From: Pseudovirgaria hyperparasitica
Lineage: Eukaryota
Strand: one strand, 5' to 3'
Length of the DNA stretch: 64,000 nucleotides
Assembly: GCA_010093815.1 (NCBI GenBank)
Contig: ML996575.1
Part shown: in pieces, positions 1 through 64,000 of the stretch
Position numbering within the stretch: the stretch's first letter is position 1
How the letters are laid out: every line of letters starts with the position of its first letter
Translations under genes and position numbers: made by a program
Notes under the pieces: model-generated
Told to the model about the DNA's origin: nothing
The model's database searches: none
The model's input: the letters and a program-made list of their open reading frames with translations, nothing else

Positions 1-3000
1 TTTAAGTACTAATAGATGCTACCTTCTATAGTATCGATAGTCCTATTAAATTATAGGGTACCTATACTATTAAATACGGCATCTAGGATAGCGGGGGGAA
101 GTAGAAACCCTACTACTTAACCTTCATCGTAGTAGATAGTCCCTTCGACATAATCCTTAGTATACCATAGCTCGAAAAATATAACCCGAAACTAGACTTC
201 ATCTAGAAAACAGCTAGCTAGCGCATGTACCCACTATAATAGAACCTAGTATAGCTAGTTAACGACGAATAATTCTAGAAGGACTATAAAAAGGTAATCT
301 CCGCTATCTACGTCCTCTTACTTACTTAAAATAGAGAGCTTAGTATTAAAGTAAACGAAAACCTACTATATTAGTATAAAATATACTAATATATCGCGTT
401 AGTGATCGACTTATCTAAATTACCTTAATACTAACCTAACGACCTTACTATTAACCTTAAAGACGGTTAATAACCCCTATACGGACCTATCTACCCTCTA
501 TTAGAACCCGAGCTATAGGTCCTCCGAGAATACATCGAAAAGAACCTTACGCGAGGATAGATTAGGCCTAGTATATCTCTAGCCGGAGCTCTAATTCTCT
601 TTATAAAGAAGAAGGATAGGAGTCTCTATCTATGTATTAACTACCGTAGCCTAAATAATATCACGCGAAAGAATTATTACCTACTACCTCTTATCTCTAA
701 GTCTATTAATAGACTAGGGCGCGCGAAGATCTTTACTAAGCTCGATCTACACGACGTCTACTACCGCCTATATATTAAGAAGGGCGATGAGTAGAAAACG
801 GCGTTTAGGACCCGTTATGGACACTTCGAGTATATAGTGGTCCCTTTTAGACTAACTAACGCGCTAGGAACCTTCTAAGCGTATATTAATAACGCGCTAG
901 TAGGCCTACTCGATATAACGTGCATCGTATACCTTAATAATATCCTTATCTTCTCTAATAACGAAGAAGAATATATCTAGCACGTACGCGTAGTCCTAGA
1001 TAGGCTAGAAAAACATAAGCTATATATTAAGCTATCTAAATACGAGTTCTACTAGGACCACGTTAACTTCCTTGGCTTCGTTATTACTAATTAAGGTATA
1101 ACCATAGAAAGGGATAGGGTCGCTACTATCGTGGACTAGCCTAAACTAAAATTAATTTAAGATATACGTGTCTTTATTAGATTCGCTAATTACTACCGAA
1201 AATTCGTTAAGTATTTCTCCCGGCTAGTAGCACCGCTTAACGCGCGTACTACCACTATAGATTCGTCTATTACGGTCCGCGGTAGATAGAAACAGTGTAA
1301 TATTAAATCGTAGCCTATAGAATTATTAGAAGGCGAAAGGGCCTCCTTCGAGAAAATTAAAGAGGCATTTATAACTGCCCTATTACTAGTGTACTTTAAC
1401 CTAACTAAACCTATCCGCGTCGAAACCGACGCGTTAGAATTTATAATCTTAGGCATTCTCTCCTAGCCTAGACTAACTAAGTCTAAAAAGGTCTAATAGT
1501 ATCTAGTTACGTTCTTCTCACGTAAAATAGTCGATGTTAAGACTAGATATACTATCTATAACCAAGAGCTACTAGTAATAGTAGAGTCGTTTAAATAGTA
1601 GCGATATTATCTTAAAGGTGCCATATATAACGTCGAGTTACTAACTAATTACTATAACTTAAAGGGGTTTATAAGCACGATAGTTTTAAACTATTAATAG
1701 GTCTAATAGGCTAAGTAGCTTATAAACTTTTACTTTATAATCTACTATCGACCTAGAAGTATAAACCTAGCTAATAGAATATTAAGAAGACCTAACTATA
1801 AAGAAGGCGCCTAGGATTATAGTAGCTATAGGGTCCTAGAGTAGCTATAGGCCTAACTCTTAAGGACGAGGTTAGATTTTAAGTTATTAGACGATTAGCA
1901 AGATACTAACATCAATACCAGTAATCAAATCTCTAAGACCGAAGCCGGTAACTAAAGACGCGGTACCGAAGTCCCTAGTAGGCCGTTTATTAGCGCTATT
2001 AGGAAGGGCGATAATGCCCGGCGTGAATATCTAATTAACCTCGCCTAGTTAATTATAGATCTATAGAAGATAGACCCGATAGTTTTAAAGTTATATAAAA
2101 TATAGTAAGATAGGTTATTACGGACTAAAGTAGACTATAAGTGGACCTTCGTGGACGGCTTACTTTACTATAATAGAAAGTACTATATACCGATAAGTAA
2201 CGCGTGATTTAACGTAGTTAGCTAATACTATAATACTAACCTAGTAGGATACTTTAGGTATATACGTACTCTAAGCTTAATTCGTTAGTACTATTTTTAG
2301 AAAGATATGCCTAAGTACGTTAAAGAATAGATAGCTACTTATCCGATTTATTAAAGAACGAAGGCCCCTAGGCATAAGCTATATAGGAATTTATAGCCTC
2401 TTTTAGCCCCCCTCTTTATATAGGAAGACGTTACTATAGACTTTATAGTTAACTTACCTCTAAGCGAGATGCTTAGAATAAGTTATAATTCTATTCTTAT
2501 TATCGTAGATAGACTTATAAAGATATCTAGGTATATCCTAGTATAGAAGACGATTACATCTAAAGAACTAGCGCAGGTGTTCTAGAACGAGATTATTAAG
2601 GTCTATAGTATACTAAAAAGGATCGTTACGGACCGAGGAAGTACCTTCACGTCTAAATTCTAGACGTTATTCTACGAAATAGTAAGTATAAATAGAAATA
2701 TATCTATAGTATTTTATCCTTAGACGGATAGCTAGATAGAGTAATAGAACTAGACGCTCGAGGCCTACCTACGTGTATTCTATAATTTCGAGTAGGACGA
2801 CTAGGCCTCCCTACTAAGTATAGTAGAGTTCATATATAATAATAGTCGTTATAGCACGATAGGTATTATACCTTTCTAGGCGAACCTCGGACGTAGTCTA
2901 AGGATAGGTTTTAAGCCTTAGACGGTCTAATTTAATCAAATAATAGACGTAAACGTCCACGCTTAGAAATTAGTAATTAAAATCTTCGAAACCGCACGTA

Positions 3001-3670
3001 ACTATCGCGCTATAATCTAATAAGTAAACGACTTATATACGAAGTACTATAATAGGTTAGCTAAGGATTAGACGTACGAGGAGGGCGATAAGGTCCTTCT
3101 TAACGTCCGTAATATATGAACGTCGTAAGTAAATAAGAAGCTCGATTATAAAATGGCTGGTCCCTTCCGAATTAAACGTTATATCGGTATAAGAGCCTAC
3201 GAGCTTAACTTAGAAAGCGATATAAGAATCTATAACGTGTTCCACGTCTTACTACTCGAAAGATTTCGACCTAACGTATATGGCCGTACGAACGTGTAGT
3301 TATACTCTATTATACCCTAAGATAGACTAGACGTGTTCGAAGTGGACCATATTATTAAATATAGAATCGATAAAGACGGTGTTTAGAAATATAGAATCCG
3401 TTAGAAGGACTATACTAAGGACGAGGATACCTAGGAACTAGCGGTATATATCTTAAGTTCTATAATAGCTGCGTATAAGTAAAAGATATAGAATAGTATA
3501 TTATTAATATAAGTATAGTAACATCACGGTTATTATAAAAAGAAGAAGAATACTATAGAGAACGAAGTGCTAAACTAGGAAATCTAGACGCGCACTAGGA
3601 AAACTCTATATAGTAGCCCTATAATTCAAGCGTTATATGGTTACTAGACGCGAAGAAAGCGTAAATAACC
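1..3670 (+). pseudogene. Gypsy A pol (RT, RNase H, integrase, chromodomain)
   Basis: LDLHD.Y.RL.IKKGDE(W)KTAFRTRYGHFEY..VPF.LTNA at ~741-865; YL(DD)IL at ~928; VETDA at ~1419; GPF at ~3158; FEVDHI...YRIR(W)KDY...DT(W)E chromodomain at ~3335-3440. Confidence 0.93.
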
Positions 3671-4099
3671 ATTTTAGGAACGCGACGCGATATACCATAA
3701 TAGAATAACATAGAAGAGTCTAGAATAGACTAATATGGACCATTATATATAAGAAAAACATAGGACTAAGAACCTAAAAAAAGGTACTCTACCATAGAAT
3801 TAAACTCTTAACACGAAATATAAAAGGTTAGAGTACCCGAACTAATAACTACTAGGCTACTAGTTTAGGTACTCTAATAGAATTTATAGAGATAAACTAA
3901 TTTATATATAGTGCCTATACTTAGGTGACTTAAGGAAAATTAGAATATAGAAACCGATAGTTATAAGCTAAGCGAGCGCACATATAATATTATTAAGTTA
4001 AGAATTAAATTACTAGAAACTAGCCGACGGGTATCTAAACGGTCTAAAAAGGACTAAAACGGATAAAAGCCAGGTAAACAGAGCCGGCACGCACCACCT

Positions 4100-4240
4100 A
4101 TAGTAGATCTAGAATACATAGAGCTAGGTATAGAGCCAACATATAGAGCTAATATATAGAGCTAGGCATAGAGCTAACACATAGAGCTAGACCATAGAGC
4201 TAACATATAGAGCCAAACCCATAGAGCTAGAACCATAGAG
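4100..4240. repeat. Short tandem repeat (CATAGAGCYA-type, 9-10/19 bp period) in family A 3' region
   Basis: Repeated catagagct/tatagagcc units; shorter in the second copy at ~50005-50055. Confidence 0.8.
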
Positions 4241-4254
4241 CTACTCCTCTATCT

Positions 4255-5549
4255 TATTATCTATCCTAACCTCTAGTATAGTTCTCTCTAACCGCACGAT
4301 ATAGCGGCGGAGGACGATAACCTTAGCCTCTAGAGTAATAACCTAATCCGTTAGAGCCTAGAGGGAAGAGTCTTAAGCGCCGGAGCGTAGTAACTAGGTC
4401 TAAAGTTAGCTAATATAATCTAGAATAATCTAGAAGGGAATATATACCCTCTTACGAGGCGACTTAGAGGGAGAAATAGTAGACCTCTTATAAGATCTAT
4501 TAGTAGCGCGAGATGGACGGGGGGGATAGAGCGAATCCTCTCTACGGCCTCTATAGCTAGAATAGACTCTCTAGAATAGGTAGCCTAGGCGCTAGGGATC
4601 TCGCGGCGGCTAGAAAAATCAATAGGTATTAAAAATAATTAACGTGCTTATAACTTATACTTTAATAACCTCTAGGAAGAGCTTATAGCGCTCCCTAAAC
4701 TCCCTCTATATAGTAGATAGGCGGCTATAAGGACCCCTAAGGGTCTCGCGGACGCGAAGGTCGTTATATATATCTTATATATATATAGAAACCTAAGAAT
4801 GTATTAGCGCGGACCACTTTAGATTATACTAGATTAAGATAGCCTATTATACTTACCTATAGATAAGTCTTACTAGTCATGGTATAGCGGCGGTAGCGGG
4901 TAGGTAGAGTAAAGATAGAGTATATAGGCCCGTCGCGGTTAGTAGAGTAGTAGCTAATACTAGAGTTAGAGCGAAAGAGATATTTAGAGCCGGCTATATG
5001 GCCCTTAATATACTTATAGTATATTAAACCGTAGTTCGCCGTTTTCCTATGGCGTAAACCGTGACCACGTTTAGTATCCTCGGCGACCTAGGCCTTATTA
5101 TTAGTAGGCTAGGGTTTAGAGCGAATATTAAGATTCTAAAAGGACCTAGAGCAACTAAATCAGTCTATATTAGACCAGAAGGAAGAGCGGCAAGGCAGCG
5201 GCGTAGGTAAGCGCGAGGGCTCGCGATTATCGTCTATAATAAGATCTTCTTTATCCTCTAGAGGAGGTAGAGTAGGCGGCGTGCGCTTTAGAGCGAGAGG
5301 AGAACCTACGACTACTTTATCTATAAGTTTAGTACTAGGATTACCTAGATTAGAGCGACTAGTAGCTATATTAGTGGTAGAGGTAGTAGTAGTAGCTCTA
5401 GCTACTCTCTTCTCCGACTTAGAGCGCGCCTTTATACTACCGCGATAGGTAGGCTTCTTAGCCGGCGTAGCTAGGGAGGAGGCGATACCTTTAGAGCGAG
5501 TCTTATAAGAGGAGGAGGTAGGCTTAGAGATAGGACTAGTATTAGATAT
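4255..5549 (-). pseudogene. Antisense spliced accessory gene of family A, copy 1
   Basis: Reverse complement of 48696-49990; ACTTAC (donor on minus strand) at ~4851 and ~5733. Confidence 0.6.
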
Positions 5550-6028
5550 CTATATATATATGTTAGCTAGAGATCTAAGGAAGGAATATTCGTCTATCCT
5601 TAACGGCGATTAACGAAGCTAAATTAGTAATCGTAATAACGCGAATAGGTTACATAGGACCGGTTCTAATAAGAATAGACCACTATAGACCCTTCTAAAC
5701 CTAAACTAGGGAAGATAGTATATAAATTAACGACTTACCTTAAGAGCGAGGTGGATGTACTAGAGAATAAAATCAAAGGCGAGCGAAGCTAAATATATGC
5801 TCGACTAAAGTAGTAATTACGTGTTCTAGGTAGTAGCCACGAAGCAAGGGATAAGCGTATGCATAAACTAGTAAAAGTAAACTAGAATCTCGAGTTTACC
5901 TATATTAAGGATAGTTATAACGTCATAGGAACTTAGTCACGGATGTATAGATATACGATAGATTATAGAGACTTAGGATTATACATACTTGAGTACTTCG
6001 GGGCGAAGCATAAAAAGAAGAAGGATAT

Positions 6029-6266
6029 TATTAGGACGGGAACTATAATAGACCTATATAGACCATTCTAATCCATGCAGCCACGTAGTGGCTAGAGCTA
6101 GGTTAAGTTAGCTAAGTTAAGCGAGGTTACTATATAAGTAGACCGCATAAACCGATTCCTACTCGTTAGGAATCAACCTCGTATAAGAGTAAGATTACTC
6201 TATAAATACATTCCTATGTCTCTCTATGAACTGTTAGACTACTATCCTACGTCTTTACTCTTTATA
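6029..6266 (+). repeat. 3' LTR of family A (238 bp), preceded by polypurine tract
   Basis: Matches 47979-48216 and 55784-56021 in reverse complement; AAAAAGAAGAAGGA just upstream. Confidence 0.95.
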
Positions 6267-7858
6267 GTTACGCTCGTAATAAGGACATGCCTAAGGAGGA
6301 GTATAATAGGATGAACGAGCTATACCTCGCTACCTAGAACCTAGTTACCATCCACGCCTAGATTCATGTAGGGACCCTATATGTTATGAACATCGCCAAG
6401 GTAGCCCGTAATATATATCCGATTTTGGTCGTAATGGAAGAGGCTACGTATATCCTTGAAAGTAATACACTCGGGATTATCGTTAATTACACTACTATAG
6501 AATAGTAACCGACATTTGTTTATATCGGCGACCTACGCTAGCTCGATACCTACTAGTATAATAGTACTAATACATAGGCCGCGAACCAGAGGATCTCCTT
6601 TATAAAGCGCTAGATATAATATAGTTTCCCGACCACTCGCCTTACCGAGTTAGAATACTTAGTTCCTAGAATAATAAACGTTATATCGCTAATTACTTAC
6701 TTGGGCGAGCTAACGACCTCACCCCGTATAACGAATAATGTCGATATACTACTCGTAGAGACCGTTCGATAAATATTTAGAATCCGCGGCCATTAACATG
6801 TTATATACGCTAACATTAACGGGGATCACGCGTACACGGTAAATAACTTAATATATAACATGGACTTATTATGTTTCACTTAGTAGATTATTACCGAGCT
6901 CTTCTATTATAGCGTCGCACTCGATCGCGTACTCTATATTTCTATATACGCCGCCTAACGTGATCTGTTTAAAGGGATGGTTAGGAACTCGCTTCTAACT
7001 ATACTTACCGTAGCGGATAAAGCTCGATTTAATACCCTACCTAAGCCGGTATAGAAGCTTGTCCAATGGCGTTCATAGGACGGTTCTTAGAGTTATAATA
7101 ATAATATAGTCCTTATTAACCCGGTCTAAACTAATCACTTCGGCTTCCTCTCGGAAGTAAACCGTAACATCATTACTATTACGCGCGCTAAATAGATAAT
7201 AGTTATTATTACTAACTTCGTATCTCTTAAGAGGTAGAAAGTCCTAGACGGCGTACTCGGCGAGATATAGAATAAGTACTCTAAGATTCATACGATATAC
7301 ACGTGCACGACCCCCGACCTAGATAGCCTCCCTCTACTCTCTAACATGCCTAATCCCTAATACGGTCGCCCTATACTTAGTATTAGAGAGAGGGGAGAAC
7401 GAAGCGATTAATAAACTACTAATAGTACTAAGCCCCGTAAGCCGCTAGTCTACCGTAAATATAACGTTAAAGGATATAAGTCTATTAAGTATCTAAGAGG
7501 GTCAACACTTATATATAATAACTATTAGGACATCGGCTATAAAGCTAATGTTTACCCTAAACCCAAGACGCTTACGGGTACGTTTTACCATAATTATAGA
7601 ACTACCAGTTATACTCGGCGTTATTATCCTAGCCGCACTAAATTACCAGCACGCATAAATAGTAATAATCTAGTTAATACTACTAGAGCTAATACTACTA
7701 GAGCTAATGCTACTAGAACTAATACTACTAGAACTAATACTACTAGAGCTAATACTACTAACGAAGTAACTACTAGCGGCTAGGACGATGGAGACTACGA
7801 GGATGCCGGCCGAGATAGCGGTATTACGATATATAAAGACATGGAAGTCAATTAGTAA
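6267..7858 (+). pseudogene. Upf1/Dna2-like SF1 helicase C-terminal half plus three CCHC zinc knuckles; interrupted at 5' by Gypsy A
   Basis: One frame: VMEEA (6431), YIGDLR(Q)L (6521), SF..R, YAA(Q)R, S(Q)DGS(Q), GFLSEVNR..I.ITRAK (7142-7192); three Cx2Cx4Hx4C spacings with RIP C>Y/H>Y changes at ~7451-7630. Confidence 0.82.
7672..7762. repeat. 15-bp tandem repeat, about 6 copies, in helicase tail
   Basis: (CTAATACTACTAGAG/A)n. Confidence 0.9.
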
Positions 7859-8774
7859 TAGTATACGATTGGACTTACGTGTTAGGGCTACTTAGTTACG
7901 GCTTCTTAGTAAGTATACCTCTATATCTATTTTAGATATAGTTACGACATCCTACTAGGTAGATAGTTTAGCTCTATTAAAGACCTATTAAGGGTATTTC
8001 TATTACGTCTACTCTAGTATAGACGCGCTATTAGATAATACGGCGCCACTAGGTACGTTAACTAGTACCCACTGATTAAGAAATAAACACGATTCTATAT
8101 CTACCGTGAGCCCCGGCCTAATAACGTAGGCTTCCTTTAGTTATCCCCTTCATACTTTTAAAACTACTTCTAGCCTTTATATCGGGAGATATTACTACCT
8201 AAAGAGAAAATATAAAAAAACATACGCCCTGATTAAAGCCTCTACCTTTAGACTTTAACTATAATATATATAGGATATAGTAAACCCAAATATCGCGTAC
8301 TTTAAAAGCATGGAAGGATACGACACTCGAATACGACGAAATATAGGCTTATAATACTTAGAGAGTATCTAGGGATAAGTACATGAATATAAAATGGGAT
8401 AAGACTAACGCGGCACCTTGTACATGCGTAGCCATGTACCGTCCTAGACGTAGTCGCCTACGATATAATATTGCGAGATGAGAATTATGGCTATCCAATT
8501 CTATTAAGGGTATTAGACGATATAAAGTAAATAACCATACGCCCGACCACGCTATGCTAAGTCACGTGCGTGTTATAAACGCGTGTTCGAGGAATAATAA
8601 GAATATAAACGAGGTTCACCTAGTAGGTACCTCGTTATTCCGGCTTCTACCTCTATCGTCCGATCTATACCTCCGTCTTCCTCGCGCCTATAATATACTA
8701 CGTGTATACTATATAATTAGTCCGTAAATTATAAATACTATATTAACTACGTACGTTAACTATATACGATTAAC

Positions 8775-9945
8775 ATGTCGAATCCGATTCTATAACAAAG
8801 TAACCGTCTAAATATAGTAATTGCTATAGCACTACTTCGCATCTTAAGCCTAGATATATAAGTAAAGCGTGAAGCTATGGAGGCGCGTATAAGGTAGCTA
8901 TATATAGAAGTATATACGGCTACTCTACTCGTAGACCATGGGCGTCGAACTAAGAACGAGCTTAGCGTAAAAAGAGTACATAAGATTATTAATAAGGTAG
9001 CGGGCGAATTCCTAGTAGTATAGGAAAGAGTAGTAGAGTGCATAGAGATAAAGGCGCTATACCATATCTACGACTAGGTACGCACTATAGTATAGAAAAC
9101 CGTATATTATAGAAAAACTATCTCTAAGTATAAGAAGAGGCGCGTAATTATAGCCCTACATTCTACGACCTTATAATCCCCGCCTATTACGACCTTATAA
9201 CCTCCGCCTATCGCGACCTTATAACCCCCGCCTATTACGACCTTATAGCTCTTATATACCACGACCTTATAGCCTATACTCGCAGCGGTCCCATAGCCCA
9301 CTAACGTATATACTACGAGAAAAATCAAATTCACGATTAGGTTCGACGATAACGTATTCCTTAAAATACTAGTATCTATATCTAACTAGTGGAAAGACTA
9401 TAGCGACGCTTCGTATATTAATTTAGTAGTATTTATACGGCGAATTAGGGTCTAATATATAACGAAGACTAGGAGGGTACTTAACTAGAGCCGTACTACC
9501 ATGCATTCTATCGTGCTAGTGGTCGAGTATATAATAAGTAGAACGGAACCAGAGGTAGATATTAGATGGCTTCTATAGTTAGTAATCGAATATATTCTAG
9601 AACATAGTAATAGTATAATACTCCTTAGCCTTAGATAGGATATAGATGGTATACCCGAAGTAAAACGAAATATAAACCAGCGACTAACACATGATAGTAT
9701 AGACGGCTATATATAGATTACGCTTAAATAAATCCGCCCCTCCGTCCCTAATGCCATACTCGCTACGATTAGTATAATAATAGTAATAGAAAGCTACCGC
9801 CTACGACGGTAGAGATACCCACGGAGATAGTATTATAGATAGTAGATAGCATTATCTAAACGACTTAACCCTTCCTCTAGCGATACTATATATACTACTA
9901 TCGGCACCCGGGAAGTCGCGAGACTAACCTATAAGCTCTAAAGAT
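8775..9945 (+). pseudogene. Unknown ~390-codon ORF with TTLQPPPI repeats
   Basis: ATG at 8775; frame is broken mainly by TAA/TAG consistent with RIPped CAA/CAG/TGG; 24-bp in-frame repeat at 9165-9275. Confidence 0.5.
9165..9275. repeat. 24-bp tandem repeat, 4-5 copies
   Basis: ACGACCTTATAAYCCCCGCCTATT units. Confidence 0.88.
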
Positions 9946-10323
9946 AGTGACTTCGAAAGCCTTAAAAGTACCTTAGATATAGAGGATATGGATATCGCTT
10001 TCGAAGACTAATAGGATAATAAAAAGGGTGCTAGAGGTAGTAAGAGTAGCGTGCGTACTTGGCTAAGGCGATGCGATCCGACGTAAGACGGCTTCTACCT
10101 ACTATATATTAGTATATACCCGATTCTACTAGCTATATAACTATGGCGTATATGTTCGGTTAAGACGTTACAATACCGATATAAGCCGGTATCTACCTAG
10201 TTCACGTCGGGATACGCCCGGTCCTACTAGCTATATTATTACTATGACTATAATTATATAAGATCTACTCTAATAATTAAACATTTACTTATATACTTCA
10301 CTTCCTCCGTACTTATTAAAATT

Positions 10324-13300
10324 ATGTTATAATTACTAAACGCGGCGACTTAACTCCTACCGCCTAAATCTAGTTTTTATATCTTATCGCCATTAACGCC
10401 GTCTTACTACCTATGGCCTAAGTCGTATATAGAAATAGATAGGCATAACGAGAGTTACGACTATCCTAGTTTAACTACCGGCCATAGGATAGCTAACCGT
10501 GACATGCATATACGACGTGCGGAGGCCTTAAGCGTTAGCGCCCTCCTACCTTATATCTAGTACCTCTAAGGCCTATACCTAATACCCGAAATAAGTTATA
10601 ATATATATAGGGCTACTATTATTAAGATAGTAAGTAAAGAAGTGGTAATAGAGCTTAAAACTAGTGGTATAGATACTACTATACTCCATAGGATAGTTAA
10701 GGAAACCGTTACTAGAGAATTCAATTAGTATATCGCGGCTATAAATGGTAAGTTAGTACCGACGGTTACGACCATAGATATAATAGAGGCTAAACTAGAT
10801 ATAGATACTATAGGCATAGATACGTAGACATAGTTGCCGCTGGAACATAAGGAGAAAGATAATATAGAAGATACTAAAATGGAAGACGACGTAGCTAGTA
10901 TACTTAGACATATATATATATACACGGTTCTAGATACTAACATTAGAGTAGTATCGAATATAGGCGCGGTTATAACCACCGACATAGATAATTCATCTAC
11001 GAATATCGTCGTGTCTAGTGAAGCTTATCTACGCGTAAATACACTAGCCATAGAGACATAGTTATAGTTGCCGCCGGAACATGCGGAGAAAGAGAACGTG
11101 GAAGATACTAAAATGGAAGACGACGTAGCTAGTATACTTAGACATATATATATATATATGGTTCTAGATACTAATATTAGAGTAGTGTCGAAGATAGGTG
11201 CGGCTATAACCACCGACATAGATAATCTACCTATGAATATCGTCGTGCCTAGCGAAGCTCATCCACGCGTAAACACACTAGCTATAGAGATATAGTTATA
11301 GTTACCGTCGGAACATACGGAGAAAGAGAACGTGGAAGATACTAAAATAGAAGATAACGCAGCTAGTATACTTAGACACATATATATATACATGGTCCTA
11401 GATACTAACATTAGAGTAGTATCGAAGATAGATACGGCTATAATTACCGACATAGACAATTCCCCTACGAATGCCGTCGTGCCTCTAGATACCGGCGAGA
11501 CTTATCTATAGCTACTAGAAATAAAGAGGACACTCTTAGATAACATAGTAAACCTAGTCGATTCTCCGAAACGCCTAAAACTAGAATATATTATACTACT
11601 AGATGTTAACTAGTAGACACGTGAAAACCAGAAACTGTTCGGGTTAGTAGATAATTTATATAGTAGATATATATCGGATAGTACATTAGCGAACGGCCTT
11701 AACTTTAAAATCCTTTCTATAGACGACGACTCTAACGGAGACGAAGTAAAGCTAGATATAGAGGACTTAATTCCGGTAGATAACGATGTTAGTACGAAAC
11801 TATAGGAAGCGTAAGTTATACTAAGAAGTAAGTAGGAATATACACTGCCATACTAATGTATCTATAGAATATTCGCCGTTAATAACTCTAATAAAGTAGT
11901 CTAAGCTATCTCTTATTATACGGAAGAGATGCGGTTACTTACTATAAGTATATTTAGGCTTACGCTAGACGACCTAATAAAGGAGTTCGGCCATATACCC
12001 ACTCTATATCTAGCCTTTAGTATAAGTGGGTTATATAGGCTATAGGCCGGCTAGTTACTCGCGGTAGTTACTATGTTTAAGTAGCGGGCGGGTCCGTAGA
12101 AGTACTAGATCTTAGTAGATGGCCTAGGGCTAGGGAAGATAATCGTGCTTATAACGTTCATCCACCTCGCGTTTTATTAGGACTTTCTACGCGATAATAT
12201 AGAACTTAATCTAGGAAATCACCTATAACCGACTTAAGACTCGGGCATGGATAGGAAGTGCCTAATATAATCTCTATATCTAATTAAATGTCCGTGTAGC
12301 TAGACCGATAATTTCGTCCATGTGCCCCGCCTTCGAGGACCATTTATACTATACTACCTAAGGTCCCTTCTAATAGCGTATTAGCCGCAGCGCTTTGAAT
12401 AGATGTATAATAATACGGATAGTATATTTACCGATTAAATCGATAAACGGAACCTAATAAAGATAATAGTGCGGCTGGCGTACTCGAAAACCCTTACTAA
12501 CGCCCCTAGTATCCGATAATTCTCGCATGTAGACCGATAATACTTAGCTAAGAGATGCCCACACCCCGAATGGGAACACAGCGTCGATATTAGTAATACT
12601 ACCAAATTCGAGACCGACGAGGAGTATATCGTTAGGGCATGGTCAATTCCCGTTAATAGGACCGCTACTACCGAATTTCCGTCGCGATACACGAAGAACC
12701 ATATAATCTATAGTACTATCTAGAGTATAGAACCCTAATATCTTAAATCTTTTAAGGGACGCGTGGTTATAAGAGTAAAGAGGGCGAAATAATTCGGTAC
12801 TAAAAACACTTAAACTCGCGAAGTAGCATTCCTCGGTATATTAATAGTAGACGAGTTCTATTCCGTAAAGAACCCCAATATAAAACAGTATAAATATACG
12901 ATATATAATACCCTTATATTTAGTATATAGGTTAGTGTAACGCCCCTCTTAAATAGTCTAGTAGATATTCTAGCGGCTATTGAGGTAGGTGCTCCGGATA
13001 AGTTACCCGACTACGTCGACGATAATACTACTAAAAGAGTATTCGAGAGTCTATAGAATAAAACTATAAGAAAGATTATTATAACGTGGTCGAATAAACT
13101 CCTTAGTTTAATAAAAGGTAAGTCGGTGGACACGATGGCCGCGATAGTCCGTAGGGCATTAGAAACCATAGAAGGTAAGCGCACACTACGTATGGTAGCC
13201 GATTAGTATTTACTATTTATCCTATAATGGGGACTACCAACTAAATAGTTTAACGGAGAGGCATGTCTATCTACGACATTAAAGCTAGTAGTAGAGTTTA

Positions 13301-14330
13301 TATCCGTCCCGGCCATAGAACTAGAGAAGATAATTATACGGTTATACGAGAATAGAGGTAGATAGTTTAATAATCTATAGCCTAACGGAACGCCGCGGGA
13401 CTCATAGATATAATCTACTACCTAGAGTAAATCGAAAGGGGGTACTAGGTCCAGGCTTAACGCATACTACCATTAGGCTAGGCTAGCTACTATATATATA
13501 CTACTTATATACCTTACCGATAAAAAGATAGAAGATAAGTAAATTAATATCACGCTTACGCGTCGGAGGGATAGTAATAATAGTATACTGAGTAAGATAA
13601 TCGCCAATCCTATACGCGAAGCGCTCCTATAGCTAGATAAGGCCATGCGAAAGGAGATAGTATCGCTAGCTAATAAACACGCTTTAAAGGTAAACTAGAT
13701 CCGTAACTTCATTAATAATAACGTTTATAATAAAAGTACTAGACGCGCGCGACAAACATCCGCTAACCGCCTAGAGAAAATTATACTCGCATGTACCGTA
13801 CCGGCAAGCTTAATGTTCCTATACTTAGTAAGTGTTTATACTACCTACTAGTAACGTAATTCACTAATATATATAGGTACTACGTCCATATATATAAGCG
13901 AAAATGTTGGTATATTTACTAGCCGGCCTAAGTACGTCCGAATTAAATAAGGTATATAGATTATTTAGGTCGACCAAGTCAGATTCTCCGTGTATTCTAC
14001 TAGTATTAGCTTCGTAGGTCTACGAAGGATAAGACCTAATAGTCGCCGGTTTTATAGTATTAGTAGACTAATGCTTACGTAAGGAGACGTGGCTATAGGC
14101 AAGTATAAGATATTATCGCCATGGATAATATCGGCCTATAGTATATGCGTATACTTTGATTTTAGACTATTTAGAGGTCGAGGCTAGACTCGCCGCGTTA
14201 GGTAAGGTAATCGAAAGCACGAGGATACAAGCCTTAGACCTAGGAAAAGGAGATACAGCTACGGTAGAGATAGCCACACCTAACATGCTAGTAATAGGCG
14301 TACGCTTTAATCCCATAGAGATATAGTAGT
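10324..14330 (+). pseudogene. SNF2-family (SF2) ATPase, intron-containing, RIP-degenerate
   Basis: IL(A)DGLGLGK(T) at 12109; LIVDEF(H)SVKN at 12841; S(A)TPLLN at 12934; motif-VI-like R..TRRV(GQ) at ~14175-14205; GTAAGT..CTAAT..TAG introns at 11811-11867 and 13828-13876. Start and stop are approximate. Confidence 0.8.
10800..11490 (+). repeat. 234-bp (78-codon) tandem repeat x3 in SNF2 N-terminal region
   Basis: Near-identical peptide KxNxEDTKMEDDVASILRH starting at 10834, 11068 and ~11302. Confidence 0.93.
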
Positions 14331-14454
14331 ATAGAAGTAAGTAAGGTAGTCAGTCAATTAGCTTCTAAGAGACTAGATAGCATAGTAGTATAAATACGAA
14401 CCGCTATTTACTCGTGATTACATGTCTATATATATCTATACGTGAAGAGAAATA

Positions 14455-14792
14455 AGATATTTATTCTATACCGTTATATAGTAGGACGTTACTATATATA
14501 CCGGTATATAACGGAATGTTCCGACATGCGCCGGTATATTATAGGATATTCCTAGATACTCGAAGTATAGTCGTAGTATAAAGTAGCATTACTATTATAT
14601 GCCGGTATATGGTAGGACGTTACTATATATGCCGGTATACAACGGGATCATGTTCTAATATACTATACGCCGCCGGTATATCATAGAATATTCCTAGATA
14701 CTCGAAGTATAGTTGTAATACAAAGTAGTATCGCTATACTATACCGGTATTTAGTAGAACGTTACTATATATACCGGCATATAACGGGATTA
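14455..14792. repeat. ~130-140 bp tandem array rich in CCGGTATA motifs (about 2.5 copies)
   Basis: Repeated gtaggacgttactatatat(g/a)ccggtata..acggg and atattcctagatactcgaagtatagt. Confidence 0.85.
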
Positions 14793-14814
14793 AACGTTTT
14801 CTTAACGTTTGATA

Positions 14815-15006
14815 GAACGATTCTAAAAGAACCGGGACGGCTCTAGGAGAACTAGAACAACTCCGGGAGGACTAGGACGACTCTAGGAGGATTAGGATAA
14901 CTCTAGAAGTACTAGGACGACTCTAGGAGGATTAGGACAACTCTAGAAGTACCGGGACCCATTTAGGATAACTTTAGAAGTACCGGGAGACCTAGAAGTA
15001 TTGGGA
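14815..15006. repeat. 20-bp tandem repeat, about 9 copies
   Basis: CTCTAGRAGNAYTAGGACRA-type units. Confidence 0.88.
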
Positions 15007-15029
15007 GCGCCGTATCTTTCCTAATGCGA

Positions 15030-16757
15030 GATATATAACTTAGCTATATCCGCCGTAAGGGCCGGGCTAACTACTATAAAATACTTATACCCTATATCTA
15101 CTAAGGTATCTATATACTTCCTATTCTAGAGGAATAGTAATATAACGGGTAGGGGTCCGTCTATAACCTAAGTAGGCGCGCTATCCTCTAGGTCGGAGCC
15201 GTTATCCGGGTCGCCTATAGCTTTATTTCTTACCGAATATAGTAACGTCCCCCGATCTAGGCTTTAGTAGAGAGCTATACTTCCCCCGCCTTAGAGTCGG
15301 AATTAGTATTATTCTAAGCTAGGGCTATAACCTTAAGCGCTTATATATTAATAGCGTTTAGATAGCCCCGGTATTAGTAGCTAGTCTAGCCGTACCGGGT
15401 ATATACGCCCGCCGTATAGCGCTCCTAGAATAAGTCCTTCGGGATCTATAAAGAAGTCTCTTTCTTCTTAACCCCGTCCCTACCCTTTACTATTAGTAAT
15501 ATAGCTCGCTTCTTACCCTTTATCTTAACGGCCTTAATAGTAACCGCTAATATTATTATATCGCCGTCCTTATCCTTACTAGACCTATTTTAAGGTATAG
15601 CGCTTTACCTAGTATAGAGCTAGAATAACTCTATATCTATACTAATATCCCTAAGGTAGTCTATAGCGGCCTTATACTAGTCTAGGAGGCCCTGGTTTAG
15701 GGCTACCGTCTAGGTCTTCTAGTTAAGGCTATCCCGGAGCCGTATAAGCTTCTAGTTATTAGCCTAGTATATTCCCCTAGCCTTCTAGAGGGCGGTATAG
15801 AACCGTACGAAGTACTCCGTGAACGGCTTCTTTACCTTTTATATAATTATATTTAACTACTAGAGGGCCTACTCTTTAGTATATATATCTCCGAACTAGA
15901 ATTTAAGGTAGTCTAAGAACGCGTACGGGTTCTAGTCGCCGTTTAGCCCCCTAGTAGAATACACGGCGCTAACCCCCCTCTATACCTTAGGCGCTAGATT
16001 AGCCTAAATAAGGGCTATTTAGTCCCTATAGATGCCGATAAAGTTAGTATTCTAGGTAATCTTATACTATATCGTAACGGACTATATATAGAAGAGGGCC
16101 TTAGATCTATCGTACGGGTCGCTAAGGGGGAGGGGCTTTCTCTTAGGAGCCCGGTCGAGTATAATATATAGTATAGGAAGTAGTAAGGCGGGAGTACGCG
16201 TAGAAAAGGCTAGTTCGGGCCCGTATAGATATTAGGGCGCTACTAGGGAGGAGTCGGGCTAGGGTAGAGACGAGTTACTATAAGTTAAGGTAGCGGGAGT
16301 ACGGCTATATAACTCGACCGTAAGGAGGCGGGCGTTAATACGTTATAGAGCCGTATAGACGCTATATTTAATATTAGATATCCGAGACTCGCTTACCGCT
16401 TAGACGGCCGTAATAGACTCGTAGATAGACCGTATCTCGTCCCGAAAGCTAAGGAAGAAGTTAGAGAGTTACTATATTAGATTAGAGTCTTACGGGTTAA
16501 GACTATCTTATACTATAAGGCCACGTATAGGAAGAGATAATTAAAGTTAAATTAATATAATAGATATAACTAAGGTATTACTATAATAGTAATTAAGATA
16601 TATTATAATTTAACTTAGAGAGAGTAGGGATAAGCCGTATAGTTATAGCTTTAAGTATAGTCTTAAGCGAGGTCACGTGATACCCCTATACTAGTCTCTA
16701 TCTATCCCGGCTCTATTATATAATACTAGAGACAAGGTAAAGCCAAAGTCTATAATA
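15030..16757 (-). mobile_element. Gypsy family D fragment: 5' LTR, gag and start of protease, truncated
   Basis: Minus strand: CCHC spacing (C)TR(C)G(Q)T(GH)..RG(C) at ~15405-15360; LVD(T)G(C) protease at ~15098-15080; putative LTR 16556-16757 abuts family C sequence exactly. Confidence 0.8.
16556..16757 (-). repeat. Putative 5' LTR of family D (~200 bp)
   Basis: RIPped TG..CA-like ends; right boundary fixed by loss of homology with C copy 2 at 59813. No second copy in the window. Confidence 0.55.
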
Positions 16758-16982
16758 TACCCCGACCTAGGCTAGGCTCTAATAATCTAGCTATATATTA
16801 TTATAGTTATTACTTTCCGTCGTATATTACTTACGGTAGTACTAAATTTATAATATATAGTACTTATATAACTAAGAAGCGTTATTACTTATAGATATTT
16901 AAGTAAGTTTAAAGAACTTTACGTAGATTTACTTATATTAGTATAGATTACTACTAGGCCTCTAGTAACCCCTACTAATAAG

Positions 16983-17937
16983 NNNNNNNNNNNNNNNNNN
17001 NNNNNNNNNNNNNNNNNNNNNNNNNNNNNNNNNNNNNNNNNNNNNNNNNNNNNNNNNNNNNNNNNNNNNNNNNNNNNNNNNNNNNNNNNNNNNNNNNNNN
17101 NNNNNNNNNNNNNNNNNNNNNNNNNNNNNNNNNNNNNNNNNNNNNNNNNNNNNNNNNNNNNNNNNNNNNNNNNNNNNNNNNNNNNNNNNNNNNNNNNNNN
17201 NNNNNNNNNNNNNNNNNNNNNNNNNNNNNNNNNNNNNNNNNNNNNNNNNNNNNNNNNNNNNNNNNNNNNNNNNNNNNNNNNNNNNNNNNNNNNNNNNNNN
17301 NNNNNNNNNNNNNNNNNNNNNNNNNNNNNNNNNNNNNNNNNNNNNNNNNNNNNNNNNNNNNNNNNNNNNNNNNNNNNNNNNNNNNNNNNNNNNNNNNNNN
17401 NNNNNNNNNNNNNNNNNNNNNNNNNNNNNNNNNNNNNNNNNNNNNNNNNNNNNNNNNNNNNNNNNNNNNNNNNNNNNNNNNNNNNNNNNNNNNNNNNNNN
17501 NNNNNNNNNNNNNNNNNNNNNNNNNNNNNNNNNNNNNNNNNNNNNNNNNNNNNNNNNNNNNNNNNNNNNNNNNNNNNNNNNNNNNNNNNNNNNNNNNNNN
17601 NNNNNNNNNNNNNNNNNNNNNNNNNNNNNNNNNNNNNNNNNNNNNNNNNNNNNNNNNNNNNNNNNNNNNNNNNNNNNNNNNNNNNNNNNNNNNNNNNNNN
17701 NNNNNNNNNNNNNNNNNNNNNNNNNNNNNNNNNNNNNNNNNNNNNNNNNNNNNNNNNNNNNNNNNNNNNNNNNNNNNNNNNNNNNNNNNNNNNNNNNNNN
17801 NNNNNNNNNNNNNNNNNNNNNNNNNNNNNNNNNNNNNNNNNNNNNNNNNNNNNNNNNNNNNNNNNNNNNNNNNNNNNNNNNNNNNNNNNNNNNNNNNNNN
17901 NNNNNNNNNNNNNNNNNNNNNNNNNNNNNNNNNNNNN
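16983..17937. other. Assembly gap
   Basis: Run of N. Confidence 1.
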
Positions 17938-18544
17938 GATATTAAAATTCCTAGAAAAGGTTCTAGTAAAAAGGCTAAGGTTCCTTCCTTACGCGTGCTA
18001 AAGAGCTATAAAATTAGGGAAGATAGCTCTAATCTAGAAGTTTCTATACTAAAGGTATATAGTTCTATACTAATTATTAAATCTTTTCGCTAATTTATAT
18101 AATTCTTAGCGTGCCCGCGCCGGTCTATCTCTCTCTATCCTAGGTTCTATCGCTCCGTAGGTTTCTATAGAGGAGTTTATAGCTATAAGGCGCGCTATAT
18201 AGAATTTATAGCGTTGGAACGAAAGGCTAGAGACTTATATTATAAAGCTCTATACTATACTAAATAAGAACTAGCGGAAGGAATTAGATATAACTATCGC
18301 GGTAATTAGTACTTCTACTTCTACTCTAACTTAATTAGTTTAGATCTATACTAATTAGTACTAATATATCTCTTTTATCTAGTATTTTTAGTTTTTTAGT
18401 TTTAACTTTAAAGTAATCTTACTTCTTCTAGATAGATTAGTATAAGTTTATATAGATCTATATAGATCTTTATATTTTCTTTTAGCTTTCTTAATTTTAT
18501 CTTTCTTTAATAATAACTTCTTTAATCTCTTTAGTAATCTATAC

Positions 18545-19149
18545 NNNNNNNNNNNNNNNNNNNNNNNNNNNNNNNNNNNNNNNNNNNNNNNNNNNNNNNN
18601 NNNNNNNNNNNNNNNNNNNNNNNNNNNNNNNNNNNNNNNNNNNNNNNNNNNNNNNNNNNNNNNNNNNNNNNNNNNNNNNNNNNNNNNNNNNNNNNNNNNN
18701 NNNNNNNNNNNNNNNNNNNNNNNNNNNNNNNNNNNNNNNNNNNNNNNNNNNNNNNNNNNNNNNNNNNNNNNNNNNNNNNNNNNNNNNNNNNNNNNNNNNN
18801 NNNNNNNNNNNNNNNNNNNNNNNNNNNNNNNNNNNNNNNNNNNNNNNNNNNNNNNNNNNNNNNNNNNNNNNNNNNNNNNNNNNNNNNNNNNNNNNNNNNN
18901 NNNNNNNNNNNNNNNNNNNNNNNNNNNNNNNNNNNNNNNNNNNNNNNNNNNNNNNNNNNNNNNNNNNNNNNNNNNNNNNNNNNNNNNNNNNNNNNNNNNN
19001 NNNNNNNNNNNNNNNNNNNNNNNNNNNNNNNNNNNNNNNNNNNNNNNNNNNNNNNNNNNNNNNNNNNNNNNNNNNNNNNNNNNNNNNNNNNNNNNNNNNN
19101 NNNNNNNNNNNNNNNNNNNNNNNNNNNNNNNNNNNNNNNNNNNNNNNNN
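18545..19149. other. Assembly gap
   Basis: Run of N. Confidence 1.
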
Positions 19150-19544
19150 AATTATTTTTCTAAGTCTCTTTTTTAGTTAAATTTTTTAAAGTTCTAAGTT
19201 CGAACTTTCTAAGGAAGTTCCTTAATTCCTTAGAATATTTTAAAGATCTATATCTCTTTTATCTTCTTCCTTTTAGGCGGCCGTCCTTAGCGCTAAACTA
19301 TACTAAAAAACGTTAAATCGCCGTACTTTAGTATAATTCTCTACGATTCCACGGCTTCCTTTACTAATTACTACTTATATACTAATATCGCTACTTTACT
19401 AATGTTTATTATAGGTTCCTAAGTATCTTTATTAGGATTATATCCTTTCTAATAAATTTAATATAGCTATATACTATCTTCGGCGCGTTACTAGCTAAGT
19501 ATCTACTTAACTTTATAGATATCTATACCTTCTTACGTAACTAC

Positions 19545-19916
19545 TATGGAAGGCCGCTCCTACAGCCCCACATGTATATGTCCCTGGCTCAATTACATGG
19601 CTTTATTGTATATTTAAGGAGGGCGTTTTCCTTGGTCATTCTGCTCGGCGCGCTTCCCCCATCACTAATATTTGACTATTCGACCTTTTCTTACGTTCAT
19701 GGGCCTCTATGGGTATTGATTATTAGGCTTAGCTATTGAAGAATTGATTAAGAGTATTATATAGACCCGTCCTATCGTAAAAGAGAACTAATAAGAAGTC
19801 GTGCGTTCAAAGAGAACTCATAATACCTGGGAGAGATACTTATGAGTTCGTCGCGACTACTATACTAGGAATACAGCTATTTATAAAAGGGATACACATG
19901 GCGATAGCTTACTATA
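19545..19916 (+). repeat. 5' LTR of family B
   Basis: Direct repeat of 30611-30982 differing by transitions. Confidence 0.96.
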
Positions 19917-19920
19917 ATTT

Positions 19921-19937
19921 TAGAGGTCGTACCCGGA
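19921..19937 (+). promoter_or_regulatory. Primer-binding site, tRNA-Gln-like
   Basis: T(G>A)GAGGTCGTACCCGGA resembles the complement of the fungal tRNA-Gln 3' end (recalled, not searched). Confidence 0.65.
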
Positions 19938-20329
19938 CTATAAACTTATAGGGGGAGATTAGGACTCCGAAACTAGCTTAGGGGAAGTATATGGCGTGCC
20001 TAATAAGGTAGTCTAGACTTACTAGATCGAAGCTACGAGTCCGGAAAACAGGGAGTCCGGAGTCGCTAGGGGCTAGCCTCTTAAAAGTAGCCGTAAAAAG
20101 TATGCGCATGCTAACACGGGTGATAGCGCGACTCGAAAATGTCTTAGGGGAATGGGATATAAAATAGGGCTAGATAAAGTAGTAAAGAAGAGTTTAAAAA
20201 CGATAAATATAACCTGTTTAGTGCTGCTATAGCTGTTATTTATAAACACGGCCACACGAGTATACTACTTTAGGAACGCCTCACACGAAGATAATAATAT
20301 AAGTAGAATACCGTGAACCTTATATCGAT

Positions 20330-22600
20330 GAAGACGATAGTAATAGTTTACCTTATAAAGGGATTAGTTAATATAGAGAAGGGATGATAGGTGTTATAGG
20401 TAGACGCATTGGGCCAACCTTTAGTTAAGGTAATCCCTTAACTAATAACCTTACCCCCAGCGTCTCCACTAGTATATCTACTACTAGTAATGGTGCGATA
20501 GAAGCTTAAAATAACGACCTAGTAACTCGTAGAGAGATGCTTAACTTCTTCGTAGCATTTGCGCGACAAGGAAGGATGGTATCTCTACCTACCCTAGCCC
20601 CCGAGCGCTTTAAAGGAATAAATATTACGGCCTTCCTTCGGAAGTACGAGGATATATATATAAACTACGAAGTTCCGCCTGATAAGAAGATAACCTCCCT
20701 ACCGTTATACTACGAGGACTATCTCCGTCCTACTATTAAAGGAATAAGTAGGTTTTAGAAATAGTAGTAGGCCACGCTACGTGAAGAATTATTAAAGGAA
20801 TTCTCTCTATTTGACTCTACCCTCGAGGAAGGCACCATCCACTTTATCCGAAAATACGTGGAAATGGTTAAAGTAGACCCATCCTACTCTCTCCCTATGT
20901 ACTACTCCCGGTATCGTGTTATTATAGAGAAACTTACGGCTAAAGGAAGCCTAAGCTCGTATTCGCGAATAGAGCTCTTCCTAGAAGGGCTGCCTAATAG
21001 TCTTAAGGCTCGGGCTATAGAGAAATGTTAACTTACGATGGAAGTATATAGTTACGACTAGGTAATTATCTATAGCTTCGTATTACGAAAGGCTAGAGCA
21101 CTTAAGGAACTAGCTCGTATTAATAAGCACTTAGCCGCACAAGAGCTAGCCATAGCCATGTACTATAAATTAAAGATAGGGAGTAAGAAGACCGGCTTAG
21201 AAGAGTAGTTACATGAAGAAAGAAGAACTAATGAATTTAACTACCCCTCTCTAGTCGTAGTACACGTCGCGCTAGAATCGGATAAGTTTAACGAGATAGT
21301 AGAGAGATTTAGTAAACTAGACCTTACGTTAATTAAGATAAAGTCCTACTTTACCTCTAATCCCTTATTCCCATCCCTTAAGAAGTATAAATCTAAGCTA
21401 CTTTCGGCTATTATTAACTAGTAGGCGCGAAGGCTAAATCTTTTAGTACATCTCTAAGCACGAGGCATGCCCATAGAACTAACATAAGTTTATCTATAGA
21501 ATTATATATAGAATAGAGAATATGTCTCTACCCGAGACTCCTAAGAAGGCGTTATAGCCTAGGATAGGCCTCGAAGACCAATCGTGTGCATCACGTGCGG
21601 AGGAGATTATCTAATATATAGATGTCCGGAGATAGTAGAATATATTAGAGACGGATTACTAAATATTAACGGGGTACGAGTATTCTAAGGGCGTTTTAGG
21701 GCGAACGGAGAAGAAATCCTATTACTACCCTCCTCGGCAGGGCTATAAGCTACTCTATAAGCTATCCGGAACTATATAGTAATAGTTTAAAACGGCCTAA
21801 GCTAGTACGGAGGAGGAGTAAAGGTTTCTACGTCTATAGTAAACATTAACGCTTTATAGGGAGTGCCGGTATATAGTATTAGTATAAAACCTACGAAGGG
21901 TCCCTACTAGGCCTTAGCGGATAGTAATTTAAAAGAAGAAGTTATATCGCCCAAGAGTAAGAAAGATAGATATATAGAATTCCACGAACGCTTCGACGTG
22001 GCTAGTAATAGATATATCCGCGAGAAGATAGCCCTAGAAGAGCCCGCTATACTCGTAATATCTAGAAGGGGGATTATAAAGAGTATATCTAATTATACTA
22101 AGGAAAGAAAGATCGCCCGCCTCCGCGGAATGCGTGAAGGGTAGTATATAAGGATTATTAAGGAATAGGAGGACGGTAAGAAGAGTAGTAACTAGGGAAT
22201 GTCTAAATAAGAGCCAACGGCGCCGGAGGATAAGATAGATAAAGGGGATAGCCTAAATCCTAGTTAAAAGGCACGTATCCGAGGCGTTAAGCTTAATAAC
22301 TATCTACGCGAAGGATAGCGGCTAAGTATAGAAGCTAGCGAAGCATAGCTGGTACGCGTTCTAGGGATAACCATGAATATTACTATTAGCGAACTATTAA
22401 GCCTTAATGGTAACTTATATCGTGCGGTGTTCGAGAAAGGCGCCCCCGACTTTATAGCTAGAGAGGTCCGTAAGGCTCGAGAAGAGAGAGCCGAGAAGAA
22501 AGGAAGAAACGACTATACTATGGCTCCCGAGATAAATAAACTTAATGTATTAGTATCCCTCTATACTACGGGGACGGCTATTATATAACGAGATATTAAT
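20330..22600 (+). pseudogene. Gypsy B gag
   Basis: ERFKG.N.TAFLRKYE (ORF 20537); zinc knuckle CITCGGD(H)LIYRC at ~21586-21625. Confidence 0.8.
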
Positions 22601-25600
22601 TAGCTTAAGGAAGGGATAGTAAGGCTAGTAGCTAAGTGTCCGAGGTACCCCGTGGAAGTTAGTCCTAAAAGGGCGACTAGTATAGTACTATTTAATAGTG
22701 GCGTATAGGTAAATAGTATTTAACTAGATGCTATAAGGCGTCTCGGGCTAGCAATATCTTCGCTTCTACTATATATAAAGAACTCGAGTTTAGTTAGCGC
22801 TACTTAGTATAGTACTCTATTCGTGGGAATAGTATAGTAATACCCTATCTATATAGGTCGGATTATTACAGCTACTTCGATATTCGTATATAGCGAACTT
22901 AATTATAACCTTATTCTAGGGGAGCTATATACTAGATAGGCCTTACTTACGGTATAGAGGTTAGCCTCTAGGTAAGTACTCTTAATAGTCTACTCTATAT
23001 ATAGATAAGAATATATAACCTTTAAAACTAGTCCGGACGAGTATATTCTAGTCTTAGAGAAGGAGGGTAACTCCGTAGCTAGAGACTAACTATATAGCGG
23101 AGTATGTCGCCGGAAGCCGGAGTTAAGCCGGATTATTAGTTAAGGGCTACCCTTAACTAATAATCCGTACTAAATAGGGTCCGGTAAACCTACTAATAAA
23201 GGGGATAGGCTATATTTTTATATAGATATAGAAATGAGTTATATAGAGTTACTTTCCGAGAAAATCCGGTCTAAAAATGTTACTCGGTTATCAAGAAAAG
23301 ATAACTTAGCCGCCCTAGTTACGGCGGTAAGGTACGCTACCTTCGTACATAAATAAGGCACGATAATAGAACGGCTTATAGTAGGCTCTACCGGCCTCTA
23401 AAGACGGTATTTATCCGGGGTATTAAAGGGATTTAGTATAGCTACCATGTATAAAAGAAAGGGAGTTAAAGTACACCCCGTGGATGACTCCGAAGCCTAC
23501 CGAAAGGTTCCTAGGAATCTATTAGGGTATCTAGACTGGCGTAAACGAGCAATCGCACGGTAGGTACTTCTTCTAGCCGTCTATCTAGGCCTTAACGTAT
23601 TTAATAGGCTAATAGAGCCTCGAAGGGTAACTATCCCGCTAGGAACACGTCTAACGCCTCTATATATAAGTTAGCTAAAGATTAGAATGGAGCTACGTTC
23701 CGCGGAACTTAAGTTACTATATATAATCTTATTATATCGCGAGGAAGCACTAGCATAGGAATTCTTATACCTTAGTAAATTTAATAAAGAGGTGGCACCT
23801 CCGTAGGAGATCCGAACGGTGGAATATAAGGCATAGTAGGCTAAGAACTTTAATATTTCTAGAGCCCTTTATAGAAAGGTACTCATGATCCTAAAAGAGC
23901 GTCTTAATAGCGGAAGGCTCGAGCCCTATAGTAGTCCTTATTAAAACGCCTATTTTCTCGTGGAAAAGAAGAAGGAAGCCAATAAGGAACGAGATTATAG
24001 GTTAATTAATTCGGCGATAGAAATTAACCGAGTTACCATTCGTAATGCGGCTATACCGCCCTCGTGTAAAGAGTTCTCGGAGTACTTTATAGGGATAGCT
24101 ATCTTAACGTTTACCGACTTCTTCTTAGGATATAATTAGATTCTATTAGTAGAGCATTACCGAGACTTAACGGGGTTTATAACGCCCCTAGAATTACTAC
24201 ACGGGATAACATTACCTTAAGGGGCCACTAATTTAGTAGCTTAGTTCGTTAGAATTATATTAACTATTATATAAGAATACATCCCGGAGAGGGCTCTACT
24301 ATTCCTAGATGACTTAGGTATTAAAGGACCTATAACGAAATATAACTCTAAGGAGGCCCTGCCTAGAATTTATAGATATATCCTAGAACATTTAATTAAC
24401 GTGGATAAGGTTCTCGCGGATATAGAGCGCGCTAGATACGCCCTAAGTGGTAAGAAGACTTAGTAGTATGTTAAAGCCGCTAACGTTATAGGATATGTCT
24501 ACGATATTAAAGGGAGGCGACCGAGTAATAAAAAGGTTACTACTATTAGGGACTAGAAACCCTATAAAAACACGACGAATGTGCGAGCCTTCCTTAGCGT
24601 TTATATATATTTCTAGATATAGATCCCCGGGTACGCTATTATCGTATCACCGCTATTTATACTATTAAAGAATAAATCGGCCTAGTAGTAGATAGCTAAG
24701 GAGTAGACCTCGATGGACGCGCTAAAGATAGCTCTAACTACTACTCCCGCACTAATAACGTTATAGTATAGGATAGGTACGGGAGATATAATCCTAGTAG
24801 TAGACTCTAGTAACGTTAGATAGGGAGCTACATTAATATAGGAGAACGAGGATCGTAAACGTTAGCCATCGCGGTATAATAGAGGAATATAGTTAAAAGC
24901 TAAGAGAAACTACGACACCGTGAAGCTAGAGTACTAAGCCCTCCTCCACGCGTTATAGAAGTTCCGGTAATATCTCTATAGTATATACTTTATTATAGAA
25001 ATAGACACGAATACTCTAGTCGCTTAAATTAACCGTACCGTAACTAACTTACTAGGGGCGCTCGTTACTAGGTGGCTCGCGTAGATTTAGCTATAGAACT
25101 TTATAGTTAGACATGTACCTAGGAAGCGTAACGTAGTCGCTAATAGTATCTTACGGATATATAAAGGAGAAGAACCACTAGACGTCCCTACCTTTAACCT
25201 AGACGAGTTCGTGGACATGGCTCTATATATAGACGTGCTAGAGACGTCGTTAATTAAGCCCGTTAGCGGGAGAGATTACATAATAGGGATACTCGACTAT
25301 GTCGCTATTAAGTCTCCCTTAATAGATAAATATAGCGATAAATAGTAGAGGATTACGAAGTACCTTACTATACTCGAGAGGCTAACCAATCTAACTAACC
25401 GAGCGTATAAGGCCTTTATAACCGACTATCTAAAGTTCCTCATGCGTGACCGAATACTCTAGTAGAGAGTAGATAGGTATCGCTAATACACACGAGTAAT
25501 TAAGGATCCGAATACTAGGGCGCGTATAATTACTACCACTTATAACGAGATAGATTATAGAGGTAGCGAAGGGACCCTCGGAAGGATTAAGGATAAGTAT

Positions 25601-26800
25601 TAGTAGATAGGTATACGTAGAGACGTGCGATAGCACGTAAAAACCTATAATAAATATTAACGACGAAGTAAACTCCTCGGAGGTCTTAATAAAGGGCTCT
25701 ACCACGTTATAACGCCTATTCTTTAGTAAAGAATATACTTAGACGTAACGACTCTACTACCTTCTATAGGGTATAGTAAAGTAGTATCTATATAAGAATA
25801 GCTAAGCGGATAGACTAAGGCGGAGGCATGTACGGTAGCTACGTCTATAGTCGTCGTAAAGTTCCTCTTTAAGAACGTAATCTATAGATACGGAATTATT
25901 CCTAAAATTACCTATAATAGTAGTAGAGAAAATATAGGTACCATAGAGGAGCTCCTCCGACTCTATGGAATTTATTAGAAGGTTACGTCTACGTATAATC
26001 CCTAAGTAAATAGAATTATTAAGAGAAGTTTTATACTACTTATTAATACTCTCGCGAAGATAACTAATAGTGGATTTAAGAACTAGCCCGGCCACCTCTA
26101 TACGGTTGTCTAGGTAGATAGAATAACGACACGTGCTAGTATAGGGTATAGTACCGTATACCTCGTGCTCGGCTATAAACTAATTATGCCTATCGAAGTC
26201 GAATTCGAGTCGCTCCGAATACTCCCTTAGAACGAGGTGCGATTAACGTCCGACTTACTCGCTCTTCGAGCTAGATAACTTAAGAGAAGATCCGAGAATC
26301 TTAAGGAGGCCTATACCTACACGACACGAACGCGTGAGGAATTAAGAGAGGCATGGAATAACGACTATCACCTTCATTAAGAGTCGTTACTAGTTAATAT
26401 GATTGTCCTTCTATACGACTCATAGCGATAGAAGAATATAGGGTGGAAGCTAAGGTAGCATTAGAGGGGGCCATATAGAATCCAGTCTATGTTTAATTAT
26501 ACTTATAAGCTCGCGGAGCTTAATAGAGCCATGCTTAGAGGGACGTTTCCTAGCCATAGGTTAAAGAAATATTTTATAAGAAATGTAAGTAACGAGAGTC
26601 ACGACGAGCCCTCGCGACTACCGATTAGAAGAATTACCGAGGAAAATAAGGAGAGTAGCGATAAGGAAAACTATTATAAATAACTCACGGAACACCTCGA
26701 CGACGCTACACGAACCCGGGTGGAAGTAGTAATTCCTGCTCCGTAAGACTTTAATAGAGAAGAATATTTGCGTTTCCCTAGAATCGATATCTTCTTCTAG
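22600..26800 (+). pseudogene. Gypsy B pol (PR-RT-RNaseH-IN)
   Basis: LF(D)SG at ~22688; LP(Q)GATN(S)V at ~24212; FLDDLGIKGP at ~24302; VDSS RNase H at ~24800; integrase YNP(Q).N(G)IIER-like at ~25994; (W)RGPY at ~26462. Confidence 0.92.
23129..23167. repeat. Perfect palindrome (18-bp arms, 3-nt loop); related copies at 20421, 30432, 31637, 36425 and 57358
   Basis: CGGATTATTAGTTAAGGG-CTA-CCCTTAACTAATAATCCG. Confidence 0.95.
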
Positions 26801-26851
26801 GGGATAGAAGTTTTTTTAAGAAGGGAAGGGATGCTTATAAAAGTAGTCTTA

Positions 26852-27325
26852 TAACGATGAACTCCATCATCGAAAAAGGATAATAAACTCCATCATCGAA
26901 AGAGGATGATGAACCCTATCATTACTATAAAATAATAAAACTTATTATTAAAGCAAGTAATGCTCGAAAGAAGACATAATGGCGTTTACGCGAATTCCAC
27001 CTACCATATATTAAAGCCGGTCGTGTAATCGAAGCCTATCTATCGAAGGCCTATTTCGTTACTATAGAACGGGCCCTATTAGAAACTAATAAGGAAGAAA
27101 AGAAGGAGGAGGTATAGGAGAAAAAGATACTTATAGGAAGTCTTATAAGGATAAGAATATACCCGGTATCTATTCATTTATAGATTCCGCCATATACCCG
27201 GTAGACACATTCATTTATAGATTTCCTATGTACCTAGTATATATTCATTCATAGATTCGACACGTATACGGGCCTACGGCCGTTAGCAAGGATCATTTAT
27301 AAAAATCACTATATACCCGGTATTC
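26852..27325. repeat. Two tandem arrays (~27 bp and ~36 bp units) between pol and ORF3 of Gypsy B
   Basis: gatgaactccatcatcgaaa.. repeats at 26856-26950; tatacccggta...ttcatttatagatt repeats at 27158-27325. Confidence 0.8.
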
Positions 27326-27478
27326 GAGGAGGCATAAAAGAGAACTTAAGATAGTATATAACTCTTCCCTCTTATACCTCTCTATACCTTCTTAATTAAT
27401 AAAACCTCCTCCTCTACTTCCGCCTCGCTTAACTATCTCTTCTTAGAACGTAACTCGCCGATAGAACCGATAATAATA

Positions 27479-30420
27479 ATGGCCCCGCCGAAAAAGAAAA
27501 CGCCTACCCGTGAAGAGTTATAAGATCGTTAAGTACTAATAAGATAGATACAGTTCTAGTTAAGAGTCGTGAGTGCTAAAGTAGGGCTATCGACGGCTAT
27601 CGTGGTATTAAGACTATCTACTACTCCGTATAGATAGGCTATAGAAGCTACGGAAGTAAATAAGTCTACTATTAACCGAATTATCGCTATCTAGGACCTA
27701 TAAGAGCGATAGGACTATATTCTAGACACGTTTAATAATCTCCTTTATATTACTAGCCTCGTAGAATAGCTCTTAAGTAGTATAGTTAACCTCTTCTAGG
27801 AAGTAGGAGCCGTAATAGGGTATAGTAAGGTAAAGATTAACTCCTCTATTCTAAAAGAAGTCCACGAGATAATTCGTCGTGGAAGAGATACTAACTCCCG
27901 TATCCTAAAAGCTAAAAATGCGATTCTATAAAACTAGCGAAAAGACCTCCCTAATAACGATGGCTAGTTACTCTAATCCGCCCTCGGATAGCTCCAGTAA
28001 ACATAGAACTTTATAGAAAAGCTAGTAGCGCTCTTACGAATGCGGACATAGGCGAGAGCGAGAAACTAGTTAAACGTATCCCTATGGTCCCGAATCGGCT
28101 AGGGATAGAAGGGAAGGGGAATTAAGGTATATCTTTAGAGCTCTAATATTAATACCGCCCTAGCTAGCGATAGTAACGAGGACGGTCTATCTCTCTAGTA
28201 ACTCTCGAACTACCCTAGCCGATAAAATAAACTAACGTTCCATAATAAGACGGGACTTATTATCCCCGCTAGTTAATAGTTACGGATAAGTAGAATGGTT
28301 TATAGGCCCGTCGAATACTACCTATAAATTAAAGAGATAAGTATATCGCCTCCGCCTTAGACCTTACCGTCGCTAAAACTAGCGTAGATAACGCCTATAG
28401 TAAAGTCCCCTCTACGAAGTACGCCTTCTAGTTTAGTAGTACGTCGTCTCTTCGAAGCTAGTCGTCCGTTTAAAGTAAGTATTTCTTCTACTACTACTAG
28501 TATATATCTCTTACCGGGCCATGTAAGAACCTCTTTAGTGCCCGTTACGGCTATGCTAATAAAACCCACTCGCGGACGTACCTTATCTACCGGCCCTTAG
28601 TAATTACTAGGGGCGCCTATACGATAATCCCCGGTTATTCTTAGTTCGTACCCTAAGATAATAGTATTAGTTAAGGAAGAGGACGAGTCTAAGAAGTGTT
28701 AATGCGCGCCTTTAGTAACGAAGACTTTTAAGGCAGCTACATTATTAAAGAAGAATTTCATGAGCATTAAGGGAATGGCCCTACTAGTACGCTAGAAAGC
28801 GTAGATAGATAACATGGCTATTCCGTATAAAGTCTGCTATAAGCATTACTAAGACGTGGCTAGAAAGAATAATATGCTCGTTAGCGTGTCCCACTTAAAC
28901 CTAGTAGCGAGACTTAAAATAGTATATGAGTTTAGAGATAACGTAGGGGCCCTTAAAGTTTATAAGGACCGCTATACCTGGTTCGCGAAGTACACGCGGC
29001 CACCTTATCCGATAGAGGCATTAGATATCTATTATTACTAGGCCCTAGAGACACTAAAGTAAGTTATTAATATTAAAACCATCCTTACTAGTATTATATT
29101 TATGATTTAGAAGGAGGACGGTAGAATAGGTAGGTAACTCTTTAACGAGTGGGAACGTACCGGAAGTATTAATATTAAAGGGCTCTTCGAGCTACTTAAA
29201 AAGACGACCTCTATACTTAATAAGAGTATCCTAGAACTTACGAGGGATGAATTTAATATATATAAGTACCACTAGCGCATGTTTAATAAGAAATTAAACT
29301 ACGGCTAGCTACGAACTATATACCACTCCTATATCTAATAGTTTATTAGGTAATACCTACTTTACTAGCTTACCTATATCGCTCTTCGGCCCAATCTTAA
29401 CTACTATCTAATCTCGTACCCGTACTATGCGAAGTCCTAGGATAGAGGTAATAAGACGGGTTTTAAGCATCTCGATAACGCCATTAATCGAATCCTCGAT
29501 CCTAGCGATAGACACGGGTTTAATATAATCTAGGGGAGTATTAGTCTCGACGATAAATGAAGTGACGACTATACTATAATCGTTCCCCGCTCCTATAAGT
29601 TCTTAAACGAATAGTAGTCGAAGGCTAAGCTCCGCGAGGGGGTTAATCGAAACGGTATAATCACGGCTATTAACGACAAGATCTATAATGCGGACGATAA
29701 GAAATGATTTAGTCCCTTTGTCCCGGTCCCCTACCAGTCCCTTAAAGTATGTATCTCTAGCCTACTAATAATACACGGCGCCTAGGGTCCCGTAAAGGGT
29801 AGAAGACGTATAATGCTTCCATGGTATGTCGCGATTAGCCCTAATCACATAATAATGGAAGTGCCTAAAATGGGTACATGGGAATAACTCGTAGTAGCTT
29901 ATAGGAATTTAACTCCGGGACCCACGTCTCCGTTAGGATTTTCTAATAAATATAGCGCGATTCCTTTTGCCTTCCTAGCCGTAGTTTAACTCCCGAGTTT
30001 TAACGCCGTTAGTAACGTATTAGTCGGCCGTAAAAGATAGGATAGCTAGGAGGTAAAAGAAGAGGTAGCTACGTGGCTTAACGCAAGTCCTTAATAACTT
30101 AAAGCTAAGGTAGACGCCTGGTTTAAGGAGGGCTCGAGGGTATTCGTAGAGACCTTTAAGAAAATAGTAAGGTAGGAAAGGCTAGTCTATGGGGATAGGT
30201 TATTCTAGAAGGAATTTAACGAGGCGCGTGCCGCCAAGCGGCTAATTAATTTTAAGAAATTCGAGTCTAACGCGGGCCTAGATAATATTAAAGAGAACTT
30301 CTATAGATAGAAGAGGCCTAACGAACTATCCGATGAGAAGGAATCTAACCTCTCTAAGATGAGCGACACGATTCTTTAGGAGCTAGCTTGCGACCTCGAG
30401 TACTAAGATTAGGCGCCTGA
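27479..30420 (+). pseudogene. Gypsy B ORF3: putative 2OG-Fe(II) dioxygenase (PhyH-like fold) with long N-terminal extension
   Basis: One frame from ATG 27479 (MAPPKKKTP): CxC 28697, CxxH 28835, LISYPYYAK, GFKHLD (HLD at 29468-29476), I(Q)GSISLDD....D(C)TIIVP.S(H), ISS..IHGA (H at 29774), RRR at 29801. End is approximate. Confidence 0.78.
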
Positions 30421-30594
30421 AAACCTACCTAATTATTAGTTAAGGGCTGCCCTTAACTAATAATCCGGGCTAAGGTTTACCCGCGCCGAGAGGTTTACTA
30501 GGGGCGTATTTTATTCGTATTAAGGTCTTTCTTTTAGGCGTTCTTTATACGGTTTCTTATACGGTTACTATACTACTAAGGGTAGTAGTTCTAT

Positions 30595-30982
30595 GGGCCG
30601 GGGAGGTATATATGGAAGGCCGCTCCTATAGCCCTATATATATGTGTCCCTGGCTCGATTACATGGATTTATTATATATTTAAGGAGGGCGTTTTCCTTG
30701 GTCATTCTGCTCGGCGCGCTTCCCCTATTACTAATATTCGACTATTCGACCTTTCCTTACGTTCATGGGCCTCTATAGATATTGATTATTAGGCTTAGCT
30801 ATTAAAGAATTGATTAAGAGTATTATATAGACCCGTCCTATCGTAAAAGAGAACTAATAAGAAGTCGTGCGTTTAAAGAGAACTTATAATACCTAGGAGA
30901 GATACTTGTGAGTTCGTCGCGACTACTATACTAGGAATACAGCCATTTATAAAAGGGATACACGTAGCGATGGCTTACCACA
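30595..30982 (+). repeat. PPT plus 3' LTR (30611-30982) of family B
   Basis: GGGCCGGGGAGG followed by the LTR ending ...TTACCACA. Confidence 0.95.
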
Positions 30983-31670
30983 CTACTTTATATAGTATCT
31001 ATTTAGAATAATCTAGTAATAATAAGGTATAAAATGGCTCGAGAAGCGTAATATAGAATATATTATATATCTTTAACGTAGAAGGGAGTTATAACTCGTA
31101 CGTCTAGTTATTAATTACACGAGTAATCTTATATAGACCTATTATTATATAGTTAAGCTTCTTCTTTAGCCTAATACTATAAATATTCTTACTATTTAGT
31201 AAAACTTTATCCCTAATATTAAAGATTATAGGTTTTCTACCCTTGTTATAGTGCGATTTACTATAATTTATAGTATCTTATAGTAACTTTATAACGCTTC
31301 TTTACGTTTAGAATAGTTCTATAGTAATTTCTATTACTTTAACGTTAGGTCGTTCTACTTTAAACTAAGTCCCTAAGAACTATATATTATAGTTTAGTAA
31401 AAAAACTTCTTTTACATCCCTAAGAGGCCAACTTGGTCCATTCGGGGTAATATAGCGAGATATATACCTTAATCGATAGAGCACACCGAGTACACTAACT
31501 ACTACTATATATACGTACGTGTAGCGTCGAAACCAAGACGTTATCGCCGTATAAAGATATATATACACCCTCTTAAAATCCTCACGGAGATAGAGGCACG
31601 GACCACGCTACTAGAACGCCGATACACCGACCCCCTTTTATTAGTTAAGGGTAGCCCTTAACTAATAAAT

Positions 31671-33060
31671 ATGGCGGCCTTAGGCACTAACATACCCCAG
31701 CATATACCGGATATACCCCTACCGGTACGATAGAAAAGGCCATATAGTAATATTACCGAGGGTAACCATATACCTATCCAAAACGTAGAACACACCTAAA
31801 GGCGCACGCCGCCATAGATAGACGGAATAAAGGGGACCCCGAGAGGGGAAACCCTCCTAGATCATATTAACTACTAGGTAGCACGTATAGAGAAGGAAGC
31901 CGGAGAGGGCTAGAAGACCCTTCTATATATATTCTAGGACCTTATCCGGAACCTAAAGGGAATTATAGAGGAGAAGAAGAAGATATAACTAGGAGGACTA
32001 GAGGGTAGGCTCGACCGAATAGAGGCTAGTCTACGTAGAATCTAGGAGGAACTTACTTAAGGTAAGCGCCCTAGTACATGGGTATAAATAGTAGTAACAC
32101 TAGAGGCTATACTACGGGCCCCCCGGACCGGCGACACGGCGTATAGTATACGCGTCGTAATCTAGGATAAGGATACCCTAGCATAGGTCTAGTAAGTATC
32201 CCTAAAGGATATAGTAAGTAAGATTAACGAATAAAAGGGAATATAGTTAAACGTCGTCGCTACTAAACTTACGCTAGGAGGAGTAGTACTTACCACGATA
32301 ACAAATATCGCGTAATAGACTATCTCGCGCGATCCGAACGCGATTAGTAGTATCTTCCTAGGCGCCTCTATTAGGGCGGCCATATACCCGATATAGGTAT
32401 ACTCTATATCTATAAGCGGATAGGTTATCGGAGAAGAGGACATTACGTGGATAGAATAGTTAAATAAGCGAAAATACCCAGGGATTAAGATTATAAGAGT
32501 ATAGTAGAAGAATATATAAGGGATTAAAACTAGATCGAAGGTATACTCCACTATAATAGTAGAGCTTAAGGACCCCGCCCTCGCGTATCGAATTACGTAA
32601 GAGGGATTCCTAGCGGAAGGGGAGCTTCTTATAGCGGAACCATAGGATAGAGCATAGGCGATAATATAGTACTTTAACTATTAGGGATACGGGTACACGG
32701 TATAGCGGTACTTCTAAAAGACCAGGTATAGGTGGTGTCGATAAGAATATAGTACCTAGGAGTACCCCTATAGAATATAAGGAGAGGGCTAGAGGGATAG
32801 GGACACGGCGAAGTACTCTAACTACGATAGCAAGCACCCGTCGTGGTCGACTACGTGCGCGAAACACAAATAGGTTACCGAATACATCTACTTAATCCGG
32901 ATAAAGAGAGCAAGGTAGCTATAAATGATGCGACCTACTACCGTTCCTCTCTTTACTATAATACTACTACTATAGACTACCTCCTTATAAGGAAGCGGTT
33001 AGGAATGGTAAACCGTCCCGAGAAAGCTAATAATAGGACGGCCCTAAGGAATTACTAAGG
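31671..33060 (+). pseudogene. LINE ORF1 (gag-like, zinc knuckles)
   Basis: ATG at 31671; (QC)FN(CQ)GYG(H)T..R(C) at ~32668-32712. Confidence 0.8.
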
Positions 33061-33139
33061 CCGCCGCCGTATAAGGATAGTCGCGTCTTAGAGGAACGAA
33101 TATACAGGCCTACACATTCCCTAGCACCCAATAAAAGAC

Positions 33140-36100
33140 CAAGATATACTCCTAATTATATAGGCAAACGTATAGTATAAATATAAGAACTAGGCGATAC
33201 TCCTTAAGGAGACTAGAGCTATAATACTCGCTATACAGGAGCTATATAAACACTACCAGACGAACAAACCAACAACACACCTAGAATATTATATAATACA
33301 CCCCCTAGGACCGGAGAGGAGAGTCCTCTTCCATGTCTATAAGTCTATCCTACTCTTATTATAGTCGTATACTAAACGGGACAACCTCCGGATAATACTA
33401 CACCTCTAGACGAATATCGGACCCCTCTATATACATAATATATATAATTAGAACCGATTGCTTTAGGCGGATAACATGCTTAAGGGCACCACCGAGCTAG
33501 GATAACACATCCTTCTAGGAGACTTTAACCTCTATTATAGCTAGTAGGGTAGACTAACTATTACCCGCGAAGAGCTTCGAGCTAGAGAACTACGCACCTA
33601 ATACTACGGCTTCCTATACCTTCTTATACTAGTAGGATAGATTACCTAGCGAAAACATAAATAAGATAAGGGCGGATCTATACTCGACCTTACCCTAGCC
33701 ACTAGACATATTTATAATAGGACTTAATACTACCGCCTAAGCCTTATATAGATAGACTCTAACCACGAATACATGGAGACCGTAATAGATATATCTACCC
33801 CTTAAGACTAACGAGGGCGATAGCTATAGAAGGATACTAACTAGGAAAAGTACCTAAAGGACCTAGAATCGACGATCCTAGACCCGTCTATAGTCGACGT
33901 ATCTAATGGCCCGGCCATCGACCAGGCCGTGAATATACTCCTATAGGCGTACTAGGGAGTAAGAGATAAACACGTGCCGTACTAAATATATAGACCCCTA
34001 GACCCGAAAAGCATACCTTAAGTATAAGAGCATAGGCGAGAAGTCTAGAGATTATATATACGCGTATACTATAACCGCACACCTAAAGCGTAGGATAAAT
34101 AGAGAGAGGCGAGAAGATAATAAGATAAGGTCCTCTATAACGAGCGACGTAAATAGTAGCGTATAGTCACGGATAGACACACACGTAATACTACTAGACT
34201 ATGGCATATAGTAAAATGGGCCAAAAGCACCGCCTCCCCGACACCTATACCACTTATACCTCCCCTTATATATTAAGAAAAGACGTACTCCACGAGCCTC
34301 GAGAAAATAGAGATCCTATAAGAGGTTATGTTCCCTCTCCTAGAACCCGTAGACCTATTAGATATCGACGGCACGGAATACCCGGAAGCTGTAAGTATCC
34401 CTAGGGAAATCATAGACGACGATATACTCGGCGCTATTAAGACACTCCCGAATAATAAAGCGCCCGGGCTAGACGGAATTCCGAATCGATACCTTAAGAG
34501 GACTATATAGGCGACCTTACCGATTATAGGCCATATATTCCGAGCGTGCGCCCGTATAGGATACTACCTATAGAGCTTCTAAACCGTATATACGGTTATA
34601 CTCCTAAAACCAGGGAAGAGTCTAAACACGCCGAAGGGATAGAGGCCGATCGCCCTCCTCTCCTACCTTAGTAAGGTACTAGAAGCCACGATTACTAAGA
34701 AGATAAGTATAGTAGTATAGGTACACGGCCTTCTTCTAGTAAACCAGAAGGCGAAGGTAGGAAGCTCCCTAATTATAGCCATTTAATACATCCTCGAGGT
34801 TATCTAGACTATATAGAAATAAGGACGAGTCGTCACGCTACTCTCCCTAGATATAGTAGGGGCGTTTAATAAGGTAAACCACATAAGACTTATCCATAAC
34901 CTCCGGATAAGGCGAATACCTAAGTGGATTATACGATTTATATAGTCCTTCCTCGCGTAAAGGACTACTTAAATATATATCCCCGGATACCGAAGCGAAT
35001 ATAAGGAGACGGTATACGGCATCCCGTAAGGGAGCACTATCTCCCCGATCCTCTTCCTCTTCTTTATAGTAGACCTCCTTTAGGGAATAGAATATATAGA
35101 GATAGTCGGATACGCGGATAATATATACCTCCTCGCGGTCGATAGTAGTACTAGTAGAATATATACACGACTTAAACGAGACTACGAGAAATGTATCTAG
35201 TAGGTAAAGCGCCACGGAGTAAAATTCGCACCTAAAAAATACTAGCTTATATACTTTATTAACCGCTATAGAGGATAGGCTACTAGGGAGGGGGCACGTC
35301 GCCCCTAAATCGACGCCTTTACCGAACTACTAGTATAGAGTATACGCGCACTCGGCGTTATAATTAATAATAAGCTAAAATAGGGACCACAGGTGGTACA
35401 CGCCGTCTCTAGAGCCCTCTAGGTAGAAACCGCTATACGCCGGATTACGGCATCCACGTAGGGAACAGCCTAGGATAAGGCGAGACAGCTATACGTCTCC
35501 CTAGCACGCCTAGCCTTCATATACGGACACGAGTGCTAGTATACGGCCCTTATACAAGCTCGGTAGGTAAAGCTTAAGTCTATATAAAACCGTATACTCC
35601 GCCTTATCTCCGGCGTATATAAAGCTACTAATATAACGCTCCTCCGACGCGAGATAAACGTAATAAGTATATAGGACTTCTACTAGATATAGAGACTTAT
35701 ATACTTTACTAAATAATAAGTATAAGAACGTGGAGAAGATAGGGTATATACCTTCGCCGTACTACGTACACGTATCCGCGCGTATTACTAGGCCCTCCCT
35801 ACTATAGGATAAACTCGAGTATAATATAAATGCTATATAGAGGCGGACTTAAGCTAGACTATATAGGAGGTTCGAAATAACCCGGATGCCGTCCTAAGCT
35901 AATAGAGCCCTAAGGAGCTTAGCCGCGTTATGCGGTCGTGGATCTAGGATAAACAGAGGGAGGTACTTAAAGCCTAGTGGGCCTTCTAATAGGATAGGTA
36001 TCTAGAATAGATCCGAGGGCCTTAGAAGAAACTAAGTAAATAGATATATAAAGGGCTAACGAAGGCCTAAGTATCCATACTCCTCTAAGCCCGAATAGGC

Positions 36101-36420
36101 GCCATAGATCTTCTATATTACCTCTACTAGAGAGGCGTCCTAGATATATCTCCCTAGTGCGAGGACTACGGCCGGAGAGGTATAATACGCCACTACCTCG
36201 CGACGTACTCTAGCCTCTATACCCTAAGATAAGCCCTCGTCCGTATAACGAGGACCTCTAACATTACGCGATAGCTTAATAAGTACTCTAAGGACGTCGC
36301 CCGATAGATACTTATATACCTTCCTCTCCCCTAGTTCTAGTAGACCCGCGTATATATATCGGAAGAAGCCTAATATATACTAGAAGAACCCTAGTATACG
36401 TCGGAAGAACCCCGGGAGAA
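33140..36420 (+). pseudogene. LINE ORF2 (AP endonuclease, RT, C-terminal CCHC)
   Basis: LAIQE, LGDFNL, DS(D)H; KAPG.DGIP at 34457; GIP(Q)GSTISPILF at ~35018; YAD(D) at 35111; CED(C)...HYL..(C) at ~36158. Confidence 0.92.
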
Positions 36421-36700
36421 CCGCGATTATTAGTTAAGGGTAGCCCTTAACTAATAATCTCCGCATCTATACGTGCTACCTAAGGGTAAACCATTATAAT
36501 ATAGGCTATAGGCCCATGGGTAGCCCCTAGGGCTATATATATATAAAGAATAAGAGGATAGACAGAGCGTAGTCATGGATATAAGGGAGTTTTTCCTATT
36601 CGTAGGTTTCTTCTTATATAGTAGCTTAGACTAGAGGAGGTATACGCCTATAGAGTGGTACTCTACCTAGTTTACTAATATTATTATTATTATTATAGTT

Positions 36701-39700
36701 CTAACTAAAGTTTACTTTAAACGGACTTATGTAGGTTAATATATATCGGCTATTATTATACGCGAATTCCGCAATATAGACTAACCTTACCTAGTTATTC
36801 TACTTATAGTTATAATATACGTGTAAATACGCCTCGACTATCTAATTCTACTACTCCGTCTATCTATCTATTTATAGATAGAACGTAGTACTAAGTTTCC
36901 GCTTAATTTCTAGCGTATAGTAGAAATTCTTCTAAAATTTAGATGTTATCTACGGACCTCTATCTAAAACTATACTATTTAGTATACTATAGAGCCGGAC
37001 TACGTTATGGAGTAGTATATCTATAAGATCTAGTACTTAGATAGTCTTCCTTATAGGGATATAGTATAATATCTTTATAAATCTATCTAGAACTACGAGT
37101 AAACTATTATAAATATACCTAGAATACTTACTTAGGGGTAGATCTTTAATAAAATCTATTAATAATTCCTTCTATACTTCCTTTAGTATAGGTAATAGCC
37201 TTAATTTACTATATAGTAAGTATCTATATACTTTTATATACTAGTAAACGTTATACGTTTTTATATAGTCTTTTATATATTTATAAAGACCCGGCTAGTT
37301 ATACATCCTTCGGATTAAATTGACCGTCCTTATAACGCTAAAGTACCCTACTAACGCGTAATCGTGCTATTCCCTTAAAATATTAATTTATAAGCCGCCT
37401 TCCGGCACGTAGAGTCGGCCTTAGAAGTAGATCGCGTCTAATCGTTATTCCCACCTTAATAACCACGGTAGATCTATAGTACTTCCTTTTATACTTATAA
37501 CTTTCTTTACTAATATATCGGAATTCTAGATAGATTTAATTAAGTCTTCGAGGGTTTTCTTAGTTTCTTAGACGTTTATTTAGATTACTTAATACCCGCT
37601 CTAATTCCCACGGAGAATCGCCGAAAGTGTCCTAGCTTCTAGTATTCTATTAGATAACTAGTCTTATAGTATCTAAAGTATAGTATAGTCTAACTTATAC
37701 CGACTATCTACGTTATTCTATAACGATTTCTTATAATCTTTATGCCGCGATAGAGGATTAGCTTTATTCTCTCTTCTAGCTTTATATAGGATTTTAAAGT
37801 TAAATATTAATATCTACTTAGCCTAACGTACTTATTAGTAATTAAGGACCTTAGTCGATATAAAGTAACGTAGATTTATATAATCTAATAATAATTCGAT
37901 CTAATATACGGAGCCTTCTAAATAATATTACTATTACTTAAAACTCTTAATAATTATAAGTAGTTTCTAGTCGTGCGTGTTATAACGCGTCTCTATATCC
38001 GCTATTTTACGGGAAAAGAAAGCGACCGGGTGCTATTACACCTTATCTTTCGTATCTTTATACGGTTAACTAATGATTCTAATAATTACGAATCCTAACG
38101 CGTTAGTTTTAACCCGAATATACTTCTTAGAATTAAAATGCCTAAGAATCGGCGTAGTTATAAAGTAATTCTTTAATAATCGGAACGTATCTCGCGCTTC
38201 CGGCGTTAACTATATCTCGACCGACTTAGCTTTACGCTATACTCGCCCACCTATAGGGATTTTACCGCCATTCTCTATAAGTTTATTAAGCGGCGCTATA
38301 ATTCGTGAGAAGCCTATAATAAATTTATGATAATAGTTTACGAAACCTATGAATGTTCTAATTTAACGTATAGTAGTAGATTCTAGCCATTCTATAATAG
38401 TCTTTACACGCTCCGGCTCTATTTTTAGGCCGCTATATATTATAATAAAGCCGAGAAACCTAACTTCTTATTAGTGAAACTCGCATTTAGATAATTTTAC
38501 GTAGAGTTTATACTACCTTAGATAATTTAGTACCGATTTCACGTATTCTTTATAATCCTATATACTATCGGAGTAAATTAGTATATTATCGAGATAAACT
38601 ACGCAAATCACGTTAAGTAATCCTATGAGTATAGTGTTAATATATCCTTAAAATGCTCCTAGCGCATTTATTAGCCCGAATAGTATAATAGTATACTTAA
38701 AATAACTATATCTAGTCCGAAATACGGTTTTCTACTTATCTCTACGACGAATTTAAAGCCGGTAATATATATCTTATAAATCTAGCTTCGTAAAGTACTT
38801 TACCTTCGTTAATTAATCTAAAGATTTACTAACTAGCAGTAATAGATAATAATTCTTCTTAGTTACCGTATTTAGTACCTAATAGTCGACGTATAGATAT
38901 AAACTTCCGTCTTTCTTCTTCACGAAGAGAATAGATACGCTAGCCGATAACGTACTATAATGTATCTAGCCTCTTCTAAGGTATTCTTCGATATATTTTT
39001 AAAGAACTTCAAGTTCTAGTCTCGAAAGTAGGTAAAGTAGGCTATAAGAGATATCTACTCCCTCTTCGAGCTCGATCTTTAGCTTATACGGTCTATAATT
39101 AGGGAGAAGTAACGTATCTCCTACCGAAAATATATCTGTATACTATGAATATATGTCGGGTAGCGTGTCTTCGCCCCGATTATTACTATTATTCTTATCT
39201 TTATTAATAATTAATAAGAATATAAGATAGATCGGCGATAATCGGGTCTACACGGTAAGGTTCTATACCTTCTTACTAATAGTTATAACTTACTAATATA
39301 ATTTACCATAGTATCGTCGGAACGTTAATATCTTCTTCTAAAAATTAAGAATAGAGTTTAGGCGTCTAAGCTAAGGTATCCCTAGAATCATATTCTATTA
39401 GCTAATATTAGCCATAATAAATTTATTAGATATCTACTATTTTATTATCTTCGAGTTATGAACTTCGTAATTCGTTATAGCTTTATCTAAAGTTCTAACT
39501 TTATATCTATTAACTATAATAGTTCGGCTAACTTTACCGAGATTATACGATAATCTATACTCCTTTACAAGAATCGATAAAATATAGTTATCTTCTATAC
39601 TAGTAACTATAAGGGTCTATATAGTTTTATTACTATTTACTATAGATAACGATACTTTTAGTAATATTAGGTCTTTACTCGCCGGAAGGCGCTACGGCTC

Positions 39701-40930
39701 CTTCTAAGTATATATAATTTAGCTAAGAACGCGGTTAGGTCTCGTGTACTAGCCTACTCTTTTTTTAGATTCTTATAGTTAGGCGAAATATATTCTATTT
39801 CTCTATACTTATAGTAACGAAGTGCGCTATAATCCTACTATTTTATAATAGGCGTTATATTTAAGCCTATACCTTATCCTTTTCTACGTTAAGAAGTACC
39901 GCCTCGATTATTTTAGTATCCTCTTAACGCGTTTCTACCCCGATTTACGCTCTTCTAGTACTAATCGCGGTAAGGTTACTCTTAATCGAACGTATTCAAT
40001 TAACCTCGTTTCTAACCCATATAGAATTCGTCGGTTTTACCTAGAGAGCCGCGTTTCTTAAGGATGCGGTAGTATTTATTAGCTTTCTCCTCTAATTCGT
40101 ATAGATAGTTAAAACTTAATAATACTATTTCTAGTCTTTCGTGGATTAACGGAAGTAGTACTTCGCGAAACTAGAATATATAAATATTTTCCTATAGCGT
40201 AGGGATATTATTCTATAGGTTTTAGAGGTATTATAGTAGTTAAGTAGGTGTCTAGTTCGGTTGTTATACCACGCTTCTTAACTTAGATAGTGCCTTTCTT
40301 TTACGTTCTCTATCCGTTCCGAGGGTGTTTAGTATAAATATAGCTAAATGTTCCTAGGTTATCGTAGATAGTAGCTATACTTCCTTCTATCTATTCTATT
40401 AATCGCGGGATTATAAGTCTAGGTATCGTTCTCCGAACGAAATGCGTTATACTTTAGTAGAAAAGAGTAGAGGGTTATTAAGGAAGTACTTTTCGTAGTC
40501 TCTCTTCTAGTCTTTCTACTTCTTTTAGTTCTTCTCTATAAATATAGTCGGGTCTTTAGATTTCGGTATACCTAGGGAAGGAGTAGAGTAAATCGGTAAC
40601 GAAGTGGCCGGGTATACGGTGGATTATTATAACTCTAATAGTAGGTAAACTAATTCCGCCTGAATTAGTGTAGGAAGTCGTCCACCTACTATCGTTCGGC
40701 GTAGTTCTTTAAGAGACTCCTTAAGTTCTCGTCTCTTTACGAGAAGCTTTGCCCGTTCTATCTATTCTTTAAGGGTTTAAATCTCTTAAGTCTAATTCGC
40801 GACGTATTCCTAAAGTTCAGCGATGGTTTATTATAATACCTCGCGTGGCTCCGCCACGACTCGTTATCCGGCTTTATATTATTAGAAGTTACTCGGTGTA
40901 TCTACTATTTCTTCGTCTAAAAGCTCCGTG
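36701..40930 (-). pseudogene. Family C gag-pol, copy 1 (remainder at 30983-31394 and 19260-19544)
   Basis: Reverse complement of 43910-47978 and 56022-56200; YLD(D) at ~38597-38586. Confidence 0.9.
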
Positions 40931-40984
40931 ATTTAGTCTAATATTTCTACTTCTCGGTTAGAAACGGCTAGGATTAATACTAAT

Positions 40985-41329
40985 TATAGAGGATCCCTAT
41001 TATTTAATATAGTATTACTTATCTCTATAGTAGATCGTATCGACCTTCTCGGTTCTAGTTAGACTATCTTAACTATAGTACTATATAGGGAGTAATTCGA
41101 ATATAAGAATAGGGTTATTAGATAGTAGTATAGTTAGATAGAATAATAGGGTGTATTCTATTATAGAACGAATTACTACCGAACCCTTTCGGTAGAAATC
41201 CAAGAGTATATATATAAAGGGACGCCGATCTATCTAGCACGTAACTATTTACCGCCCTTCACGTTACCTTCTAACCCTATTAGCTAAGGTACGTGTAGGT
41301 CGGGTCCTACCTAAGGCTAAGTCCTAACA
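40985..41329 (-). repeat. 5' LTR of family C copy 1 (~345 bp)
   Basis: Reverse complement of 43509-43853; ends ...GTCCTAACA. Inner boundary is inferred. Confidence 0.85.
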
Positions 41330-43508
41330 AAGAGCTACTAGTAATAGTAGAGTCGTTTAAGTAGTAGCGATATTATCTTAAAGGTACTATATATAACGTT
41401 AAGTTACTAACTAATTACTATAACTTAAAGGGGTTTATAAGTACGATAGTTTTAAATCGTTAATAGATTCGATAGGCTAAGTAGCTTATAAATTTCTACT
41501 TTATAATCTACCATTAACCTAGAAGTATAAACCTAGCTAATAGAATATTAAGAAGACCTAACTATAAAGAAGGCGCCTAGGATTATAGTAGCTATAGGGT
41601 TCTAGAGTAGCTATAGGCCTAACTCTTAAGGACGAGGTTAGATAATAAGTTATCTAACGATTAGTAAGAGACTAAGACTAATACTAGTAATTAAATTTAT
41701 AAGACCGAAGCCGGTAACCAAAGACGCGGTACTAAAGTCCCTAGCGAGCCATTTATTAGCGCTATTAGGGAGGGCGATAGTATCTAGCGTATATATTAAG
41801 TAGACCTCGCCTAGTTAATCGTGGATCTATAAAAGATAGACCCGATAGTTTTAAAGTTATGTAAAATATAGTAAGATAGATTATTACGGACCGAAGTAGA
41901 CTATAAGTAGACCTTCGTAGACGGCTTACTCTACTATAATAGAAAGTACTATATACTAACGGGTAACGCACGATTTACCGTAGTTAGCCGATACTATAAC
42001 GCTAACCTAGTAGAATATTTCGGGTATATACGCACCCTAAGCTCAATTCGTTAGTACTATTTTTAGAAAGATATACCTAAGTATATTAAAGAATAGATAG
42101 CTACTTATCCGATTTATTAAAGAATAAAGGCACCTAGGCACAAGCCATATAGGAACTTACAGCCTCTACTAGTCCCCCTCTTTATATAGGAAGATATTAC
42201 TATAGATTTTATAGTTAACTTACCTCTAAGCGAGATGCTTAGGATAAGTATATCCCTATATAGAAGACGATTATATTAAAAGAACTAGTATAAGTATTCT
42301 AGAATAAGATTATTAAGGTCCATAGTATACTAAAAAGGATCGTTATAGACCGAGGGAGTATATTCACGTCTAAATTCTAGACGTTATTCTACGAAATGGC
42401 CGGTATGAATAGAAACATGTTAATAGTATTCTATCTATAAATAGATAGTTAGATAGAGTGATAGAACTAAACGCTTAAGGCCTACCTTCGTATATTCTAT
42501 AATTTCGAATAAGACGACTAGGCCTCTCTACTAAGTATAGTAGAATTCGCGTATAATAATAGTCGTTATAGTATAATAGGTGTTACGCCCTTCTAGGCGA
42601 ACCTAGGACGTAGTCTAAGGATAGGTTTCGAACCTTATACGGTCTAGTTCGACCAAACGATAGATATTAACGTCCACACGTAGAAACTAGCGATTAAAAT
42701 CTTTAAAACCGTATATAACTATCGCGTAATAATCTAGTAAGCGAATAAGTCGTATATAAAGTACTATAATAGATTAGTTAAAGATTAAGCGTACAAGGAG
42801 GGAGATAAAGTCCTTCTTAATATCCGTAATATATGAACGTCGCGAGTAAATAAAAAGCTCGATTATAAAATAGCTGGTCCCTTCCGAATTAAACGTTGTA
42901 TTAGTATAAGAGTCTACGAGCTCGACCTAGAAAATAATATAAAAGTCTATAATATATTCCACGTCTCATTACTTAAAACGTTTCGACCTAACGTGTATAA
43001 ACGTACGAACGTGTAATTACACTCTATTATACCCTAAGATAGACTAGATATATACGAAGTAGACTATATTATCGAACATAGGCTTAACGAGAACGGTATC
43101 TAAAAGTATTGAATCTATTAGAAGAACTATACTAAGGATAAGGATACCTAGGAATCTATAGTATATATCTTAAGTACCGTGATAGCTATATATAAATAGA
43201 GGTTATAGGATAACACGTTACTACCGTAAACCTAGCGCTATTAGAGCCGTTATAAAAAGAAGAAGAATACTATAGAGAACGAAGTATCGAATCACGAATC
43301 CCAAACGTATACTAGAAAAACTCTATAAGGCAGCCCTATAATTTAAGCGATATACGGTTACTAAACGCGAAGAAAACGTAAATAACCGTTATAGGCACGC
43401 GACGCGATATATTATAATAGAATAACATGGAGAAGTCTAGAATAGACTAACATGGACCATTATACACGAGAAGAACATAGGACTAAGAAACTAAAAAGGT
43501 ACCCTACT
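41330..43508 (+). mobile_element. Gypsy A-related pol fragment (RNase H-IN-chromodomain), bounded by two family C insertions
   Basis: Colinear with 1564-3790 but diverged; small deletion near 42248. Confidence 0.92.
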
Positions 43509-46500
43509 TATTAGGACTTAGCCTTAGGTAGGATCTAATCTATACGTACCTTAGCTAATAGGGTTAGGAGGTGACGTAAAGGGCGGTAAATAGTTACGTA
43601 CTAGATAGATCGGCGTCCCTTTATATATATACTCTTAGATTTCTACTAAAAGAGTTTAGTAGTAATTCGTTCTATAATAGAATATACCCTATTATTCTAT
43701 CTAACTATACTACTATCTAATAACCCTATTCTTATATTCGAATTACTCCCTATATAGTACTATAGTTAAGATAGTCTAACTAGAACCGAGAAGGTCGACA
43801 CGATCTACTATAGAAATAAGTAATACTATATTAAATAATAGGGATCCTCTATAATTAGTATTAATCCTAGCCGTTTCTAACCGAGAAGTAGAAACATTAG
43901 ACTAAATCACGGAGCTTTTAGATGAAGAAATAGTAGATACGCCGAGTAACTTCTAATAATATAAAGCCGGATAACGAGTCGTGGCGGAGCTACGCGAGGT
44001 GTTATAATAAACTATCGCTAAACTTTAGAAATACGTCGCGAATTAGGCTCGAGAGATTTAAACCCTTAAAGAATAGGTAGAACGCGCGAAACTCCTTGTA
44101 AAGAGATAAGAACTTAAGGAGTCTCTTAAAGAACTACGCCGAATAATAGTAGGTAGACGACTTCCTATACTAATTTAGGCGGAATTAGTTTACCTACCAT
44201 TAGAGTTGCGATAATCTACTATATACCTAGCCGCTTCGTTACCGATTTACTCTACTTCTTCCCTAGGTATACTAAAATCTAAAGACCTAACTATATTTAT
44301 AGGGAAGAACTAAAAGGAGTAGAAAGACTAGAAGAGAGACTACGAAAAGTACTTCCTCGATAACCCTCTACTCTTTTCTACTAAAGTATAACGTATTTCG
44401 TTTAGAGAACGATACCTAGACTTATAGTCCCGCGATTAATAGGATAGATAGAAGGAAGTATAGCTACTATCTATAATAACCTAGGAATATTTAGCTATAT
44501 TTATACTAAATACCCTTAGAACGGATAGAGAACGTGAAAGAAAGGTACTATCTAAGTTAAGAAGCGTAGTATAACGACCGAACTAGACACCTACTTAACT
44601 ACTATAATACCTCTAAAACCTATAGAATAATATCCCTACGCTATAGAAAAATATTCGTATATTCTAGTTTCACGAAGTACTACTTCCGTTAATCCGCGAA
44701 AGACTAGGAATAGTATTATTAAGTTTTAACTATCTACACGAATTAGAGGAGAAAGCTAATAAATACTACCACATTCTTAAGGAACGCGGCTCTCTAGGTA
44801 AAACCAACGAACCCTATACGGGTTAGAAACGAGGTTAATTAAATACATTCGATTAAGAGTAATCTTACCGTGATTAGCGCTAGAAGAGCGTAAATTAGGG
44901 TAGAAACGCGTTAAGAGGATACTAAAATAATTAAGGCGGTGCTTCTTAACACGGAAAAGGATAAGGTATAGACTTAAATATAACGTCTATTATAAAATAG
45001 TAGGATTATAGCGCACTTCGTTACTATAAGTATAGAGAAATAGAATATATTTCGCCTAACTATAAGAATCTAAAAAAAGAGTAGGCTAGTACACGAGACC
45101 TAACCGCGTTCTTAGCTAAATTATATATACTTAGAAGGAGCCGTAGCGCCTTCCGGCGAGTAAAGACCTAATATTACTAAAAGTATCGTTACCTATAGTA
45201 AATAGTAATAAAACTATATAGACCCTTATAGTTACTAGTATAGAAGATAACTATATTTTATCGATTCTTGTAAAGGAGTATAGATTATCGTATAATCTCG
45301 GTAAAGTTAGCCGAACTATTATAGTTAATAGATATAAAGTTAGAACTTTAGATAAAGCTATAACGAATTACGAAGTTCATAACTCGAAGATAATAAAATA
45401 GTAGATATCTAATAAATTTATTATGGCTAATATTAGCTAATAGAATATGATTCTAGGGATACCTTAGCTTAGACGCCTAAACCCTATCCTTAATTTTTAG
45501 AAGGAGATATTAACGTTCCGATAATACCGTGGTAAATTATACTAGTAAGTTATAACTATTAGTAAGAAGGTATAGAACCTCGCCATACGGACCCGATTAT
45601 TACTAATCTATCTTGTATCCTTATTAATTATTAATAAAGATAAGGATAATAGTAATAATCGGGGCGAAGATACGCTACCCGACGTATATTTATAGTATAT
45701 AGATATGTTTTTAGTAGGCGATGTGTTACTTCTCCCTAATTATAGACTATATAAGCTAAAGATTAAGCTTAAAGAGGGAGTAGACGTCCCTTATAGTCTA
45801 CTTTACCTACTTTTAAGACTAGAACTCGAAGTTCTTCGTAAATATATTAAAGAATACCTTAAAAGAGACTAGATATGTTAGAGTATATTATCGGCTAACG
45901 CACCTATTCTCTTTATAAAGAAGAAAGATAGAAGTTTACGTCTATACGTCGACTATCGGGTACTAAATATAGTGACTAAGAAGAATCGTTATCTATTACC
46001 GCTAGTTAGTAAATCTTTAGACTAATTAACGAAGGCAAAGTACTTTACGAAGCTAGATTTATAAGATATATATTACTAGCTTCGAATTTATCGCGGAGAT
46101 AAGTAGAAAACCACATTTCGGACTATATATAGTTATTTTAAGTATACTATTATACTATTCGGGCTAATAAATGCGCTAGGAGCGTTTTGAGAATATATTA
46201 ATACTATACTCGTAGGATTACTTAACGTGATTTACGTAGTTTATCTCGATAATATACTAATTTACTCCGATAGTATGTAGGATTATAAAGAATATATAAA
46301 ATCGGTGCTAAATTATCTAAGGTAGTATAAACTCTATATAAAATTATCTAAATGCGAGTTTCACTAATAAGAAGTTGGGTTTCTTGGCTTTATTATAATA
46401 TATAGTAGCCTAAAAATGGAGCCGGAGCGTGTAAAGACCATTATAGAATGGCTAGAATCTACTACTATATATTAAATTAGAATATTTATAGGTTTCGTAA

Positions 46501-48695
46501 ACTATTATCGTAAATTCATTATAGACTTCTTATAAATTATAGCGCCGCTTAATAAACTTATAGAGAATGGCGGTAAAATCCCTATAGGTAGGCGAGTATA
46601 GCGTAAAGCTAAGTCGGTTAAGATATAGTTAACGCCGGAAGCGTAAGATACGTTCTAATCGTTAAAGAATTACTTTATAACTACGCCGATTCTTAGGTAT
46701 TTTAATTCTAAGAAGTATATTTAGGTCGAAACTAACGCGTTAGAATTCGTAATTACTAGAATTATTAGTTAACCGTATAAAGATACGAAAGATAAGATGT
46801 AATAGTACCCGGTCGCTTTCTTTTCCTATAAAATGGCGGATATAGAGACGCGTTATAACACGCACGACTAGAAACTACTTATAATTATTAAGAGTTTTAA
46901 GTAATAGTAATATTATTTAGAAGGCTCCGTATATTAGATCGAATTATTATTAGATTATATAAATCTACGTTACTTTATATCGACTAAGGTCCTTAATTAC
47001 TAATAAGTACGTTAGACTAAGTAGATATTAATATTTAACTTTAAAATCCTATATAAAGCTAGAAGAGAGAATAAAGCTAATCCTCTATCGCGGCATAAAG
47101 ATTATAAGAAATCGTTATAGAATAACGTAGATAGTCGGTATAAGTTAGACTATACTATACTTTAGATACTATAAGACTAGTTATCTAATAGAATACTAGA
47201 AGCTAGGACACTTTCGGCAATTCTCCGTGGGAATTAGAGCGGGTATTAAGTAATCTAAATAAACGTCTAAGAAACTAAGAAAACCCTCGAAGACTTAATT
47301 AAATCTATCTAGAATTACGATATATTAGTAAAGAAAGTCATAAGTATAAAAGGAAGTACTATAGATCTACCGTAGTTATTAAGGTAGGAATAACGATTAG
47401 ACGCGATCTACTTCTAAGGCCGACTCTACGTGCCGGAAGGCGGCTTATAAATTAATATTTTAAGGGAATAGCACGATTACGCGTTAGTAGGGTACTTCAG
47501 CGTTATAAGGACGGTCAATTTAATCCGAAGGATATATAACTAGCCGGGTCTTTATAAATATATAAAAGACTATATAAAAACGTATAACGTTTACTAGTAT
47601 ATAAAAGTATATAGATACTTACTATATAGTAAATTAAGGCTATTACCTATACTAAAGGAAGTATAGAAGGAATTATTAATAGATTTTATTAAAGATCTAC
47701 CCCTAAGTAAGTATTCTAGGTATATTTATAATAGTTTACTCGTAGTTCTAGATAGATTTATAAAGATATTATACTATATCCCTATAAGGAAGACGATCTA
47801 AGTACTAGATCTTATAGATATACTACTCCGTAACGTAGTCTAGCTCTATAGTATACTAAATGGTATAGTTTCGGATAGAGGTCCGTAGATAACGTCTAAA
47901 TTTTAGAAGGATTTCTACTATATACTAGGAATTAAGCGGAAACTTAGTACTACGTTCCACCTATAAATAGATAGATAGTGTAAAGAGTGAAGACGTGGGA
48001 TAGTAGTCTAATAGTTTATAGAGAGACATAGGAATGTATTTATAGAGTAATCTTACTCTTATACGAGGTTGATTCCTAACGAGTAGGAATCGGTTTATGC
48101 GGTCTACTTATATAGTAACCTCGCTTAACTTAGCTAACTCAACCTAGCTCTGGCCACTACGTGGCTACATGGATTAGAATAGTCCATATAGGTCCGTTAT
48201 AGTTCCCGTCCTAATAATATCCTTCTTCTTTTTATGCTTCGCCCCGAAGCACTTAAGTATGTATAATTCTAAGTCTCTATAATCTATCGTGTATCTATAT
48301 ATCTATAACTAAGTTTCTATAACGTTATAACCATCCTTAATATAGGTGAACTTGAGATTCTAGTTTACTTTTATTCGTTTATACACGCGCTTATCCCTTA
48401 CTTCGTGGCTACTACCTAGAATATATAATTACTACTTTAGTCGAGTATATATTTAGCTTCGCTCGCCTTTGATTTTATTCTCTAGTATATCTACCTCGCT
48501 CTTAAGGTAAGTCGTTAATTCATATACTATCTTCCCTAGTTTAGGTTTAGAAGGGTCTATAGTAGTCTATTCTTATTAGAACCGGTCCTATGTAACCCAT
48601 TCGCGTTATTACGGTTACTAATTTAGCTTCGTTAATCGCCGTTAAGGGTAGACGAATATTCCTTCCTTAGATCTCTAGCTAACGTATATATATAG

Positions 48696-49995
48696 ATGTC
48701 TAATACTAGTCCTATCTCTAAGCCTACCTCCTCCTCTTATAAGACTTACTCTAAAGGCATCGCCTTCTCCCCGGCCACGCTAGCTAAGAAGCCTACCTAT
48801 CGCGGTAGTACGAAGGCGCGCTCTAAGTCGGAGAAGAGAGTAGCTAGGGCTACTACTACTACTGCCTCTACCACTAATGTGGCTACTAGTCGCTCTAATC
48901 TAGGTAATCCTAGTACTAAACTTATGGATAAAGTGGTCGTAGGTTCTCCTCTCACTCTAAAGCGTACGCCGTCTACTCTATCTCCTCTAGAGGATAAAGA
49001 AGATCTCGTTATAGACGATAATCGCAAGCCCTCGCGCTTACCCACGCCGCCGCCTTACCACTCTTCCTTCTAGTCTAATATAGACTAATTTAGTCGCTCT
49101 AGGTCCTTTTAGGACCTTAATATTCGCTCTAAACCCTAGTCTACTAATAATAAGGTCTAGGTCGCCGAGGATACTAAACGTAGTTACGGTTTACGCCATA
49201 GGAAAACGGCGAACTACGGTTTAATGTACTATAAGTATATTAAGGGCTATATAGCTAGCTCTAAATATCTCTTTCGCTCTAACTCTAGTATTAGCTACTA
49301 CTATACTAACCGCGACGGGCCTATACGCCCTATCTTTACTCTACCTACCCGCTACCGCCGCTATACCGTGACTAGTAAGACTTATCTATAGGTAAGTATA
49401 ATAGGCTATCTTAATCTAGTATGATCTAAAGTGGTCCGCGCTAATATATTCTTAGGTTCCTATATATATATAAGATATATATAATGACCTTCGCGTCCGC
49501 GAGACCCTCGGGGGTCCTTATAGCTACCTATCTACTATATAGAGGGAGTTTAGGGAGCGCTATAAGCTCTTCCTAGAGGTTATTAAAGTGTAAGTTATAA
49601 GTACGTTAATTATTTTTAACACCCATTGATTTTTCTAGCCGCCGCGAGATCCCTAGCGCCTAGGCTACCTATTCTAGAGAGTCTATCCTAGCTATAGAGG
49701 CCGTAGAGAGGATTCGCTCTATCCCCCCCTATCCGTCTCGCGCTACTAATAGATCTTATAAGAGGTCTACTATTTCTCCCTCTAAGTCGCCTTGTAAGAG
49801 GGTATATATTCCCTTCTAGATTATTCTAGATCGTGTTAGCTAACTTTAGACCTAGTCGCTACGCTCCGGCGCTTAAGGCTCTTCCCTCTAGGCTCTAACG
49901 GATCGGGTTATTACTCTAGAGACTAAGGTCGTCGTCCTCCGCCGCCATATCGTACGGTTAGAGAGAACTATACTAGAGATTAGGACGGATAATAA
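48696..49995 (+). pseudogene. Antisense spliced accessory gene of family A (Ser/Thr/Pro-rich N-terminus, Cys-rich middle)
   Basis: 125-codon open stretch from ATG 48696; GTAAGT...YTAAY...YAG introns at 48507-48695, 49392-49455 and 49590-49638. Confidence 0.65.
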
Positions 49996-50499
49996 GATAG
50001 AGAAGTAGCTCTATGGTTCTAGCTCTATGTGTTGGCTCTATGCCTGGCTCTATATGTTCTGGATCTACTATAGGTGGTGTGCGCCGGCTCTGTTTACCTG
50101 GCTTTTATCCGTTTTAGTCCTTTTTAGACCGTTTAGATACCCGTTGGCTAGTTTCTAGTAATTTAATTCTTGACTTAACGATATTGTATGTGCGCTCGCT
50201 TAGCTTATGACTATCGGTTTCTATATTCTAATTTTCCTTAAGTCACCTAAGTGTGGGCACCGTATATAAATTAGTTTATCTCTATGAATTCTATTAGAGC
50301 ACCCGAACTAGTGGCCTAGTAGTTATTAGTTCGGGTACTCTAACCTTTTATATTTCGTGTTAAGAGTTTAATTCTATGGTGGGGTACCTTTTTTTAGGTT
50401 CTTAGTCCTATGTTTTTCTCGTGTATAATGGTCCATGTTAGTCTATTCTAGACTCTTCTATGTTATTTTATTATAGTGTATCGCGTCGCGTTTCTAAAA

Positions 50500-53400
50500 T
50501 GGTTATTTACGCTTTCTTCGCGTCTAGTAACCGTGCGACGCTTAAATTATAGGGCTACTATATAGAGTTTTCCTAGTACGCGTCTGGATTTCCTAGTTTA
50601 GCACTTCGTTCTCTACGGTATCCTTCTTCTTTTTATAATAACCGCGACGTCGCTATGCTTACATTAATAATGCGCTATTCTATATCTTTTACTTATACGT
50701 AGCTATTATAGAACTTAAGATATATACCGCTGGTTTCTAGGTATCCTCGTCCTTAGTATAGTCCTTCTAACGGATTCTATATTTCTAAACACCGTCTTTA
50801 TCGATCCTATATTCGATAATATGGTCCACTTCGAATACGTCTAGTCTATCTTAGGGTATAATAGAGTGTAACTACACGTTTATACGGCCATATACGTTAG
50901 GTCGAAATCTTTCGAGTAGTAAGACGTGGAACACGTTATGGATTCTTATGTCGCTTCCTAAGTCAAGCTCGTAGGCTCTTATACTAATGTAACGTTTGAT
51001 TCGGAAGGGACCAGCTATTTTATAATCGAGCTTCTTATTTACTCGCGACGTTTATATATTACGGACGTTAAGAAGGACCTCGTCGCCCTCCTTATATATC
51101 TAATCCTTAGCTAATCTATTATAGTACTTCATATACGAGTCGTTTACTTATTAGATTATAGCGCGATAGTTACGTGTGGTTTTAAAGATTTTAATCGCTA
51201 ATTCCTAAGCGTGGACGTTCATGTCTATTATTCGATTAAATTAGACCGTCTAAGGCTTAAAACCTATCCTTAGATTACGTCTAAGGTTCGCCTAGAAAGG
51301 TATAATATCTATCGTACTATAACGACTATTATTATATACGAACTCTACTATACTTAGTAGGGAGGCCTAGTTATCCTGCTCGAAATTATAGAATGCGCGT
51401 AGGTAGGCCTCGAGCGTCTAGTTCTATCGCTCTGTCTAGCTATCCGTCTAAGGATGAAATACTATAGATATATTTCTATTTATACTTACCATTTCGTAGA
51501 ATAACGTCTAGAATTTGGACGTAAAGATACTTCCTCGGTCCGTAACGATTCTTTTTAGTATACTATGGACCTTAATAATCTCGTTCTAGAACACCTACGC
51601 TAGTTCTTTAGATGTAATCATCTTCTATACCGGGATATATCTAGATATCTTTATAAGTCTATCCACGATAATAAGAATAGAATTATAACTTATTCTAAGT
51701 ATCTCGCTTAGAGGTAAGTTAACTATAAAGTCTATAGTAACGTCTTCCTATATAAAGAGGGGGGCTGAAAGAGGCTATAAATTCCTATATAGCTTATGCC
51801 TAGGGGCCTTCGTTCTTTGATAAATCGGATAAGTAGCTATCTATTCTTTAATATACTTAGATATATCTTCCTAAAAATAGTACTAACGAATTAAGCTTAG
51901 GGTACGTATATACCTAAAGTATTCTACTAGGTTAGCGTTATGGTATTGGCTAACTACGTTGAATCGCGCGTTACCTATTAGTATATAGTACTTTCTATTA
52001 TAGTAAAGTAAGCCGTCCACGAAGGTCTACTTATAGTCTACTTTAGTTTATAATGATTTATCTTACTATATTTTACGTAACTTTAAAACTATCGGGTCTA
52101 TCTTCTATAGATCTATGATTAACTAGGCGAGGTTAATTAGATATTTACGCTAGGTATTATCGCCCTTCCCGATAGCGCTAATAAACGGTCTACTAGGGAC
52201 TTCGGTACCGCGTCTTTGGTTACCGGCTTCGGTCTTAGAGATTCGATTACTAGTATCAACGTTAGTATCTCGCTAATCGCCTAATAACTTAAAATCTAAC
52301 CTCGTCCTTAAGAGTTAGGCCTATAGCTACTCTAGGACCCTATAGCTACTATAATTCTAGGCGCCTTCTTTATAGTTAGGTCTTCTTAATATTCTATTAG
52401 CTAGGTTTATACTTCTAGGTCGATAGTAGATTATAAAGTGAAAGTTCGTAAGCTACTTAGCCTATTAGACCTATTAACGGTTTAAAACCGTCGTGCTTAT
52501 AAACCCCTTTAAGTTATAGTAATTAGTTAGTAACTTAACGTTATGTATAGTACCTTTAAGATAATATCGCTACTATTTAAACGACTCTACTATTACTAGT
52601 AGCTCTTAGTTATAGATAGTATATCTAGTCTTAATATCGACTATTTTACGTAAGAAGAACGTAACTAGATACTATTAGACCTTTTTAGACTTAGTTAGTC
52701 TAGGCTAGAAGAGAATGTCTAAGATTATAAATCCTAACGCGTTAGTTTTAATGTAGATAGGTTTAGTCGGGTCGAAGTACACTAGTAATAGAGTAGTTAT
52801 AAATACCTCTTTGATTTTCTCGAAGGAGGCCCTTTCGCCTTCTAATAATTCTATAGGCTACGATTTAATATTACGCTGTTTCTATCTACCGCGGACTATA
52901 ATAGACGAATCTATGGTAGTAGTACGCGCGTTAAGCGGTACTACTAGCCGGGAGAAATGCTTAACGAATTTTTGGTAGTAATTAGCGAATCTAATAAAGA
53001 CACGTATATCTCGAACCGATTTTAGTTTAGGCCAGTCCACGATAGTAGTAACCCTATCCCTTTCTATGGTTATACCTTAATTAGTAATAACGAAGCTAAG
53101 GAAGTTAACATAGTCCTGGTGGAACTCACATTTAGATAGCTTAATATATAGCTTATGTTTTTCTAGCCTATCTAGGACTACGTGTACGTGCTAGATATAT
53201 TCTTCTTCGTTATTAGAGAAGATAAGAATGTTATTAAGGTATATAATGCACGTCGTATCGAGTAGGCCTACTAGCGCGTTATTAATATACGCTTAGAAGG
53301 TTCCTAGCGCGTTAGTTAGTCTAAAAGGGACTACTATATACTCGAAGTGTCTATAACAGGTCCTAAATACCGTTTTCTACTTATCGCCCTTCTTAATATA

Positions 53401-55742
53401 TAGGTGGTAGTAGGCGTCGTATAGATCGAGCTTAGTAAAGATCTTCGCGCGCTCTAGTCTATTAATAGACTCGGAGATAAGAGGTAGTAGGTAATAATTC
53501 TTTTGTATAATATTATTTAGGCCGCGGTAGTTAATACATAGATAGAGACTTCTATTCTTCTTCTTTATAAAGAGGATTAGAGCTCTAGCTAGGGATATAC
53601 TAGGCCTAATCTATCCTCGCGTAAGGTTCTTTTCGATATATTCTTAGAGGACCTATAGCTCGGCTTCTAATAGAGGGTAGATGGGTCCGTATAGGGGTTA
53701 TTAACCGTCTTCGAGATTAATAGTAAGGTCGGTAGGTTAGTATTAAGGTAATTTAGACGAGTCGATCGCTAACGCGATATATTAGTATATTTTATACTAA
53801 TATAGTAGGTTTTCGTCCACTTTAATACTAAGCTCTCTATTTTAAGTAAGTAAGAGGATATAGATGGCGGAGATTACCTTTTCGTAGTCCTTCTGGAATT
53901 ATTTATCGTTAACTAGCTATACTAGGTTCTATTATAGTGGGTATATACGCTAGCCAGCTGTTTTCTAGATAAAGTCTAGTTTCGGGTTATATTTTTCGAG
54001 CTACGGTATACCGAGGATCATGTTAAAGGGACTGTCTACCACGATAAAGGTTAAGTAGTAGGGTTTCTACTTCCCCCCGCTGTCCTAGATACCGTATTTA
54101 ATAGTATAGATACCCTATGATTTAATAGGACCGTTGATACCATAGAAGGTGGTACCTATTAGTACTTAAATATCGACGTTAAGTTCTCGTGCTTATTAAG
54201 TCGATATAACGTTAGTAGCTAAACCGCTATTAAGTATTACGGTCTAATGTTATCTATAAGGGACCTTAATAGGCCTAGCCTATAGTTCGATATACTAGTT
54301 GGCTAGTTATCCCTCTATTTTAGTTACGTCTATAAGTCGCGAGAGTTCCTTATAGATAGTTAGTTTTTTATATCGTATACCGGGTAGTTAGGCGCGATAT
54401 GTCCTAGCTACTAGTACTTATAGTATATAACTAACTTAGTATCTATATTAGTATTCGGTGGTTTCCCTAAGCGGCACTCGGGTGCTATATAGCCTATCCT
54501 ACCATAGGTATAGTAGGTGACTTTAGGTCGTTTATACAAGTCGTTTCTCGTGTCTTAATATATCGACTAGTAGAAAGATCTATGGTACGGGCCTCGTCTT
54601 CTCGAGTTCGTAGAGTAGTAGCGCCCACGAGGTATTCCGCGCGATCTATTACTAAACTAGTCCTCTTTAGACGATTTTATATCGGATTAGATTAATAGGG
54701 ATAGTCGTGCGCCTATACGACGTTAGTTATTTATTATACGCTAATATTATTCTACGAGATTCGCGAGTACCTAAAGGTTAGTAGGGGTAGACGTTATAAG
54801 GTCGATGCGTTCCTTTATACTCGGGTTAAGGGACCTTTTAAAGTTATCGTATTATTAAACTATGCGATCTTCCTTAGCTTCTCTCTAAAGAGGTCGGAGG
54901 TATTTAAGAAGTTATAACGGGGATTGTCTCTCTTACTATTAAGTCTTAAAGATATAGCTCTAAGCCTATTCGTGTTACTCGGCTCTATCGCTAAAGTATT
55001 AAAGAAGGAATTCGGTAAACGTGTCCTAGTTATACGTATCCTTAGGGTGTTTAATTCGATATACCATCTAACGTTTAGATGGCGTTGGGTCTAGGTAGTT
55101 CTATACGAATCTAATCTTATTACTATTATTCGTAAATAGGTGGAAGAATCGGCTATACTAGTAAGCCCATTCGTGAAAGCTTCTCCTGGTTTTACCGTCG
55201 AAGTAAGATAGTTTCTTAGGCCGAGGTAACTAGGATAGTAATAGACTTGGTTAGACTATTTCGGCTTAAGTTAATCTATATTAGTATAGATTAGTTACTA
55301 CTAGCACTAAAGCGCGTAGTGCGGCTTCGAGTCTAGCGGTTCGTCCTTACGCTTTATTAAGTTCGCGAAGTTACTACTCGAGCTAAGCCTAACGCTACCT
55401 CTCCGTGTATAGCTTAGTATATACGTTATCGTAAGGCGTGGTTAATGTTAGTCGGTTCTAACAAATTAATTCATTAACGTTAATAGGGTCTAGTCTTATA
55501 GTAAGGATAGGTCTAGTATAGTATGAACTAGACCGCGATGGAGTATGATAGACTCCTTTCTTATCATCTAGGTAATCTTCTATAGTTATATAGAATACCG
55601 TACTAGTTATTAGTACGATGGCCTATAGGGTGTACTTATCGGTAGAGGTGGTTATAGGGAGACTATTCTCTTCGTTTAGATTTAGAGAGAGTCTCTTATA
55701 TAAGGTAGTACCACGGGTATTATAGCGCGTAGTAGGAGCTAT
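50500..55742 (-). pseudogene. Family A gag-pol, copy 2
   Basis: gag start ~55742; two CCHC knuckles at ~54520-54385; protease VIL(D)SG at ~54240; RT, RNase H, IN and chromodomain as in copy 1. Confidence 0.92.
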
Positions 55743-57120
55743 CTCTATAAGCTACCGTCGTACTATATAGAGAGGAATTAAAATATAAAGAGTGAAGACG
55801 TGGGATAGTAGTCTAATAGTTTATAGAGAGATATAGGAATATATTTATAGAGTAATCTTACTCTTATACGAGGTTGATTCCTAACGAGTAGGAATCGGTT
55901 TATGCGGTCCACTTATATAGTGACCTCGCTTAACTTAGCTAACTCAACCTAGCTCTGGCCACTACGTGGCTATATGGATTAGAATAGTCTATATAGGTCC
56001 GTTATGGTTCCCGTCCTAACAGATAGACGGAGTAGTAGAATTAGATAGTCGAGGCGTATTTACGCGTATATTATAACTATAAGTAGAATAACTAGGTAAG
56101 GTTAGTCTATGTCGCGGAATTCGCGTATAATAATAGCCGATATACGTTAACCTACGTGAGTCCGTTTAAAGTAAACTTCGGTTAGAACCATAATATATAG
56201 TTCTTAGAGACTTAGTTTAAAGTAGAACGACCTAACATTAAAGTAATAGAAATTACTATAGAACTATTCTAAACGTAAAGAAACGTTATAAAGTTACTAT
56301 AAGATACTATAAATTATAGTAAATCGCACTATGACAAGGGTAGAAAACCCATAATCTTTAATGTTAGGGATAAAGTTTTACTAAATAGTAAGAATATTCA
56401 TAGTATTAGGCTAAAGAAGAAGCTTAACTATATGATAATAGGTCTATATAAGATTACTCGTGTAATTAATAACCAGGTGTACGAGTTATAACTCCCTCCT
56501 ACGTTAAAGATATATAATATATTCTATATTACGCTTCTCGAGCCATTTTATGCCTTATTATTACCGGATCGTTCTAAATAGATACTATATAAAGTAGTTA
56601 CGTAAGAAGGTATAGATATCTACGAAGTTAAGTAGATACTTAGCTAGTAACGCGCCGAAGATGGCACGTGGCTATATAAGATTCGTTAGAAAGGATATAA
56701 TTCTAATAAAGATACTTAGGAACCTGTAATAAATATTAGTAAAGCAGCGATATTAGTATATAAGTAGCGATTAGTAAAGGAAGCCGCGGAATCGTAGAGA
56801 ATTATACTAAAGTACGGCGATTCGACGTTTTTTAGTATAGTTTAGCGCCGAGGACAGCCGCCTAAAAGGAAGAAGGTAAAAGAGATATAGATCTTTAAAA
56901 TATTCTAAGGAATTAAGGAACTTCCTTAGAAAGTTCGAACTTAGAACTTTAAAAAATTTAACTAAAAAAGAGACTTAGAAAAATGATTTACTAAGAGAAA
57001 TAGACATCAAAAATCGGTGCCGATCGGTATAGATCGGTATAGATTACGAAAGAGATTAAAGAAGTTATTATTAAAGAAAGATGAAATTAAGAAAGCTAGA
57101 AGAAAATATAAAGATCTATA

Positions 57121-58799
57121 ATAATAATAATAATAATATTGGTAAACTAGGTAGAGTACCACTCTATAGGCGCATGCCTCCTCTAGTCTAAGCTACTATA
57201 TAAGAAGAAACCTACGAATAGGAAAAACTCCCTTATATCCATAACTACGCTCTGTCTATCCTCTCGTTCTTTATATGTATATAGCCCTAGGGGCTACCCA
57301 TGGGCCTATAGCCTATGTTATAATGGTTTGCCCTTAGGTAGCACGTGTAGGTGCGGAGATTATTAGTTAAGGGCTGCCCTTAACTAATAATCGCGGTTCT
57401 CCCGGGGTTCTTCCGACGTATACTAGGGTTCTTCCGGTATATATCGGGCTTCTTCCGGCATATATACGCGGGTTCACTAGAACTAGGGGAGAGGAAGGTG
57501 TGCGAGCATCTATCGGGCGACGTCCTTAGAGTACTTATTAAGCCATCGCGTGATGTCGGAGGTCCTCGTCATACGGACGAGGGCTTGTCTTAGGCCTCTA
57601 GTTCGAAGTCGGATGACTCCTACAGGTTCGACGTGCCCTATACCATTAGGCCCTACTCCTGTTTTCGCCTTATCTCATCCCCTTTAGGCTTATATCTCCG
57701 GCTCTACTAGAAGAGGGGCACGACGCCTCCTCTAGCTAGGAAACTACGAGGTTTACTCCTTAAACCCATGTTACTAGCGTGCGTGCCTAGCGACACGTTC
57801 TATCTCTTTATGAATTAACACGCGCATCCGTTCTCTCGGGCCATATAGTAGTCTCCCCGGCTAGGACGTGATCCCGCCTACTTCTAGGTATACTAAAGGT
57901 TAGAGCCTATTAAAGGGGTGAGGTCCTTAGAGCCAGTAGTTACTACTATATACCACGCCCCGCCTTTAAGCATGGCTACTATCCGGTTTCGCGTTGCCCA
58001 TGAGGATATCTCTATGATGGGCCGACCGTGTCTTATAGGCGAGTATCCTTTGAATCCTATACGTGTATACTTGCGTGACGCGCCTAGGCGACTTAAGCAT
58101 CCTCTACCTACTAACCCGACTTGTTTCCACTACTTTTTAATAGGTCCCTATAGCCGCCTCTTGCCTATGTCCGTGTACCATTATCTATGTATACTAGCGC
58201 CCTACCTCCTACGGTAGACTATGACATCTCTCGTACGCGGGAGCCGCTCTATCTATCCTAGACCTAAGCGGTATCCCGTATCGAGCGAAAGGTCTTAATA
58301 GAGTCGCGCTGCTGGTGGTCGCGCTAGGCGTCTTAATAAACGTAGTTTAATACTATAGGAGAGTTAGCCTTAACAAGTTCATCCGTAGTAGTTTGTAGTT
58401 GCCCTCGACGTGATTTCTTACTAATCCTTACGCACCTAGAGCCATTTAAGCCTCGAGGTGTCCTATCGCGCTACTAGGACTTCCGCTTTCTCTACCTATA
58501 TGGTAAGGTAGATTTAGGCCTACTTTTAATATAGTAGTAGCGCGTCGGATGGTTTTCTTATCCCGGTATCCTCGTGGACTCCTCTTAACGCGTTGATTAA
58601 GAATAGGATGGAAGTGTATACTATCCTAGCTGGTTTGTTACGGTGTGGTCCCTATAGAGTAACGCGTCGCGAAAACTCTATAACCACCTACCTAGCGACG
58701 ACGAGGTCGCCATTAACGCCGCTCCGAACCTCTTGCTACCTCCGAAGAGGCATTGCCTAGCTACGATAACGTGGACGCGGTTCGTGAGACTTCGTAGCC
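57121..58799 (-). mobile_element. Chimeric retro-insertion: 1.2 kb unrelated sequence joined to the last ~470 bp of the LINE
   Basis: 57121-57594 is the reverse complement of ~36223-36690 including the tail; 12-bp TSD TAAAGATCTATA at 57109-57120 / 58800-58811; empty site at ~18450-18480. Confidence 0.88.
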
Positions 58800-60631
58800 T
58801 AAAGATCTATATAGATCTATATAAACTCGTACTAATCTATCTAGAAGAAGTAAGATCGCTTTAAAATTAAAACCGAAAAACTAAAAACGCTAGATAAAAG
58901 AGACATATTAGTACTAATTAGTATAGATCTAAACCGATTAAGTCGGAGTAGGAGTAGAAGTACTAATTACCGCGATAGTTACATCTAATTCCTTTCGCTA
59001 GTTCTTATTTAGTATAGTATAGAGCTTTATAATATAAGTCTCTAGCCTTTCGTTCCGACGCTATAAATTCTATATAGCGCGCCTTATAGCTATGAACTCC
59101 TCTATAGAAACCTATAGAGCGGTAGGACCCGGGATAGAGAGGGACGGACCGGCGCGGGCACGCTAAGAATTATATAAATCAGCGAAAAGATTTAACGATC
59201 GGTATAGAACCACATACCTTTAGTATAGAAACCTCTAGATTAGAGCTATCTTCCCTAAATTTATAGCTCTTTAGTACGCGCGAGGAAGGAACCTTAGCCT
59301 TTTTACTAGAACCTTTTCTAGGAATTCTAATATCGCCGGTATATAGAAAGAAGTCCGAAGTGGTAGAGATTTTAGCACTATTATAGAGATTAATATATAT
59401 TAGTAAGAATCTATAACGATTTAAGAAAAACGATATTACCTAGTAATCGCGGTAATAATAGCTATAGTAGATTCTAATAAATCCTTACGGATCTTATTAG
59501 AATCGTACTCCTAGGCGTAACCCTTACCTTAGATATATAGCTCGTAGAAAGCCTTCTCTAAGGTGTTACGATCGGTGGTACCACGCTCCTTATTAGTAGG
59601 GGTTACTAGAGGCCTAGTAGTAATCTATACTAATATAAGTAAATCTACGTAAAGTTCTTCGAACTTACTTAAATACCTATAAGTAATAACGCTTCTTAGT
59701 TATGTAAGTACTATATATTATAGATTTAGTACTACTATGAGTAATGTATAACGGAAAGTAATAACCATAATAATATATAGCTAGATTATTAGAGCCCGGC
59801 CTAGGTCGGGGTAGATTAATAGCTTTTGACATATCGGTAACGTATACGAGATAGGGATTATTCGAAGGCGTCTATTTCCGCGTCGATTACTTTAGAGTGT
59901 TAAGATTTCGGGAAACCATATTATAATTATTACCGATTTATACGGATTATTACGAATTATACTATTACTAGCTAAGGATGGCACGAAAATTAGTAAAATG
60001 CGTAAATCGCACTAAATTATAGTAAATCTATATAAATCTATATCTATAAGGATTGGGTGATATACCTAATAATCTAAAAAACTCTATAAAGAGTTGAGAA
60101 GTTTTTTAAAGAAAGGAATATTTCTAAGAAAAGATTTTAATATAGGTAGCACCTAGGCTTACCTAATTAGATCACGTGATACGCTAGGCCTAATTAGGTA
60201 ATCTTACCTATATAAGAAGTTAGGATGGATAAAATCTAGTTTATTAGAAAAATGCTTATGTAAATCTTAGATTAGCAAATATTAGTAAATATCTAAGACG
60301 AAGCGTGGAGAACGACTAAGGTCTTACGAGACTTAGGATAGGGATATAGAGATAGGTAACAACCTAGGTCGCTAAGGGTAGCTTCCTAGAGGGAAGGGAT
60401 AATTATTAGGACTTAGCCTTAGGTAGGACCCAACCTATACGTACCTTAGCTAATAGGGTTAGGAGGTAACGTAAAGGGCGGTAAATAGTCACGTGCTAGA
60501 TAGATCGGCGTCCCTTTATGTATATACTCTCGGATTCCTACCAAAAGGGTTCGGTAGTAATTCGTTCTATAATAGAATACACCCCATTGTTCTATCTAAC
60601 TACACTACTATCCAATAACCCTATTCTTACA

Positions 60632-63578
60632 TTAATTAGTAATAACGAAGCTAAGAAAGTTAATATAGTCCTAATGGAACTCGCATTTGGATAGCTTAAT
60701 ATATAGCTTATACTTTTCTAGCCTATCTAGGACTATACGTACGTGCTAGATATACTTCTCCTTATTATCTAAGAAGATAAGGATATTATCTAGGTACACG
60801 ATATATGTTGTATCGAGTAGGCCTACTAGCGCGTTATTAATATATACTTAGAAGGTATCTAGCGCGTTAGTTAGTCTAAAAGGGACTACGGTATACTTAA
60901 AGTATCTATAACGGGTCCTAAAAGCCGTTTTCTATTCGTCGCCTTCCTTAATGTAAAGGCGATAGTAGGCGTCACGTAGATTAAGCTTAGTAAAGATCTT
61001 TACGCGTTCTAGTCTATCAATAGACTCGGAGATAAGAGATAGTAGATAATAATTCTTTCGCATAATATTATTTAGGCTATAGTAGTCGATATATAGACGG
61101 AGGCTTCTATTCTTCTTCTTTATAAAGAGGATTAGAGCTCCGGCTAGAGATATACTAGGTCTAATCTATTCTCGCGTAAGGTTCTTTTCGATATATTCTT
61201 AAAGGGCTTATAACTTAGGTTCTAAAAGAGGGTAGATAGGTCTATATAGAGGTTACTAGCCGTCTTTAAGATTAATAGTAAGGTTAGTAGATTAGTATTA
61301 AGGTAGTTCGGAGGAATCGATTACTAACGCGATATATTAGTATATTTTATACTAATATAGTAGGTTTTTGTCTACTTTAATACTAAGCTTGCTATTTTAT
61401 ATAAGTAAGAGTATATAGATAGTAGAGATTACCTTCTTATAATCTTTCTAGAATTATTCGTCGTCGATAAGCTATACTAGTTCCCATTAAGGTAGGTTTA
61501 TACGCTAGCTAGCTATCTTCTTAAGGAAGTCTAGTTTTAGGTTATATTTCTTAAGCTATAGTATACCTAGAATTATATTAAAGGGACTATCTACCACGAT
61601 AAAGATTAAGTAGTAGAGTTTCTATTTCCCTCCGCTATCCTAGATACTATATTTAATAGTATAGGTGCCGTATAACTTAATAGGACCGTTAATACTATAG
61701 AATATAGTACCTATTAGAGCTTAGATATTAGCGTTAAGTTCTCGTGCTCGTTAGATCGATATAACGTTAGTAGCCGATCTACTATCGAGTATTATAGTCT
61801 AATATTATCCACGAGGGACCTTAATAGGTCTAGCCTATAGTTCGATATACTATTTAGCGGATTACCCCTCTATTATAGTCGCGCCTACGAGTTATAAGGG
61901 TTTCTTATAGGCTATTAGTTTTTTATATTCTATGCTAAGTAGTTAGGCGCGATATGTCCTAGCTACTAGTACTTATAGTATATAACTAGTTAGTTAGTTA
62001 TATTAGTACTTAGTAGCTTCCCTAAACGATACTTAGGTACTATATAGCCTATTCTACTATAGGTATAGTAAGTAACTTTAGGTTATTTATATAAGTCGGT
62101 CCTCGTATCTCGATATATCGATTAGTAGAGAGATCCACGATACGATCCGCGTGGTTTTAAATTTAAGGCGTGGTAGTAGCCTTATAACGTCCCGCGAGAT
62201 CTATTACTAAATCGGTTTTAGTTAGATGATTTTACATTAGATTAGATCGTTAGAGATAGTCGTGTACTAGCGCGGCGTTAATTATTTATTATACGCTAGT
62301 ATCGCTCCGTAAGGTTTATAAAAGCTTAGAGGTCTATAGAGATTATTATTATAAGGTTAAGACGGTCCTTTATATTTAGGGCGAGGGACCGTTTAAAGTT
62401 ATCGTACTATCGAATTATATAATCTTCTTTAGCTTCTCTCTAGAGGGGCCGAAGGTATTTAAGGAGTTATAACGGTAACTAATTATCTCGTTATTAAGTC
62501 TCGAAGATATAGCCCTAGGCCTAGTTACGTCGTTTAGTCCTATTACTAAAACATTAGAGGAGAAATTTAGTAAACGTGTCCTAGTTATAGGCATCCTTAG
62601 AATATTCGATTTAGTATACTATCTAACGTTCTAAAGGCGTCGGGTCGAGGTAGTTCTAGGCGAATCTAATTTTATTACTATCGTTCGTGAATAGATAGAA
62701 GAATCGGCTATATTAGTAAGTCTATACGTGGAAACTCTTTCTACTTTTACCATTAAAGTAAGGTAGTTTCTTAGGTTAGGGTAATTAGGATAGTAGTAGA
62801 CTAGAATAGATCGTTTTAGTTAGTATAGGTCCATATAAATATAGATTAGTCATTACTAGAACTAAAGCGCGTAATATAGCTTTAAGTCTCGTAGTGCGTC
62901 CTCGAGCTTCGTCGAGTTTACATAGTTATTACTCAAGTTAAACCTATCATTACCTCTCTTCGTATAGTCTAGTATACACGTTATTATAAGGTATAGTTAA
63001 TATTAGGCGATTCTAACGGATTAACTCATTAATATTAATAAGGTCTAGCCTCGTATTAAGGTTAGATCTAGTATAGTTCGAACTAGACCGAGATAGAGTA
63101 TAATAGACTCTATCCTTATATTCTATAATATCTTCTATAGTTATACGGAATATCGTGCGAGTTATTAGTGCGATAGCCTATAAGGTATAGTTATCGGTAG
63201 GGGTAGTTATAGGTAGACTATTCTCCTCGTTTAGGTTAGGAGAAGGTCTACTATAAGAGGCGGTGCCACGAGTATTATAACGAGTAGTTAGAGCCATTTC
63301 TATAAACTACCGTCGTGCTATATAAAGAGGAATTAAAATATAAGGATTATAGACGTAGGATAGTAGTCTAATAGATTATAGGAGGATTCGGGAATATATT
63401 TAAAAGGGTAGTCTACTCTTCTAATAAGGTTAATTTCTAAAGAGTAGAAATTAAGTATATACGGCCTACTTATATAGTAGTCTCGCTTATTCTAGCTAGC
63501 TTACCCTAGGTCCACCTATCACGGACCGTACTAGACTATAGTATTCTAGTTAAGTCTATCCTAGTGTTAGCCCTAACA
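60632..63578 (-). mobile_element. Diverged A-subfamily element: 5' LTR, gag, PR and partial RT
   Basis: Colinear with 53077-56021 but diverged; LTR at 63339-63578; gag ATG at 63297. Confidence 0.92.
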
Positions 63579-64000
63579 ATATCCGCTATTTTATAGAAAA
63601 AGAAGGTAACCGGGTACTATTATACCTTATCTTTCGTATCTTTATACGGTTAACTAATAATTCTAGTAATTACGAATCCTAACGCGTTAGTTTTAACCCG
63701 AATATACTTCTCGGGATTAAAATACCTAAGAATCGGCGTAGTTATAAAGTAATTCTTTAACGATCGGAACGTATCTTACGCTTCCGGCGTTAACTATATC
63801 CTAACCGACTTAGCTTTACGCTATACTCGCCTATCTATAGGGATTTTACTACCATTCTCTATAAGTTTATTAAGCGGCGCCGTAATTTATAAGAAGCCTA
63901 TAATAAATTTATAATAATAGTTTATAAAACCTATAAATATTCTAATTTAACATATAGTAGTAGATTCTAGCCATTCTATAATGGTCTTTACACGCTCCGG
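63579..64000 (-). mobile_element. Family C copy 3 (RNase H/RT region), continues beyond window
   Basis: Direct match to ~37996-38417. Confidence 0.93.

Follow-up and report, generated by a model that had tools for sequence, protein, structure and literature searches.

Two retrotransposon families and a shared palindrome

The 64-kb window (the whole stretch of DNA analysed here) contains two retrotransposons of different classes on its plus strand. The first, Gypsy B (19545-30978), is an 11.4-kb Ty3/Gypsy element with LTRs at about 19545-19912 and 30611-30978 and a target duplication of 4-5 bp (ACTAC); its gag, PR, RT, RNase H, IN and ORF3 lie in a single shared frame that carries heavy RIP mutation. 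The second (31394-36697) is a 5.3-kb non-LTR element, hereafter the LINE, which comprises ORF1 and ORF2 (endonuclease and RT) and ends in an (ATT)n tail; it too is RIP-mutated, and its target duplication measures about 10 bp. Both are hugely repeated in the source organism and are the youngest insertions in the window. A third unit, a 1.68-kb retroposed chimera on the minus strand (57121-58800), consists of about 1.2 kb of unrelated 5' sequence joined at about 57594 to the last 474 bp of the LINE, followed by (ATT)n. This chimera is bracketed by the 11-bp target duplication ATAGATCTTTA and is missing from the other copy of its host element. As for ORF3, its homologs carry PF05721 (PhyH), which supports the label 'dioxygenase' given to it in an earlier note on this DNA and points to a PhyH-like oxygenase, while the RIP-damaged frame itself has no direct Pfam match.

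The same palindrome, TTAGTTAAGGG-NNN-CCCTTAACTAA, recurs in these units, with six matches in the window and none in 100 dinucleotide shuffles. It is thus real at all six positions at which it had been described, far beyond chance. Three copies lie in Gypsy B (copy 1, 20421-20445; copy 2, 23129-23167; copy 3, 30432-30464), two in the LINE (copy 4, 31637-31669; copy 5, 36425-36459) and one in the LINE 3' end within the chimera (copy 6, 57358-57392, away from the joint). The 22 specified bases are exact at five of the six sites, the exception being a single mismatch in copy 1. In the other five copies the dyad symmetry is perfect and extends beyond the specified motif, over 39 bp in copy 2, 33 bp in copies 3 and 4 and 35 bp in copies 5 and 6, around an invariant core of 25 bp. 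Five of the six cores have TA on either side, a dinucleotide that is self-complementary and hence inseparable from the palindrome itself. The arms differ in two respects: the symmetry of copy 2 is longer by CG..CG, and copy 4 has outer arms TTTA..TAAA instead of ATTA..TAAT, a change that is mirrored on both arms. The centre is C-A/T-G or its RIP form (TAG/CTA), of the CTG type on the Gypsy sense strand and of the CAG type on the LINE sense strand, and stop codons are present in all three frames. The predicted fold of the sense RNA is a stem of 15-18 bp with a 3-nt loop, whose middle base is A in the LINE and U in Gypsy B; the hairpin energies range from -18.3 to -26.4 kcal/mol (the latter for copy 2), and none of 200 shuffles folds as well. 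The degenerate copy 1 retains a 10-bp stem with a 5-nt loop (-11.9 kcal/mol).

Every one of the six copies is within Gypsy B or LINE sequence, with none in about 45 kb of other repeat families, so that within the 64-kb window the palindrome is indeed limited to these two families, as had been claimed. Scanning the window with a single arm (up to two mismatches) gave 14 matches, 11 of which are parts of the six palindromes; the other three, at 28663 and at the homologous positions 46761 and 63647, are lone half-sites within coding sequence. The flanks are unrelated, again as first described: in 40 transition-tolerant comparisons only three exceeded z = 3, all of them transition-rich alignments of low complexity. 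Two further candidates for a wider relationship were rejected. The 8-mer GGTAAACC is common to the surroundings of copies 2, 3 and 5, but sharing to the same degree was found in 131 of 300 random site sets; inverted GATTAT..ATAATC pairs number eight (five independent) against about five expected. A perfect palindrome of 33-39 bp common to two unrelated and very abundant retrotransposon families is real and unusual.

RIP complicates the reconstruction of its original form. TCAG and TCAA are almost wiped out in these elements (2 against 252 TTAG and 10 against 390 TTAA, respectively), and it is possible that the palindrome carried C at its TA sites before RIP. None of the copies in the window has C at these sites, however, and the CWG centre is unmutated in two of the five independent copies. 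Even in copy 6, the less mutated one, CAR is still about 90% depleted (5 CAR against 62 TAR), so this copy does not distinguish between the two pre-RIP states. The region around copies 5 and 6 shows one difference in 83 bp where about five would be expected, a dip that is largely explained by the lack of CpA/TpG sites there.

Positions and membership in the family sequences

All copies are outside conserved coding sequence, at the edges of ORF blocks: in 5' UTRs, at the gag-PR/RT junction and in 3' UTRs. Copy 1 is situated about 500 bp downstream of the Gypsy B 5' LTR, and the probable gag ATG (20537 or 20576) follows it by about 90-130 nt. The earlier note had placed it, as degenerate, in the gag 5' region; the degeneracy stands, and the location is probably the 5' UTR upstream of gag, as suggested by a single homolog at E 8.8e-4. 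Copy 2 lies between the protease (ILG motif, 22910-22930) and the YKRK motif at the RT N-terminus (23447), 93 codons upstream of the latter. It is in frame with both and contains an in-frame TAA. This stop is inside the 5' arm rather than upstream of the stem, unlike the layout of programmed readthrough or frameshifting, where the recoding site precedes the structure by a few nt. Among 53 relatives, 33 have a predicted pol protein that begins 45-146 amino acids upstream of the YKRK motif. The best protein relatives of Gypsy B are 30-41% identical, with alignments that begin only at this motif and do not cover copy 2; a 'GLP' peptide upstream of YKRK is present in only 4 of the 53 relatives, and a search for close Gypsy B relatives found no PLTNN-type peptide in proteins P0001-P0006. 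Copy 3 is downstream of the dioxygenase ORF as described, but at a distance of about 220 bp from the end of ORF3 homology (about 30211) rather than just after it, and 146 bp upstream of the 3' LTR.

In the LINE, copy 4 lies in the 5' UTR and does end 1 nt upstream of the ORF1 ATG (31671). Copy 5 coincides with the expected end of ORF2 and start of the 3' UTR, as predicted from homologs of about 1100 amino acids. From its end at 36459 some 220 nt separate it from the (ATT)n tail, which begins at about 36678 and is adjoined by another, small stem distinct from copy 5. Copy 6, which had been described as part of the duplicated LINE tail, is not in a segmental duplicate but belongs to an independent retroposed unit; copies 5 and 6 are thus in different insertions, and a target duplication of its own marks each of the two.

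We then consider whether the palindrome is integral to the two families or a late addition. Contig pieces were aligned to Gypsy B and the LINE (48,363 in set X1 and 16,853 in set X2). None of the nine indels and 15 joints listed for these sets touches a palindrome; among the listed variants no contig lacks a palindrome, and none shows an empty site at any of the five sites. The listing covers all but 1144 differences, nine joints and 1088 loose ends, and low-share copies that lack the palindrome may exist beyond it. Some of the listed contigs match the LINE only over its final 90 bp or so (loose ends at 36605), without the palindrome. A less mutated LINE relative from another sample and another study, on contigs of 4.0-4.4 kb (X3 records 22 and 23; X4 record 26), spans 36402-36513 with a gap of at most one letter, a comparison that bears on the continuity of the alignment and not on the palindrome letters of the relative. 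The alignment of this relative breaks off upstream of 31831, the region of the 3' site being retained, and the X3/X4 comparison concerns the LINE only, Gypsy B having no cover there. Since no listed variant lacks a palindrome and the LINE relative spans the 3' site free of gaps, we consider the palindrome to be part of the family sequences rather than something inserted late, which supports the framing of a shared, copied module. Of the empty sites and target duplications proposed as a check, the former did not appear at any palindrome among the listed variants; in the window the only consistent flank is TA, which is self-complementary and could equally be part of the palindrome.

The palindrome has no evident relatives elsewhere in the collections searched. 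The exact core is absent from metagenome contigs. A search of 596 Gb of prokaryote genomes for its RIP-tolerant form found six bacterial single sites, and seven metagenome loci also matched (four distinct sequences, all prokaryote-like single sites); this form gave no match in viral contigs, where no related locus was confirmed. Rfam gave nothing at gathering score, with two chance-level matches confined to the LINE 3' UTR.

Possible origins and roles of the palindrome

The reading that we prefer, tentatively, is that the palindrome is a portable hairpin module that acts on RNA or single-stranded DNA, has been copied between Gypsy B and the LINE, and is kept as a stem-loop in cis. The module would have spread within each element and from one to the other, through recombination or RNA/cDNA template switching, rather than by the convergent retention in an LTR and a non-LTR element that was initially put forward, and its retention would be due to the action of the stem-loop at the nucleic-acid level. 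It may serve as a shared handle for a trans-acting factor, perhaps the LINE ribonucleoprotein or a host RNA-binding protein; alternatively, the structure may set off translation and RNA ends at ORF boundaries. The mirrored arm change of copy 4, which keeps the pairing, counts in favour of a stem-loop, as does the CG..CG by which copy 2 lengthens the symmetry. Other observations temper this reading. Non-coding or tolerant locations are also what selection on random insertions would leave, and perfect Watson-Crick symmetry exceeds the needs of an RNA stem; in quasi-palindromes, template switching can keep symmetry perfect without selection. The different loop base in the LINE (A) and in Gypsy B (U) argues against a loop-specific reader, and a hairpin of about -18 kcal/mol ending 1 nt before an ATG is expected to hinder scanning ribosomes.

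A more specific proposal is that a 35-bp hairpin cassette traded between an LTR retrotransposon and a LINE is a cis signal of ORF-block boundaries read by one trans-acting factor, and that its acquisition accompanied the success of both elements in the genome; as a whole, we regard this as unlikely. Hairpins that act in cis have been described, each within one retroelement lineage, and short mobile palindromes are known from bacteria and organelles. If the palindrome is functional, unrelated retroelements would be able to trade cis modules and may depend on one factor; if it is selfish, the mobility of mini-palindromes would extend to fungal nuclear genomes. Were the cassette also self-mobile, we would know of no smaller mobile palindrome in the nuclear genome of a eukaryote.

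The selfish alternative, a serious contender though somewhat less likely, is a mobile mini-palindrome, a nuclear counterpart of those known from bacteria and organelles, that entered the master copies of both elements on several occasions and survived only where it was harmless, in UTRs or, in frame, at an inter-domain junction. The unrelated flanks immediately past the palindrome and the mixed kinds of site, with no one fixed position, would be expected from such an element. Copies 1 and 2 are in the one frame that could stay open, where a single TAA could be a CAA altered by RIP, and the 39 bp of copy 2 amount to 13 codons. Duplication of a TA target would moreover account for the TTTA..TAAA arms of copy 4 without two mirrored mutations. 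On the other hand, TA is the only candidate target duplication, and the five sites have no empty counterpart among the listed variants. The non-coding sequence of the two families, about 1.7 kb, holds five copies, against none in the other 45 kb or so of the window, which makes uniform insertion very unlikely. If the mobile unit were the 25-bp core, three sites would require the identical 8-bp target GATTAATC; if it were 35 bp with a 3-bp spacer, it would be smaller than any eukaryotic MITE of which we are aware. No DNA transposon with the ends of the palindrome is present in the window.

It is distinctly unlikely that the palindrome is a functionless seam, that is, a hairpin that stalls reverse transcriptase and at which modules were neutrally joined by template switching. 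The arrangement of the copies would suit such a history, with copies 4 and 5 enclosing the LINE coding region, copies 1 and 2 gag-PR and copies 2 and 3 RT-IN-ORF3; the break in the alignment of the LINE relative upstream of 31831, with its 3' site region retained, and the existence in the window of a chimera with a LINE 3' end also fit. However, none of the listed joints connects two palindrome sites, the joint of the chimera lies away from its palindrome, and the origin of an identical 35 bp in both elements is left unexplained.

By analogy with VANC in plants, the palindrome could be an operator at which a dimeric protein binds DNA, such as an anti-silencing factor encoded by the element itself, but we give this little credence. 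Its dyad symmetry, its recurrence within each element and its position in non-coding DNA would all suit an operator, and VANC proteins are described as binding non-coding motifs of their own elements (PMC5735166, PMC10398659). Yet a DNA-binding protein was found in neither element. Pfam detected no DNA-binding domain in any frame of 26900-30432, where RIP damage limits sensitivity, and the LINE has no ORF3-like ORF at all. The link between the palindrome and ORF3 on which the earlier note speculated has likewise found nothing in its favour, ORF3 matching PhyH-type oxygenases only. The proposal is further weakened by the mirrored change of copy 4, which preserves pairing while altering both half-sites, and by conservation over the full 33-39 bp, more than an operator requires. 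Finally, assemblies can contain palindromic linkers as contaminants, but a hairpin linker, or another artefact of assembly or library preparation, is scarcely credible here, given that RIP-type transitions at the centre differ among sites, that the sites are in elements with normal target duplications and that independent runs (another sample, another study) align across one site.

Comparison with known systems

Searching the literature by motif and by concept, we found no report of one perfect palindrome that is common to an LTR element and a LINE and recurs at five ORF boundaries. The closest fungal parallel concerns GalEa Copia elements, in which an 'extended Conserved Hairpin Site' (CHS) of 33-62 bp is described as conserved between families of one species, with unknown function (PMC5445492). 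As in our case, the hairpin is short and lies in fungal retroelements outside their coding sequence, and the RIP form of its 9-mer (CTAATTAGT) has ATTAGT/ACTAAT in common with the palindrome arms. This resemblance carries little weight as a tie, the hexamer ATTAGT occurring 77 times in the window. The pairing of CHSeq1 (CTGATCAGT/CTAATTAGT) with CHSeq2 is not seen in the palindromes, the 9-mer being found only at 18351 and 58914, outside them. According to the published description, the CHS directly follows the 5' LTR in place of the primer binding site, whereas copy 1 is some 500 bp past the LTR; it has a loop of 12-41 nt, contains an A/A mismatch and is restricted to a single Copia clade, in contrast to a perfect stem with a 3-nt loop that is present several times per element and is common to an LTR element and a LINE.

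The LINE copies recall the 3' stem-loops of stringent-type LINEs and their partner SINEs, as described for eel UnaL2 and zebrafish L2 (PMC1636434, PMC4176376), which are also situated in the 3' UTR, upstream of a tail of short repeats. The stem is also carried by a non-autonomous unit, the chimera, and its region is present in a LINE relative. The chimera, however, contains copy 6 together with all of the final 474 bp of the LINE, and other listed contigs match only from 36605. In the stringent type the stem adjoins the tail, while copy 5 is about 220 nt from it, and the palindrome recurs in the LINE 5' UTR and has three copies in an LTR element, unlike the stem-loops of these LINEs as reported. 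The VANC targets of Arabidopsis VANDAL elements (PMC5735166) are similarly motifs in non-coding parts of a transposon that serve the element. As characterized there, they are short tandem arrays bound by an element-encoded protein, of a kind not seen in Gypsy B or the LINE.

Mobile mini-palindromes form a last group, which includes the Rickettsia palindromic elements (PMC1779305) as well as the GC clusters of fungal mitochondria and the double-hairpin elements. They are likewise short hairpin-forming repeats at unrelated sites, sometimes in frame within genes. Such mini-palindromes are bacterial or organellar and occupy many kinds of site; the palindrome described here, for which no empty site was seen among the listed variants, is in contrast nuclear, AT-rich and carried, within the window, by only two retroelement families.

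The hairpin and its host elements

The window consists of nested retroelements carrying mutations of the RIP type (C to T in fungal repeats; TpA/ApT of 1.67-1.70 and (CpA+TpG)/(ApC+GpT) of 0.30-0.32), and paired element copies differ almost exclusively by transitions. Self-comparison of the window delimits Gypsy B, a Ty3/Gypsy element (19545-30978, with LTRs of 368 bp), and a LINE (about 31394-36697), both on the plus strand. Because a second, inverted copy of their host element (56021-56988) contains neither, the exact junctions and target duplications could be read: Gypsy B is flanked by ACTAC, and the duplication at the LINE measures about 10 bp. The host element is broken up by runs of N at 16983-17937 (955 bases) and 18545-19149 (605 bases). 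RIP is strongly context-dependent in Gypsy B and the LINE (19545-36691): relative to TpA, 1-7% of CpA is left before A/G, and 10-28% is retained before C/T.

The main palindrome is real, non-random and unusual. Its copies begin at 20421 (c1), 23129 (c2) and 30432 (c3) in Gypsy B, at 31637 (c4) and 36425 (c5) in the LINE, and at 57358 (c6) in a retroposed chimera. The six copies described in the earlier note were recovered with the pattern TTAGTTAAGGG-NNN-CCCTTAACTAA, which has six matches across the window when up to three mismatches are permitted (one mismatch for the match starting at 20421, none for those starting at 23136, 30436, 31641, 36430 and 57363) and no match in any of 100 dinucleotide shuffles. 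Dyad symmetry is perfect over 33-39 bp in five copies, while c1 is degenerate with a stem of 10 bp. When the window was searched for perfect palindromes whose arms measured 11 bp or more, only these five copies and one other family emerged, compared with 0, 0, 0, 0 and 1 in five shuffled windows. The centre is C-A/T-G or a transition product thereof, and on the sense strand it is of the CTG type in Gypsy and of the CAG type in the LINE; the present-day palindrome contains stops in all three frames. Comparison beyond the palindrome detected no relatedness between the copies, confirming that their flanks are unrelated, as had been claimed.

Two other Gypsy families of the window also carry hairpins. 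The second perfect palindrome family, TATATTAGTATA-WWW-TATACTAATATA (27 bp; 367-393, 53778-53804 and 61333-61359), is a single homologous site in three copies of one family, about 80-180 bp upstream of the start of RT homology, with an RNA hairpin of -9.4 kcal/mol. A third Gypsy family has an imperfect hairpin, about 66-75 bp long, shortly before its RT homology (39178-39243 and 45595-45660). Its outer stem is 12 bp (CCCGATTATTAC..GTAATAATCGGG), and its outer 8-mers are identical to those of the main palindrome, but this 8-mer is common (19 times).

Position relative to reading frames

In the LINE, a single nucleotide separates the end of c4 from the ORF1 ATG at 31671, and c5 coincides with the homolog-predicted end of ORF2, placed near 36385 from the correspondence of homolog residue ~875 of ~1100 to 35680. 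In Gypsy B, c1 lies about 90-130 nt upstream of a probable gag ATG (based on one weak homolog match), c2 lies in the protease-RT interval with a YKRK motif (23447) 93 codons downstream, and c3 lies about 220 bp past the end of ORF3 homology and 146 bp short of the 3' LTR. In 33 of the 53 motif-bearing relatives (among P0130-P0279), the start of the predicted pol protein falls 45-146 residues ahead of YKRK, so that many relatives seem to carry an ORF break before this motif, although some of these predictions may be fragments. The comparison suggests that gag-PR and pol occupy separate ORFs across much of this Gypsy clade. Given the positions of c1 to c5, the five independent sites are all at ORF-block edges, outside conserved coding sequence.

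Measured against the Gypsy ORF, c1 and c2 are in a common reading frame; a different frame, reading TAG..TAA TAA, is common to c3 and c5 when each is set against the ORF upstream of it. ORF3 (about 28650-30210) follows the integrase and keeps the frame of gag-pol. Among its relatives, at 28-31% identity, are proteins with PF05721 (PhyH, 2-oxoglutarate oxygenase), including one that comes from a lichen-forming fungus; a Pfam search with the RIP-damaged frame itself gave no match.

CpA before a purine is nearly eliminated in Gypsy B and the LINE (TCAG 2 versus TTAG 252; TCAA 10 versus TTAA 390), and the same depletion is seen in c6, the less mutated copy. TTAG and TTAA in the arms could therefore have arisen through RIP, which is what the earlier note proposed. 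In such a pre-RIP form, the in-frame TAA of c2 would read CAA. Two observations count against it: no palindrome copy has C at these arm sites, and the central CWG is intact in two of the five independent copies, though its context is ~95% depleted elsewhere.

Origin and retention

The sixth palindrome had been taken as part of a duplicated segment. It belongs instead to a separate retroposed unit of 1.68 kb (57121-58800, minus strand), bounded by its own 11-bp duplication ATAGATCTTTA and missing from the other host-element copy (18454-18500). This chimera joins 1.2 kb of unrelated sequence, without LINE similarity at the protein or DNA level, to the 3'-terminal 474 bp of the LINE, with (ATT)n as its tail, and may be a non-autonomous element borrowing the LINE tail.

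Both families are extremely abundant, as 48,363 and 16,853 contig pieces from the two source-sample runs match them. Among the indels and joints listed for these contigs, 0 of 9 and 0 of 15 fall at a palindrome site. In two runs of another sample with the same species label, Gypsy B has no cover, and the LINE is represented by a relative less than 90% alike (window 31831-36513; contigs of 4.0-4.4 kb). This relative has G/C at places of window A/T. Three of its contigs cross 36402-36513 with a gap of at most one letter among the alignments listed, a comparison of continuity across the site. These contig results and the independent insertion of c6 together indicate that the palindromes already belonged to the family sequences by the time these copies arose.

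Stem energies of -18.3 to -26.4 kcal/mol (equalled in 0 of 200 shuffles), a change in c4 mirrored on both arms and the extended symmetry of c2 together favour nucleic-acid pairing over a pair of protein half-sites as the property kept. All six copies are restricted to two families, with none in the remaining ~45 kb of the window, which argues against uniform random insertion. We tentatively favour a portable hairpin module that would pass between Gypsy B and the LINE by copying and be retained in cis as a stem-loop at ORF boundaries, where it might serve factor binding, translation or RNA ends.

The main rival, a selfish mini-palindrome surviving where selection tolerates it, is only somewhat less probable: it would fit the in-frame copies and the TA on either side of the 25-bp core, but not the lack of empty sites among the listed contig indels and joints, nor the confinement to two families. 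A neutral recombination seam is improbable, and a DNA operator still more so. An artefact is very hard to credit.

Comparison with known systems

Searches of the literature by motif strings and by concept retrieved no report of such a palindrome common to both elements. A reading by analogy with VANC targets (PMC5735166) would require an encoded DNA-binding protein; one was looked for and none was found. The 3' stem-loops of stringent-type LINEs (PMC1636434 and PMC4176376) resemble c5 in kind but differ from it in position. The nearest precedent identified comes from fungal GalEa Copia elements: their Conserved Hairpin Site has an extended form of 33-62 bp that is kept across families of one species (PMC5445492). 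Its position, loop and sequence differ from those of the main palindrome, which is therefore ruled out as a member of that family.
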